Shown here: piece by piece, positions 1 through 35,480 of the stretch | How positions within the stretch are numbered: the stretch's first letter is position 1 | How the letters are laid out: each line of letters begins with the position of its first letter | Made by a program: the position numbers and the translations under genes | Assembly: GCA_964533995.1 (NCBI GenBank) | Contig: CAZHOQ010000002.1 | Coordinates: 1-35,480, forward strand | DNA from: an uncultured Gammaproteobacteria bacterium | GTDB lineage: Bacteria; Patescibacteriota; Microgenomatia; UBA10105; UBA927 | Length of the DNA stretch: 35,480 bases | Reading direction: 5' to 3' | The notes under the pieces: generated by a model | What the model saw: the letters and a program-made list of their open reading frames with translations, nothing else | What the model was told of the DNA's origin: nothing | The model's database searches: none

Positions 1-7
1 CAATGCG

Positions 8-3000
8 ATGGGCCGCCAGGTTGTGCAGTATACCGTCACGGTTGACGGAGAGATTCATGAATTATTGCTGGTGGAAGATCCGGCGGTCCCCGCGCTCACT
101 GAGGAATACCTTGCCGGTATTGTCCGCACCAAGAAGCAGGTACAGGCAGAAGTTTCAAGCTTCCTGTATATGCAATGCGCGGACGCATCATCCTGCGCGG
201 TAGACCGGAGTGATGCTGATCAGGTTATCGGTACGGTTGAGCAGAGTGATGTCATTGATTCGAACCATTTTGTGGCCGAGGACACGATGGAAGACGGCAC
301 GAATACGATGATCGATTACACATTCGGGGACAACGTAAGCAAAAAGGGCACGGTTCTTATCGTTCACACCGGCACGCATGAGCAGCTCGTGGAATTTATG
401 AATCAGACGTTTGATGGCGAATGGGGAACACTGGAGAATATATTCAGAAGGCCGGGAGAGGATGAGATTCCGGAATTCAACACGATACCGGATTATGAAG
501 CATGGCGACGTAATAATCCGCCGCCGGAGGCGAGGACCCAGATGCGCCCGGTACGCCAACCTAATGGAATACAGCAGTTATTTGCCCGTGTAGGTGACTG
601 GTTTGCCCGGATCCTGCGCCTGCCGGAAGACCGTTTGCGCGGCGATGCGCTCTATATATCTCAAAACGAAGCATATTGGAACGAAATAGTGCGGATGTGG
701 CGGGAATTTTGGCAACGGAGAATCAGTCGTTCTGCCGTACCTATTACCAAAGAATCGATTATTGCAGATATCCGTCAATCTTCGCCGATACTCAACAGGG
801 ATGTTATATCCCGTGCGCTTCCGGGTGATCTGAAGGTACTTGCGGAAGTAGCTGCGGATCAGACCGTCCGGGAGCGTGTTGGACTGCAGGACGGGTATCG
901 GGATCTGATCATTCGAATTATCACCAATACCCTGCGGGTTACCGGAGTTGAGAAAGACCGGATGGTCGCCAGTTTGTTCGACACGTTCGATGCCATACTC
1001 ACGTACGCGGTTGTGCTGGACGCATCCGATCCGGTAGCGGCACAACAGGCGTATCAGAAAGCATTGGCCGTAGCCGGAGCAATTCGGGAGATCCAGAATA
1101 CGACAATAAACCGCGACCGAATCGAGCGCAAGTTGAATGATGTGGTATCCGATACGAACCGGCAGGACATCGAAGAATTCATGGAGAATACACTTGGTGG
1201 GGACAGACTCCTCTTGGCACTCGCTATGCGGAACGCGATGGGAGGGAGCGTCCGGATTGAGGCATCTGTGGATGAATTGCGGGCGCAGCTTGCCACGGCA
1301 ACGCATGATCAGCTGGTGCAGATACAGAGCGACATAGCGACACGCCGGGCGTTCAGCGGATGGCCTACCATAGGATCCATTATAATCGGCGGACAGAAGA
1401 CTGATACGCTACAATTGCACTTCAATCCGTTCGGCTTGCAGAAGAATACATCGTACGAGTTCGAAACGCTGTATCTGGGAGTCACCGACCTGCTGGCGCT
1501 GCTGCGTGAGCTTGCGCTGAACCAGACAACCGTGCCGGCAGGTGCTCGGGTGTTGGGAGAACGGAAAAACAGGATTTCCGCGGAGCGTACGGATTTACAG
1601 ATGGCGCAGATTGCTGTGACCCGGCTCGGATTCCGGCTTGTTTCTGTGACGACCAATGACCGGACGAATACGTTCCGTTTCATGACCGACGCGCAAAAAG
1701 CGCAGATGTTAACCGACCTGCTTGCGAATCCGCAATCAAATCCGGAAGTGGCAAATGGTCTGTTTGCCATAGAAGCGGATACGGAAACGCTTCTTCGTGC
1801 ACAAGCGGAACTACAGCGCATCAGGTCATTGCTTGAGAGGCGTGTCGTTCGCGGCGGCAGGACGGAAGACGATATTCGATTGTTGTCGATTTTGAATCAC
1901 ACAATCGGAACGGACGCTAATGCGAGTGACGTATCTGTGGACGCTACAACAGCGCGGAATCCACAGGATGAAAGTGCGCAGCGTTCAGACAGCGCTGTTA
2001 CGCAAGATGATAATGCGCCGCTAACCTTCGATCGCGGGTCGGGTTATAACCCGGACGCACTGTATTTTTCCCAGCAGCTTGCCTTATTGGATGAATTATC
2101 CTGGCAGTTTCAGCAGCTGTGGGCTTCGATTCGCCGTTGGTTCGGCAGGGGTTCTTCGGTGGAACAGCAGCAACAAGAGCGTCAGATACAATTAATAAAT
2201 CAACTACAGTCCGGGGCGACCATGCTTCCGGAGGGTATCATGTTACGCGGACCGCTCGATGATAATCAGAACGTGTTACTGCGTCTTGCACGAAGCCGGC
2301 AGGAAAACCGAAGGGCGCGCAAGGAAACGGAGGCGCTTCGCAGGCTCCAAGGACATGACGACGTGCCTGAAATTATTCTGGAACAGAAGACCGGATCCGT
2401 AGGAGATATCCGATACAGTTATGCCACGAGCGAAGTAGCGGGCGCCAGTTTGCTCGGATTATCAAATGAACCTTTTATACGGGCTGAAGCAACGCGATTG
2501 CGTGAGCGGATGACGACTCAGGATAAATTGGATATCCTTCGCGGACTTATCGGGCATACGAGGGTATTCTTACAAAGTGGGGTTGTGCGCGGCGGGTATC
2601 AGTTGAGCGATCTGACCGTTTATCGGGATGAGGCTGGTGCACTTCATGTTGGAATCCGCTCGTTTTACAACAGTACAACGTTCCGATTAACCGGCATATT
2701 CAAGCAGCGGGCGCCGATGACGGATGTTGAGGCAATATCCGGCATCCTTACGGGAATTTTTGCCGATCCGGATTTGGTCCCGGCGGACATCCTCAGTTGG
2801 TCGCCGAATGACTATGCGACACCGGAAGAGGCGCTGAATGCCCTGGAAAACGCCATAGATCAGGTTACTTTAGAAGAAATTACGGAGATTGAAAACCAAC
2901 GTATAAGGTTGTTTGGTAATGAAGCGGCCGTCATACCGACCATATTTAGGAATGATGCTCAACCTGACATCGAGGAACCGCCTGGTCCGTCTCCGTTGCC

Positions 3001-6000
3001 GACACCGACGATCAGCCAACAGATGCGTGAGCTTCGGGAGTTAACCAACCGTAAGCGGGAGGAAAATTTCCCTGCAATCGAGCAGCGGATAGAGGAACCG
3101 GCAAGTGCCGTCATCGCGCAGGTTCGCGACGACCTCAATGCGTTCATGGGTCAGGTGCAGCTCTTCCGGCGGGACCGGAACACGTTTACAGAGCAGGACG
3201 AACAAACGGCAGTGCGGTATTTCCTCGAGATGCTCCGTGAGCGGTACAGCACGCGGCTTGCAACGACGCATCCCGACCGGTTTGCCGAAGTGTCGCTGGG
3301 ACAGAGCGCTGAGAATCACCCGCTCGATATTCTGCTTGCCTCGACGCTTTCCATCCTCAATGAGGAAAATTCCCGGCAGTTTGAAGTACTTATGACCGTA
3401 TGGAACGCGATGGAGCAGGAACGGAATTCCGCGTCCATTGCCCGGCCGCAGCAACAACCGCGTCCGGCCCGGAACGGTTTATCACTGGGCCAGGCACTCC
3501 GGAATTTCGTGAACAATACCCTGCTTGGCAGGGGAGCACGCCGCCAGCCGTTTACCGGGGAAGCGCAGGCACTCGTTATGAGTACCTTACAGAGACTGGT
3601 CTCACCGCGGGAAAATACGGGCGGCGGCACAAGCAGTTTCAGCTCTGCGGCAATGAACGAGGTTTGGGAATTCTTCGCCCGCCGGCTCACCGATCCTTTG
3701 CATGCCTATACGATCCAGGGGAATCTGACAAGAAACGTGTTCCCGCAGGGCGCGCAGCCGTTCGTGACCAACAGCATGCTCCGGGAATTCAACCGGGTCG
3801 GGAAGAACCCGCAGCGCGTATGGTCCTCGCTCGCGCTTCCGCTCTTCCTCCAGCAAGGGTTTTCGGTCGCCGGCAGGCTCGACGTACGGAATTTACGTGG
3901 CGCCAATAACGTATTTTCCCAGGCGGGATATGCGGCGTACGGCGATTATGTCCTGCGGTTGTTTGCCGACCGGATTCTGGGATCACTGCCGGCGGGATAT
4001 GAGCTTGTTCGGGTCGGTGGGGATGAATATATCGTTGTCGGTCCGGCCGGTCAGCCGGCACTCGACGTGCAGTCACTCATCGACCGCGCGTTGTCGAAGA
4101 CCCAGGTGCTGTACTCGGACGGTGAGACCGTTACGGTGAGCGCGTTGGATGCGAAGCCGCAAGTGAATTTGCTTCCCGTTGAGGTACGGATGGAGTCGGA
4201 TGGCGGCGATTACCTAACCCATATCCAGGACAGGCCGTACACGGATGCACGGTCGATGGAACTCGCGAAGCGCTATCATCCGGTACTCGAATACGTGGAC
4301 ACCCGGCTTACTACGTCCGGGGTGGATGGTGAGGTATACGCGTATCTTAAGCGTCTCGTCGCCGTACTCCTCTTTGACGATGTCCTGCGGCCGACGATGA
4401 GCAGGCTCGCAAATGACGTATACGGCACAACGGAAGAACCATACCCCTTGTCGACCTATGAAGATCCCGAAGAGTTCATTACGACCGTCCGTCAAAGAAA
4501 TCCGTACGGCACGAAGCTCGTGCGGTTCGACTATCCCGGTGTACTCAAATCGCTTAATTCCGTCAGTTCCGCGGAAGGCGATGCCCTGATCCGCTGGCAG
4601 TACGAGCGGCTGGTGCGGTATGCCCACGACACCCTACGCCTTACGGAAGTGCACGTGTACCGGCGTGCAAACGAACTGTATCTGGCCGTTCCGGAGGAAA
4701 CGGATGTCGATCTCAATGATATGCATGCGGCGCTGTCCGGATATTTCTACGCAGGCGGCCCGATTTACCGGGTCCTGCCTGCGCTCGCCGTGGGCTATGC
4801 GGCATTCGTTCCCGATGTCGCGGATACGACGGGTCGCATGAACATCGAGTCGTTCCAGCGGACCATGAGTAGTCTGGCAACGGATATAATTGCCGATACA
4901 GGGAGGCTCGTGCGGCGTGCGTTTGTCGAAAACGAACGTCCGGCCCTCAATCCGTTAAGCCAAAGGGAAGCCGGATGGTTTGAAGATATGCCGCAGGAGA
5001 AGTTTGCGGAATCGGACCGGCGGTTTGCCGTAGATTACTATAACCCCCTGGACAAGCGGGGAATCATCAGACTTCAGAACTTCGGCGCTACCCCGCAGGA
5101 GATCCGGGAGCTTTCCCAATTTTACCGCTCCAGCCCTGATGGTACGGCAGCCGTCGTTCAGCCTGAACGCGCATATTCCATGCTGGTTGAGATATTCAGT
5201 CGTGTCGATGCGGAAGCGCCGGAAGCGGAATCAACGATCGCATTCCCCGGAATTACCGTTACCCAGAGTAGGTATGAAGGGATCATTGCGCGACTGCAAC
5301 GGCTCAATTTGCCGCCGGAGGTCCGGGAGTTTGCACATGCGCTGATTACGTATGAAAATGCGGTTGAGGATTCACGCCTTGTCATGCGCCGCGTCCCCGA
5401 TCCCGAACAATCCAAGTACCCACAGGCGTACGGTGAGCACAGCTTCAACGGTGCGACGAGTTCCTGGGAGTGGTTCACGAAATACGGGCGTGAAGGGGAG
5501 TGGAACGATATGGCAAATCATATCGCACTCCAGTTGCTTTCCGGCGCAACGGACGGCAACACGGCCGCAAATATCATCGCACTTCATGAGTTGTACCGGG
5601 CGCAAATGAGCTTCCAGATTTTTGACAGGACCGGGTCGTTCCGCACGGCAGTTTCCGGAGCGGTTCCCGAAGAAGCAACCATCCGCGCATCCATGAATGG
5701 CGCCGGATTCGGGGTAGCCGCAAGCGGTGCCGACGCCATCAACAAATCCCGGACCTACTTTACCCGCGGGAATGCCAGGACGGTAACTACTAACGAGAAC
5801 GGGTCGGAGGTCATCAGTAAAATCAGCGAGAAAAACGGCGATGTCATCATCAAGCTCCGCGATGGCAATAATGCGCTCGTGAGTAAGGAACTAATCAGGG
5901 ACCAATACATCGCGGCAATCCAAAACGGCGTCCGGTTCGTGTCCTTCACGCTCGAATCCAAGACCGGCGAACGGTACGATGACATCCTGCCTGCGATTGC

Positions 6001-9000
6001 CGCGTATGTCGCCCAAGTCAACCGCGGCCGGGCACCGGAACATGCCGTCATCCTGGTCGTTGACGGCGTACAGCTTTTCGGCAGAACGCCGTATGCGGAT
6101 ATATTCCGGTGGCTTACCGTACCCGGAGTCACGGCCGTTGTGCACTCAGGATCCAAAGCCGCCGCGGGACCTGCCCACGCCGGGTTTATTTACCAATCCC
6201 AATACGGCAAAGACATCACGAAGTTCGAACTCACCGTCGAACAGAGTGTCCGTGACCTGACAACACCGCAACTTCACCGGGTCATCGGGAATATGAATGC
6301 CGTCACGGATCTTGTCGTACTTGCTGTCGAGAACACGCTATGGAGCAGGAAAGCGGAGGCTATTGCCCAAGTATATGACGACGAGCTGGTTGCCCTGGGC
6401 CTTACCCCGGTTTCCCAAATCCGGGATGCAAAAAGTGACAACCAATCGGTATCGATCAGAAGTTACGTGCTTGATGAAAACGTCGACGGTGACAAACTCC
6501 TTGCCGCATGGGCCGGGCAGGGATTCATCACCGGCGGCATTATCAAGGATGCGAAGCGTTCGATCGTGCGGTTTACGATTTCCGCCGAACTCATGCGGGA
6601 AGTGGCAGACATGACCCCGGAGGAAGCCGCCAAACATGTCCGCGGCAAGCTGCAGCAGAAGATTCCGACGATGCCGAAGGCCGACGAATTCCCGCGAACG
6701 CCGGCGGCTCCGCAGGCGCCAGTACCTCCCGGCGGACCGGAAACATTCGGCGACCGGGTGCGCCGCGTCGTTGACCGGATCCTCGATTGGCTGCCGGAGG
6801 GTATCCGAAACAGGATCCTGAATTGGATATATAACTCGGGCATGAATTTGGCACAAGTGACGTTTGGCAGGGGTAACGGGAACGGCAAGAGTACGGAAAA
6901 TGACGCGAAGAGTAGGCAGAACGACCGGGTCGCCGATTTCTTCGTCCGGGGATTCACCAGGGATAAGGACCAGCGGGCATTATTAAAGCAGCGCCTGCTA
7001 AATCCGCGAAACCGGTTTGTCCTGAATTTCATCTCCAGTCATTTGATGGATTACTATTTCCAGCGCGACCGTCTGCCGATCGACAAATCCCGGGCTGCCC
7101 GAGTGGAGTCCCGAAACATGGAGGACCGCAATCTCCTCATTAATAACCACAATTCCATACAAACGCCGCAAACGGTATGGAAATCCAGCGCGCTGCCGTT
7201 CCTACAGGGTCTGGGAGGGAAAGTCGTTGAGGTGTTTGAAGTTCAGCCAGTTCCGGAGGCCGGACTCACGTCGGAACAGCGCCGCCAGGTGTGGGATATG
7301 GAATTGCGGCTTATCGCATCGAGAGAAATGTTCACGAATCCGAATACGCCGTTTGCCCTGGTCCGCTTGAATGACTACCAGTTTGCCGTCGTTAATATGA
7401 ACCCGGAAGACGTAAACCGCAATTCGGCGATCCGCCAGGAATTAGGCCAGCTCTTTACGATCGTCCGGAGGACTCCCGCACACGACCCGCATACCCCTGG
7501 CGGTGCGAACATTGGCCCCCCAGGTATGGGGAACGTGCCGTTGCCGAGGCTTCCGATCACCTTCTACACGCCGGATGAGATAGAAGAACGGGGTATCCGG
7601 TTCGGCGGGGTATCGTTGGATTCCCCGATGGTGACGAAACTTTTATATGTCGCGGCAAGCGGACACACGTATGTCAGTATTGACGAAACAAACGCCTCCA
7701 TACCCGATAACGTACTGACCAACCCGGATCGCCGCGAAAAGCTGCGCCAACAAAACGACGGGTACGGCCAGATGATGCGGCTTCTGGAAAGCGATGATTT
7801 CCTTGCGGCGAATCCGGATTATCTTGAATACGTAAGCCGGCTCGGGGCCGCCGTAGCGGCAGATGACGTCCTGGACGGTACGGCCGCACAGTTGGAGAGC
7901 AAATACAACAAACGGGGCTACGACGTGAAGGTCAAGGTATTCGGCGACCGCGAGTCGGTCGTAAAAGCCGCGCGTGAGCGGTACGGCGAGAACTTTACCG
8001 TCGTCGAGGTGAACGTTGATGAGACCCTCCGGATGGTCGGGAGCAAATACGGGTACGAAGAGGGGGACTTCCTTATCCGGACGCTATTTGAAAAGCTAGC
8101 AGACCAGGTGTTCCTGGGGTTGAGGCTGGAAAACATGCTCGTCTACCGCGAAACGGCGACGAAGTATTATGTCGTTTTGAACGTCCATTATCCCTTGGAC
8201 GCCGGGAAACTGCAGGACGCACTGTTTAAAAGTTATAACCCGCATACGGTATCGAGAGTGATCGGGCGGACGGTGACGGAAGAAGAGAAGTTCTTCGTGC
8301 TGCCGATTGTTTCCATGAGCCATATTTCCATTCCCTCAGCGTCAACCCCGCAGGAGGCGGATGAGATATTCGCACAAACGCAGGATACCTTAAGGACGTA
8401 TACGGACGTAAAGATGCGCAGCACCATACGGGACTATTTCGCGACGAACCAACCGAGGGAGCAGTTCCAGTGGGAGTGGCTCTTCGCGTTCTTGCGGCGG
8501 GGAAGCATCCACGAGGAGCTTACGAAATTCGGGGCATCGGAGGATGAGATCGGGGCGGCGATCATCGATGCAAGAGTGCGGGATGGCAATGATTATCAGG
8601 CCGTCAAAGAGGCGCTGGTCCACCAAACCCGGGAGGACCGGAGTTTGGAAAGCAAAATTAAGAAACTGGAATCGGGTAATAATTCGCTCTGGTACCAGAT
8701 GGGGTACGAATTCCGCGGCGTCGTGCCGTTCCCTGCCCGGGTTATCTTGGGGCTTCTCGAAGCGTTATTCAGCAACTTCCCGGAGCGGCGGGGTAGCCGG
8801 CCGGGCAATGAGGGGAAACCCACCGATTTAGCAACAGCGGAACAGAATTTCTTGGCTGATTCCACTCCGGACAAACAGCACGCGTTTGAATCGTACATGT
8901 CCACGTGGTCCCTCCGAAGGACGGATAAACGGAATTTCGGCGCGGTGCTTCCGGTTACGGTGGACGGCAGCCGCGACGACCAATCAGTCGGGCTACGCGC

Positions 9001-12000
9001 CATGGCGTCCCATCTGGCATACGGATATGTCCGGGACTTCACGGACCCGTACCCCGGGGTGCAGCGGATTCTGGGGGACTACGATCCGAACGGCGAGAAT
9101 GTCCGGGCAAGGGGAAACATGGTCAGGCCGGTGCGGGTGGCATTCTACGAGCCGGATCCCAACCCAGGACGCTTCGAAGGATTCCTGGACTTTATCGCAC
9201 GGATGCTCTATATAAACCGCCAGACTGGCAGGTGGCAGACGATCGAAATAAATCCGGTAGAAATACAGCCGTACCTTGTACAGTACCAGGAAGCAGTTGC
9301 CGCAAAGCGGCCGGTTCCCGAGCAGCAACGGATATTCGAGGAAGCGGTGCGGCAGCTGGAAACGGATCTTGCGGGCAGGATGAAAGAAGCGCCGGTCTAT
9401 ACCAAGCGCCCGCCGAACCTGGTGTTTGCCGCGGTCCGCCATCCGCTTACTATTTCTGAGATGCCTGAGTTGTTCGGGAAAGTGGGGGCCGCCACCGTAT
9501 TTGCCATGAGTCCCAGCCGCGAGCCGATGGTGTTTTTCGACCATTTGGTCCTTGAGGGAAATCCCGGGATGGATATCCGCGATACGATCATGCGTTCGAT
9601 GGGGGATATGGTGACCGACGCCCACCAGGCGCCACAGATAATCGAAAACAAGAAGAATCCCCGGATGACGATCAGGGCAGAAGATTTACCGAGGAATGTC
9701 TCGTTTGAAGATGCCATGACTGCGGTTGGTTACGCCATGCGTCGCCAAGGACACCCGGCTATTAAGACGATCGTCACCACGGGATCGCTTTCCGACCGTG
9801 TGACCGTTGCTGCCGTATCGGTTCTGCAACGCCTCCGCGCCCAGGCAATCCGGGTCTCCATCGAACAAGCCCATTCGGAATACGGCCTCCTTGACCGGGT
9901 GGCGCGGCAATATTACTGGCGGGTTGGCAAGCTTGCGGAAGCGATTATTACCGCCCTGACGGAGAATCTGCCCGGGCTGCGGAATTTTGCCCGGATTCTC
10001 AAAGGGCCGATGGTGACTTTCATCCGCAGGGATTACATCGGTGATCCCGGGATGCTGACGACCATCCTGTCCGACATCGCTTTCGATAACAACGTGCCGA
10101 CGATCGCCATATTGCAGGATAAGAATACCGGCCAGACACGGCTCATCATGCAGGGAGTTCAAAACGATGCGGTGCGGGAAGAAATGCTGCAGGATATTTT
10201 TGATGAGCTCCATGCGATCGAACAGAAGCAGGAGCGTCCATGGCCGAAACCCAAGAATTTCTTACAGCACCTGATTGACTGGATCCAGTGGCGGAGAAGG
10301 GTCGCCCGCGGGGAAACCGTCCGTCCGGCCTCCACGTCGTTTGAGTCCGCCGTTCCGCAAATCAAGGCGCCCGCGTACACGGTGAGCGCCATGGAACTCC
10401 AGCCGGTATACGATACGACATCGTTCCCCGGTGCGAATATCAGCTTTTCAGGGAGCACGATCACCGTATCGACGGACGTGATGACGTTTACCTTACGGAA
10501 AGACCCGAAGGGCAAACCGAACCAGCTCACGGAGGACGAGCTAAAACAGATTCGGTCCTACATCAACCATTACGAACAGCATAAGAGCGAATTTTCGGAG
10601 TCACCAAGCTACCAGACGTTGCCGAACCTGATTTCACTCCAGATGTTTTATGAATCAAATGGGCAGTTATACCTGATGCAGGTGCGGACTGATGAGGCTG
10701 ACACATTGGAGCGTACCCGCAAGGGAAGCTTGAACGCGGAAGAATTCCCGGCGAGTGTTTCCATCACCCCGGCGGGGGATATGAACTACCTGTTCTTTAC
10801 GCATGGCATCCGGGATCTGCTTAACGAGGCACAATACGAAGCGCTCCGCAGGGAGGTTGCCGAAGCACGGACCATTGAGGAAGCAAACACCCGTATCCGG
10901 TCGCTGTTCCAGTACTGGTTCCCGTACGAAACGGACCAATCCCGATTTCTGACGGTTATCAATGTGCCGACACTCGAGCAGGTGCGAAGGATCCAGAATG
11001 GCCAGGTATTCCTGCTTGCCGACCCCGAGCCTATCCTGTTTGTCAAATCTGTGACGGAACGGAAGAATCAGGCGCCGCTTGTGGAAACGCAGGTTGTTTC
11101 CCTCGATATCGATGCCACCCAGTCTTTGGTTGCCACCTGGGAGTACGGCGTGGATTTCTACAGGAACGGCCAGCGGATGACCGGATACAAAGCGGTTCTT
11201 GCCGTCGGGGACGTGGTATCCGTCGGGGCTGCCGGCTACCGGTATGAGGTGCAGGTGACGGATGAAAATGAGATCGTGCTTGCTAATCCCAAGGATCCCC
11301 ATGTGTTGCCGGGAAAGACCGCTCCGGCACAAACGCTTATTAACATTTCCCAGGGGGTTATCGTTGTGGACGGGACCGGCAGTCCGGAGTCGCTTGCCCT
11401 CATCGAGCGCATGTGGCCGTCTTCGAATGGCGTGCGTGGGGAAATCGTGGTTCCGTCGGGACAGGACGGGCTTGCCGTCGGGCGGAACTTCAATATCGTC
11501 CATCCGTCCGAATTGTTTGTGACGCCGGAACGGTATCGGTTCCAGGATACGTCGTTCCGGAACCAGTACATTAACCAGCTCGCTTTCGGTGTTCCGTATG
11601 AAATTCGCAATGTTCGGGGAGAAGCAATCGGACAGATTACCCGCATGTCGCCGTCACGGACTATCATCCGGCTGTTTACTGACTTAACTGATCCGCAGGA
11701 TGAAGCGCGGATCAGGAAAAGCAGCCGATGGTCGCTGCCGGACCAACTGCAGAATGATCTGGAAACGGCCAACCGGCGGGTTGCCGAGTCGCCCAACCAT
11801 GCCGCGGTGGCGACGACACGGCGGGTGGGATCCATGGTCTATGCAACCGGGGTGCTTCCGGTCGACCGGCGTATGGCGGGTCAGATCGGAGCAGACGGAA
11901 CGCCGGCTGTCTGGTCGATTAAACTGACGACTTCGGACCAGATTTATTACGACCGTTTGGATGCCGGCGAACGGCTGATTTGGGTGACGAGAATGATCGA

Positions 12001-15000
12001 GGAATCCGACGAAGTCGTCTATGCCCAGCACGGGTTCCAAGCGGACGGCAGGGTATACGCCAAGCCGATGGAAGCGATGCTTCTGCCGTATGACCGCAGC
12101 GGCCGGCGGCAGGTGAGCGTTGCTCCCGCGATCGCAGGCGCGAACGGAACCTTCGTTGCCAAAGACGGGGAATACACAATGGACGATGCCGTCGAACAAT
12201 CCTACCAATTCTATACGGCCCTTGATTCGATGTTCCATTTCCAGGGAAAGCGCGTGACCTTCATCGGCCAGTCGACCGGCGCGCGGCTCGTGCTTCTGCT
12301 TGCCGCCCGGCTTTCTTCCGCAAAGCAATTGCCTGCCAATATCCGCTTCGAGTTGGTCGCGCCGTATCTTCTTGATAAGAATCAGTTGACGATTTTCAAG
12401 GGTAATCCGCTTGCATTCCTATATGGGTACGTCAATGATGATTCCCGACCGTTATGGAGGAGACGAGTGCTTTTGTTCCTCGCCAAGTACTCGCTGGTAG
12501 ACCGGTGGATCGTCAATGACCGTTTAAGCAATCTCGGACGGGATACGGCGATCATCGATGACAGCATCATCCACCGTCAGAATCAGCAGGACATCCCGTA
12601 TACCACCCGGTGGACCAACCTGATATTGGGAGCTACCCCCTTGGACTGGGATGCATTACCCGAAGCGGTCCGGGTAGCCGAGATGCGTATCCACGTCCCT
12701 CAGAAAGAAAATATCGTCGATCACCGGTATACCCTGGAGTTCATGGACCGGCACGGACTATCATCGCGGCGCGTGAAAGTAAGCTACGAAAAGGGACATT
12801 ATCCGCCGTTGACCTCATGGGCGCAGGTAGGAAGGTATTTGAATTTTGGCGAACAGCCGGCGGCAACGCCCGTTGAGGAGGAATTCAATCTGTTTGAGTC
12901 GACGACTTCATGGGTCGGGAATTTGCGCGTCGTGGATCCCGAGGCAGCTCGACGGACCCAGTCAATTGTTGATCGCGTGAAAGATGCCCTCGCACGGATC
13001 CGTCCTTCGGATGACAATCCCTGCGGTGGGGGAGCCGGCATCATCCGCAAGGTATTTGCGCAGGATTCCGTCTTTTGTCTCTCACTCGGCGCAGGGGACT
13101 GGGTAGAACAGAAAGAGTCCCGCGCCGCCCAATCGGTTTTGAAACAATTGCCGCCGAGAGGGTACTACCGGCTATATAGGACGGATGATGACTTGCGCAA
13201 TTTTCCGTTGGTGCTAGCTGATCGGAATGCCGAGAAATCATTCGGCGGAACGACACGGATGACCGGTATCCCGGCGGGTTGGTATATCGCCGTATACGAT
13301 GAATCGGGTGCGTTTTCCGGCATCATCGATACGGCGGCCGTCGAACTGCGTTTACAACAAACAACGAAATCAGCGTTAGAATCTCCTGCCGTAACCATCG
13401 TAAGCGCGGGACTCGCAGGCGAGCGGAATAGGGGCGCCAAAATACAGGACAGGTTTGATTTGCCCTTCGGATGGAGCCGAACCGTTGCCGGAATGAGCGT
13501 ATCGTACCAGCTGAAAAACGGCGCCATTGTCACCGTCAACGGCATGGAGGACCGGGCTTCCGCAGAGTTGCTTACGGAACTGGAAACACGGGCGTACGCG
13601 CTCGCCAGGCGGATTTCGGAATTCGATCCCGCTGGGTACTCATTCCTGGACAGAGCCAATGCGTTCCGGGCGTTTGCCGACCCGTTCATTGAGGAACTAC
13701 GGAACCGTCCCAATGCACCACGGTCCACGGTATCCGTCGTGTTGCCGTACCGCGACCGAACCGGGGAACTGCGGATGCTTTCCTACCAGATCGGCGAACA
13801 GACGGTCGCATCAGTTACCCAGAAGGAAGACACGGCGGGTGCGGTTAAACTTGATCCCTTCCATGTGCCGCAGACATTTACCGGAGATCAGGCGGATGCA
13901 GTCATTGCTTCGGTACAACTGCGCAGTTCGGAACGCGCAGTCCGCGAAGCCATCGCGACCCTTATTGTGGATTCCGACCTGGTATTCCAGTCCGAAGAGC
14001 AGGCACGCGTATATTATGCATGGAGTCAGTTGCCTGCAGCCGAGCGGGCGACGTATCAGCGTATGGAAGGACGGGACGGGAAGGCATTGGTGGTGAATGT
14101 TGCCGATCCCCAGGCACAGCCCAGTATTACCGACAAGCCCGTTTACAGAAAAAGCAGGTTCATCATCGGATCGCCGGGATATACGGCAGCCGTCAATACT
14201 CCGGAGCGGGAGGGGATAGTAGCAAACATCCTCCAGTCATCCCGGAGTCCGGTTGAAGCCAGAAAGCGCATTTTGGAACAGCTCTATACATGGGGCGCCA
14301 CGAATGCCCAAAACGGGAGCGATGTGCTTTTCCAGATCGTATTTGATAACGAGGATCCGGCATTTGCTCCGCTAGCTCTTGAGGGACGCGCAGTCGTTGT
14401 CGCTTCACCGGTCGTCAGCGATGACGATCCCGTCATAAAAAGCGTCCGGACGGCGGTCGGCACGGTTGAGGTCGTCGTCGAACAGCGTCAGTCGGGTATT
14501 TCCGTACGGAAATTAACCAGCGGAAAAGAGTTATTCGTAAATGGTGTTTTGGTGGACAATGACGGTGTTTCTATATCGTTAGGGGATCAGATCAGCAGTG
14601 ACATTCAGGGGGTGACCTACGAAATCGACATCGATCCCAGAACCGGCAACATGCTGTGGCGCGATACGCGGTATTTCTTCGAGCCTGCTCCCGGGTTGGT
14701 TGGGGATGATGAGTCTAAAGTGCTTCCGATTTTGATGACGGCGATGAGAAATGATGACCAAGGATCGGTGATGGCACCCGGAAAAAGCAGTATCCTTGCG
14801 GATCTCGTGGCCAATTACATTGAGCTTGCCGCGCCAACAGCGCGGAAGATGTCGGTCGCTTCGGACATGAGGAGCTCCCGGCAGGTCGACAAGAAAAACA
14901 TCATTGCCGAATTTTTGAATATGCCGGGAATTATCGATAACGCATGGTATACGTTACGGTTCCATGACGGATTTGAGGAGTTCGAGATCGGCAGAATAAA

Positions 15001-18000
15001 GCGGTTGCCAAATGGAGACGTTCAGGTTAGGATTCCGCCGACTGCGGAGGGGATAGAGGCCAAAGCTAATCCGCCGCTTGGAAAACGGATTATGGAGATG
15101 CTTGAACGGGGACCGTTTAGCCAGTCAAGCGGGATCGATGCGACACCGGCATGGTTGAAAAGCGTTTTGAATAGGATCGAAAACTCCATCCGTCTGTTTA
15201 GAATGTGGCGCGACCCGGTAGGGTATGGCAGGAGTCTTGCTGACTCCATGCGCGTTACCCTGCCTGCCGATCTTCTGAATAATCCCGATGCGACCATCGC
15301 CTTACGCAACCAGATGCGTCAGGACCTTGCCCAGGCATGGAACTGGATGTCGTTTGCCAGAAGCCGCGGATGGCTGACGACCGCACAGGAAGACGCGATT
15401 TATGATTACCTTTTCGGACAAATGTCCGAGCGGTACGGTGCGGACATGCGCACCAGGTATCCGGATATTTACGGAAGCCTCACGCTTACCCGGACGATGA
15501 CGGACGCGATGGAAGACGTATTCCGGTATCTTGCGGGCGAACGGACAAGAGCATACGGCGAAGGCAGGAATGAGCAGCAGCTGCCTGCACTCCTTACCGC
15601 CTGGCAGGCGTCGCGCCGCCGGCTGCTTACGCGCGGCATTCCCGTGCAGCCGTTGCCCCCGCAGTCCCGGACGGAAACCCTGCCGCATCCCTTTGGAGGG
15701 GACAGGGAAATAACCCTGACCTGGACTTCAAATTCCGTGCGTATCCAGACCGGGGCGTTTATCCGGGACGTTCCGCGGGGAGTGGATGAACAGCGTATTC
15801 CGCTCGAAACGGGACTGATTGCCGTCGTACTCGGCAACGGCGATGTTAGGGTCGAGGTTACGGCATATCCGCATATGGTACAAACGCCGGACGGAACGGT
15901 TCTGTTTTATACCGACATACAGGGCAACCTGTATGACCCGCAGGGAGGCGGTATCCGCAGGTCCGTTGCGGTAACCCCGGTCCGCAGCGGCGGCAACATC
16001 GCGTTCCAGTATGCCGTTACCCGGACAGACGACGGGTACGCGGTAACCCGCCCCCGGACGGTGCGGGTATCCGAAGGCATGACGGTCTCCCTTGCCGACG
16101 GCACAACGACCGTCATTGCGGAAGATGACTTCGTCCATATCAACCGCGGCATGAGAAGCGACATACTGGTTTATCCCGTGACACCCGTTGGTATCGAATA
16201 TCCGGCGCCTGACGAGAGCGGAAACGTGCGGCTCGATATCATCCGCGGAGAGACTGAACTGTCCGGCACGGTACCGGCTACTCCGGCAACGGAGACAATC
16301 GTCGTGCCGGAGGGCGTTACCGCAACGGGTAACGAAACGCTTGCCGTACAGGCAATCACCAGGCTCTCGCCGGAAACCATCGAGCAGGCGGCAGAGCCGT
16401 TTATTACGGTCCGCGACCAGCACGTGACACTATCGAGCGTCCGTCTCATCGGCAATACGCTTATCGGCGACGGCCGCATCGAGTACACCACCCGGGAAAA
16501 GATAGCACAATACGGCGCGCGTGCCATGCCGGTCCGGATGATGATCAATCTCACGCCGGAAGACGCGTATAGAATTTTCCGGAATCCGGACGGCGCGTAT
16601 GCGGAACTTCTTGCCCGGTACCGGCAGTCGACGGAGTATGTGGTTGCCGTACACGGCTATTTCGAGTCCGGCAAACAGTTCGAGTCCGCTGCAGACCAGG
16701 TTCTTACCGCATGGGGAACCAATGGAACGAGGCAGGTGATGATTGCCGTCACGCATTCCGGCGCTGAGGATACCTATGCAGACGCACCGGGATATACCGC
16801 GGAACGTCTCGTGGACCAGGTCGAAGATGCCGTTGAGTACTTTGGTACGCAATACAGGATTGCGGAACGCAATGATGCCCGGGTTACCTATATGGGTCAT
16901 TCGCTTGGCGGCGCGGTCGGCCTCCGGATTATCGGCCGGCACGGAAGGGAACAGGGGGGCATTTGGGGGAAGATCAAGTATCTTTTAGTCGCCCCGTACA
17001 CCGGGGACCGGCGGCAACTTACTCTCCTTAATGAATACCGCGTGATCCCCTCAAATCCGAATACGGGGATCCTGCGGTTACTCAATCATCCGGCATTTTT
17101 ACGCGTCCCATGGCTTCGCTCATACTTTATGTGGTGGTCGAAAACGTTTGGGATCGAGAATGCCTTATTCGATACACTGATGAGTGTCGAGGAGGTCCGT
17201 GACCCAGCGGTTGCCGTATCCAAGCGCATTGCCAGCACATCCCTGCATAACGCCCGGGTAGCAATCCGGGAAACCAACACGCTCGATACGATTCAGCCGA
17301 TAGAGGACGAGTCGATCCTCCGTGAGCTTGCCGGTCAGGACAGGATTGCCATCACCAATCCGGAAACGGATGATACGCTCGATTCCGCTGTCACCGATGC
17401 ATTGGTTGACCGAACGGGAGTGCGGCAGGTGACATACCATAAGAGCCATAACCCCAAACGCCTGGACTGGGCAGGGGAAGTACAGCCCGTCGTCCAACAT
17501 CTGTTCGGCAGGATTACGTTGCCCGCAAATCCCGCGCCACGGTATGTCAATCCCCGAGAGCCGAATTCCCATGACCTGTGGCAAATACTTCGCGACAGTA
17601 TCGTGAATTCCGTCCGGGACCGGTGGGACCGTTTCCGCAGGCAAGGGCGGTATGAGCAGCGAGCGGAGCTTACCAATGAACCGCGGATAACGAGGCCGTA
17701 TGCGCTTGAGCCGTTTAACCTGCCGCAGGAGCAGCTCGGACATATGAGTCTAAGCACGCGGGGTGATTATAAATTCTTCTTTTATACGATCGAGCAGAAC
17801 GGGGAACAGTTCATCGCATTCGAGATGCCGTACGAAGCGAAGTTCTCCGTGGAAAAGCAATATTTCCGGATTAATGGAGCCCCGTACACGCGGGGACTGG
17901 TGCGTTTGCGGCTTGGGGACCGGATCGAATCGTCATTCGGTAACGGCATCGTGAGTGTCGTCCGTGATCCGTCCCAACCGGGCGGGTACGCCCTCGGTAT

Positions 18001-21000
18001 CAGGAACGGGACGGGGATATTCGGCGGACGCGGATCGTTTGGCGTCGGGCTGGGAACAAGTGACGCGAATGGCAATTGGTTTTCGGATGTCGGGAATATC
18101 GCCGTACTCCCCGTCAACGACGGCACCGTACTCGCTGAGAGCCTTACGCAGTGGACCGACCGGTTAGACGCGGATTTTGATCCCGACCTCCTGCTGGTTG
18201 AGGGTGCCGAAGAGCCGTTCTATCTTGAGAGCGTCAGCGCCAACCCGTCATCACCCATGTATATACGCGCACTGCTCCGGGACGGGATCCGTAATCTGCT
18301 TGTCGACATCGACAACCAGCCGGTCGGTTATGTTACGAGGATCGGCGATGTCGTCATGGTTGAACTCCTGAAAGAAAAGGAAAACCAGGGAAATACGACC
18401 CGCCGTTTTGATCTCGTGATGGGCGAACCGATGCGGCTCGTGTCGGTCCGCGATGCTTCGGGCCAACAACAGACTGCGCCATGGTTCCGCTTGTTCTCGC
18501 GCATATTCGACCGAACCAACTCTGCTGAAATCAGTGGGAATGTGCCGGCGATTAAACCGTCTGCCGACACCCCGGTCCGGCAGCAGCGTTTCGACCGGCA
18601 GCATCCGGACATTCTGGCGCAATATTACCGGCGGAATCAGTTCCTGGATGAAGCGAAGCTCGTGCATACTGTCGTCGTACCCGTTGCGGCAGAACTTAAT
18701 AACGCCAATTTCCTTCGCATGTTGGCGTCGCTCAATACGTTGGATCCGAAAACCGACCCCGCAACATTCGAGATACTCGTAGTAGTCAACAACGAAGACT
18801 CCGAGGCGGGAGGACAGGCATATTTCATAGAAAATCAGCGTACCGTAAGAATCCTCCAAGCATACGGGGCCGCGCTCCTGGACAGCCAACGGATTTCTCC
18901 GGATGAGGCGGTTGCACGGTTGGCCCTTGCGTTAGCGCCATATAATCTGACTCCCGGGCAAGTTTCGCTGCTTTCTGATCTGCTTAGGAAAAAAATCCGT
19001 ATCTATGGGATAGACGCAAGTTCCGTCGGACAATCCATCACGCGAAACGAAACGGAATTCTCACCGGGAATCGCGAAAAATATCGGTACGCATATCGCAT
19101 ATGAACGCCTTGGACATTCCGCATCAAACGACACGCTGATAGATTACAAGGATGCGGATATCGCATTCCCGTCGGATTATTTTCTAACGGTCGGCCGACT
19201 GCTTCAAAGGAAGCCGGGAGCGGTGTATTTCGGGATACAAGTCGTCCCTGGCATCCTTCCTAATTTGACGAACGCCGTCCAGAATCCCAAGCAACGTCTG
19301 GCGATTGTTGCATCGTATGCGTCGGAAGCGCTCGGAGGATTTAAGGGGGCGACGAAATATTTCGATTTTTCCAATGGGGGCAGGATTCAATTCGGACGAC
19401 GGGGTTCCTACCAGGAGGGGCCACAGCTTGCGATGAGTCCGGAGGTTGCCCGCGCCCTCGGCGGATATCCGATATCCGGACGGTTCGGTGAAGATTTTAC
19501 GGCGGCGGCATGGGCGCGAGATGCCGCAACGATTGTCGAACAGTATCCTGGTGACCTCCCCGTACTTACCCAGGTGCCCGGAAAATACGACTCTACGGAT
19601 ATGTATGCCGAAAGACATCCAACGGCATCCGCAAACAAGGATCATAACCTGATTTCTGCTATTGCGCGGACATACCAGTCCTATTCCCAAAATACGGATT
19701 TTCAGCGTGCCCTTGAACGATATTGGCAGCAGGATGCTGAACGAGCATTGCATAACAGGCAAATTATTGAAGCGATAGCCCGGGTTGTCTGGATGGGCCA
19801 ACCGATCCAGACTCTCAGCGCGGAAATCCAGGAGGAAATTGCCAGGAATTCGTATCTCGTGGATTTTGTTCGCGATGTCCGTACCGTTCATTCGCCGAAT
19901 AGTCCGGAAGAATTCATGCGGATTATTGCGAAGGAATATCCGATTTTGTTCGGCACGATTCCGCAGGAGCCGGATTACGAAGAGTTGACTGGGGTATTGC
20001 GTGATGACACTTCATCCCGACTGATTAATCCCCGCGATTTCGTCCATGTCATCCGCGCGGCGTATGCGGCCGAAGCCGCAGCAAATGGCAGCAATGCCGT
20101 TATTCAGGCTTCGTCTCAAACCGCCGTCGATGGTCAGCCAGAGGACGTCGGTGAAGAAGTTGCGAAGAACTGGTACGGTAAGTTCGAAAATATCGCCTGT
20201 GGATTAGGGGCCGGGATAGTGAAGCCCGTTTATGCTCAAGGCCCGGGCGGGAGTCAGTCGGCAAGTGGTGTCTGTCAGGTCGCCAGGGCAGCCGGGACGT
20301 TTATTTGGAAGAAACCGTTGCGAGCGATTGAATTTTTCGTGCTGGATAACGTGCTTCGGCCAATCCTGAGCAGGCAGGCTCCGGCGAATAAACTGCAGAC
20401 ACTCGTAGTTGCCTACGGGGTCATCGGTGTGACACTGGGTTTGGTTTCCGTCGGATTACTCCTAAGTAGCTGGGTTGCACCTGTCGCCGGGGTTTTTGGA
20501 TTAGCTTTGACAATGATCGGGATACTTGGTTTTTGGGACATCATGGGTGTGAAAAAGTCGGCACTTTCCTATCTGTATCCCAATGCCATTCAGGTTGCCG
20601 GTAACGGGCATTTCCAGGATCGGGCAAATTGGATTCGTTATTACCAAAAACGGCTCGAGTCCGACCCGAGTTTAGCGGGGTACGTGCAGGATGCCACCAC
20701 TACCACTGCTATTTATGCTGCGTTGGAACGGTACGAGCAGGATCGGTTACGAAAAGAAATCGATGCATTTGAGGATACGAATCCGGTTGAATTCAAAGAT
20801 ATCCAGGCGCAGGCAGCACGGATTGCACCGGTGATTGGCCGATGGCGAACGTTATCATTTGCCGAACGTAATCGGATGATCGGCGAATCTATGAGCGCTG
20901 ATGATGCTCGGACGCTGGATTTCCTTGATCTCTATGGTCAGTTCCCAAATCATAGCATCCAGTTGCACGGTGATGCCGTGCTGCAAGCAGGGTTGATTCG

Positions 21001-24000
21001 GTATCATAATAACCAGTTAAGGGCTCGGGAGCAGATACTTCATGCAAACCAGTCCTATGGGCGCGTCGTGGCACATGCCGGATTCCAAGCAGCCGGGGCA
21101 CCCAACGGAACGTCCCGTATGTATAAGGACGGAACCATTCTAGTCGTGTATTTTGATCCTGAAGAGGCCGCATATTATTACAAACATCCCGACCAAGGCG
21201 GACAGTTCGAGTTTACGAATCAACACATTCTGACAGTCAACATCGCTGTATCCGGTGGGGCAGGTGAGGTGCAGAGCGTTACGAATCATGAGTATGCCCA
21301 TTCACAAAGTAAGAATAAGAGTGTGGCCAAGCTGTTTACTTTTGTATTTCTTTTCAAGACATTCGATGAGGGGGCGACAAGCGTATGGCAACATCTTCTT
21401 GATATCGTGCAGGGTCGAACACCAGAGGAATCCAGTAAATATTTGTCGTATTCGGCGGAACGAACAGCTATGGATAGGTTGTTCCGGTGGCAGCGCCTCC
21501 TTGGTGTACCAGAGCAGGCTGCAGTCCGAAATATATTAGCCATTCAGCAGGATGAAAATATCGGCGCAGGATTCCCTGCCTTTTGGCAGCGGGGTGCGGC
21601 ATGGGGAATCGTGGCGCTGTCGCGTATTACTGATTTATTTAATATCTTTGGAGCGCCCCCATTCCATAAAACCGCGTTAGGGCAGGCCGTGGCACGGTAT
21701 GGCACTGAAATCCGTAATCAAGCCTTTGAACAAGGAACGGAAACTCCGACAATCGCACCGGGCGTACAACAATACTTTATTACCGATCAGCCGGGGGATA
21801 TACTCGAATCCGGCGCAAAAGCAATTACCGACCGTGCGGAAGATCTCTTGTGTGGGGGGAATTCGGGATTCGTGAGAAAAGCATATGCGCAGAGTCCTGG
21901 CGGTAGCGGGTCGGCGAGCGGCGTCTGCCAGGTCGCCAGGGCAGCCGGGACGTTTATTTGGAAGAAACCCATCCGGCAGATTGCGGAATGGACAATCCAG
22001 CGTCCGCAGGCCAGGCCAACATTGTCAACAGACCCATCGATCTTGCTTCAGAACCTTCCTGAACGGATACAGGCCGTATTGCGCGAGGCGGATGCGGCGG
22101 CCGCACGGAAGCCAAAGACGAAGCTGGAAAAAGAGATTACGGTAAGCCAGCTTAACGACGCATCGAAGCGGTACAGGAATCAGCGGGAGCTCGTCAATAA
22201 TTATGCGATCTTCATATCACTGTACCCGGAAATCATAAAAAGCACGGTGTTCACCGGTACCCAGGGGACGGCCGACCTTGAGGTGCGGCTACAGGATGCA
22301 TATAACGCGCACGGCATGTTCATCATGGCCGGGACGCTTACCCGGTATCTGGCGATCAAGGATGCCGCGGAGGCATGGCTCGCTACTCATGGAACCGCCA
22401 TGCCGGCCGATGAGCTCCAGAAGGAAATCGCCAAACAGTTTTCCGCGGATATCAACTATGAAGAGATTGCCGAGGAGTATATCGCGCGCATGCCGGGTGA
22501 GGCCGGGCGGAACAGGAAACTGGTTGCAAACGTCAGGGACTATCTCCGGCGCAAAATCAATTCGCTTCCCAAGCAGGGGAGTCTTACTGAGACGGGGACT
22601 CTGGATATCGAAGGGTTAGAGATTTCCGAAGCGGAACTTCTTCAGGCCGTCGTCGTCCGCGCGAATGGCAGCAGGCTTGGCGGAAACAGGACAATTGATC
22701 AGATCGACGACCACGAGCTGTATCTTATTGCCGCAAGTATTATCCTCAGCAGATACGAGGTTGAGGCGACCTTCGGTTCCTATGCGATATATAAACGGCT
22801 TCTTCTGGAGTCGGATGCACATTTTGACAGTAAGGTAGAGGAGCTTACCGGTATTAAGGTTCCCTTCGGGGAAGGGCTCGTGACCTTACCGTACACGGTG
22901 CTTGACGACGCACTGCAATACATAAAACCGGAGGGTTCAAGAACTGATGCCGCTGTCTTTGACAAAGTAACCCGCGGTACGTTTATTAGGACCGACATGT
23001 TTGCGCCCATCGGGTGGCTTCTCCATATCCGTGCCCACGAGCGGATCCACCAGAAGCAGACCCAAAAAACCGGCGGCGTCTCGGCGCAGGACGGGTCCTA
23101 TATCGAGGCATTCACCGATATGCTGGCAAGCGCCGTGTACCCGCATGAGTCCAGCTATTCGTCGGCGGTTAACAGGATTGCCCGTGCGCACCAGCTTCTG
23201 TTAGCCGCGGCTGGTAATCCTGAAGTACGGGTCAAAGAGTTGTGGAAGAGTATGGCGCTGACGGCATTTACCGGGAACCATTACGGGTATGACGAATCGA
23301 CCGGGGAAAAGATTCCCTACTACGGTACGCTCATGGAGGAGGAATTCGGTATCGGCGTATTCATACAGTGGATGAGTGAGTCGAGCTTCATTTTCGATAA
23401 CGGAAGGAACACCGACGCATGGTTTTATTATCCGCAGTATTTTTCCGAAAACGACCGGCTCGCCTATGATGCGCAAAGCGGCCTCTATCAAGTGGCAGCT
23501 ATTCTCCTTAACCGAAGCGCGCTGAAACCGAAGGAAGTGCGCCGGGCAAATCTTCCGTTCACTCCGGCATGGTTTACGGCCATAGGGTCCGAGACGATGG
23601 GGAATCAGTATGCTAGGAGATTCCAGCGCCTTGCCGAACTGATGCACGTATATGGAAGATACCGGACTGAACCTTCCTACGCACCCAACGAGAGTATCCG
23701 GCAGCGGGCGTTGCTGTCGCTCAAAATACTTTTCATTCATGTGTTCGTGAGCGATTACCGGTGGCTTGATAGTGACGAGTCCGTAGATGCCTATCTGCAG
23801 CGGACATATCAGCAGCGGTATCTGGACTCCGTAGTTGTGCCCCAGGGAACGGTGCCGGCAGTTGGTGCCCGCGTATTCGTGACGTACACGGATGATCAGG
23901 GTCAGCCGCATGAAAACGAGGCAGCCGTACTGGCACGCCGTTTTGAGGAGGGTGTGCCCGTTCCCGTGTGGGTCGTAATTTCCGAATCAGGGTACGAGGA

Positions 24001-27000
24001 TATCGGGCTCGTGCCTGCCGATAATCTGAGTCCGCCGGCACAGCAGTCATCCCCGGGCATCTTCCCGTTTATTAACAATCCGATTCAGGGAGTTATCCGT
24101 GCCATCTTCCCCCAAAGCGCACCGGAAAGTCCTGATCGGAAATCTGGTGCCGATACAAATACCGAGCAGCCGAAGGTTGTGAATTCCAATGAATCAACAA
24201 GGGTCACTACACAGCTTGAGCCGATCCGGGAGTTTCTGATTGCCCATCCCCAAATCAGGCAGATGGGACTGGCGGGCCAATTAGATGCGCTGATTCTTGA
24301 AGGACTTGCTACATTGACGTCTCCGGATGATCAGTACCGGTTTATACGGGAGGCAAATACGCTGTTACAGCCGCGTCTTAGCGATTATCTTGATCAGATT
24401 TACCTGCGGGACATGAAAGTTGACCTACGGAAAGAAACCGAACGACTGCGCTATCTGGTTATGGAGGAACGGTTTTTGGCTTTGGGGTTTGACTTTCATG
24501 CCGCATCATCCCTGTTTATTTACCTGCGGACGCCGGGGACGAGCGGACGGGATCTGGTGAGCGTTGTTCTGGAGGATGATGCAGAGACCGGGATTCCGCA
24601 ATTATACGTATCCGATTATCGGGGTACGACGCGCAAGTTAACGCTATTTACCGAGTATCTGGCATCGATGAAAGTAGGGGATATGCTGCAAGAAAGTTCC
24701 GGTATAGGCGGAGGCAGCATGTTCGCATACCAGAAGCAAACGGACGGTTCATTTGCAAAAGCCCGGTTGGTTGCCGCCCAGGGTTATGACACATTTACGG
24801 CGGAAGTGGTCCGCTCCGTATCGCTGTCAGCAAGCAAGTTCTGGCAAGCACTCGATGCTTCGGTACAGGCTAGGGATGCTGCTACGCTTATTGCGGCGTT
24901 GAAGACGGATCCGCAGATTGCCGAACTGTTAACACGGCAATATGAAGGCAATTCCGTCGAGGAGCGATTGCGAAAAGCTTTTCAGTCACACACGTCCGAT
25001 CCGACTCAACATTTGATCGTTACTCCTCGGGATGTGGCATTATTGTTGGTTTTTGCGGCATTTCCGCCATCGGAACGGGAGTATGTGACCGCTGTTGCCG
25101 TATCCCTTGTCAGTAATGGTGAGGTTCCGGATGGCGTAGGCCGTTTGGCACTGCTTGTCGCGTCAGGTGACGTATTCCGGTACTTCACATCCGATGATGT
25201 GGCTTCTACGGATCTGGTAAGAAAAATTGTTGATGTTGCCGCAGGATTCGGACAGAGCGAACTGGACGTCAGGGACGTGCTTACGGATGTATATCAGGGT
25301 CGATATGGCTTGCCGTTTGATACCAAAAAAGTACTTGCGCTGAATAAGGCAATCCACGCGGTTAGGGCACACACAACGAATACGGAACAGATAAGTTCCG
25401 CATTCCCGTCGTTATTCCAGCGGGTCGCCATGGTCCGGGACAATATCATACACACACCGTATCCTGCGCATCGGATTGACCCCAAAACCGGATATCCCGT
25501 ATTACCCGACGGCACTGCGGCAAGCGATCATGCCGTTATTTCCTCCTCGGATCGTGCATCGGAAGAAGATATCGAGAAGGCGAGAAAAGTGTTGGAGAAG
25601 ATTCGTCCGGACGGGACATTCATCCTGGGCCACAGTCCGACACCAGGAGACGCGTCCCAGTCCCAGCTTCTTGGCCAGGAGAAGGCGGTGCAGCTGCTCG
25701 TTAATTTTATCGTTTTCGGAATATGGCCGCAGTACGAAACACCGGAGCTTTCCCGGTATGAATCCGCTCCGTGGATCGGCACATTTAACTTGGTGGATCC
25801 GCACAACGTATCTGCCGGCCGGTATTTCGAAAACGGAGCAGCCGTCATCATCGATCCGCGTGCGGAGCATCCGTACAATGCAATAGATGAGCAGGAAACA
25901 TCAGTATATGTTCCGCCTCAATATCTTCTCTATATCGTGCCCACATGGGCGCATGGGGATCAATTGCTCCGCGAGGCCATTAAATTACGACGCCTGAACC
26001 CCGATGAGGCAAAAGATCTGGATAGCAGGATATTCACCATCCAGGATGTTATTGACGGAACATTCGAACGCTACATAAGTAGGAACGAACCGGCGAGCGA
26101 TGTAGAGCAGTTTGCCCAGGATCGCCTAGACGAGGCGGAAAACAACTGTAATGGCAACCAGACTTCGATACCAACGTTTACCGTTCATGCCGCAGGCGGC
26201 AAGGTCTGCAGTATCGCGGACCGGCTGCTTGCCAACCTGAAAGGGGCGGGGATGAACGGGGATATGCCCAACAGAACCGTCTGGAACCGTGTACGGAATT
26301 TCCTTGGATTCGATGTGAACGGGCGTCCGTCAACGCGCCGCCAGTATCCCTTGTGGATTCCCGCGTTCTTCAATTTCATCCAATACAAGGTAAATGGCGA
26401 ACCGTTCATGGTGTACCTTGACCGGGAATTTGCCAAATCTCCGGGAAAGGCGTGGCTTACCGCAAGCTGGCATCTTGCCAGGGCAGTTTTCGTATGGGCC
26501 GATACGACGCTGTTGTTCACACCGCGGAACGACATTCGCACCATGATGGTAACCATGCAAAATCCAATTGCGATGTTTGTCATGCCCATTCTGGAAGAAC
26601 TGGGGTACAGAAGTAACGCGACGCTGCAGAGAGTCCAAACCTTCCTGGGGCGTTTCGGAGTTCACTTAAGCGGATTCCAGATGCGCCGTCTTTCTGATGT
26701 CGTGTTTGTTTTGTACCATATACCCAATTACATCATCGCTCCGCAGCTTATCCCGTTCCAGCTCGTGTCGAAATTCTTCGGTGCGGCATTCATGCAGAAG
26801 CTCGCAAACGAACGGGGACTGGGCACGTCGATAGCATTCCATACGTTTTTTAACACGATGGTTGCCGCGATGGAGGCGTTAACCGTTTCCCCGAATGGGG
26901 CAGTCGCTGCCCAGTCACCTTCCTACGCCTGGGCGCCATTCGGCGTCATCACCGCGGTCCAGGTTGCGCTAGGCACGAAGGAGCTGATAGACGATTACCG

Positions 27001-30000
27001 GATTGACCGGACCCTGCGGGGTCTCAGAGCGGGAGAAGAGAGGACGCAAGCTCAAGTTTGGATACCGCGTCTTCTTGCAGTGCCAGCTACTAACGGATAC
27101 AAATATCTTTCCGGTCTCGAAATGTCCTATGAAGTGCACCGGAAGGGAAGCGGCAACGAAAGTGATGTGGTGTCTGCCGTTATTCAGGATATCGTAGATA
27201 ATGCACCCCGGAATTTATCTTCTGAGCTAATCCGGGACAGGATCGAAAACGGCTTGAAACATCTTTCGGACGTATATGGGGTTGCCCAAGATTCTTATCT
27301 TGAGGCGGTTGATGCTTGGGTAGAACAGTACCTAGAGAACGTAATTACCGCTGCACGGCAAACGCAGGAGACTTGGTGGGGGCGTATTTCCCGACTTATC
27401 AGTGATTTGTTTAGACGAGCAAGCAGTAGTCGATTCCCTCACGAAGCGGACGTCCAGGACCGCCTTGACGATGCGGAAAGCAACTGTAGCGGCAACCAGA
27501 CCTGGATACCCACGTTCACCGTTCATGCCGCCGGCGGCAAAGTCTGCAGCATCGTGGACCGGCTGCTTACTTCCCTGAAACATGATGTGGGAATGACCGG
27601 TGACATGCCGATCCGGACGATTATCGGGACGGGCGCATCTGTTCTAGGCGGGGGATCGGGCGATGCGGCGGACGGACCAATCGAACTGTACGGCACTGCG
27701 GTATCCCCCTTGTCCAGAAACGACCGCGAGCAATTATGGGCAAGCGGCAGGGATTTGCATTCGGACCGCGGCCGCGTATACGAAATTCCCGGCGGACGGG
27801 TGTACCAGGAAAAAGAGGTGTATTACCATTTCGCATCGAAGGATGCGCTTATCCGGCAGCTCCGGTTTCTTGTCCTCCTGACCCAGAAGGGATTCTTCCC
27901 TCCGGATACGACATGGTTCTATTACCGGATGGACAACGGGGAATATTCCATTGCGGCGAACATGCCGTATCTTCAGAAGACGGCAGGCATCCCCAGGCCG
28001 GACCGGCGAACCTCTTCCGAAGCGATCACCGGGCCCATGCAGCGCGTATTTTCTTCGTTCCGGATCGGAGTCAACCAAAGCGACCCGGACTACCAGGAAC
28101 AACTAGTCTGGGCGGCCATGATCGCGGCCGACGCGTTAAAGTACGACAACTGGGCAGACGATGGGAAACAGATCTACCTTATAGACATCGAAGGTGTTAC
28201 GAACCGCCCGCAGGCAGTCGATGCGGTACTGGATCATTTGGATCCGTCAGCAGAGACGGGAAATATTTGGAGTTGGTTGCGCGGATTGATTGATTTAATA
28301 CGTAATGGCGGTATCGGCGGCGGGCCGGCACCGGTTGGGGAAGGGGACGGGGAAGCGACGATACGCCTGCCGGTCACCACATCCGCCGAGCAGGTGCGAC
28401 TTAAAAGCGACGGGGCGGCGTGGCAAACGGCCAGGGAAATCCTGCTTGTTCCAATACTCCCTGTCAGATTATTCATATATTATTTCAATGGCATTGACGT
28501 GCCGACACTTGTTGGTCGGATGGACAATCTCCCCTCCGTGCTTGAATGGCTCCGGACGATTGAGGCACTCCCGATTCTTGATAAATACACCGCATCATTC
28601 GGGAAACGTCAGGCAATGGAAGAAATCTTCGATAACCTGTTAGCTAATCCGGACCGGGCGGCAATTATCCGGCATCTTCCAGATTTGCTTAACAGCGGGA
28701 AAGCACTCGGCATGTCCGAGGAGCAATTGACGGAACTTATGATCGTTACGACCGAAATGCCCGTATCGATCATGGTTAAGACTGCGGGGCTTCTGCCTAC
28801 GTTGAGGAAGTGGCATGGCGAGGATCCGTATGGCAGCTTCCTCGACAAATATAACCAAACCGGCGTCATATATGCGTTTCTCCACGTGCAGAATCCATTG
28901 CCGGTGCTGCCGTATATCGACGGATGGGTAGAGATTTTGGAAAAAGACGAGCGGCTGGACGGATTCCTGAAGACACAGGCGCTCGCGTCGCTTATCACCG
29001 CTCCCGACCCATCGCGCATACCGCCGGCGGATCTTCCTCAATATATCAATCAAGTCGTGGAGCTCCGGGGGATAGCCGAACTAACCGAAGAAGACCTCCA
29101 CTTCGAGAGTGATTACTTCGAATACGTATTCAGCAGGACGGATCCCAAGCGTACATACGAATCCGTCCGGTTTGTGTTCTATGATCCGGAGACGCTTGCC
29201 ATCATCAATACGGACCTAACCCGGCGGCAGGTTATCGGGCTTATGCGGTACGGGCTCGGCGGTTCACTTACGAGCAATCACACACTGTTCCGTCCCCTTG
29301 AGGAAATGCTGCTTGATGCAGGACTTCAGTATTCAGACATCTCACTGGTGATCGGCAGGAATCTGGATCGGTCTGCCGTACTTCCCGCGGTAGTCGCCGA
29401 CGAGCGGATTACCGGGCTCATCCGCGGACTGCGGTATCTGGGTTTTCCATCCAAGCTCAAGGGGGAAATCATCAGAAATGCCATATCCAAATTTTTGGGC
29501 GAATCTACGGAGGCGGAAAAAACAAGTATTGCAACCGAACAGAATATCGCAGCTCTGAACTCACTCTGGAAACTCCAAAACGATCCGGCGCTTATTACGG
29601 CAGGTCACTTTGACACGCTCACTGCTGAGTATGGAGAGACATTTGTCCGTGAGGGGCTGTATGCACTGGGGACGTATGTTGCCGAGGTATACGACGCCTA
29701 TACCCGCTGGATCAGGAATTATCCCGATCCTGCGAAACGGGATGAGGCGATCGGGGTGATCAAGCTTTTCAAGGAACTCGGTATCAGTATCGATAACAAT
29801 AGGATTTACGGATTTACGCATTTGCCGGAGGTCGTCGTGGTAGCGGTAGAGGCGATGCCGGACACGGATAGGGAAACGAAGACGAGGTTGCTTGTCGAAT
29901 TTTCCGCATACCGGGCGCGTGGTGATTCGCTCAAGGAAGAGGCGCTCCTAAAGATTATCCGTGAAGGCAGGTTTACGGAATTTGCGAGCGACTATCAAAA

Positions 30001-33000
30001 GCTCCGGATTCTTGAAGACCGGGATGTGATCGCGATGAAAGATGCGGCGACGCTCAATAGCCTCTATGCGAGACAACGGGAGCGCCTTCAGGAAGTCGTC
30101 GGAAGCATGTTGGAGACGCGTTATTCGGAAAAGTACGTCGCCGATCTTGTTGAGGGACTTGTAACCCTGTGTGCCGTCGTGTGTGCCAGTCAGGAAATGG
30201 TTGAATTTCCGGTGGGCAACGCGACCTTTGCTGTTCCATTGGCGTTCGGAGAAGAGCTTGCCGAACAAGTGACTGACCTTTCGGAGTTTGCCAAAAGGCT
30301 TTTTGTTTACATCATTGCCGATTCCGTCGTTAAGGAGAATCCGTACGCGATTGTTGACCTTGGAGTGCTCCAAATCGGTCAGACGGTCGATAAGGTTGGC
30401 AACAGAAGAAACGCGCTAGATTTAAATGAAACATATGCCGCGGTTCAGCGGAACATTGAGGCATCTACAGCCGTTTGGAAACAGGCTCAGGAGCTTCGGG
30501 ACGAAGAAGCGGGAAGGCCGGTATTCATCATCGCAAACGAACGGACCGCCCCGGCGGATGTGGCGGCGGAAGCGTTCTCGCCGGAAACGGCCAAAGCCCA
30601 GGGGATCGTGCAGGACGTGCCGTATGACGATATTTTCCCGTGGATGCTGGAGAATAAGGCGCTTATTGATCGGTTGTACGACCAGTACCAGAAAGGTCAG
30701 CCCCTTACCGGATCCATACCCGCGGATATCGTCCAGATGCTCGGGCTGAACTCCGGCGGCAGGATCATACCCATTTACCGCCTCAAAATCGCATCCTCAG
30801 ACGGGAATATCGGCAAGGATTCGGATGGATTTCCGGCAGTGCTGACGTTCATGAAACTTGCTTCGCTTCTAAACGGCAAGGTCCTGTTCGTTGACGAATC
30901 CACGAGAGTCGCACCCCGATCGATTGTTTCCGTATACGGTTCGCTTGACCGGCGCCAGAAGGAGCTCGGCGGCGTCCGGGTCCGGATGGTTGGGAAATTG
31001 CATAATGCCGTATGGGATACGGGCGCGAAATTTACTGATGCTAACCCTGGCCGCCCTCATATGGATGTCACCTTCCTTGATCCTTGGACCTATCAGGATA
31101 AATCCATTACGGACGACAGTTTCGGATTCGTACCGGAAGTGGAAGGAACCGGCTATGTGAAGATTGTCGTTCCGGCACAGCTTTCGCTTTCCGTACAGGT
31201 CGGCAAAACCATGCAGGATACCTGGAAGCGGATGATTGCCGGTCAGGTTGCACAGCGCATGGGCTGGGAGCAGGCGCCGGAACATGGCGCAGAAAACGCT
31301 GAGCAGGCCAAATTGACGAAAGCATTCGCCAGGCCGTATAAGGCCGTAAGCCTGGATTTTGATGGGACGTCCAACAACGAAACGATTCAGCGTGTAAGAA
31401 CGCTCCTTACCGAAGGCACAATGGTCATATTCAACACCGCCCGTTCGACCGTTGAACATCCGGAGTATAACGGAGGCATTGCGATCATATCCGACCAGCT
31501 GTCCGACTTGCCGCAGGAAGCGCTCGATTTATTGTGGTTCTCGACGGAGGACGGAGGCTACATCGCACCGTTTACGGCGCTCGAATCACCGATATTCACG
31601 GCACCTATGGAGCCTGCGGCAGAGGTGAAGATTCGCTCTTATATCCGGTCTTCCGTCCGTATCACCCGCGGCATATACGACGAACGCGTGTCGATTGTCT
31701 TGCGGTTTAATCATGGAAAGGAGACCGAGGCCGCATTAGCACAACTTACGAAATTCGTCACCCAAAATAATTTACCATTATTGGTAGTTTCCCGAAGCCG
31801 TCATGGTATTGCCATACGGTCCGATAAAGCCAGCAAGGCAAATATTTTTCCGCTTCTTGAGGAAGAAGGTGTTGCGGTGGACGATGTTCTAAAGGTAGGG
31901 GACAGTGCGGAAGGCAACGATAGGGATCAGCTTATCGGACGCGGTGCGTTCAATGTCGGCCCGAATCGGGGAGGGACCCAGGATACTATTTACTGGGGTG
32001 ACCGGGAGATCGGAACCAACGACATACTTGACCGCGCGGCGTTCGTCCCTGCCCGGGAAGGTACGGACAAGAGAACTCAGCCGGAAAGCAAGGATTCCGT
32101 GCTGGGTATCGATACGGATTGTTTTTCCGCAAATCCGTTTATACCGAAAGTATACGCTGCAGACGGATCCGGGCATACCTGCAGCCCGTTTTTCCGGGCT
32201 CCATGGAAGGTGGTATTCGAGAATGCCGATGAGGCATTCGATACGGAAAAGCGGGATAGGCTTATGAAGCGGGTAGGGGAAGAGGTTGGAGGGGTGTTCG
32301 GTACGATGGCAGACCGGTCTATCGGTCTTGCGAGAAAGTTTATAAAACTCGAATTACTGACAAGGCTCGGGTATGCCCTGTTTGGCAAGTACGGGGGCAA
32401 CTCACAGCTCCCGCCTCCGGATAAGTTCGTACTTGGCATGACCGGTGTCGGATGCTGGTTTAATAACTGCCAGGAGGGATGCACCACTGGCTTGCAATGC
32501 AGCGAAACGACCGGCTGTTGTACGGGCATCAAAAATTATAAGGACACCATATGCTCCTCGGACGGCAATGCGGAGATGGACCGGCATATGACGGATGATT
32601 TGTTCCAGCCGGATGAGGTCAGGCTCTGCGATGAGCGTGGTTGTAAGGACGGCAAATGCCAAGGATACAAAACAGATACGGACGGCCTGCCCGCATGCTC
32701 GTCCTTGCCGGTGGCATACAACATGTCGGACTTTTCGGAATGGAGTTATTTACCGGTAACCGGTTGTGTCAATGATGACGGGACGCTGGGGTATAAAATG
32801 GGTGTTCCGACGGACGAATTTAAGGATTACTCCTGCTCACTTGACGGCACCAAAGTGCTTAATACGGAAGGTGAGGTAGTGCATACATGCGGAAGCGGCG
32901 TGACCTGCGCGAAATTTGCTGATTCGGTAGACTGTTTTCTCCCTTCCTCGATCCAGGCGCTCGAAATGTGCAGCCCGACGGTGCGACTTGCAAGCGGGTT

Positions 33001-34009: not shown

Positions 34010-34028
34010 GAAATCTTTTGTGCCCGAA

Positions 34029-34814
34029 TCAGTAGTAGAATTCGCTGTCCTGAGCGAAGGACATGAGATACGCTTCATCCTCAGTTAGCTGCGTTTGGTA
34101 TGCCTGAAGGGCGTTCCGTTTGGTTTCCCGTTCCTTGTCCGTCAGAGGGATCTCCACCATATCCGGGATTTTTTCTTCCGAATGGATGACATACCTCCGG
34201 ACTTGGAGCGGTGGCGAGGAATTCCGTGCGGCATCCAGGAGCACCTGATGGGTGATTTGGTGGTCCGGCGCGGTATCGCCGAGGCCGGGGACGTAGATAA
34301 GGGAAGGACGGTGTTGGATAAGCAGGTTTTTTATACCGGCAACGAGTGACGCCCGGGTGTACGGTCGGCCATCAGGTGTCCTTGAGCGCTTGGTAAACGG
34401 GTTGATAAACGGGGTTTCCGTAGCATACGTTTCGGGAAGCCAGTAATCCGGGTAACCCAAAAACGTCACGTCTCGGCGGGACAAGCCAAGCACCTTCAGC
34501 GCGCGTATTTCCTCTTCCCTTCGGACGTTTCCGAACCGGACGAAATCATCGGGGATGAGCTCGGATTCCGGTTTTTTGGTAATCCGGGCGGCGGCTGTGG
34601 CGTACCCGTCACCGTCCGTCAAATTAACGACATGGACGGAATTGCCATTTTGTTTTGCCTGTTGGATGATACCCGCGCAACAGAGGACCGCATCGTCCGG
34701 GTGGGGGGAGAGAATGAGGATATCCGTGCGGGACGGCGCCGTGTTCCGGGTGGCAAGCGCCAGGATCACAAGAAGTATTGCCGATACTACCGCGAAAAAC
34801 CTATGGTATATCAC
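34029..34814 (-). CDS. PIG-L / LmbE-family N-acetylglucosaminyl deacetylase with N-terminal signal anchor
   Basis: 261-aa ORF, GTG start at 34814, TGA stop at 34029-34031. Family motifs are LILSPHPDDAVLCCAG (PHPDD zinc/catalytic motif) and APDHQITHQV (HxxH-type second zinc motif). The N-terminal hydrophobic segment is FFAVVSAILLVILALA. It starts 9 nt after the stop of the upstream - strand gene. Confidence 0.85.
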   Translation of the reverse strand: MIYHRFFAVVSAILLVILALATRNTAPSRTDILILSPHPDDAVLCCAGIIQQAKQNGNSVHVVNLTDGDGYATAAARITKKPESELIPDDFVRFGNVRREEEIRALKVLGLSRRDVTFLGYPDYWLPETYATETPFINPFTKRSRTPDGRPYTRASLVAGIKNLLIQHRPSLIYVPGLGDTAPDHQITHQVLLDAARNSSPPLQVRRYVIHSEEKIPDMVEIPLTDKERETKRNALQAYQTQLTEDEAYLMSFAQDSEFYY

Positions 34815-34823
34815 AGCGGGTGT

Positions 34824-35480
34824 TTAGTGCTTTCGTCGTATGATATACCCCAGGGAAATAAGGGTCAAAAGGGACAGGACAAGCAGGAATGATTTGAGTG
34901 CTGATGGTTCGTAGGAGAATTCAACGGTGTGCGTCCCGGCCTCGTCGAGTTTCACCGCGGTGAAGAAGGGGAATACCGCAAACGCATGGGCCTTTTTCCC
35001 ATCGATTTTTGCCCTCCAGGAAGGATGGAATGATTGCCTGAGAACGACGACACACTCGGTGCAATTGGAAGGAACATCGACGGAAGCCGTGAATATCATG
35101 TCGCCCCGGTTCTTCTGGGAGGTTACGACCAGGGATTTTATGGTATTTGCGTCTTGCACGGGGCTGACGTAACGGGGTATCCCGGCGAATATGTTGTGGA
35201 TGCTTCCGTCGGGCACCCGGTAGGTCACTTCATCCAGCATGCGGAAGTTGGGGAGACCCGTTTGTTTGGGGTAGTCCGTGTCGAAGGTCAGCTCCGGGAA
35301 GAGTTGCTGTTTTGGGGCATCGGAGTGCATCCAGAGTCTCATCAGCGAACGGTAATCGGTTTTTGCGGTGCTTACGGTTGCCGGGCGCGTACCCGTCGTG
35401 ACATATCCGCCGGTTGCCACTTCGTATAGTTTCCATGTCTTTCCTGACTCTGCAAGCTTCCAGAACGGCTGTATGTGTTT
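34824..35480 (-). CDS. 3' portion of a YfhO-like / GT-C-type membrane protein gene (5' end outside the window)
   Basis: The frame is open from the window edge (35480) to the TAA at 34824-34826; the GTG at 35420 in the ORF track is therefore not necessarily the start. The C-terminal pattern VVLRQSFHPSWRAKIDGKKAHAFAVFPFFTAVKLDEAGTHTVEFSYEPSALKSFLLVLSLLTLISLG matches the conserved tail I recall for YfhO-type membrane proteins (y.pGWkayvDGk...i...n..f.gv.v..G.H.v.f.Y.p), plus a final TM helix. Confidence 0.65.
   Translation of the reverse strand, partial: KHIQPFWKLAESGKTWKLYEVATGGYVTTGTRPATVSTAKTDYRSLMRLWMHSDAPKQQLFPELTFDTDYPKQTGLPNFRMLDEVTYRVPDGSIHNIFAGIPRYVSPVQDANTIKSLVVTSQKNRGDMIFTASVDVPSNCTECVVVLRQSFHPSWRAKIDGKKAHAFAVFPFFTAVKLDEAGTHTVEFSYEPSALKSFLLVLSLLTLISLGYIIRRKH

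What the first reader, a model, noticed from the sequence alone, without database searches (positions are those of the whole stretch)
8..34009. A gene of at least 34 kb encoding a non-repetitive protein of at least 11,333 aa, neither megasynthase nor repeat adhesin
One frame is stop-free for 11,333 codons, while every other frame is broken into ORFs of 278 aa or less. That cannot be chance at this base composition. The frame is still open at the 5' window edge, so the gene may be larger.

Most very large bacterial genes are NRPS/PKS or tandem-repeat adhesins/RTX proteins. This one shows neither. Instead it strings together about 15 different enzyme-like domains separated by long, apparently helical regions of unknown function.

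I recall giant genes of this general kind being reported from metagenomes of uncultivated, possibly predatory or epibiotic lineages. That is recollection, not something shown by this sequence. The specific architecture here does not match any family I recognise.
Basis: partly seen in the sequence, partly recalled or inferred. Interest (0 to 1): 0.9.

Follow-up and report, generated by a model that had tools for sequence, protein, structure and literature searches.

The report
Giant mosaic enzyme-array gene in Patescibacteria
The window holds the last 34 kb of a real, even larger gene (probably 44-49 kb) from an ultra-small Patescibacteria (CPR) bacterium; it belongs to an undescribed family of 9,500-16,000-residue proteins that string together swappable enzyme modules, separated by short cysteine-bracketed loops that look like signal-peptidase cutting sites.

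Summary
Frame +2 has no stop for 11,335 codons (chance about 1e-210). There are no tandem repeats, the coding signal is uniform, and dN/dS against close relatives is 0.07-0.09. The gene is cut off at its 5' end. A 90%-identical relative continues at least 3,333 codons further upstream, and syntenic loci carry complete genes of 9,454 to 16,185 aa.

The organism is a Patescibacteria/Microgenomates-type bacterium, judged from conserved PIG-L/YfhO synteny with named MAGs.

HMMs give only marginal GGDEF, alpha/beta-hydrolase and CPBP/Rce1 hits, and more than 90% of the protein is dark.

New findings:
- The family is a mosaic. Blocks up to 61% identical over 2,080 aa occur in different orders in different proteins.
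- Six Cys-bracketed loops punctuate the protein. Across 38 family loops the core is V-[YFH]-A, with Ala invariant at -1. This matches the type-I signal-peptidase rule and the genuine N-terminal signal peptides of two family members. Similarity between relatives breaks at these loops.
- A conserved C-terminal cap joins a Cys-rich region to a zincin-like HExxH domain. Only 44 matches were found among 1.84 billion proteins.

Best reading (inferred, not shown): an exported multi-effector polyprotein that is cut at the loops.

The parts
2..34009 (+). 3' 34 kb of the giant ORF (11,335 codons plus stop). It is truncated at the 5' end by the end of the window or contig.
   Evidence: stop-free frame, uniform codon-position GC; ortholog continues upstream; dN/dS 0.087 and 0.066
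3659..5221 (+). GGDEF-like module A (aa 1220-1740; 'VRVGGDEYIVVG' at aa 1339). After the cap, this is the most widely shared module in the family.
   Evidence: Pfam GGDEF 17.7 bits, below the cutoff. Homologous blocks occur in P0032, P0007, P0020, L004, L012, L014 and L016. GGDEF is above cutoff in L004 (47.1 bits) and P0007 (25.6 bits).
5264..6658 (+). Module aa 1755-2219, function unknown. It is shared with P0039 (33% identity) but absent from P0032 at the equivalent position.
   Evidence: no Pfam hit even at E<=1
6899..13009 (+). Conserved core block aa 2300-4336. It contains a second GGDEF-like paralog (aa 2384-2855), an unknown module (aa 2838-3399) and the first alpha/beta-hydrolase-like domain (aa 3933-4292, GQSTG). 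The block ends 5 aa before loop 1.
   Evidence: 61% identity over 2,080 aa to P0032 and partial matches to P0007; 90% identity to L009 with dN/dS 0.087; internal similarity to aa 5474-5824; weak Abhydrolase_3 hit
13022..13078 (+). Cys loop 1 (aa 4341-4359): CGGGAGIIRKVFAQDSVFC
   Evidence: conserved in P0039 (CGIGGAGAGLIKLAFAQSQTYC), followed by a 40%-identical module
16403..18307 (+). Module aa 5468-6102 with the second alpha/beta-hydrolase domain (GHSLG at aa 5632)
   Evidence: Pfam Abhydrolase_6 24.1 bits and DUF676 20.9 bits (cutoff 20.3); 37% identity to P0001, where it sits in a different context
20198..20275 (+). Cys loop 2 (aa 6733-6758): CGLGAGIVKPVYAQGPGGSQSASGVC
   Evidence: DNA repeat D2 with loop 3 (81% over 100 nt)
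20393..20551 (+). The only strong transmembrane hairpin (aa ~6798-6850), about 40 aa after loop 2
   Evidence: Kyte-Doolittle 19-aa window maximum of 2.23
21851..21928 (+). Cys loop 3 (aa 7284-7309): CGGNSGFVRKAYAQSPGGSGSASGVC
23333..26110 (+). Module aa 7778-8703, function unknown. It ends 13 aa before loop 4. An HExxH motif (AHERIH, aa 7679) lies just upstream of it.
   Evidence: 55% identity to P0001 aa 1-316 and 61% to P0039 aa 4109-4750; paralogous copies in the upstream part of L009 and in L011
26147..26209 (+). Cys loop 4 (aa 8716-8736): CNGNQTSIPTFTVHAAGGKVC
   Evidence: DNA repeat D1 with loop 5 (86% over 127 nt); the same loop type precedes the cap in L011
26567..26860 (+). CPBP/Rce1-like intramembrane metalloprotease domain (aa 8856-8953; EELGYR, LYH and HTFFN motifs). 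It lies in the segment between loops 4 and 5.
   Evidence: Pfam Rce1-like 24.5 bits, cutoff 22.4; motifs read
27485..27547 (+). Cys loop 5 (aa 9162-9182): CSGNQTWIPTFTVHAAGGKVC
32120..32182 (+). Cys loop 6 (aa 10707-10727): CFSANPFIPKVYAADGSGHTC. It sits directly in front of the C-terminal cap.
   Evidence: predicted disordered (pLDDT<50 for residues 1-44 of the cap model); the junction of similarity with L011 lies here
32453..33388 (+). Cys-rich beta-rich part of the conserved C-terminal cap (aa ~10818-11129; 30 of the protein's 50 cysteines fall in this range, and 34 lie at or beyond aa 10818 counting the cap's zincin part)
   Evidence: AlphaFold model with pLDDT 77; no PDB fold match
33383..34006 (+). 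Zincin-like metallopeptidase subdomain of the cap (aa 11128-11335; 'VIIHEFFHNW', conserved '...CGEDFAD...RYDYF...EYLPxxGCGKG' end)
   Evidence: family members hit Peptidase_M90, M1 and M61 weakly; the family profile aligns to the aminopeptidase N active site; AlphaFold pLDDT 84 and pTM 0.84; top Foldseek hits are zincins but weak
34029..34814 (-). Convergent neighbour: PIG-L/LmbE-family deacetylase, 19 nt from the stop of the giant gene. It is the marker of conserved synteny.
   Evidence: Pfam PIG-L 93.9 bits; orthologs sit next to giant genes in L006-L008, L010-L012 and L014-L017
34824..35480 (-). C-terminal fragment of a YfhO-like membrane protein, cut by the end of the window
   Evidence: Pfam YfhO 21.3 bits, weak; 58-59% identity to the gene at the same position in L006-L008

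Best explanation
SHOWN. The window holds the 3' 34 kb of one genuine protein-coding gene of a Patescibacteria (CPR, Microgenomates-like) bacterium. The full gene is probably 44-49 kb. It belongs to a rare, undescribed family of 9,500-16,200-residue proteins encoded at a conserved locus, convergent with PIG-L and YfhO-like genes.

Family members are mosaics. Each carries an array of mostly unrecognisable modules, and the same modules recur in different orders in different proteins. The few recognisable modules are GGDEF-like, alpha/beta-hydrolase/lipase, CPBP and zincin proteases. Relatives add Fic, VanY, LytR-CpsA-Psr, GNAT, GDSL lipase and a SecA-like motor.

The C-terminal two thirds of the window's ORF (aa 4341 onward) is punctuated by short loops bracketed by two cysteines. 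The loop core is [LFI][VI]-x-[RKP]-V-[YFH]-A-[AQ]. Many members end in a conserved cap made of a Cys-rich region and a zincin-like HExxH domain.

INFERRED. The protein is exported and acts as a polyprotein. Each loop offers a type-I-signal-peptidase-type site (small residues at -3 and -1). After export the loop is cut, either by signal peptidase or by one of the protein's own metalloprotease modules. This would release or nick the large segments, which in the window's protein are >=4,340, 2,373, 525, 1,406, 425, 1,524 and 608 aa. The bracketing disulfide could keep nicked pieces tethered until they are reduced. The modules would then act as a battery of effectors on the envelope, or inside the cytoplasm, of the host cell to which these epibionts attach.

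The loop regions are also the points where modules are exchanged by recombination.
For: Real gene:
- A stop-free run with chance about 1e-210 and uniform codon-position GC.
- No internal stops in any of more than 12 related ORFs.
- 100% identical independent assemblies.

Larger than the window:
- L009 is open for 6,961 codons, with 3,333 of them upstream of the window's first codon.
- Complete called genes at syntenic loci are 16,185, 12,742, 12,670, 10,697 and 9,454 aa.

Taxon:
- Loci lie in Beckwithbacteria, Gottesmanbacteria and 'Patescibacteria group' MAGs.
- PIG-L (42-45% identity) and YfhO (58-59%) are in conserved positions.

Mosaic structure. For example, P0032 matches giant aa 2300-4336 at 61% identity, but carries the giant's aa 360-662 module downstream of that block.

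Loops:
- Only 16 Cys occur in the first 10,800 aa, and 12 of them form 6 loops.
- Across 38 unique family loops, -1 is Ala in 38/38, -3 is Val in 34, Ala in 3 and Thr in 1, -2 is Y/F/H/L, and +1 is never Pro.
- The giant has 6 matches against 0.05 expected in shuffles.

The same motif is the c-region of real N-terminal signal peptides in complete family genes:
- P0007: 'MHTRTKLYYIVLGFTVGIIFGSLAGLSIPKVYA|QD'.
- P0002: '...LFVGWLFVRPALIVHA|AV'.
- P0002 is a stand-alone gene made of signal peptide, loop and cap, in a 'split' version of the locus.

Loops are junctions:
- L011 is 91% identical to the window in the cap, but has a different loop type in front of it and unrelated sequence upstream.
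- Homology blocks end 5-13 aa before loops 1 and 4.
- The only direct DNA repeats in the 3' 21 kb are the loop regions.

Other support:
- Loop 6 is predicted disordered.
- Evidence for export: paired cysteines, a 34-Cys cap, signal peptides in P0007 and P0002, a SecA_DEAD domain in P0032 (38 bits), and wall-acting domains VanY and LCP in relatives.
- The cap looks like a protease.
- The effector-like repertoire includes Fic at E = 8.9e-12.
Against: - No cleavage has been observed. The whole processing step is inference from sequence.
- The internal loops lack the hydrophobic h-region that signal peptidase I substrates normally have. Only 10 of 39 loops have a TM-like segment within 100 aa (3.4 expected), so a membrane-bound signal peptidase may not reach most of them.
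- The N-terminus of the window's own gene, and of every gene above 9,000 aa, could not be fetched. Export of these proteins is therefore unproven.
- The N-terminal >=7,700 aa (L009 plus window aa 1-4340) has no loops at all. If the protein is a polyprotein, one product is still enormous.
- Some syntenic giants lack the zincin cap (L012, L014, L016), so the cap cannot be the universal processing enzyme.
- Fold matches of the cap to zincins are weak (E>1e-3, TM<0.5).
- More than 90% of the sequence has no recognisable domain, so the 'effector battery' reading rests on a handful of domains, most of them in relatives.
- No host, and no contact-dependent delivery apparatus, was identified.
Confidence: 0.45

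Rival explanations
1. The protein is a single giant, unprocessed surface or membrane-associated scaffold, like the giant proteins of Omnitrophota. It stays in one piece and works as an attachment and enzyme platform at the contact with the host. The Cys loops are only disulfide-stapled flexible hinges between rigid segments. Their resemblance to signal-peptide c-regions is a relic of how modules were acquired, by fusion of once-separate secreted proteins.
For: - Most loops have no adjacent hydrophobic segment, which signal peptidase I would need.
- The family shares features with the Omnitrophota and Actinobacteria large proteins of West-Roberts et al.: a divergent SecA_DEAD domain in P0032, GGDEF, and mostly unannotatable sequence.
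- 'Split' loci exist in which the cap is a separate secreted gene. This fits an origin by gene fusion that retained part of the signal peptide.
Against: - A relic would decay. Instead the V-[YFH]-A core and both cysteines are kept in 38 loops across proteins that are otherwise 20-30% identical or unrelated. That points to selection on the loop itself.
- The protein has very few TM segments.
- No adhesin-type repeats or Ig, cadherin or dockerin domains were found.
Confidence: 0.3
2. The protein is a MARTX-like, self-processing multi-effector toxin. One of its own protease modules (the C-terminal zincin cap, an internal HExxH module or the CPBP domain), not signal peptidase, cuts at the loops after delivery. 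Reduction of the loop disulfides in the target cytoplasm then frees the effectors.
For: - Several metalloprotease-like modules lie inside the same polypeptide: HExxH at aa 7096, 7679 and 11210, and CPBP at aa 8856-8953.
- The effector-type repertoire needs cytoplasmic cofactors: Fic, GNAT and GGDEF-like domains.
- Modules shuffle at the junctions.
- A nick site bracketed by a disulfide is the classic AB-toxin arrangement (established knowledge of diphtheria and botulinum toxins).
- The tight V-Y-A motif is more specific than the generic A-x-A of signal peptidase.
Against: - There are no RTX repeats, no C80 cysteine protease domain and no type I secretion signal.
- Giants without the zincin cap still have loops.
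- Real N-terminal signal peptides carry the same motif, which points to signal peptidase.
- No immunity gene was found next to the locus.
Confidence: 0.15
3. The long ORF is an artefact: an assembly chimera, or several adjacent genes fused by sequencing errors.
For: - The window looks like a short-read metagenome contig.
- Only its last 11.5 kb is covered by an independent identical assembly.
- One relative, L003, has a frame change inside the cap.
Against: - Twelve or more independent assemblies from JGI, NCBI, ENA and Logan show uninterrupted ORFs of 3,300-16,185 codons at the same syntenic position.
- Collinear similarity to L009 (90% over 2,828 aa) and to P0032 (61% over 2,080 aa) spans much of the 5' half.
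- dN/dS is 0.07-0.09.
- The chance of such an open frame is about 1e-210.
Confidence: 0.02

Closest known systems
Large and giant proteins of Omnitrophota and other ultra-small or predatory bacteria (West-Roberts et al. 2023, bioRxiv 10.1101/2023.11.21.568195)
   Same: - Single genes above 30 kb in small-genome, host-dependent lineages.
- Non-repetitive multi-domain proteins that are mostly invisible to HMMs.
- GGDEF domains, and in the relative P0032 a divergent SecA DEAD-like domain.
- A proposed role at the interface with another cell.
   Different: - The phylum differs: Patescibacteria, which that paper does not list as carriers.
- Sizes are 9.5-16 k aa, which is 'large' but not 'giant' (>=30 k aa) by their definition.
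- The window's protein has few TM segments, against 'numerous' in theirs.
- No dockerin, beta-helix or carbohydrate-active domains were detected.
- Cys-loop punctuation, a Cys-rich/zincin cap and the PIG-L/YfhO synteny are not described there.
MARTX toxins (multifunctional autoprocessing repeats-in-toxin; from established knowledge)
   Same: One polypeptide carries an array of unrelated effector enzymes, including alpha/beta hydrolases. The array differs between strains through recombination, and it is cut between modules to release them.
   Different: No RTX repeats, no C80 cysteine protease domain and no type I secretion signal were found. The junction motif and its disulfide bracket are unrelated to MARTX junctions. 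The taxon and the size of the modules also differ.
Polymorphic toxin systems (Rhs, CdiA and related; Aravind-type classification; from established knowledge and 10.1101/2025.01.14.632903)
   Same: A conserved part is joined to cassette-like variable enzymatic domains that are exchanged by recombination. The repertoire includes Fic, zincin 'MPTase' peptidases, lipases and peptidoglycan hydrolases.
   Different: Here the conserved element is at the C-terminus and the variable modules are many and internal. No Rhs/YD or filamentous haemagglutinin repeats, no recognised trafficking domain and no adjacent immunity gene were seen.
Polyproteins cut by signal peptidase at internal sites (structural region of flavivirus and pestivirus polyproteins), and AB toxins with a disulfide-bracketed nick loop (diphtheria, botulinum); from established knowledge
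   Same: Internal sites obey the (-3,-1) rule within one long translation product. A protease-accessible loop is closed by two cysteines, so the cut products stay linked until they are reduced.
   Different: Viral sites follow true transmembrane signal sequences, whereas most loops here do not. The toxins have one loop with a basic protease motif. No bacterial chromosomal polyprotein of this design turned up in the literature searches (a narrow search).

Membership tests
NRPS/PKS megasynthases | Condensation, adenylation, KS, AT or carrier-protein domains in repeated modules | tested here: not met
   No such Pfam or NCBIfam hit in any 1,000-aa tile.
Repeat adhesins / RTX proteins | Long arrays of tandem Ig-like, cadherin, RTX or similar repeats | tested here: not met
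   TRF finds one trivial 43-nt array. Self-BLAST finds five weak or short internal matches. There are no repeat-family HMM hits.
Omnitrophota-type giant proteins (West-Roberts 2023) | Length of at least 30,000 aa | tested here: not met
   The window has 11,335+ aa. The longest complete relative is 16,185 aa. The definition is quoted.
Omnitrophota-type giant proteins (West-Roberts 2023) | Numerous transmembrane regions | tested here: not met
   There is one strong TM hairpin plus the moderately hydrophobic CPBP module. This was a hydropathy scan only, not a dedicated predictor.
Omnitrophota-type giant proteins (West-Roberts 2023) | Divergent SecA DEAD-like domain | tested here: inconclusive
   No such domain in the window or in the 3,333 aa upstream in L009. 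It is present in the relative P0032 (38.1 bits, cutoff 24.6). The far N-terminus of the window's gene is unknown.
MARTX toxins | RTX glycine-rich repeats and a C80 cysteine protease domain | tested here: not met
   No Pfam hits.
Polymorphic toxin systems | Variable C-terminal toxin domain with an adjacent cognate immunity gene | tested here: not met
   The C-terminus is the conserved part. The downstream genes are PIG-L and YfhO-like, conserved across loci.
Type I signal peptidase cleavage site (for the loops) | Small uncharged residues at -1 and -3; +1 is not Pro | tested here: met
   In 38 loops, -1 is Ala in 38/38, -3 is Val/Ala/Thr in 38/38, and +1 is never Pro.
Type I signal peptidase cleavage site (for the loops) | A preceding hydrophobic h-region or transmembrane helix that places the site at the membrane surface | tested here: not met
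   Only 2-3 hydrophobic residues lie at -6 and -7. A TM-like segment lies within 100 aa of only 10 of 39 loops. This feature is met only for the true N-termini of P0007 and P0002.
Type I signal peptidase cleavage site (for the loops) | Actual cleavage by signal peptidase | not testable with these tools
   Needs proteomics or biochemistry.
Zincin (gluzincin-like) metallopeptidases (for the C-terminal subdomain) | HExxH on an active-site helix, plus a downstream third zinc ligand | tested here: inconclusive
   HExxH is nearly invariant in the family (E508 and H511 of A3) and lies on a predicted helix. A nearly invariant Glu in 'C-x-E-D-F-A-D', about 70 residues downstream, is a candidate third ligand, but its geometry was not checked.
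Zincin (gluzincin-like) metallopeptidases (for the C-terminal subdomain) | Significant profile or fold similarity to a known zincin family | tested here: inconclusive
   Peptidase_M90 in 3 members (best E = 1.6e-5), plus weak M1 and M61 hits; the window's own copy hits none. Foldseek's top hits are zincins, but with E of 3.6e-3 or worse and TM of 0.46 or less.
CPBP / Rce1-like intramembrane proteases (aa 8856-8953) | Pfam PF02517 above the gathering score, with EExxxR, FxxxH and HxxxN motifs | tested here: met
   24.5 bits against a cutoff of 22.4, which is marginal. EELGYR, VLYH and HTFFN are present.
GGDEF diguanylate cyclases (aa ~1220-1740) | Pfam PF00990 above the gathering score, with a GG[DE]EF active-site motif | tested here: inconclusive
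   The window scores 17.7 bits against a cutoff of 23.8 and has 'GGDEY'. Homologous modules in L004 (47.1 bits) and P0007 (25.6 bits) pass.

The most novel reading that the evidence does not exclude
Patescibacteria encode chromosomal 'mega-polyproteins'. Each is a single 30-49 kb gene, up to about 5% of a ~1 Mb genome. Its product is exported and then cut at recurring disulfide-bracketed loops that mimic signal-peptide cleavage sites. This yields a strain-specific, recombination-shuffled set of mostly novel enzymes delivered to the host cell. It would be a way of encoding, co-regulating and diversifying an effector arsenal not previously described in bacteria.
Probability: 0.3. Interest if true: 0.9.

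Novelty: new variant of a known kind. Interest (0 to 1): 0.78.

Why it matters
CPR/Patescibacteria make up a large share of bacterial diversity. They live attached to other microbes and have genomes of about 1 Mb. How they grip, feed on or manipulate their hosts is largely unknown.

A conserved locus that spends 3-5% of such a genome on one gene is likely to be central to that lifestyle. The gene is under strong purifying selection, yet its modules are reshuffled even between close relatives.

The family also offers:
- more than 100,000 residues of protein sequence with no recognisable domains, a reservoir of new folds and enzymes;
- a simple, testable sequence rule, the Cys-...V-Y-A|A...-Cys loop, which may define how a bacterial polyprotein is cut;
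- a second lineage, independent of Omnitrophota, in which ultra-small bacteria evolved very large multi-enzyme genes, which makes comparison possible.

The work also shows that standard protein databases and word-index searches largely miss such genes.

Tried and rejected
Searches that failed or were uninformative:
- Whole-protein and 5,000-aa queries to the word-index protein search failed on length limits or timed out.
- The same tool found only one relative for aa 5401-6900 and none for the cap, although relatives exist. It is insensitive here, and proteins above 10,000 aa seem to be absent from it.
- The first metagenome scan with the cap alignment found nothing.
- PDB sequence searches of the whole protein gave only a GGDEF hint at E = 0.068.
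- NCBIfam gave nothing above noise.
- A Foldseek search with the full 632-aa cap returned only noise (beta-propeller-like hits, TM below 0.1).
- Accession-number searches for the source samples found no papers.

My own by-eye readings that were not supported:
- A PLP-dependent enzyme (aa 1755-2219, 'HSGSKAAAGP'), a GT-A glycosyltransferase (aa ~6100-6560) and a HAD phosphatase (aa ~10440-10706, 'LDFDGT') got no Pfam support even at E<=1.
- The only related signal was a faint NCBIfam HAD hit. I do not claim these domains.

Rivals and tests that came to nothing:
- Phage or plasmid origin: there are no tblastn matches in 50,697 phage or 72,556 plasmid records.
- I tried to test whether ordinary secreted proteins of these genomes use V-Y-A signal-peptide ends. 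The flanking genes are mostly membrane proteins, so this was uninformative.
- Rfam found no RNA families. The terminator and promoter scan of the 3' end was at background level.
- I rejected the idea that the zincin cap is the universal processing protease, because loops persist in giants that lack it.

Full report
**1.

The + strand frame that starts at nt 2 has no stop codon for 11,335 codons (nt 2-34006, stop at 34007-34009). No other frame exceeds 328 stop-free codons. At this base composition 4.2% of random codons are stops, so the chance of such a run is about 1e-210. GC at the three codon positions is uniform along the whole ORF. Tandem Repeats Finder reports one trivial 43-nt array. 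Self-BLAST of the protein shows only five short or weak internal similarities. Two independent Logan assemblies from different sequencing runs match window 24029-35480 and 33731-35278 at 100% identity.

**2. The gene is real, under selection, and larger than the window**

A metagenome scan with the first 300 residues found locus L009 on a 144-kb JGI contig.
- Its entire 20.9 kb is one open frame of 6,961 codons.
- It is 90% identical to window aa 1005-3826 and 53% identical to aa 1-654.
- It runs at least 3,333 codons further upstream.
- It reads '...ERANAMGRQVVQ...' straight through the window's first codons, so the ATG at nt 8 is an internal methionine.

The small downstream PIG-L gene served as a handle to find syntenic loci in Logan, NCBI and ENA assemblies.
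- There the gene callers report complete convergent neighbours of 16,185, 12,742, 12,670, 10,697 and 9,454 aa.
- Truncated copies are 14,616 and 4,215 aa.
- None of the related ORFs I could read has an internal stop.

Codon-level comparison gives dN/dS = 0.087 over 2,828 codons (window vs L009, dS 0.67) and 0.066 over the C-terminal domain (vs L010/L011). Assembly chimera or fused genes can therefore be set aside. The full gene is probably 44-49 kb.

**3. Whose gene it is**

A scan of species-representative genomes with the conserved C-terminal domain found five loci. Three are in MAGs named Candidatus Beckwithbacteria, Candidatus Gottesmanbacteria and 'Patescibacteria group bacterium'; the last sits on a 990-kb contig. 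Two are labelled 'uncultured Gammaproteobacteria'. One of those two (L008) shares the same gene neighbourhood, so its label is doubtful.

The window's PIG-L and YfhO-like genes are 42-45% and 58-59% identical to the genes at the same positions in three of these loci. The wider neighbourhood recurs in every long contig examined: RmlC, HAD, NPCBM, YfhO-like and PIG-L, then the giant gene convergent. Gottesmanbacteria belong to the Microgenomates group of the Patescibacteria. No phage or plasmid record encodes anything similar.

**4. What can and cannot be recognised in the protein**

Pfam on overlapping 1,000-aa tiles gives only three results:
- GGDEF at 17.7 bits, below the cutoff (aa ~1313-1375).
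- Alpha/beta-hydrolase/DUF676 at about the cutoff (aa ~5546-5712).
- Rce1-like CPBP protease at 24.5 bits against a cutoff of 22.4 (aa 8856-8953).

NCBIfam adds nothing. PDB sequence search adds nothing. Another roughly 20,000 residues of relatives' sequence are equally dark.

My own motif-level impressions (PLP-, GT-A- and HAD-like) also failed a lenient HMM test. Using internal paralogy and family-level evidence, I can defend these modules:
- two GGDEF-like modules;
- two alpha/beta-hydrolase modules;
- one CPBP protease;
- one C-terminal zincin-like domain;
- two further bare HExxH motifs (aa 7096 and 7679).

Across the family, Pfam also detects Fic/DOC (E = 8.9e-12), VanY D-Ala-D-Ala carboxypeptidase, LytR-CpsA-Psr, GNAT acetyltransferases, GDSL and class-3 lipases, and in P0032 a divergent SecA DEAD-like motor.

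**5. A conserved C-terminal cap**

The last ~630 aa comprise a loop, a Cys-rich beta-rich region, a subdomain containing 'VIIHEFFHNW', and a conserved end '...EYLPxxGCGKG'. This cap is conserved at 30-43% identity in otherwise unrelated giants and always sits at the extreme C-terminus.

An exhaustive HMMER search of 1.84 billion representative proteins found only 44 matches, including proteins of 4,454 to 7,694 aa.

AlphaFold models are reasonable: pLDDT 77 for the whole cap and 84 (pTM 0.84) for the HExxH subdomain.
- The whole cap has no PDB fold match.
- The subdomain's top matches are nearly all zincin peptidases: a Bacteroides putative metallopeptidase, anthrax lethal factor, YbeY, LTA4 hydrolase, ACE and MMP-2. 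All are weak.
- Some family members weakly hit Peptidase_M90, M1 and M61, and the family profile aligns to the aminopeptidase N active site.

I read the subdomain as a divergent zincin-like metallopeptidase. Not all syntenic giants have this cap: L012, L014 and L016 end differently.

**6. Mosaic architecture**

BLASTP of all relatives against the window's protein covers 6,269 of its 11,335 residues, but never collinearly over the whole length.
- P0032 (7,694 aa) matches aa 2300-4336 at 61% identity and aa 1220-1739 at 37%. It lacks the intervening aa 1755-2219 module, and it carries the aa 360-662 module downstream.
- P0039 has aa 4318-5069, 1755-2219 and 8063-8703, in that order.
- P0001 joins aa 7778-8091, an unrelated stretch, aa 5468-6102 and the cap.

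Close relatives differ too. L009 is 90% identical to the window over aa 1005-3826, 53% over aa 1-654, and unrelated over aa 655-1004. L011 is 91% identical in the cap but not collinear upstream of it.

**7. The cysteine-bracketed loops**

Cysteine is almost excluded from the protein: 50 in 11,335 aa, 34 of them in the cap. Of the 16 upstream cysteines, 12 form six pairs 18-25 residues apart, at aa 4341, 6733, 7284, 8716, 9162 and 10707. Each pair encloses a shared motif. The same element recurs inside the relatives.

In 38 unique loops:
- position -1 is Ala in all 38;
- -3 is Val in 34, Ala in 3 and Thr in 1;
- -2 is Tyr, Phe, His or Leu;
- -6 and -7 are hydrophobic;
- Pro or a basic residue is common at -4, -5 and -8;
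- +1 is Ala, Gln or Val and never Pro.

The giant has six matches to the pattern, against 0.05 expected in shuffles (maximum 2 in 2,000 shuffles). This is the (-3,-1) rule of type I signal peptidase.

The same motif forms the cleavage region of true N-terminal signal peptides in two complete family genes:
- P0007: 'MHTRTKLYYIVLGFTVGIIFGSLAGLSIPKVYA|QD'.
- P0002: '...LFVGWLFVRPALIVHA|AV'.

P0002 is a stand-alone 801-aa gene made of signal peptide, loop and cap. It lies 80 nt downstream of a larger ORF, in a 'split' version of the same locus.

The loops are also the junctions of the mosaic.
- Homology blocks stop 5-13 aa before loops 1 and 4.
- Between the window and L011, similarity resumes at 'RAPWKVVFENADEAF' just after the loop, and the loop itself is of a different type.
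- The only direct DNA repeats of 40 nt or more in the 3' 21 kb are the loop regions (81-86% identity over 100-127 nt).

Loop 6 is predicted to be disordered.

**8. Most likely mechanism, and its limits**

Shown: a real, giant, mosaic gene at a conserved Patescibacteria locus, with conserved loops and a conserved cap.

Inferred: the product is exported. The evidence is the paired cysteines, a disulfide-rich cap, signal peptides in complete smaller members, a SecA-like motor in one relative, and wall-acting domains in others.

Also inferred: the product is cut at the loops. For the window's protein this would give pieces of >=4,340, 2,373, 525, 1,406, 425, 1,524 and 608 aa. The bracketing disulfide would keep a nicked loop closed until it is reduced, as in AB toxins. 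Domains that need ATP, GTP or acetyl-CoA (Fic, GGDEF-like, GNAT) make most sense inside a target cell's cytoplasm.

Points against:
- No cleavage data exist.
- The loops lack a hydrophobic h-region, and only 10 of 39 have a TM-like segment within 100 aa (3.4 expected). Classical membrane-bound signal peptidase may not reach most of them, and a dedicated protease (zincin, CPBP) is an alternative.
- The N-terminal >=7,700 aa carries no loops.
- The N-termini of all genes above 9,000 aa remain unseen.

I put about 0.45 on the exported, loop-processed polyprotein reading taken as a whole. I put above 0.95 on the 'shown' part.

**9. Comparison with what is known**

The nearest published concept is the set of large and giant proteins of Omnitrophota and some other phyla (West-Roberts et al. 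2023). Shared features are very large size, dark sequence, GGDEF and SecA_DEAD domains, and an ultra-small host-dependent lifestyle. This family differs in several ways:
- it is in a different phylum, one not reported there;
- it falls below their 30,000-aa 'giant' threshold;
- it has few TM segments;
- it shows features they do not describe (loops, cap, synteny).

In logic it resembles MARTX and polymorphic toxins, with shuffled effector arrays and cutting between modules. It fails their defining features: no RTX repeats, no C80 protease, no C-terminal variable toxin with an immunity gene. Literature searches found no description of a Patescibacteria family like this, nor of a bacterial polyprotein cut at signal-peptidase-type internal loops. 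The searches were limited to open-access text.

**10. Verdict**

I rate it a new variant of a known kind: very large multi-enzyme genes of ultra-small symbiotic bacteria. It may contain a categorically new element, loop-punctuated polyprotein processing, which is directly testable.

Noticed in passing
L018 1-20824 (Logan SRR22388055_8320): Two very large genes (9,531 aa and the 4,454-aa P0007) lie on the same strand. They are separated by AbiEii, Fic/MerR and AAA_14/DUF4143 genes and followed by a ParE/PhdYeFM pair. This looks like a defence and toxin-antitoxin islet inserted in a giant-gene locus, possibly splitting an ancestral single gene. The upstream gene ends '...DALRCAVAP*'.
   Followed up: partly
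L019 112-9958 (JGI 3300044712, Ga0453684_0004302): A 'split' version of the locus. An ORF of at least 2,490 aa, open to the contig end and carrying an internal loop CFAIQTGVERVYAIENTARGTVC, is followed after 80 nt by a separate 801-aa gene (signal peptide, loop, Cys-rich/zincin cap). The neighbours are again NPCBM and YfhO-like, but there is no PIG-L.
   Followed up: partly
L003 5764-5778: The only relative found by the word-index search has a +1 frame change inside the C-terminal cap. This is either a sequencing error or a pseudogenised copy.
   Followed up: no
L004 and L008 (CAYSOR010000008.1, CAYUZE010000006.1): These MAG contigs are titled 'uncultured Gammaproteobacteria'. L008 has the same PIG-L/YfhO/giant-gene synteny as the Patescibacteria loci (58% identical YfhO), so the taxonomic label is probably wrong.
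   Followed up: partly
window 176-196 and 30170-30184 (aa 59-65 and 10057-10061): Two small cysteine pairs lack the V-Y-A motif: 'CADASSC' (conserved as CAEASSC in L009) and 'CAVVC'. Their function is unknown, and they are the only non-loop cysteines upstream of the cap.
   Followed up: no
window 1964-3013 (aa 655-1004) versus L009: Divergence between two close relatives is patchy: 90% identity for aa 1005-3826, 53% for aa 1-654, and no similarity at all for aa 655-1004 (350 aa here against 164 aa in L009). This looks like a local segment replacement with no loop at the boundary.
   Followed up: no
window 34010-34028: Only 19 nt separate the stop of the giant gene from the stop of the convergent PIG-L gene. 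The same 19-nt gap is seen in L010 and L011, and in L015 the two called genes overlap. No terminator-like hairpin was detected there.
   Followed up: partly
window 35480 (3' end): The window ends at exactly the same base as the independent Logan contig SRR5011273_228444, inside the YfhO-like gene. This suggests a shared assembly break (a repeat or strain variation) at that point.
   Followed up: no
window 3119-3409 and 15311-15610 (aa 1040-1136 and 5104-5203): A weak internal similarity (27% over 101 aa, E = 5e-5) links two otherwise unannotated regions. It may be a small recurring domain.
   Followed up: no
tools: The word-index protein search did not return the window's own giant protein, and it missed all relatives of the cap that an exhaustive HMMER search then found. 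Proteins above 10,000 aa appear to be absent from both protein libraries, so giant-gene families are systematically under-reported by such resources.
   Followed up: yes

Follow-up and report, generated by a model that had tools for sequence, protein, structure and literature searches.

Paired cysteines, junction loops and a cysteine-rich C-terminal module in a giant protein from a rare, mainly patescibacterial family of groundwater and sediments

AB toxins such as diphtheria toxin, the clostridial neurotoxins, Pseudomonas exotoxin A and the Shiga toxin A chain carry a cysteine-flanked loop at which the polypeptide is nicked, and the resulting chains are held together by the disulfide until it is reduced. 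Among bacteria that lack an outer membrane, exported proteins either exclude cysteine or use it in even numbers, as pairs, and both the exclusion and the even-number bias have been taken as indicators of an oxidizing compartment in which disulfides form (Daniels et al. 2010, PMC2823432). The protein described here differs from those of that survey in that both signatures occur in one chain, with near-total exclusion over more than 10,000 residues and a module of 36 cysteines at the end. Moreover, instead of being scattered in domains, the few cysteines of its cargo go with a single recurring sequence element.

A giant open reading frame and its cysteines

The stretch of DNA that we analyzed, hereafter the window, spans 35,480 nucleotides, nearly all of which is taken up by one giant ORF (8..34009, + strand) encoding 11,333 amino acids with 50 cysteines. 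The ORF is open on its 5′ side, with no upstream stop within the window. As no stop codon lies 5′ of the ATG at nucleotide 8, the protein may extend past the window start. The window encodes the greater part, if not the whole, of a giant modular protein. An exact search of the JGI metagenomes with the first 50 nucleotides of the window gave no match and hence no extension of the 5′ end. The sequence itself is reproducible: window positions 24029–35480 and 33731–35278 are each matched at 100% identity by a Logan contig, the two contigs coming from separate runs.

A programmatic recount on the translation agrees with the sequence-only reading in placing 14 cysteines in residues 1–10,704 and 36 in the last 629. 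The first group consists of seven pairs (57/63, 4339/4357, 6731/6756, 7282/7307, 8714/8734, 9160/9180 and 10055/10059) with spacings of 4–25, that is, 3–24 intervening residues, so that none of the 14 is left unpaired. The stretch between residues 64 and 4338, reported earlier as cysteine-free, indeed holds no cysteine over its 4,275 residues. The second group likewise divides as first described, into 10705/10725 of loop 6, 30 cysteines in 10816–11127, and four C-terminal ones at 11259, 11277, 11293 and 11330. Two of the seven pairs are mini-pairs seen again in the recount: C57/C63 (CADASSC; 176..196, + strand), in a region for which we found no homologue, and C10055/C10059 (CAVVC; 30170..30184, + strand), whose residues map to the nucleotides that had been given for the LCAVVC pair. 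In relatives, mini-pairs spaced like C10055/C10059 sit upstream of loops, a likeness of spacing alone.

The first 10,704 codons include 14 TGY codons, where position-specific base composition leads one to expect about 145. Under the same model 97 TGG codons are expected and 130 are seen; the absence of TGG depletion indicates that the depletion is specific to cysteine. Fourteen or fewer cysteines would turn up in 10,704 residues with a probability of 1e-10 given a background of 0.5% and of 7e-30 given 1%, and in 200,000 random placements of 14 cysteines not one had all of them in pairs at most 25 residues apart. The ORFs that flank the giant genes, in the window and at related loci, contain 81 cysteines in 13,133 residues (0.62%), and those at two further loci 0.48% and 0.70%. 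This baseline consists of raw ORFs from a few kilobases of flanking sequence, mostly that of relatives, and is a small sample rather than a whole proteome. Set against it, the depletion asserted from the sequence alone holds up: cysteine makes up 0.13% of the first 10,704 residues of the giant protein and about 0.6% of the flanking ORFs, making the neighbors approximately five times richer within this small sample.

The giant protein belongs to a rare, undescribed family, mainly from Patescibacteria (CPR) of groundwater and sediments. Only 51 cluster representatives were found among 1.84 billion proteins, the named records being mostly Patescibacteria, and a search of viral contigs found no member. 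A word-indexed search of 5.8 billion proteins returned no homologue for the first 600 residues or for residues 8650–9250, and the N termini of the window protein and its syntenic relative P0036 show no similarity to one another. Variable cargo modules lie between conserved cassettes and are shuffled among relatives. The cargo of 16 relatives (P0008 left out) contains 86 cysteines in 64,418 residues, again 0.13%, and about 88% of these fall in loop pairs or mini-pairs; in relative L017, all six cargo cysteines lie within three loops. Running counter to this rule are a few unpaired cysteines in relatives: C1018 of L004, C39 of P0004, C974 of P0020, and C1979, C2400 and C2778 of P0036.

Junction loops and the C-terminal module

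Five of the seven pairs, together with the first pair of the C-terminal group, clamp short loops on the + strand: loop 1 (C4339–C4357, CGGGAGIIRKVFAQDSVFC; 13022..13078), loop 2 (C6731–C6756, CGLGAGIVKPVYAQGPGGSQSASGVC; 20198..20275) and its paralogue loop 3 (C7282–C7307, CGGNSGFVRKAYAQSPGGSGSASGVC; 21851..21928), loop 4 (C8714–C8734, CNGNQTSIPTFTVHAAGGKVC; 26147..26209), loop 5 (C9160–C9180, CSGNQTWIPTFTVHAAGGKVC; 27485..27547) and loop 6 (C10705–C10725, CFSANPFIPKVYAADGSGHTC; 32120..32182), which leads into the conserved C-terminal module. Inside each clamped loop of 18–25 residues lies the consensus Pro-x(0-2)-[V/A/T]-[Y/F/H/N]-Ala-[A/Q]. Position −3 is V, A or T and position −1 is Ala in all six window loops, position −2 varies among Y, F and H in these loops and is N in L017, and every window loop except 1 and 3 has a proline somewhere from −4 to −7. 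Across the family, 39 of the isolated cysteine pairs carry this motif and 2 more have [IV]YAD. The conserved cassette extends for about 30 residues of helix before the loop and about 35–40 residues after it.

The cassettes of loops 4 and 5 are 61% identical, and the type found at loop 6 recurs internally in relatives L005 and L007. Besides the cassette pairs of loops 2/3 and 4/5, the only internal repeats are two paralogous regions that resemble hydrolases. Recent duplication at the DNA level was rejected as the source of cassette conservation, the paralogous cassettes being 52–61% identical as protein. Homology to P0036 stops 5 residues before loop 1, homology to P0051 begins 23 residues before loop 1 and ends 13 residues before loop 4, and the 91%-identical C-terminal module of L017 is joined through a different cassette type. 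Because homology between relatives breaks at the loops in this way, the loops mark module junctions.

The same motif forms the end of N-terminal Sec signal peptides in two family members, P0004, a complete gene that starts MHTRTKLYYIVLGFTVGIIFGSLAGLSIPKVYA/QDPIQC, and P0006, a separate 801-residue gene found on two independent contigs that starts MVHTSHIKIPNRTTYSFFSICLVILFVGWLFVRPALIVHA/AVC. When the c-region of the P0004 signal peptide is compared with the window protein, the three best matches are loops 6, 1 and 2. The first cysteine of the loops has no counterpart in the P0004 signal peptide, and P0006 has a cysteine in its h-region. In the internal loops just 4–11 mixed residues separate the first cysteine from the motif, with no hydrophobic h-region directly upstream, which departs from the usual geometry of a signal peptidase I substrate. 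We found no mention of a VYAAD motif in this sense in the literature, and cleavable signal peptides are too scarce among the neighboring genes to reveal the usual cleavage motif of the organism. Three other identities for the loops were rejected: a lipobox at the second cysteine, since position −1 holds V, T or F in the window loops, with Q as a further residue among relatives; a CAAX-type substrate of an embedded CPBP domain, which is at odds with the residues that follow the cysteine and with the internal position of the motif; and Hint or intein boundaries, for which the loops are far too short and lack an HN motif.

The conserved C-terminal module of about 620 residues comprises a β-rich region with 30 cysteines (C10816–C11127; 32453..33388, + strand) followed by a gluzincin-like HExxH...E putative peptidase domain (33395..34006, + strand) with four (11259, 11277, 11293 and 11330). 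His11208, Glu11209, His11212 and Glu11279 are invariant in 23 sequences. Peptidase_M90 (PF06167) is matched by 2 of the 23 members with a best E-value of 1e-5, and the window sequence has no match to curated peptidase families. The best hit of a profile search of PDB sequences was aminopeptidase N at E = 0.47, which is not significant. AlphaFold gave a pLDDT of 32 from a 2-sequence alignment and of 76 from 23 sequences, with loop 6 modeled at low confidence (pLDDT below 50), and when the 23-sequence model was compared with the PDB and BFVD by Foldseek, nothing credible turned up.

All 36 C-terminal cysteines are invariant relative to a Hainich relative (in an alignment at 34% identity), and in the 23-sequence alignment cysteine columns are 85% conserved versus 23% for other columns. 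Relatives have jointly lost 10825 and 10838, 10988 and 11000, 11112 and 11127, and 11259 and 11277, and the cysteine count is even in all 11 complete C-terminal modules. Zinc-finger clusters were rejected, as the cysteine spacing, that of the 30-Cys region included, shows neither CxxC nor the His partners typical of zinc sites. Conservation in homologues, which the sequence-only reading had proposed as a check on its pairs, thus came out as pairwise loss and even counts for the C-terminal cysteines; this behavior suggests, at the level of sequence, that they are disulfide partners.

On balance we favor, with somewhat better than even confidence, an exported modular protein that combines cysteine exclusion and structural disulfides with clamped junction loops and a Cys-rich C-terminal module. 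Its polypeptide would fold outside the cytoplasm, where selection would have purged stray cysteines because they would scramble disulfides or become oxidized. Each cysteine that remains would have an obligatory disulfide partner, making 18 pairs for the C-terminal module with its loop and one for every junction. The loop motif corresponds to the c-region of a Sec signal peptide with a −3/−1 site of the signal peptidase I type. More tentatively, and at somewhat under even confidence, each loop may be nicked after the Ala following export, by signal peptidase I or by another protease, with the disulfide tethering the fragments; such nicking would yield a disulfide-linked multi-chain assembly.

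The alternative that survives best is that the loops are never cleaved and are disulfide-stapled hairpins, serving as hinges or binding epitopes, or leftovers of gene fusion. We regard this alternative as rather unlikely, its fusion variant included, in which genes for secreted proteins merged and their old signal-peptide ends were kept for structure alone. P0006, in which the C-terminal module is a gene of its own with a signal peptide and comes right after a large gene, demonstrates that fusion or fission at the C-terminal junction does happen. The cassette also exceeds the length of a cleavage site, suggesting a small folded unit, and the internal loops have no upstream h-region. A vestigial signal-peptide end would be expected to decay, however, whereas −3, −1 and the proline stay fixed (the proline in 4/6 window loops) while −2 and the rest of the loop vary from one cassette type to another and among distant relatives, and the first cysteine at every internal loop is best explained by a need to hold something together.

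Cargo domains and cellular location

The cargo of the window protein is nearly featureless in domain searches. A GGDEF-like region (3905..4147, + strand), in a block homologous to P0036, P0020 and P0004, has an intact GGDEY motif at residues 1337–1341 but scores 16.3 bits for GGDEF (PF00990) versus a gathering cutoff of 23.8; the homologous block of P0004 scores 25.6. Searches of PDB sequences with the whole protein returned only sub-threshold diguanylate cyclase matches, NCBIfam only a sub-threshold match to a diguanylate cyclase (DgcN), and PADLOC nothing. Two regions resemble α/β-hydrolases and contain GxSxG. A CPBP/Rce1-like putative protease region (26525..26887, + strand), bracketed by loops 4 and 5, is borderline for CPBP (PF02517), for which the cutoff is 22.4 bits: the two chunks searched score 23.4 and 22.1. 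All three catalytic motifs are present, EExxxR as EELGYR, FxxxH as FVLYH and HxxxN as HTFFN, and the hydropathy of the region is just 1.25–1.33 over a 19-residue window. The two most hydrophobic 19-mers of the protein form a transmembrane hairpin at residues 6800–6841 (20405..20530, + strand), approximately 45 residues after loop 2. Its flanks are positively charged, and the charges do not fix which side they face. No RTX repeats, CPD, Rhs, toxin or defense domains were found in Pfam, NCBIfam or PADLOC.

Among relatives, P0036 carries SecA_DEAD and GNAT modules, and the cell-wall enzymes VanY and LytR_cpsA_psr are found as cargo in the family. The GGDEF-like region of the window and the SecA_DEAD and GNAT modules of P0036 are of cytoplasmic type and count against the explanation that we favor. 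The contention that the chain carries many domains of cytoplasmic type fared poorly, as Pfam, NCBIfam, PADLOC and PDB searches leave the protein almost blank; given the SecA_DEAD and GNAT modules of relatives, the paradox is real, though much thinner than first stated.

Downstream, a convergent gene for a PIG-L family deacetylase (34029..34814, − strand), whose synteny is kept in L005, L007, L013 and L017, is followed by the C-terminal part of a gene for a YfhO-like membrane protein (34824..35420, − strand). The latter probably runs past the window end, its relatives being about 765–770 residues long. As had been stated, each of the two ORFs has two cysteines in its sequence. The downstream surface-glycan gene cluster is conserved and comprises PIG-L, YfhO-like, NPCBM and dTDP-sugar epimerase genes, which speaks for a place of the giant protein outside the cell.

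A bolder extension, which we consider a long shot, is that an episymbiotic CPR bacterium uses the protein to deliver multiple effectors. The chain would be exported, cut at its loops and held by disulfides, and single modules would be freed once part of it arrives in the reducing cytoplasm of a host. The nick-and-reduce logic of AB toxins would then be repeated six times in one protein, and the cassettes would double as joints for the exchange of modules between strains. Delivery of this kind would account for nucleotide-dependent modules, GGDEF-like in the window and SecA-like and GNAT in relatives, in a chain suited to an oxidizing environment.

The evidence on export itself comes largely from relatives. 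Residues 1–60 of the window protein contain no signal peptide, with the N terminus at the window edge and the 5′ end open, and an N-terminal signal peptide is likewise missing from P0036, a complete syntenic relative. The two complete members P0004 and P0006 have textbook Sec signal peptides. In P0004, P0051 and L007, a positively flanked transmembrane helix lies 25–40 residues upstream of a loop cassette, a feature found nowhere in the window, and in P0004 and L007 the loop so preceded leads into the C-terminal module. By the positive-inside rule, these helices place the loop outside. The earlier proposal that the chain folds in an oxidizing, extracytoplasmic environment is accordingly sustained by comparative evidence, namely the signal peptides of P0004 and P0006, the orientation of the transmembrane helices, the pairwise loss of cysteines, the lack of zinc-type spacing, and the presence in relatives of VanY and LytR_cpsA_psr, which act outside the membrane. 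The window protein, as far as its sequence goes, and complete P0036 add no signal peptide to this evidence.

That same absence of a signal peptide from both proteins speaks for a cytoplasmic protein anchored to the membrane by a few transmembrane segments, its cysteine pairs serving as metal ligands or redox switches. Such a protein would also fit the positively charged flanks of the window hairpin and the presence of modules (GGDEF-like, SecA_DEAD and GNAT) that require nucleotides or acetyl-CoA. A normal metal site, however, cannot be built from two cysteines per loop, CxxC and His patterns are absent from the 30-Cys region, and pairwise loss with even counts points to disulfides. Cleavable signal peptides in two complete members, N-in/C-out helices before the C-terminal module, and the function of VanY and LytR_cpsA_psr outside the membrane further argue against it. 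We consider this reading very improbable, together with its companion idea that the depletion has an origin other than disulfides, such as shielding a very long, long-lived chain from oxidation. Although Patescibacteria have a reduced metabolism and the neighboring ORFs are themselves somewhat cysteine-poor (about 0.5–0.7%), the view that the pattern merely follows from base composition or a generally Cys-poor proteome, or arose by chance, is refuted within the limits of the small baseline and has practically no chance of being correct, given 145 predicted versus 14 actual cysteine codons with TGG undepleted, neighbors about five times richer, full pairing in 0 of 200,000 simulations, and the same rule in relatives whose cargo is unrelated in sequence.

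Comparison with known systems

Despite the absence of any sequence similarity to AB toxins, the giant protein shares with them an arrangement in which two cysteines, 10–30 residues apart in the toxins, enclose a loop between modules, here of 18–25 residues. Each toxin has a single loop of this kind, the target of furin or trypsin-like proteases, whereas the giant protein has six, with a motif of the signal peptidase type that is so far a likeness at the sequence level. The motif resembles signal peptidase I sites in its small −3 and −1 residues, variable −2 residue and proline a few residues upstream, and its internal copies differ from Sec signal peptides in being preceded by a cysteine and an acidic helix end instead of a hydrophobic core. 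The putative peptidase domain is similar to Peptidase M90 (MtfA) and other gluzincins in its invariant HExxH and downstream Glu, but the window sequence matches no peptidase family or fold.

On the scale of the whole chain, MARTX and polymorphic toxins are likewise very large, with modules shuffled between strains and a protease domain, in our case a putative one, in the same chain; polymorphic toxins are arranged the other way round from the present family, which is conserved at its C-terminal end and variable toward its N terminus. The giant proteins of Omnitrophota (bioRxiv 10.1101/2023.11.21.568195 and 10.64898/2026.06.04.730025) are also encoded by huge groundwater genes and combine sparse domains with cytoplasmic-type enzymes, including GGDEF, although they belong to another phylum and we detected no homology to them. 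Neither of these two papers uses the word cysteine or takes up disulfide bonding of the giant proteins or loops of this kind, and in the giant-gene literature we found no treatment of CPR proteins or of cysteine.

Since cysteine exclusion and pairing are known in exported proteins, an established principle suffices to account for the raw observation. The novelty lies in the setting, an almost wholly unannotated giant-protein family in ultra-small groundwater bacteria, whose only conserved parts are a putative protease module with 36 cysteines and repeated, putatively disulfide-clamped copies of a signal-peptide cleavage motif at the junctions. The junctions supply a rule for finding module boundaries in dark giant proteins: Cys, about 5–11 residues, [VAT]-[YFHN]-A-[AQ], 3–17 residues, Cys. 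They also open to experiment the question of how very large surface or effector assemblies are put together, and perhaps delivered, by CPR bacteria. Should cleavage occur at the loops, the protein would be a bacterial polyprotein that, like the AB toxins, is held together by disulfides, and that is processed outside the cell.

Cysteine content of the giant protein and its relatives

The window contains one giant ORF (8..34009, + strand) encoding a protein of 11,333 residues, and a programmatic recount places its 50 cysteines exactly where a sequence-only reading had put them. The first 10,704 residues hold only 14, all in seven pairs with spacings of 4–25 encoded on this + strand: 57/63, 4339/4357 (loop 1), 6731/6756 (loop 2), 7282/7307 (loop 3), 8714/8734 (loop 4), 9160/9180 (loop 5) and 10055/10059, where loops are Cys-clamped junction loops and close pairs outside them are termed mini-pairs. 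Residues 64–4338 are free of cysteine, and the last 629 residues carry 36, comprising loop 6 (10705/10725), 30 in residues 10816–11127 and four in the last 75, again in agreement with that reading.

The depletion is not an effect of composition, because from position-specific base frequencies about 145 TGY codons would be expected among the first 10,704 codons, where 14 are observed, while TGG codons show no depletion (97 expected, 130 observed). Neighboring proteins are not equally Cys-poor: the raw ORFs that flank giant genes, both in the window and at related loci, contain 81 Cys in 13,133 aa (0.62%), and the flanks of two further loci contain 0.48% and 0.70%. At a background of 0.5%, the probability of 14 or fewer cysteines is 1e-10, and random placement of 14 cysteines put all of them in pairs ≤25 residues apart in 0 of 200,000 trials. 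The pattern is confirmed and highly non-random.

The window sequence is reproducible, because contigs from two other sequencing runs match it at 100% identity over 24029–35480 and 33731–35278. The window, which ends 60 nt past the listed start of a YfhO-like ORF, is probably the entire contig; an independent Logan contig terminates at the same base, 35480. No in-frame stop precedes the ATG at nt 8 (nt 2–7 are open), and the giant gene may be 5′-truncated at the window edge.

A word-indexed search with the C-terminal 734 aa returned a single homologue, P0001, which originates from a Hainich groundwater well (0.2-micron filter fraction). When 1.84 billion cluster representatives were scanned exhaustively with HMMER, only 51 proteins emerged, including giants of 4,454–7,694 aa. 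Alignment among relatives is confined to the C-terminal module and the short cassettes (a loop with its flanking conserved segments), the remainder being unrelated or made of shuffled shared blocks. The variable cargo regions between cassettes contain 86 Cys in 64,418 aa (0.13%, a sum that leaves out P0008, in which the N-terminal 1,000 aa are a domain apart carrying 44 Cys), and ~88% of these lie in loop pairs or mini-pairs. All six cysteines of the L017 cargo fall within three loops, and unpaired cysteines are rare (L004 C1018, P0004 C39, P0020 C974, three in P0036 and one each in P0016 and P0021). The cysteine rule is a family property, with every cargo region Cys-poor. In P0008 (locus L015), the 44 Cys of residues 1–1000 precede a ~5,900-aa cargo with a single Cys.

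The C-terminal module

All 36 C-terminal cysteines are invariant between the window protein and P0001 in an alignment at 34% identity, and across 23 aligned sequences the Cys columns are 85% conserved vs 23% for other columns. Homologues do not freely drop one member of a pair; losses are pairwise (10825+10838, 10988+11000, 11112+11127 and 11259+11277), and the Cys count is even in 11 of 11 complete modules. This evidence points to disulfides. The spacing, C-x3-5-C with one CC, no CxxC and no His partners, likewise fits a fold rich in disulfides rather than zinc sites. An AlphaFold model built with the 23 sequences reached a pLDDT of 76 and a pTM of 0.69, with loop 6 modeled at low confidence.

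The module ends in a domain in which H11208, E11209, H11212 and E11279 are invariant in the 23 sequences. Two relatives match Peptidase_M90 (best E-value 1e-5); the window sequence itself matches neither this nor any other peptidase family. A PDB profile search with the domain returned only aminopeptidase N (E = 0.47), over its HExxH region, and Foldseek searches of the model against PDB and BFVD gave no credible match. By its motif we consider the domain gluzincin-like, placed in no family.

Clamped loops, signal peptides and module borders

One layout is common to all six loops and, among relatives, to almost every isolated pair of cargo cysteines. The first Cys comes after a helix with an acidic end and is followed after 4–11 residues by [V/A/T]-[Y/F/H/N]-Ala-[A/Q] and then, after 3–17 mostly Gly/Ser residues, by the second Cys. 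In most copies a Pro lies 1–4 residues ahead of the [V/A/T] position; loops 1 and 3 have none. Some relatives carry long-insert variants in which 160–180 residues separate the first Cys from the motif and second Cys (L008 residues 2119–2299, 2749–2912 and 3055–3216; also P0043), and some of these junctions have two tandem motif copies (IPPAFARGFGLARRAYASDG).

With positions −3 and −1 constant and −2 variable, the motif obeys the −3/−1 rule of signal peptidase I; the absence of an h-region beside the internal loops is the main weakness of a signal-peptidase reading. P0004, a complete member of 4,454 aa whose contig also carries genes upstream of it, begins with a textbook signal peptide, MHTRTKLYYIVLGFTVGIIFGSLAGLSIPKVYA, with QDPIQC following the predicted cut. 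P0006, an 801-aa gene product consisting of the C-terminal module alone, begins with MVHTSHIKIPNRTTYSFFSICLVILFVGWLFVRPALIVHA followed by AVC. The loop motif closes both signal peptides, and a Cys follows 3–6 residues past the predicted cut, just as it does in the loops; the best three matches of P0004 residues 21–45 in the window protein are loops 6, 1 and 2 (E-values 0.004, 0.042 and 0.43). The link between loop motif and signal peptide goes beyond resemblance. In one lineage, the P0006 gene (L022 3001–5406; also L023) sits 80 nt 3′ of a >2,453-aa gene on two independent contigs, and the two are a naturally split giant. The upstream gene is itself Cys-poor, with 2 Cys, 22 residues apart, in the 973 aa read.

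The loops are module junctions, and matches between relatives begin or end close to them. P0036 4613–6665 matches window residues 2298–4334 at 61% identity and the match ends 5 residues ahead of C4339; a P0051 match begins 23 residues ahead of loop 1 (C4339), and another (P0051 4109–4750 vs window 8061–8701) ends 13 residues ahead of C8714. The L017 C-terminal module is 91% identical to that of the window and is joined by a type-4/5 cassette instead of loop 6, with the switch ~35 residues past the second Cys.

Genomic setting, cellular location and known designs

A scan of GTDB genomes located eight loci, five labeled Candidatus Beckwithbacteria, Candidatus Gottesmanbacteria or Patescibacteria group and three (L002, L003 and L007) labeled "uncultured Gammaproteobacteria"; the family was not found in viral contigs. 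The label of L007 looks unreliable, because its genes match those of the Patescibacteria locus L005, on a 990-kb contig, in order and size. A downstream cluster conserved in the window, L005, L007, L013 and L017 encodes a PIG-L deacetylase and a YfhO-like membrane protein of ~765 aa (window 34029–35480, − strand), an NPCBM protein and sugar-nucleotide enzymes; in L017 it additionally holds a HAD hydrolase and a dTDP-sugar epimerase. These genes form a cell-surface glycan context, and the conserved synteny suggests that the giant gene is linked to functions in surface glycans or in the glycosylation of proteins. Toxin–antitoxin and Fic/AbiEii/AAA_14-DUF4143 genes adjoin family genes at L012, L016, L001/L008, L003 and L004, and the neighborhoods hint at a variable, island-like character. 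At L014 (1–23772), P0011 (6,923 aa) begins 18 nt after a giant gene of 7,292 aa with FHA and Yop-YscD_cpl domains; the two may be a tandem pair or parts of one frame of >14,000 aa with a single interruption.

The sequence-only reading had also credited the chain with many cytoplasmic domains, which overstates the case, as domain searches leave it almost wholly without annotation. A sub-threshold Pfam match to GGDEF at residues 1311–1372 (window 3905–4147, + strand) includes an intact GGDEY at 1337–1341; NCBIfam gave one sub-threshold diguanylate-cyclase match and nothing else, PDB sequence searches gave sub-threshold diguanylate cyclase matches only, and PADLOC added nothing. Two + strand GxSxG elbows, GQSTG at residue 4087 (window 12266–12280) and GHSLG at residue 5630 (window 16895–16909), are alpha/beta-hydrolase-like below the Pfam threshold, with sub-threshold matches at residues 5545–5702. 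The GGDEF-like and both hydrolase-like regions are blocks common to other giants. A borderline Rce1-like/CPBP match at ~8854–8951 shows all three catalytic CPBP motifs on inspection (EELGYR, FVLYH and HTFFN), and the region looks like a ~425-aa module inserted between duplicated junctions. The loop 4 and 5 cassettes bracketing it are 61% identical over ~80 aa (window 26147–27547).

An oxidising, extracytoplasmic setting, also proposed from the sequence, is supported for the family, through the signal peptides of P0004 and P0006 and the conserved paired cysteines, and may apply to the window protein itself, in which we found no signal peptide at an N terminus that may be truncated. Cell-wall-acting cargo domains (VanY in P0020, LytR_cpsA_psr in P0008) and the surface-glycan neighborhood also favor the outside. 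In P0004, P0051 and L007 a loop cassette is preceded, at a distance of 25–40 aa, by a TM helix that is flanked N-terminally by Lys/Arg and C-terminally by acidic residues, and in P0004 and L007 that loop leads to the C-terminal module. Against the outside stand the lack of a signal peptide in both the window protein and P0036, and the modules that depend on cytoplasmic cofactors (GGDEF-like in the former, SecA_DEAD and GNAT in the latter); the charges around the sole strongly hydrophobic element of the window protein, a TM hairpin at 6800–6841, are uninformative on side. The complete syntenic relative P0036 (L013; 7,694 aa) has its SecA_DEAD and GNAT-type acetyltransferase matches inside the chain and likewise lacks an N-terminal signal peptide, an oddity being the built-in SecA-like motor in a protein seemingly needing export.

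The cargo is under selection against cysteine, with only conserved partners remaining, and the loops, whose motif is identical to real signal-peptide ends, sit at module borders. We infer that the window protein, or at least its loop-bearing parts and C-terminal module, folds outside the cytoplasm, where stray thiols would cause mispairing among the 25 intended disulfides. Tentatively, and with slightly less than even confidence, we propose that every loop is cut behind its Ala while the disulfide of that loop tethers the pieces. Candidates for the protease would be signal peptidase I, the CPBP domain within the chain and the HExxH domain at the C terminus; a strictly in-cis role for the last is disfavored because P0051 and P0043 have loops and lack the C-terminal module.

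The principle of cysteine exclusion and pairing is already known: both exclusion and an even-number bias have been described for exported proteins, and the giant family matches that logic (PMC2823432). A dark giant-protein family combining signal-peptide-like, disulfide-clamped junction cassettes with a conserved 36-Cys protease module appears undescribed in the literature searched. The nearest known design to the proposed nicked, disulfide-tethered loops is found, as an analogy, in AB toxins, which have a single disulfide-clamped nicking loop.

Follow-up and report, generated by a model that had tools for sequence, protein, structure and literature searches.

The window analysed here, a stretch of 35,480 nucleotides, is dominated by a single open reading frame encoding 11,333 amino acids (nt 8..34009, on the plus strand, as are all protein features given below). 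The original prediction described six cysteine-bounded loops in this giant protein and read them as sites where a polyprotein is nicked while a disulfide tethers the fragments. The question is what these loops are. As judged from sequence comparison, all six represent a single junction element, conserved and portable, of a very rare giant multi-enzyme family, and this element is real and previously undescribed. It may mark the cutting points of the giant protein, and the reading as disulfide-tethered nicking or processing sites is plausible and partly supported.

The giant reading frame

The reading frame begins 7 nt from the window edge, and there is no in-frame stop codon upstream. Thus the true N-terminus of the protein could lie further upstream. 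As read from nt 8, the frame contains no N-terminal signal peptide, and neither a classical signal peptide nor a visible export route is seen across the giant protein. The only strongly hydrophobic stretch (aa 6799-6843, 20402..20536) starts 43 aa past loop 2 and agrees with the transmembrane hairpin predicted there. A C-terminal region with 30 irregularly spaced cysteines (aa 10816-11127, 32453..33388) lacks the CxxC/His zinc pattern and resembles disulfide-rich domains of extracellular proteins. No loop at all occurs within the first 4,338 residues.

Two neighbouring genes on the minus strand encode a PIG-L/LmbE-type deacetylase (34029..34814) and the C-terminus of a YfhO-like membrane protein (gene fragment, 34824..35420). 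A homologue of the latter is also found downstream of the giant gene at L004, one of the related loci described below. No transporter gene is visible within the limited context around the giant gene, and nothing there points to a phage or plasmid.

The loops and their junction units

The six loop peptides exist as predicted, and the lengths of the blocks that they delimit (2392, 551, 1432, 446, 1545 and 629 residues) are arithmetically correct. Loop 1, CGGGAGIIRKVFAQDSVFC (aa 4339-4357, 13022..13078), marks the N-terminal beginning of homology block B. The others lie inside longer junction units: loop 2 (aa 6731-6756, 20198..20275) in unit 2 (aa 6704-6799, 20117..20404), loop 3 (aa 7282-7307, 21851..21928) in unit 3 (aa 7255-7350, 21770..22057), loop 4 (aa 8714-8734, 26147..26209) in unit 4 (aa 8678-8758, 26039..26281), loop 5 (aa 9160-9180, 27485..27547) in unit 5 (aa 9127-9205, 27386..27622), and loop 6 (aa 10705-10725, 32120..32182) in unit 6 (aa 10688-10764, 32069..32299).

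The arrangement of cysteines is not random. The giant protein has 50 cysteines (0.44%), and only 12 of them fall between aa 64 and aa 10,704. All 12 are paired, 4-25 residues apart, and form five loops and one CxxxC at 10055/10059. Random placement did not reproduce such pairing in any of 200,000 trials, and the analytic estimate of its probability is about 1e-10. All cysteines are paired in two related proteins as well (14 in P0005, 8 in P0007). A degenerate eight-residue motif derived from the loops occurs exclusively inside cysteine pairs (11/11 matches in the three proteins).

The relatives add six loops, giving 12 in total, 19-27 residues long, with a common anatomy. A helix-like segment with a D/N-rich cap directly before the first cysteine, a general feature of the loops, is followed by a fixed 12-residue segment comprising small residues, two hydrophobic residues, two that are often basic or proline, and [VA]-[YF]-A; the next residue is [QAS]. 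The distance from the first cysteine to the alanine equals 12 in 10 of the 12 loops. Then come a spacer of 6-14 residues rich in Gly, Ser and Pro, the second cysteine and a second helix-like segment. The constant first distance and the variable second one suggest that a segment for recognition precedes a flexible spacer. The fixed segment also has a conserved hydrophobic pattern i, i+1, i+4, i+5. Two AlphaFold predictions from shallow alignments gave pLDDT 48 and 37 with no confident packing.

Some details of the original description need correction. The core [VA]-[YF]-A is indeed found at offsets 10-12 in four window loops, whereas the proposed V-H-A of the other two is two residues out of register; loops 4 and 5 read F-T-V in the common register, and the loop at L004 has V-L-A-Q at the core. 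Over the 25 residues upstream, loops 2-6 carry a net charge of -2 to -5, in line with the proposed acidic segment, whereas loop 1 has +2; this segment fails as a general rule, as several homologous loops have +4 or +6. The ending G-x-x-C is present in some copies and absent from others.

The six loops are not six independent occurrences, as two internal repeats, of 97 aa (52% identity) and 82 aa (61% identity overall), make units 2 and 3, and units 4 and 5, paralogous pairs. However, identity between the copies peaks at the loop: 19 of 21 residues coincide in loops 4 and 5 (90%), compared with 36-43% in the flanks. At the same time, many synonymous differences are observed between loops 2 and 3 and several between loops 4 and 5, indicating purifying selection on the amino acid sequence. 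The neighbours on either side differ within both pairs. For unit 6, the matches to two P0005 loops and one P0007 loop are limited to the unit, with unrelated flanks, and the similarity of loop 6 to the P0005 loop 5974 is confined to the unit. Recurring between unrelated flanking modules, the unit is thus portable.

These data leave almost no room for the loops being functionless remnants of duplications with chance resemblance: the paralogous pairs would fit such an origin, but the cysteine pairing, the synonymous divergence with conservation exceeding that of the flanks, and the recovery of conserved loops from other organisms by a profile built solely from the window practically refute it.

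Relatives of the giant protein

This profile, constructed from the six window loop units, was searched against 1.84 billion proteins and recovered only two true relatives carrying the same loops. The nearest, P0005, comprises 7,662 aa and comes from a MAG of Ca. Woesebacteria (CPR/Patescibacteria); the window protein, too, is probably of Candidate Phyla Radiation origin. The other, P0007, is an 818-aa ORF at L004, in frame after a 9,017-aa ORF; one further loop was found in L004. The motif and its cysteine pair are thus retained in the only detectable homologues, whereas their loss there would have refuted the original prediction by its own standard. Family scans, including Pfam, matched the loop to no described family, in agreement with the original prediction. 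The family comprises three loci and 12 loops, several of them paralogous, and with so few members the conservation statistics are thin.

Two modules align well with P0005. Block B (aa 4316-5067, 12953..15208) is 40% identical to P0005 aa 2019-2791 and starts 23 aa ahead of loop 1, whose orthologue is P0005 aa 2042-2063; here the homology of the two proteins extends without interruption past the unit into the block behind it. Block C (aa 8061-8701, 24188..26110), the most conserved module, is 61% identical to P0005 aa 4109-4750 and ends 13 aa short of loop 4. Thus loops do fall at borders of homology blocks, as the edges of blocks B and C coincide with units, but not every module junction has a loop: block C of P0005 ends without one, and a module located behind a loop in L004 has a counterpart in the window protein without a preceding loop. 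P0007, which starts with a loop unit, is equipped with an ATG of its own and a Shine-Dalgarno-like GAGG. In P0005, a GNAT module lies about 65 aa past loop 5974.

Enzyme modules

The best-supported module, and the only one clearly above a family threshold, is the core of a CPBP/Rce1-like intramembrane glutamic protease (aa 8854-8951, 26567..26860), which has loop 4 on one side and loop 5 on the other. A scan restricted to block 4 gives it 26.8 bits with PF02517 against the cut-off of 22.4; in a 5000-aa scan the score is 21 bits, under the cut-off. All three catalytic motifs (EELGYR, FVLYH, HTFFN) are present.

The three putative zincins of the original prediction correspond to bare HExxH motifs, which are enriched in the giant protein (3 observed, 0.14 expected). 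These candidate metalloprotease sites lie between loops 2 and 3 (aa 7094, 21287..21301), past loop 3 (aa 7677, 23036..23050), and past loop 6 and the Cys-rich region (aa 11208, 33629..33643). The alpha/beta-hydrolase 2 (aa 5545-5709, 16640..17134, GHSLG at aa 5630) is borderline, with 20.3 bits for DUF676 at a threshold of 20.3, and its paralogue, hydrolase 1 (aa 3931-4242, GQSTG at aa 4087), is under the threshold. A DFDGT motif (aa 10450, 31355..31369) weakly suggests a HAD phosphatase, with an NCBIfam match of E = 0.0018 at aa 10569-10640. The GT2 and kinase-like labels found no support in family scans of the giant protein.

Possible functions of the loop

We give a probability of about 0.38 to the reading in which the loops are disulfide-closed sites nicked to yield tethered enzyme-bearing fragments. 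The giant protein would reach an oxidising extracytoplasmic place, where the loop cysteines would form disulfides; the pairing of these cysteines and the 30-Cys region fit such a destination. Exported Gram-positive proteins exclude cysteine (PMC2823432), and this step presupposes oxidation of cysteines outside the cell in anaerobic CPR-type organisms. The disulfide would staple the flanking segments and expose the fixed segment as a recognition site, and a protease would nick the loop at or beside the conserved alanine. Most likely to act here would be the CPBP-type protease that the chain itself carries between loops 4 and 5, or one of its HExxH modules. The precursor would thereby become a set of enzyme-bearing fragments held by disulfides until reduction, for example in a target cell. 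GNAT in P0005, and possibly HAD in the window protein, are enzymes that depend on cofactors of the cytoplasm; their presence alongside a disulfide-rich C-terminus suggests passage through the extracellular space and then action inside a cell. The embedded candidate proteases and the enzyme modules following loops (CPBP after loop 4, GNAT after P0005 loop 5974) argue for cleavage; the loopless module junctions, the loop-free N-terminal part and the lack of a visible signal peptide or export route argue against it.

A serious rival, possible but on balance doubtful, is a non-cleaved structural or docking element, that is, a helix-loop-helix connector stapled by a disulfide or simply capped by cysteines. 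The hydrophobic plug in this connector (a pair of hydrophobic positions, a variable pair, then hydrophobic-[YF]-A) would fit into a groove on an adjacent module or on a common partner, fixing the arrangement of modules or attaching separately made modules to the giant chain. The spacing of the hydrophobic positions is typical of a binding surface, and the conservation of four or five such residues suggests docking in a groove rather than a free loop. P0007, translatable alone, should need no cutting site, and yet it begins with the unit, which fits docking or targeting at least as well as cutting. The unbroken homology around loop 1 and the strict coupling of the motif to the cysteine pair point the same way. 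However, unrelated modules on both sides of the unit show that it is not part of one domain fold, and the second half of the loop is length-variable and Gly/Ser-rich, as in exposed flexible loops. The lack of a confidently packed AlphaFold structure is, given the shallow alignments, a weak point against docking.

An improbable alternative is that each unit is a targeting or translocation tag that marks the start of a cargo module and is read by machinery for export, sorting or translocation, or by a target-cell receptor. Units do sit ahead of enzyme modules and at the N-terminus of the separate P0007; a transmembrane hairpin or multi-TM region occurs near window loop 2 and near P0005 loop 5974; and another export signal must exist if there is no classical one. 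On the other hand, no known secretion signal has such a form, repeated internal signals in one chain are unprecedented, and the little context covered contains no transporter gene. Less credible still is an uncut redox latch, with disulfides keeping the modules inactive or compact outside and reduction in the target cytoplasm activating them. It agrees with the strict pairing in a protein otherwise nearly free of cysteine and with the enzymes requiring cytoplasmic cofactors, but leaves both the fixed-length motif between the cysteines and the [VA]-[YF]-A core unexplained.

Finally, the suggestion that type I signal peptidase, the Sec-associated enzyme, cuts the loops is hardly tenable. The core and the following Q, A or S obey the -3/-1 rule in 9 of 12 loops. 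However, F-T-V in loops 4 and 5 breaks this rule, the h-region is missing (at all window loops the 25 upstream residues are polar or charged, with no preceding transmembrane helix), and the chain lacks an N-terminal signal peptide to direct it to the Sec machinery.

Comparison with known systems

The activation loops of AB toxins (diphtheria toxin, clostridial neurotoxins, Pseudomonas exotoxin A, Shiga toxin A) are roughly 12-29 residues long and are closed by one cysteine pair. The loops of the giant family, of 19-27 residues, similarly lie between functional parts, and the course proposed for them is the same: a nick, after which the disulfide would hold the fragments together until it is reduced. 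However, AB toxins have one loop each with basic furin/trypsin-type sites, whereas the chains considered here have up to six with a hydrophobic [VA]-[YF]-A core, and there is no sequence or family relation.

The AgrD precursor, cleaved by the CPBP/Abi (M79) protease MroQ, consists of an amphipathic helix, a linker and a Cys-closed macrocycle, and short peptide mimics of its linker are also cleaved by soluble signal peptidase I (10.1101/2021.12.29.473670). In the window protein, a CPBP domain is embedded between two loops. However, AgrD has only about 46 aa, and the cut falls just outside its ring, which is a thiolactone rather than a disulfide, whereas here the conserved motif is inside the ring and within a giant protein.

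Mosaic chains with embedded peptidases and proposed autoproteolytic release are described for polyvalent proteins of phages and conjugative elements (Iyer et al. 2017, PMC5512222) and for giant proteins of Omnitrophota (10.1101/2023.11.21.568195). They resemble the window protein in shuffled enzymes and proposed domain release, and the cleavage points are unknown in all. Neither description mentions a Cys-bounded junction motif, and Pfam scans revealed no domains in common; no sign of a phage or plasmid is seen around the window gene.

In MARTX toxins, cleavage takes place at several sites in disordered stretches between domains (PMC3153235). These toxins and the large clostridial glucosylating toxins share with the window protein a very long chain, several enzyme modules and an own protease, the latter a candidate here. 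In contrast to the loops, the MARTX sites are plain Leu-X bonds in linkers without a cysteine pair; moreover, the InsP6-activated C80 cysteine protease, RTX repeats and type I secretion features of MARTX were not detected by family scans of the window. If the loops are indeed nicked, the giant protein would repeat the logic of the AB-toxin activation loop along a MARTX-like multi-effector chain.

Loop copies and structure of the unit

The giant ORF (nt 8-34009, plus strand, 11,333 codons) fills most of the window as a single reading frame. It has no in-frame stop up to 7 nt from the window start, and thus the true N-terminus might be farther upstream; the protein as read has no N-terminal signal peptide. 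The six originally predicted loop peptides, each bounded by two cysteines, are all at the claimed residues and nucleotides, and the lengths of the blocks between them are also correct. The junction element around each loop, below called the unit, is covered by no Pfam or NCBIfam model, in agreement with the statement that the motif comes from no described family.

The six copies cannot be counted as independent, since a 97-aa sequence repeated within the protein (52% identity) contains loops 2 and 3, and an 82-aa one (61% identity) contains loops 4 and 5. Codon-by-codon comparison demonstrated many synonymous differences inside and around loops 2 and 3, with the amino acids kept, and several synonymous differences between loops 4 and 5, in which 19 of 21 residues are identical. 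Thus the resemblance of the loops is held by selection and does not reflect recent copying. Identity between copies is highest in the loop (65, 90, 57, 71, 47 and 67% in six pairs), compared with mostly 20-50% in the adjacent 50 residues. Loops 2 and 3 are each followed by 13 codons (QVARAAGTFIWKK) that agree in all 39 nt (window 20276-20314 and 21929-21967), and the 15 codons just before this stretch have 9 synonymous differences between the two copies. The 39-nt identity may be caused by local gene conversion or by a constraint on the nucleotide sequence.

For the analysis of loop anatomy, twelve loops were anchored on the conserved alanine. The distance from the first cysteine (Cys1) to this alanine is exactly 12 residues in ten loops, and 13 and 15 residues in the remaining two. 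The distance from the alanine to the second cysteine (Cys2) varies from 6 to 14 residues, with Gly, Ser, Pro, Thr and Ala abundant in between. The total length from Cys1 to Cys2 is 19-27 residues. The fixed segment consists of the cysteine, four or five small or polar residues, two hydrophobic residues, two positions often occupied by basic residues or proline, the triplet [VAF]-[YFTL]-[AV], and [QASH]. The V-H-A triplet ascribed to loops 4 and 5 is two residues past the common register, and the residues in register are F-T-V. An eight-residue degenerate motif occurs 11 times in three complete sequences, every time within a Cys pair.

Cys1 is directly preceded by a D/N-rich cap. A clearly acidic stretch of 25 residues is found before some loops, and not before each of them as had been suggested. 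The flanks of the unit look helical, as read from the sequence and from a low-confidence model in which both cysteines of loop 4, and likewise of loop 5, mark helix ends. AlphaFold2 produced at most a low-confidence helix-coil-helix pattern, both for the unit of loop 6, modelled with an alignment of 11 units (pLDDT 48), and for the region from loop 4 through the CPBP domain to loop 5 as a single sequence (pLDDT 37).

Relatives and genomic context

A profile (A1) built from the six window units alone was scored against 1.84 billion representative proteins and had eight matches at E <= 0.001, two of them real, namely P0005 and P0007. The other six are spurious, their scores being sums of many weak matches: three scan as HYR_4C repeat proteins, two more look similar to these on inspection, and the last is a different repeat protein. 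The matched protein P0002 (692 aa) contains nine tandem repeats of ~47 aa, each opening with CDDNGAFVRKYIQ and closing at a second Cys; over their first 13 residues, the repeats are similar to the fixed half of loop 3 (CGGNSGFVRKAYAQ). Pfam gave nothing useful for this protein, and the likeness may be convergent or may indicate a very distant relative of the loop motif.

The protein MBP6993646.1 (P0005, 7,662 aa) is encoded in contig JAGOLU010000003.1 of a Ca. Woesebacteria MAG; the CPR assignment depends on this single MAG bin, in which the contig consists of little but the giant gene. Blocks shared by the window protein and P0005 are aa 4316-5067 and 2019-2791 (block B, 40% identity, E 4e-161), aa 8061-8701 and 4109-4750 (block C, 61% identity, E 0), and aa 1753-2217 and 3557-4038 (33% identity, E 1e-55). 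Their order in the two proteins is different, and thus the family is a shuffled mosaic. Three such loops are present in P0005 (aa 2042-2063, 5974-5995 and 7313-7333).

In the 34-kb contig L004, a 9,017-aa ORF is directly followed by P0007, an 818-aa ORF in the same frame, with one TGA between them. P0007 has two loops and an ATG of its own, preceded by GAGG at a distance of five nucleotides. One more loop, CGVGYLRIIPLVLAQDGETPSPDDC, is found in the last 3,273 residues of the 9,017-aa ORF. Thus the motif and its Cys pair are conserved in homologues, namely in P0005, P0007 and this ORF. The break in L004 (nt 9818-10003, Logan SRR22388250_63792) falls in a stretch whose homologue in the window protein is the unbroken linker that joins block C to loop 4. 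Splitting of the gene at a module border, read-through and an error are all possible explanations.

Beyond the giant ORF, the minus strand of the window encodes a PIG-L/LmbE-type deacetylase and, next to it, the C-terminal end of a YfhO-like membrane protein (window 34824-35420). L004 has a homologue of this YfhO-like gene (13620-15638), likewise past the giant gene and oppositely oriented, and thus the two loci correspond; the intervening gene is the PIG-L deacetylase in the window and a 325-aa HTH/PRTase gene in L004. This arrangement suggests a link to cell-envelope glycosylation.

The GC content is 52-57% throughout the window. In the three related loci it is 55% (window), 43% (L003) and 49% (L004), and so the family spans quite different genomes despite the 61% identity of block C. 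The loci L001 and L002 match the window at 100% identity and hence provide no polymorphism data.

Members of the family are very rare. When genomes were scanned with a 1,200-aa segment, no relatives were retrieved, and the block C alignment retrieved the Woesebacteria contig only. No relatives were found among viral contigs, nor in two metagenome scans, one with ready-made patterns and the other with a degenerate pattern for the invariant WIGTFNLVDPHN. PDB sequence searches with the whole giant protein produced nothing usable. Word-index protein searches with aa 8601-9300, aa 8061-8759 and the 11-loop alignment were empty. However, these negatives count for little, as P0005, which is present in the collection and 61% identical to one query over 640 residues, was never returned: for very long proteins, an empty word-index result does not mean absence of relatives.

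Distribution of cysteines

The giant protein contains 50 cysteines in 11,333 residues. Residues 64-10,704 have only 12, namely the ten cysteines of loops 1-5 and a CxxxC at 10055/10059, and loop 6 is followed by a region with 30 cysteines (aa 10816-11127). The pairing was never reproduced by random placement (0 in 200,000 trials; the analytic estimate is ~1e-10). This distribution is the strongest single fact for the non-randomness of the loops. All 14 cysteines of P0005 are in close pairs, and the pairing appears to be strict in all family members.

Two close pairs of the window protein are outside the loop family: CAVVC (aa 10055-10059, window 30170-30184) inside the hydrophobic segment YVADLVEGLVTLCAVVCAS, and CADASSC (aa 57-63, window 176-196) near the N-terminus. 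The sole two unpaired cysteines seen in the family belong to the L004 ORF that spans nt 17-9820, at local residues 1719 and 2086 when counted from nt 2 of the locus. The surroundings of both resemble papain-type Cys...His peptidase motifs, GLTCYLHTLTAAM...DHTVLF and EVQCVVFADLL...GHLFVVY. Pfam gave no support for this reading of the two contexts; if real, these motifs would represent additional embedded proteases.

Position of the loops relative to modules

Block B begins 23 residues before loop 1 in the window protein and the same distance before the corresponding loop of P0005, and block C ends 13 residues before loop 4. Block C of P0005 has the same end point, followed by a low-complexity linker without a loop. 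Similarly, the L004 loop is followed by a module with homology to aa 1169-1704 and 2600-2848 of the window protein, and these two segments have no loop before them. Thus the loops are at borders of modules or homology blocks, as originally predicted, but some borders have none.

The loop 6 unit matches the unit of the P0005 loop at aa 5974 (60% over 38 residues), and the modules differ on both sides; the latter loop has a multi-TM region before it and a GNAT domain ~65 residues after it. The paired units 2/3 and 4/5 also have different neighbours on both sides. The unit thus recurs between differing modules and is an autonomous cassette at module borders. At the level of sequence, the Cys-bounded element is conserved, selected, portable and located at module borders.

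Block C (window 24188-26110, aa 8061-8701) is by far the most conserved module. It contains an invariant 26-residue stretch, ESAPWIGTFNLVDPHNVSAGRYFENG, and has no Pfam, NCBIfam or PDB match.

Candidate enzyme modules

The segment after loop 4 had been labelled CPBP, and PF02517 indeed scores 26.8 bits against the cut-off of 22.4 when this segment is scanned alone; in the 5000-aa scan the score is 21 bits, under the cut-off. The candidate CPBP (Rce1-like, Abi) intramembrane protease domain (aa 8854-8951) has all three motifs EExxxR, FxxxH and HxxxN/D, in the form of EELGYR (aa 8863), FVLYH and HTFFN (aa 8945). The hydrophobicity of its helices is only moderate. Thus, by threshold and motifs, a CPBP protease is embedded in the chain, and it is bracketed by two nearly identical loops (4 and 5).

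The other labels fared less well. Of the two alpha/beta-hydrolases, the second is just at the threshold (DUF676, 20.3 vs 20.3 bits), but the first is below it. The HAD label has a DFDGT motif and a weak NCBIfam hint, the sole outcome of the NCBIfam scan of nine blocks. The three HExxH sites behind the zincin labels exceed the 0.14 expected by composition (P ~5e-4), but no metallopeptidase family was found in Pfam at E <= 10 in 250-aa segments around each of them. The GT2 and kinase-like labels have no support in Pfam or NCBIfam scans. A weak GGDEF-like hint is seen at aa 1311-1372.

Possible roles of the loops

The mode of action that we favour, with a probability of about 0.38, is that the loops are disulfide-closed protease sites giving tethered fragments. 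The Cys pairs would form disulfides outside the cytoplasm, the fixed segment would be recognized by a protease, and cutting at it would leave fragments tethered by the disulfide. The strict Cys pairing and the disulfide-rich C-terminal region fit known traits of exported proteins (PMC2823432). MroQ, a CPBP protease, cuts a substrate composed of a helix, a linker and a Cys ring; short peptides imitating the linker of that substrate were cleaved by a soluble signal peptidase I as well (10.1101/2021.12.29.473670). On the other hand, the junctions without loops count against cleavage.

A serious alternative, only somewhat less likely, is that the loop is not cleaved and serves as a staple or docking element. 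The conserved hydrophobic pattern in the loop suggests a docking surface. Further, P0007, apparently translatable alone, keeps the unit at its N-terminus, which fits docking at least as well as cutting. If the loops are docking staples, they represent a new way to organise very long multi-domain chains. The same N-terminal unit of P0007 would fit a per-module targeting tag at least as well as a cutting site, but we consider such a tag improbable.

Several readings were rejected. Type I signal peptidase sites fail on the defining h-region, which should comprise about 7-15 hydrophobic residues immediately before the c-region and whose absence the original prediction had noted: each window loop is preceded by a 25-residue stretch of polar or charged character, and the sole strongly hydrophobic stretch of the giant protein (aa 6799-6843) is downstream of loop 2. 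Small residues at -3/-1 are found in ten of twelve loops ([VA]-[YFL]-A); loops 4 and 5 have F-T-V in the common register. A lipobox has wrong residues before Cys; inteins, Hint domains or other autoprocessing at X-Cys lack a surrounding domain; 3C-like Q/G sites lack a conserved Gln; and metal binding would have two ligands only. Thioester or isopeptide sites and double-glycine leaders were considered from sequence and dropped.

If the loops are indeed protease sites, they also show where such proteins may naturally be divided before structure prediction, and it would be suggested that CPR bacteria deliver enzyme bundles to hosts. A further extension, which we regard as quite unlikely, is that these are CPR-type giant effector polyproteins with a portable cassette that is cut but stays tethered, the fixed segment being read by the protein's own CPBP or HExxH protease and the enzymes, all products of one gene and joined only by disulfides, being freed by reduction in a host cell. 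If true, a processing signal would be defined for the first time in a bacterial giant protein, and the cassette would amount to an AB-toxin activation loop in multi-site form.

The observation is solid; the family is tiny, and the cleavage role is proposed. It is an open question whether giant bacterial proteins act as single chains or cut pieces, and a short motif between modules makes it testable for one family. In the main survey of giant genes, further analysis was blocked by absent information on cleavage points (10.1101/2023.11.21.568195). No such Cys-bounded motif is described in papers on polyvalent proteins and on giant genes.

Comparison with known systems

The polyvalent proteins of phages and conjugative elements differ in context: here the neighbours are PIG-L and YfhO-like genes, no phage or plasmid context is seen, and no relatives were found among the viral contigs scanned. 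None of the polyvalent-protein domains (MPTase, ArdC-N, DarB-type and others) was found in the giant protein by Pfam. MARTX toxins are cut at several disordered interdomain sites (PMC3153235). In contrast to MARTX and other CPD-processed toxins, no C80 cysteine protease and no RTX-type repeats were found here by Pfam in the whole protein.

The activation loops of AB toxins are a precedent for the logic of nicking followed by tethering. They share with the loops described here one Cys pair subtending a loop of ~12-29 residues (here 19-27) between functional parts. However, the basic site of furin or trypsin type is not seen: basic residues occupy the two positions before [VA]-[YF]-A in nine of twelve loops and are not conserved, and the conserved core is hydrophobic with Ala. 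Since testable defining features of AB toxins and MARTX are lacking, the element is counted as a member of neither family. In its proposed mode of action, it comes closest to an AB-toxin activation loop that is repeated along a chain of the MARTX type.

Follow-up and report, generated by a model that had tools for sequence, protein, structure and literature searches.

V-Y-A cysteine loops at the module boundaries of a mosaic giant bacterial protein: possible processing and recombination junctions

Introduction

How a bacterial protein with a length above 11,333 residues might be divided into working parts is the question raised by the locus studied here, a 35,480-nucleotide stretch of DNA (the window) that is nearly filled by a single gene for such a protein. 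Genes for giant multi-domain proteins have been described before in ultra-small or predatory bacteria (West-Roberts et al. 2023, bioRxiv 10.1101/2023.11.21.568195), and the present family resembles these published genes in carrying GGDEF and SecA-like domains. That preprint does not mention cysteine, uses the word 'disulfide' once, in a title of its reference list, and describes neither the junction motif reported below nor a C-terminal module in which a Cys-rich domain is joined to a zincin. The loops that contain this motif may show how giant proteins get cut into working parts.

Results

Cysteines of the giant protein occur in close pairs

The reading frame is open up to base 1 of the window; the true start of the giant ORF therefore lies upstream and the N-terminus is missing (Table 1). 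Logan contigs from two sequencing runs were 100% identical across nt 24029-35480 and nt 33731-35278. The family is rare, with 44 representatives among 1.84 billion proteins (individual relatives are referred to by P and L numbers).

The 11,333 aa contain 50 Cys in total. Sixteen of these (0.15%) are found in aa 1-10,790, where all of them are arranged in eight pairs spaced 4-25 residues, an arrangement that was obtained in 0 of 200,000 random placements and for which an analytic estimate gave ~3e-12. This bears out the near-total avoidance of unpaired Cys and the short Cys-bounded loops that had been claimed for this protein. The 30 Cys of the predicted C-terminal region were likewise recovered by counting, and four more are present in the final 75 aa. 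All large relatives have the same loops and the same upstream Cys depletion (0.10-0.23% in most); P0009 has 0.67% upstream Cys and its own N-terminal Cys-rich region, and a few unpaired Cys are present in some relatives (P0006, P0032 and P0021). The Cys pattern of the giant protein is real, and its retention in homologues leaves the original prediction of a disulfide-tethered 'polytoxin' unrefuted.

Table 1. Features of the window and of the giant protein (nt, window positions; aa, protein positions).
Feature	nt	aa	Strand	Remarks
Giant ORF	8..34009		+	11,333 aa plus stop; 5' end open
Double GGDEF-like module	3659..5218	1218-1737	+	GGDEY at aa 1337-1341
Possible PLP-enzyme-like module	5264..6658	1753-2217	+	HSGSK at aa 2046-2050
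Block common to P0032	6899..13009	2298-4334	+	~2,040 aa; 61% identity
Alpha/beta-hydrolase-like module 1 (GQSTG)		3931-4272	+	inside P0032-shared block
VYA Cys loop 1, CGGGAGIIRKVFAQDSVFC	13022..13078	4339-4357	+	homologous loop in P0039
Alpha/beta-hydrolase-like module 2 (GHSLG)	16421..17473	5472-5822	+	Pfam DUF676 and Abhydrolase_6, both sub-cut-off
VYA Cys loop 2 (type A), CGLGAGIVKPVYAQGPGGSQSASGVC	20198..20275	6731-6756	+	within direct repeat D2
Direct repeat D2, 100 nt	20231-20330 and 21884-21983			81% identical; brackets hairpin module
Hydrophobic helical hairpin	20396..20548	6797-6847	+	Kyte-Doolittle 19-residue means 2.23, 1.85
HEYAH motif	21287..21301	7094-7098	+	motif only; module bracketed by loops 2 and 3
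VYA Cys loop 3 (type A), CGGNSGFVRKAYAQSPGGSGSASGVC	21851..21928	7282-7307	+	Cys pair, motif, direct repeat
HERIH (aa 7677-7681) module	22052..24031	7349-8008	+	L011, 38% identity
Module common to P0039	24188..26110	8061-8701	+	61% identity; homology ends 13 residues before loop 4
Direct repeat D1, 127 nt	26116-26242 and 27454-27580			86% identical; brackets CPBP module
VYA Cys loop 4 (type B), CNGNQTSIPTFTVHAAGGKVC	26147..26209	8714-8734	+	within direct repeat D1
CPBP / Rce1-like intramembrane protease core	26567..26860	8854-8951	+	EELGYR, FVLYH, HTFFN
VYA Cys loop 5 (type B), CSGNQTWIPTFTVHAAGGKVC	27485..27547	9160-9180	+	Cys pair, motif, direct repeat
HAD-IIB-like phosphatase module	31340..31942	about 10445-10645	+	DFDGT, FNTARS, KASK region, GDSAEGND
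VYA Cys loop 6 (type C), CFSANPFIPKVYAADGSGHTC	32120..32182	10705-10725	+	opens conserved C-terminal module
Long helix, last loop to Cys-rich block	32309..32392	10768-10795	+	amphipathic in window
30-Cys block, beta-strand-rich	32453..33390	10816-11127	+	pLDDT mostly 80-95
Zincin-type metallopeptidase domain	33395..34006	11130-11333	+	4 conserved Cys
PIG-L family deacetylase, convergent	34029-34814		-	context only, outside giant protein
YfhO-like membrane protein (end), convergent	34824-35420		-	context only, outside giant protein

The loops share a motif resembling a signal-peptidase cut site

Six of the eight Cys pairs enclose loops with a common V-Y-A motif, C-x12-V-Y-A-[AQ]-(G/S-rich)-C. 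When 29 loops of the window protein and its relatives were aligned, position -1 was Ala in 29/29, position -3 was Val (26) or Ala (3), position -2 was Tyr (24), Phe (3) or His (2), and +1 was never Pro. The Ala lies at a fixed spacing of 12-16 residues from the first Cys, and a G/S-rich stretch of variable length (5-16 residues) separates it from the second Cys. Of 12 matches to the pattern [VAFT][YFH]A[AQ] in 10,790 aa, 6 are inside the 134 loop residues. Judged by sequence, the -3/-1/+1 pattern obeys the type I signal-peptidase rule, and the V-Y-A motif resembles a signal-peptidase cut site.

Within the family, the V-Y-A motif terminates two N-terminal signal peptides. The N-terminus of P0006, MHTRTKLYYIVLGFTVGIIFGSLAGLSIPKVYA followed by QDPIQC, is a canonical signal peptide that ends in IPKVYA, a hexamer also found in loop 6 of the window; that of P0001 reads C-LVILFVGWLFVRPALIVHAAV-C. 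Some relatives have the giant split into separate ORFs at a junction, with a downstream ORF that starts with a signal peptide. At locus L006, the upstream ORF (9,531 aa) stops four residues past a Cys (DALRCAVAP, then stop) and P0006 continues beyond a mobile gene island; this terminal Cys may be the first Cys of a loop. No hydrophobic core as long as that of a signal peptide is present in the internal loops, and the residues upstream are acidic, not basic; the loops are therefore not canonical signal-peptidase substrates. With AlphaFold2 the last loop was modelled at a pLDDT of ~34 and is therefore predicted to be flexible or disordered. A Cys-free V-Y-A junction was found in P0032 and P0039.

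Loops coincide with breakpoints of homology

Homology between the giant protein and its relatives breaks at loops (aa 4334/4339, 8701/8714 and 10702/10705), and the block shared with P0032 ends 5 residues ahead of loop 1. Both direct repeats, D1 and D2, encode loops. From aa 10730 on, L011 shows 90.6% identity to the window protein, with 82% nucleotide identity extending into the downstream genes; upstream of its last loop L011 is unrelated to the window protein and has a type-B loop instead. These comparisons of sequence show that the loops sit at module boundaries and that modules are shuffled between relatives.

Enzyme-like modules upstream of the last loop

Several enzymatic identities had been predicted for the part upstream of the last loop, and they fared differently. 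The GGDEF-like module has the GGDEY motif and several weak NCBIfam diguanylate-cyclase matches, but the window copy reached 17-18 bits with Pfam GGDEF (cut-off 23.8); among its homologues in P0032, P0021, L004 and P0006, the P0006 copy passes this cut-off. All three CPBP motifs (EExxxR, FxxxH and HxxxN) are present, but the Pfam Rce1-like score is 21.0 bits against a cut-off of 22.4; the helices are only moderately hydrophobic (hydropathy 0.9-1.33) and a sequence search with the core found no relatives. For the HAD module, motifs I-IV are present and the NCBIfam matches consistently point to HAD-IIB, but they are weak (YcsE-related phosphatase, E 2.7e-4; phosphoglycolate phosphatase, E 0.017; Cof subfamily, E 0.12), with no match in Pfam; the top Foldseek match, the HAD nucleotidase ISN1, came from a poor, low-confidence model. 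These matches weakly support the GGDEF, HAD-IIB and CPBP identities. For the predicted PLP enzyme, the HSGSK motif and one NCBIfam match to the periplasmic PLP protein PvdN (E 0.014) were found and nothing further, which makes a PLP identity possible at the motif level; P0039 has a counterpart of this module at aa 3557-4038 (33% identity). Neither the GT2 nor the kinase-like call was confirmed, with no Pfam match at E<=5 and none in NCBIfam or a search of 5.8 billion clusters; the corresponding stretch (aa 9180-10700) had no PDB-sequence match to queries that covered aa 9503-11333.

The second alpha/beta-hydrolase-like module is an internal duplicate of the first and has a homologue in P0012; the motifs and sub-cut-off matches weakly support this identity. 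The HEYAH module had no family match in Pfam or NCBIfam, and the C-terminal part of the HERIH module (from aa 7776) is also common to P0012. Catalytic motifs are intact, and the original prediction is not refuted on this count. Relatives carry further modules (SecA-like, VanY, SGNH and GNAT-like), among them a SecA_DEAD module (41 bits, E 1.7e-10) in P0032, a close relative of the window protein over ~2,000 aa, and a VanY cell-wall peptidase (E 1.7e-8) in P0021; no SecA-like module was found within the 11,333 aa of the window.

A fixed C-terminal module with an invariant zincin

The C-terminal module has a fixed order of V-Y-A Cys loop, helix, beta-rich 30-Cys domain and zincin peptidase. Of the 36 Cys in aa 10700-11333, a count that takes in the pair closing the last loop, 33 are retained in 11 or more of 13 full-length relatives. 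A PDB structure search with the 30-Cys block gave no significant match. In the zincin, HEFFH (aa 11208-11212) and the glutamate of GEDFAD (aa 11279) form an HExxH...E motif whose H, E, H and E do not vary among 18 sequences. The window copy matched neither Pfam nor NCBIfam, the P0001 copy reached 25.1 bits with Pfam Peptidase_M90 (cut-off 26.2), and the zincin profile matched the HExxH region of an M1 aminopeptidase (E 0.0028). Throughout the family, the zincin is always joined to at least one loop.

Membrane topology of the window protein and its relatives

The hydrophobic hairpin was located as predicted (Table 1). There are 3 and 2 Lys/Arg in its flanks and no charged residues in its turn, so that the flanks would be inside by the positive-inside rule. 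In agreement with the prediction of no convincing TM segment between the HAD module and the Cys-rich region, the best helix of the window protein there scored 0.73 with 5 charges. Roughly half of the relatives (P0001, P0002, L005, P0009, P0021 and P0032) have a TM-like helix following the last loop (Kyte-Doolittle 1.4-2.2), which would place loop and Cys-rich block on opposite membrane sides; in the window, L003 and L011 this helix is amphipathic (score 0.7-0.9, 5-6 charges).

In P0006, GGDEF-like modules directly follow the signal peptide. In P0039 and L004, modules with homologues in the window protein are preceded by N-in/C-out anchor helices, with a Pro/Thr-rich stalk after that of P0039 and no strong TM segment between anchors and loops in either relative. 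The SecA_DEAD module of P0032 and the GTP need of GGDEF suggest that such proteins are at least partly cytoplasmic. Export or surface display of the giant protein, as we infer it from the Cys pattern, the conserved 30-Cys block, the signal peptide of P0006 and the anchors of P0039 and L004, is moderately supported.

Discussion

Our tentative explanation, which we regard as possible rather than probable, is that the window encodes the C-terminal part, at least 11,333 residues long, of a giant, mosaic protein of the cell envelope that belongs to a rare family, an extracytoplasmic polyprotein whose loops would serve as processing and recombination junctions. The fixed C-terminal module defines the family, and it is preceded by enzyme-like modules that are interchangeable (GGDEF-like, alpha/beta-hydrolase, HAD-IIB-like, CPBP and HExxH, with SecA-like, VanY and SGNH in relatives) and joined by loop copies. 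With the bulk of the chain outside the cytoplasmic membrane, each loop could be a processing junction at which a protease with type I signal-peptidase specificity cleaves after V-Y-A; signal peptidase itself, the conserved zincin and the CPBP module are candidates for this protease. A disulfide between the two flanking Cys would presumably hold the pieces together after the cut, so that the giant would behave as a polyprotein of extracytoplasmic modules, and the loop-encoding DNA would double as a recombination junction for module swaps.

A mostly cytoplasmic, membrane-tethered giant seems rather unlikely to us. Here the Cys-poor modules would be inside, anchored by hairpin and CPBP with only the Cys-rich/zincin module outside, and the V-Y-A loops would be flexible linkers or sites for cytoplasmic or intramembrane proteases, their Cys not disulfide-bonded. 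The hairpin flanks, the SecA-like ATPase of P0032, the nucleotide- or cofactor-dependent module types, the TM-like helix of six relatives and the published multi-pass giants with embedded SecA_DEAD and GGDEF domains all fit this arrangement; yet it gives no reason for a 5-10-fold Cys depletion and strict pairing over thousands of residues in many relatives. It is also at odds with the amphipathic helix of the window, L003 and L011, with GGDEF-like modules right behind a signal peptide in P0006, with the anchors of P0039 and L004, and with a loop motif that matches a signal-peptide cleavage region, which is used on the outer membrane face. We give a low probability to the view in which the loops stay uncut and serve an exported surface protein, such as an adhesin or envelope-remodelling scaffold, as disulfide-stapled hinges and as recombination junctions, with V-Y-A as a structural strand motif and its signal-peptidase likeness as a relic of once-separate secreted proteins. 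Conservation of V/Y at -3/-2 far beyond the requirement of signal peptidase would be accounted for, as would the loop-encoding repeats that bracket modules, cassette swapping at loops, the ORFs split at a junction with a signal peptide downstream, and synteny with envelope-glycan genes. The loop is, however, modelled as disordered and not as a defined hairpin, the variable G/S-rich stretch past V-Y-A resembles an exposed linker, and the invariant zincin never occurs without a loop joined to it.

The original prediction combined AB-toxin activation with MARTX-style multi-effector delivery: an exported polytoxin would be nicked in its loops, and its disulfide-tethered, Cys-free blocks would be freed by reduction in a host or prey cell. 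Its export step is moderately supported, and nicking inside disulfide-closed loops is, judged by sequence, plausible and the best-supported step of that model, all of which counts for the polytoxin too. So do an effector-like repertoire (alpha/beta-hydrolases, several zincins and modules of the nucleotide-cyclase fold, to which relatives add VanY, SGNH and GNAT-like ones), shuffled modules like MARTX effector regions, a hairpin that could insert into a membrane, a relative whose record bears the name Candidatus Beckwithbacteria, a lineage with a presumed life attached to other cells, and a published proposal in which ultra-small predatory bacteria use giant proteins against the envelopes of their prey. 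For release by reduction within another cell no evidence was found. No receptor-binding or translocation module was recognised, and MARTX repeats and a C80 cysteine protease domain were not found. Neither a secretion system nor an immunity gene was present in the flanks reached (window and relatives' loci), where the neighbours are envelope-glycan, toxin-antitoxin or AAA-DUF4143 genes. No module matched a known toxin family, the conserved C-terminal and variable upstream parts are the reverse of polymorphic toxins, and the GC content is 55% in the window versus 36-46% in relatives. We found no evidence for a toxin nature or delivery of the giant protein and consider the polytoxin improbable.

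Known systems offer partial parallels to the tentatively preferred extracytoplasmic polyprotein. AB toxins such as diphtheria toxin, botulinum neurotoxin, Pseudomonas exotoxin A and the Shiga and cholera A chains are nicked in a disulfide-closed loop, a single one between the catalytic and the binding/translocation part, which furin-like or trypsin-like proteases cut at basic residues. The short exposed protease-site loop between two Cys is alike, and cleaved chains would stay linked until reduction; here, however, at least six loops carry a putative V-Y-A cut site and no receptor/translocation domain was recognised. MARTX toxins leave the cell by type I secretion, have glycine-rich repeats at each terminus and are cut after Leu by their InsP6-activated C80 cysteine protease, features that were not found here. 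Shared are the very large single polypeptide, the enzyme-like mosaic, the recombined module set and the alpha/beta-hydrolase and nucleotide-cyclase-type modules. In the structural region of Flaviviridae polyproteins, signal peptidase cuts internal sites, each after a genuine transmembrane signal sequence. There too, internal sites that follow the -3/-1 rule lie between the functional units of a single translation product, but in most loops here V-Y-A is preceded by a mildly hydrophobic stretch of only ~7 residues, and a Cys pair closes the loop. The zincin shares HExxH and a downstream Glu with Peptidase M90 (MtfA-like) and gluzincins, and differs in its sub-cut-off score, its four conserved Cys and its fusion to the 30-Cys domain.

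Polymorphic toxin systems, as outlined in a summary of Zhang et al. 2012 (bioRxiv 10.1101/2025.01.14.632903), are modular, have a releasing peptidase and shuffle cassettes. As far as that outline goes, the modular architecture, a zincin-type releasing peptidase and cassette shuffling are alike, but the polarity is reversed here, with a conserved C-terminus and varying upstream modules, and no adjacent immunity gene, RHS or filamentous-haemagglutinin repeats or recognised trafficking domain was found. For their giants, West-Roberts et al. proposed C39 and S8 peptidases and stressed many TM segments, beta-helices and dockerins, features not seen here. Alike are a length of more than 10,000 aa, mostly unannotatable by sequence and with sparse TM segments, the presence of GGDEF and an embedded divergent SecA_DEAD (here in the relative P0032), and peptidase domains suspected of cutting the giant into several products.

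The surroundings of the gene are partly shared as well: in L011 the genes 3' of the giant gene encode PIG-L, YfhO-like and NPCBM proteins, comparable to the window, and an NPCBM protein is also encoded 3' of the giant gene in L003 and L007.

An open reading frame of exceptional length with a conserved C-terminal module

A single 34-kb ORF encoding 11,333 aa fills most of the window (coordinates of all features are collected in the table). The reading frame stays open up to the first base of the window. The true start, and with it the N-terminus of the protein, therefore lies upstream; a metagenome scan for this start with the N-terminal 700 aa recovered no relative. Logan contigs from two sequencing runs were 100% identical to nt 24029-35480 and nt 33731-35278, and the window sequence is therefore no one-off assembly product. 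With the modules of the ORF recurring in other giant proteins as well, an assembly artefact was rejected. The GC content is 55% in the window against 36-46% in the relatives, whose records are labelled Candidatus Beckwithbacteria or uncultured Gammaproteobacteria.

A full HMMER scan with the last 634 aa against 1.84 billion representative proteins yielded a family of 44 proteins, giants of 4,454-7,694 aa among them, and the match lay at the extreme C-terminus in all 44; genome and metagenome scans added 18 further loci. The shared unit consists, in this order, of the last V-Y-A loop, a helix, a 30-Cys block and a zincin domain. At least 11 of 13 members keep 33 of its 36 Cys, and the H, E, H and downstream E of the zincin domain are invariant; the zincin copy of the related protein P0001 scores near the Peptidase_M90 threshold. 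The 30-Cys block gave a high-confidence, beta-rich model. A Foldseek search of the PDB with the model of the C-terminal module (pLDDT 76.9) returned no match at E<=0.001, the weak matches being beta-propeller-like with TM-scores <0.1. Zinc-finger-type Cys clusters were rejected for the 30-Cys block, which on reading by eye contains no CxxC/His patterns. Both this Cys-rich and zincin module and the V-Y-A Cys-loop junction described below appear to be undescribed.

At locus L010 (1-15976, GCA_964533345.1), an ORF of at least 3,626 aa lies upstream of the 1,991-aa relative P0016 and shares its final 59 nt with it. The two probably represent one giant gene of this family that has been frameshifted or split. 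No V-Y-A loop precedes the Cys-rich block of P0016, which is shortened.

Cysteines are rare and paired upstream of the C-terminal block

The window protein contains 50 Cys, of which 16 fall within aa 1-10,790 (0.15%). All 16 occur in pairs with a spacing of 4-25 residues, giving eight pairs, an arrangement found in none of 200,000 random placements of 16 Cys (analytic estimate ~3e-12). The avoidance of unpaired Cys that had been read from the sequence is thus borne out, and the 30-Cys block ends exactly where the original prediction had placed its end; a further 4 Cys lie in the last 75 residues. Upstream Cys were depleted and paired in each of the large relatives, at 0.10-0.23% in most and 0.67% in P0009, and P0032 has no Cys at all across ~3,700 aa. 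In P0009, the N-terminal region (aa 1-1000) is also rich in Cys, with 44 residues that form 22 close pairs surrounding a ~60-aa hydrophobic stretch. It is followed by ~5,900 residues with a single Cys, so that this protein has Cys-rich ends and a Cys-free middle. Two Cys pairs of the window protein do not belong to V-Y-A loops; one, CAVVC, lies in a hydrophobic helix, and the other, CADASSC, close to where the window starts.

Coordinates of features in the window and in its giant protein
Feature	Position (nt)	Position (aa)	Strand	Related protein	Identity
Giant ORF	8-34009		+		
Cys pair CADASSC	176-196	57/63			
Cys pair of V-Y-A loop 1		4339/4357			
Cys pair of V-Y-A loop 2 (type A)		6731/6756			
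Cys pair of V-Y-A loop 3 (type A)		7282/7307			
Cys pair of V-Y-A loop 4 (type B)		8714/8734			
Cys pair of V-Y-A loop 5 (type B)		9160/9180			
Cys pair CAVVC	30170-30184	10055/10059			
Cys pair of V-Y-A loop 6 (type C)		10705/10725			
30-Cys block		10816-11127			
Hydrophobic hairpin	20393-20550	6797-6847			
Helix before Cys-rich block		10768-10795			
Direct repeat, 100 nt	20231-20330, 21884-21983				81%
Direct repeat, 127 nt	26116-26242, 27454-27580				86%
Shared module		1218-1737		P0032, P0021, L004, P0006	25-37%
Shared module		1753-2217		P0039	33%
Shared module		2298-4334		P0032	61%
Shared module		4316-5067		P0039	40%
Shared module		5466-6100		P0012	37%
Shared module		7776-8089		P0012	55%
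Shared module		8061-8701		P0039	61%
Internal duplication, alpha/beta-hydrolase module	11798-12823, 16421-17473				
Internal duplication, helical segment	3107-3409, 15299-15610				
Internal duplication, GGDEF-like sub-domain	4343-4735, 7829-8224				
PIG-L family deacetylase, then end of YfhO-like membrane protein (downstream of giant ORF)	34029-35420		-		

V-Y-A loops carry a motif that resembles signal peptidase sites

Six of the eight Cys pairs close loops of one design, with the sequences CGGGAGIIRKVFAQDSVFC, CGLGAGIVKPVYAQGPGGSQSASGVC, CGGNSGFVRKAYAQSPGGSGSASGVC, CNGNQTSIPTFTVHAAGGKVC, CSGNQTWIPTFTVHAAGGKVC and CFSANPFIPKVYAADGSGHTC. Loops of the same design are present in the relatives, which accordingly hold the Cys pairs that the original prediction had looked for in homologues. 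We aligned 29 loops from 17 proteins, anchored on the Ala designated -1. This Ala was present in 29 of 29 loops, while position -3 was Val in 26 and Ala in 3, and position -2 was Tyr in 24, Phe in 3 and His in 2. At +1 the residue was A, Q, V, I, D, G or S, and Pro did not occur there. Residues -6/-7 were aliphatic, and K, R and P were frequent at -4/-5. Counted from the Ala, the first Cys lies 12-16 residues towards the N-terminus (mode 13) and the second, preceded by a G/S-rich stretch, 5-16 residues towards the C-terminus. In 10,790 aa of the window protein the pattern [VAFT][YFH]A[AQ] matches 12 times, with 6 of the 12 matches confined to the 134 loop residues.

Type I signal peptidase follows a -3/-1 rule. 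Like its substrates, the loops place small residues at -1 and -3, keep Pro out of +1 and have a helix breaker between -4 and -6. As internal sites they differ from such substrates in having ~7 mildly hydrophobic residues and an acidic upstream part in place of a basic n-region and a hydrophobic core of ~10-20 residues; an n-region and core of that kind precede the cleavage region only at the N-termini of P0006 and P0001. In P0006 and P0001, two relatives that start at a real Met, the V-Y-A motif ends the N-terminal signal peptide: P0006 starts with MHTRTKLYYIVLGFTVGIIFGSLAGLSIPKVYA/QDPIQC, where the slash follows the motif and the IPKVYA hexamer is common to window loop 6, and P0001 starts with ...C-LVILFVGWLFVRPALIVHAAV-C. 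The idea that the chain is nicked within disulfide-closed loops therefore has real support at the level of sequence, in the V-Y-A motif, its agreement with the signal-peptidase rule and its position at module boundaries, where the loops would be candidate cleavage points.

Two other kinds of site were rejected, a lipoprotein (lipobox) site at the second Cys of the loops owing to misfitting residues at -1 to -3, and a rhomboid-type site owing to misfits at P4 and P2'. For a comparison with ordinary secreted proteins, as a check on whether V-Y-A is the common cleavage region of the lineage, the flanks of the relatives contained too few candidates. Junctions with no Cys occur at a module boundary in P0032 (aa 6618-6690, ...GISVSVYA/FDQSFVWFM...), at the point where homology to the window stops, and in P0039 (aa 5053-5120, ...AGGSLYA/FDQSFVWFM...), showing that V-Y-A is possible at junctions without flanking Cys.

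Identity of the upstream modules

The list of enzyme-like domains in the original prediction proved to be over-read in part: weak matches or motifs were found for the GGDEF-like, HAD-like and PLP-like modules, but the GT2 and kinase-like assignments were unsupported in any search that covered them. The GGDEF-like module scored 17-18 bits against Pfam PF00990 (cut-off 23.8), with sub-threshold NCBIfam matches and GGDEY at aa 1337; its homologue in P0006 reached 25.6 bits, above the Pfam cut-off. In the HAD-like region, for which Pfam gave nothing, motifs I (DxDGT), II (Thr), III (Lys) and IV (GDxxND) are in place and the HAD-IIB (Cof-type) matches in NCBIfam were consistent but far under the cut-offs (E 2.7e-4, 0.017 and 0.12). 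A HAD nucleotidase was the top Foldseek match of its poor single-sequence AlphaFold2 model (pLDDT 41.8), which is a hint only. The PLP-like module has an HSGSK motif and one match, to PvdN (E 0.014), itself a periplasmic PLP enzyme, and two alpha/beta-hydrolase modules have GxSxG and Pfam matches under threshold. All three motifs of a CPBP protease (PF02517: EExxxR, FxxxH and HxxxN/D) are intact as EELGYR (aa 8863), FVLYH (aa 8900) and HTFFN (aa 8945). The predicted CPBP membrane domain is upheld in part, by its catalytic motifs, but its Pfam score of 21.0 bits just misses the cut-off of 22.4 and its helices are only moderately hydrophobic (0.9-1.33). Where a module is supported, its catalytic motifs are intact, so that it is not obviously one of the dead scaffolds that had been considered as an alternative.

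The GT2-like and kinase-like regions gave no Pfam match at E<=5 and none in NCBIfam or in a search of 5.8 billion clusters; the latter also returned nothing for the CPBP region or aa 9180-10700. Three phmmer queries against PDB sequences (aa 1-10000 and 9503-11333) had no match below E 0.05; for these two assignments, the PDB sequence searches covered the GT2-like region and aa 9503-11333.

Modules are shuffled at the loops

The conserved part of the family is the C-terminal ~630 aa, and the modules upstream of it vary. Those of the window protein recur in other giants in a different order, and three homology breakpoints lie 3-13 residues from a loop (4334/4339, 8701/8714 and 10702/10705). A clear module exchange between close relatives, exactly at a junction, was seen on comparison with L011, a locus on a 144-kb JGI contig (Ga0172374_1000017). 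Its protein is 90.6% identical to that of the window from aa 10730 to the end, and at the DNA level an identity of 82% continues through the downstream genes, while everything upstream of this point is unrelated. L011 attaches the C-terminal module via a loop of type B, which has 74% identity to loop 4 of the window, where the window uses type C.

Within the window, the 127-nt direct repeat codes for loops 4 and 5 and flanks the CPBP module, and the 100-nt direct repeat codes for loops 2 and 3 and flanks the hairpin/HEYAH module. From their sequences, the repeats look as if the bracketed module had been inserted into, or were excisable from, a loop. Loop-encoding repeats and cassette exchange together indicate that the loops are junctions of the protein and likely recombination junctions as well.

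Two further loci may have been rearranged in or next to the giant gene. In L006 (1-10100, on the 47.7-kb Logan contig of SRR22388055), a 9,531-aa ORF ends in ...DALRCAVAP, with the stop four residues past a Cys that may be the first of a loop. Three mobile-type genes follow (AbiEii, Fic-MerR and AAA_14-DUF4143), and beyond them P0006 (4,454 aa) opens with a signal peptide, which ends in IPKVYAQDPIQC, and with the second loop half. The arrangement gives the impression that an inserted island has divided a giant gene at one of its junctions. In L004 (10934-11713), the stop of the giant gene is separated from a degenerate second copy of its last ~20 codons (...RDTIFEGREYLPEGGCPK and stop) by two small opposite-strand genes, which by motif are HEPN-like (RDKLIHH) and a minimal nucleotidyltransferase (GSLARG...DID); this suggests an insertion with duplication of the 3' end of the giant gene.

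Genes flanking the giant gene

Downstream synteny is conserved in part. PIG-L and YfhO-like genes follow the giant gene in the window and in L011 (10650-15643), and an NPCBM-domain membrane protein is encoded downstream in L011, L003 (12667-16756; this copy also has a GT87 match) and L007 (13848-15782). Beyond the shared genes, L011 encodes a HAD hydrolase and a dTDP-sugar epimerase. This synteny suggests a link to envelope glycan synthesis. Toxin-antitoxin and AAA-DUF4143 genes were also found in flanks of the relatives. The reachable flanks, which extend up to 10 kb on the downstream side (the upstream side being inside the giant gene), contained none of the neighbouring secretion machinery that the original prediction had asked about, neither type II nor type I, and no carbohydrate-import genes. 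An immunity gene was likewise absent from the flanks examined, where the downstream genes are convergent and encode envelope-glycan enzymes.

Sidedness and a tentative polyprotein model

The paradox at the heart of the original prediction, that one polypeptide combines domains needing cytosolic substrates or cofactors with features of exported proteins, is real and extends to the whole family; its observations were largely right. By hydropathy scale rather than a trained predictor, the TM content of the 11,333 aa amounts to one strong hairpin (2.23 and 1.85), which confirms the predicted one, and the moderately hydrophobic CPBP core. The sole helix between the HAD-like region and the Cys-rich block scored 0.73 with five charges, in agreement with the predicted lack of a TM segment there.

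We tentatively consider it quite possible, judging from the sequence features, that the giant is a polyprotein whose modules are mainly extracytoplasmic. Each V-Y-A loop would be an exposed junction cut after the Ala, and the disulfide between its flanking Cys would tether the products. The cutting protease would have a signal-peptidase-like specificity and might be signal peptidase itself, the invariant C-terminal zincin or the CPBP module. The last loop is disordered in an AlphaFold2 model (pLDDT ~34).

An extracytoplasmic location of the Cys-poor modules is favoured by the extreme depletion and pairing of Cys in all large relatives, by the GGDEF-like modules directly behind the signal peptide of P0006 and by the presence of VanY in P0021. 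P0039 and L004 count in the same direction: both have anchors with basic N-flanks, followed in P0039 by a Pro/Thr-rich stalk, and no strong TM segment precedes the loops of either, the modules homologous to those of the window or, for L004, the C-terminal module. Set against this is a mostly cytoplasmic, membrane-tethered giant with the C-terminal module alone outside. The flanks of the window hairpin are basic and its turn uncharged, which speaks for a cytoplasmic location, as do a SecA_DEAD module of 41 bits in P0032 (aa ~2680-3410, with weaker SecA_SW (wing/scaffold) and P-loop_SecA matches) and a TM-like helix that separates the last loop from the Cys-rich block in roughly half of the relatives. 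P0032 and the window protein are 61% identical over 2,080 aa; the TM-like helix is absent in the window, L003 and L011. On balance we regard a mostly cytoplasmic giant as rather unlikely, though a serious alternative.

Even less probable, in our view, is that the loops are uncleaved, disulfide-stapled hinges. The full polytoxin model, in which enzyme blocks are released by reduction inside another cell, we likewise hold to be improbable. It shares the nicked loops with the polyprotein model, but its delivery step stays speculation, as we found no translocation or receptor module, and no immunity gene or secretion system in the reachable flanks. The broadest form of the polyprotein model also seems doubtful. 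There the V-Y-A Cys loop would be an undescribed bacterial polyprotein junction, in which a disulfide closes an internal cleavage site of signal-peptidase (or zincin) type; one giant chain would be exported and cut into many enzymes that stay tethered until they reach a reducing compartment, with modules swapped by recombination at the loop-encoding repeats, and this would constitute a new form of multi-effector delivery in an epibiotic or predatory small-genome bacterium.

Comparison with known systems

MARTX toxins have an InsP6-dependent C80 protease between effectors, glycine-rich repeats at both ends and type I secretion genes. The window protein is not a MARTX toxin, since Pfam scans of all 11,333 aa gave no Peptidase_C80, protein self-comparison and a DNA repeat search of the window, which begins downstream of the N-terminus, gave no glycine-rich repeats, and the reachable flanks contained no type I secretion genes. 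Polymorphic toxins combine a conserved N-terminal trafficking part with a variable C-terminal toxin tip and an immunity gene; the reversed polarity of the window protein and the missing immunity gene place it outside this class. AB toxins have a protease-sensitive disulfide loop between two functional parts; the window protein has six Cys-bounded loops with a conserved, protease-site-like motif at module boundaries. The receptor-binding and translocation parts of AB toxins were not recognised here by Pfam, NCBIfam, PDB sequence search or Foldseek, divergent versions being possible. The window protein is thus no recognisable AB toxin, though by analogy its loops appear to resemble the nicked-loop principle. 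If cleavage and disulfide tethering are true, this design principle would also apply to a bacterial polyprotein of many modules.

Among described systems, the giant multi-domain genes of West-Roberts et al. 2023 (bioRxiv 10.1101/2023.11.21.568195) come closest; they encode GGDEF and divergent SecA_DEAD domains as well as peptidases that are suspected to cleave the giant into parts. According to these authors, whether bacterial giant proteins act as one chain or many products is explicitly open, and the cleavage points are unknown, which blocks structural and functional dissection; cysteine is never mentioned, and 'disulfide' only in a reference-list title. The giant proteins of ultra-small predatory bacteria are treated as effector batteries in a 2025 preprint (bioRxiv 10.1101/2025.01.14.632903). 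The present family offers concrete, testable candidate cleavage points in a short, strongly conserved, Cys-flanked motif at module boundaries, and the V-Y-A loops give a sequence-defined way to divide these giants into modules. Differences from the described giants are their numerous TM regions, against one strong hairpin and the CPBP core in the window, and their Omnitrophota host and type II secretion or carbohydrate-import neighbours, against PIG-L, YfhO-like, NPCBM, HAD and dTDP-sugar epimerase genes in the reachable flanks of the window and its relatives. SecA_DEAD is embedded in the described giants; the 11,333 aa of the window protein have no Walker A motif or Pfam match for it, but the N-terminal part upstream of the window may contain such a module, and relative P0032 has one of 41 bits. 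The giant ORF of the window is like the described genes in its exceptional length, in the range of tens of kilobases, and in not encoding a simple repeat protein. Its few internal duplications, of 24-28% identity at the protein level, comprise an alpha/beta-hydrolase module, a helical segment of ~100 aa and a GGDEF-like sub-domain.
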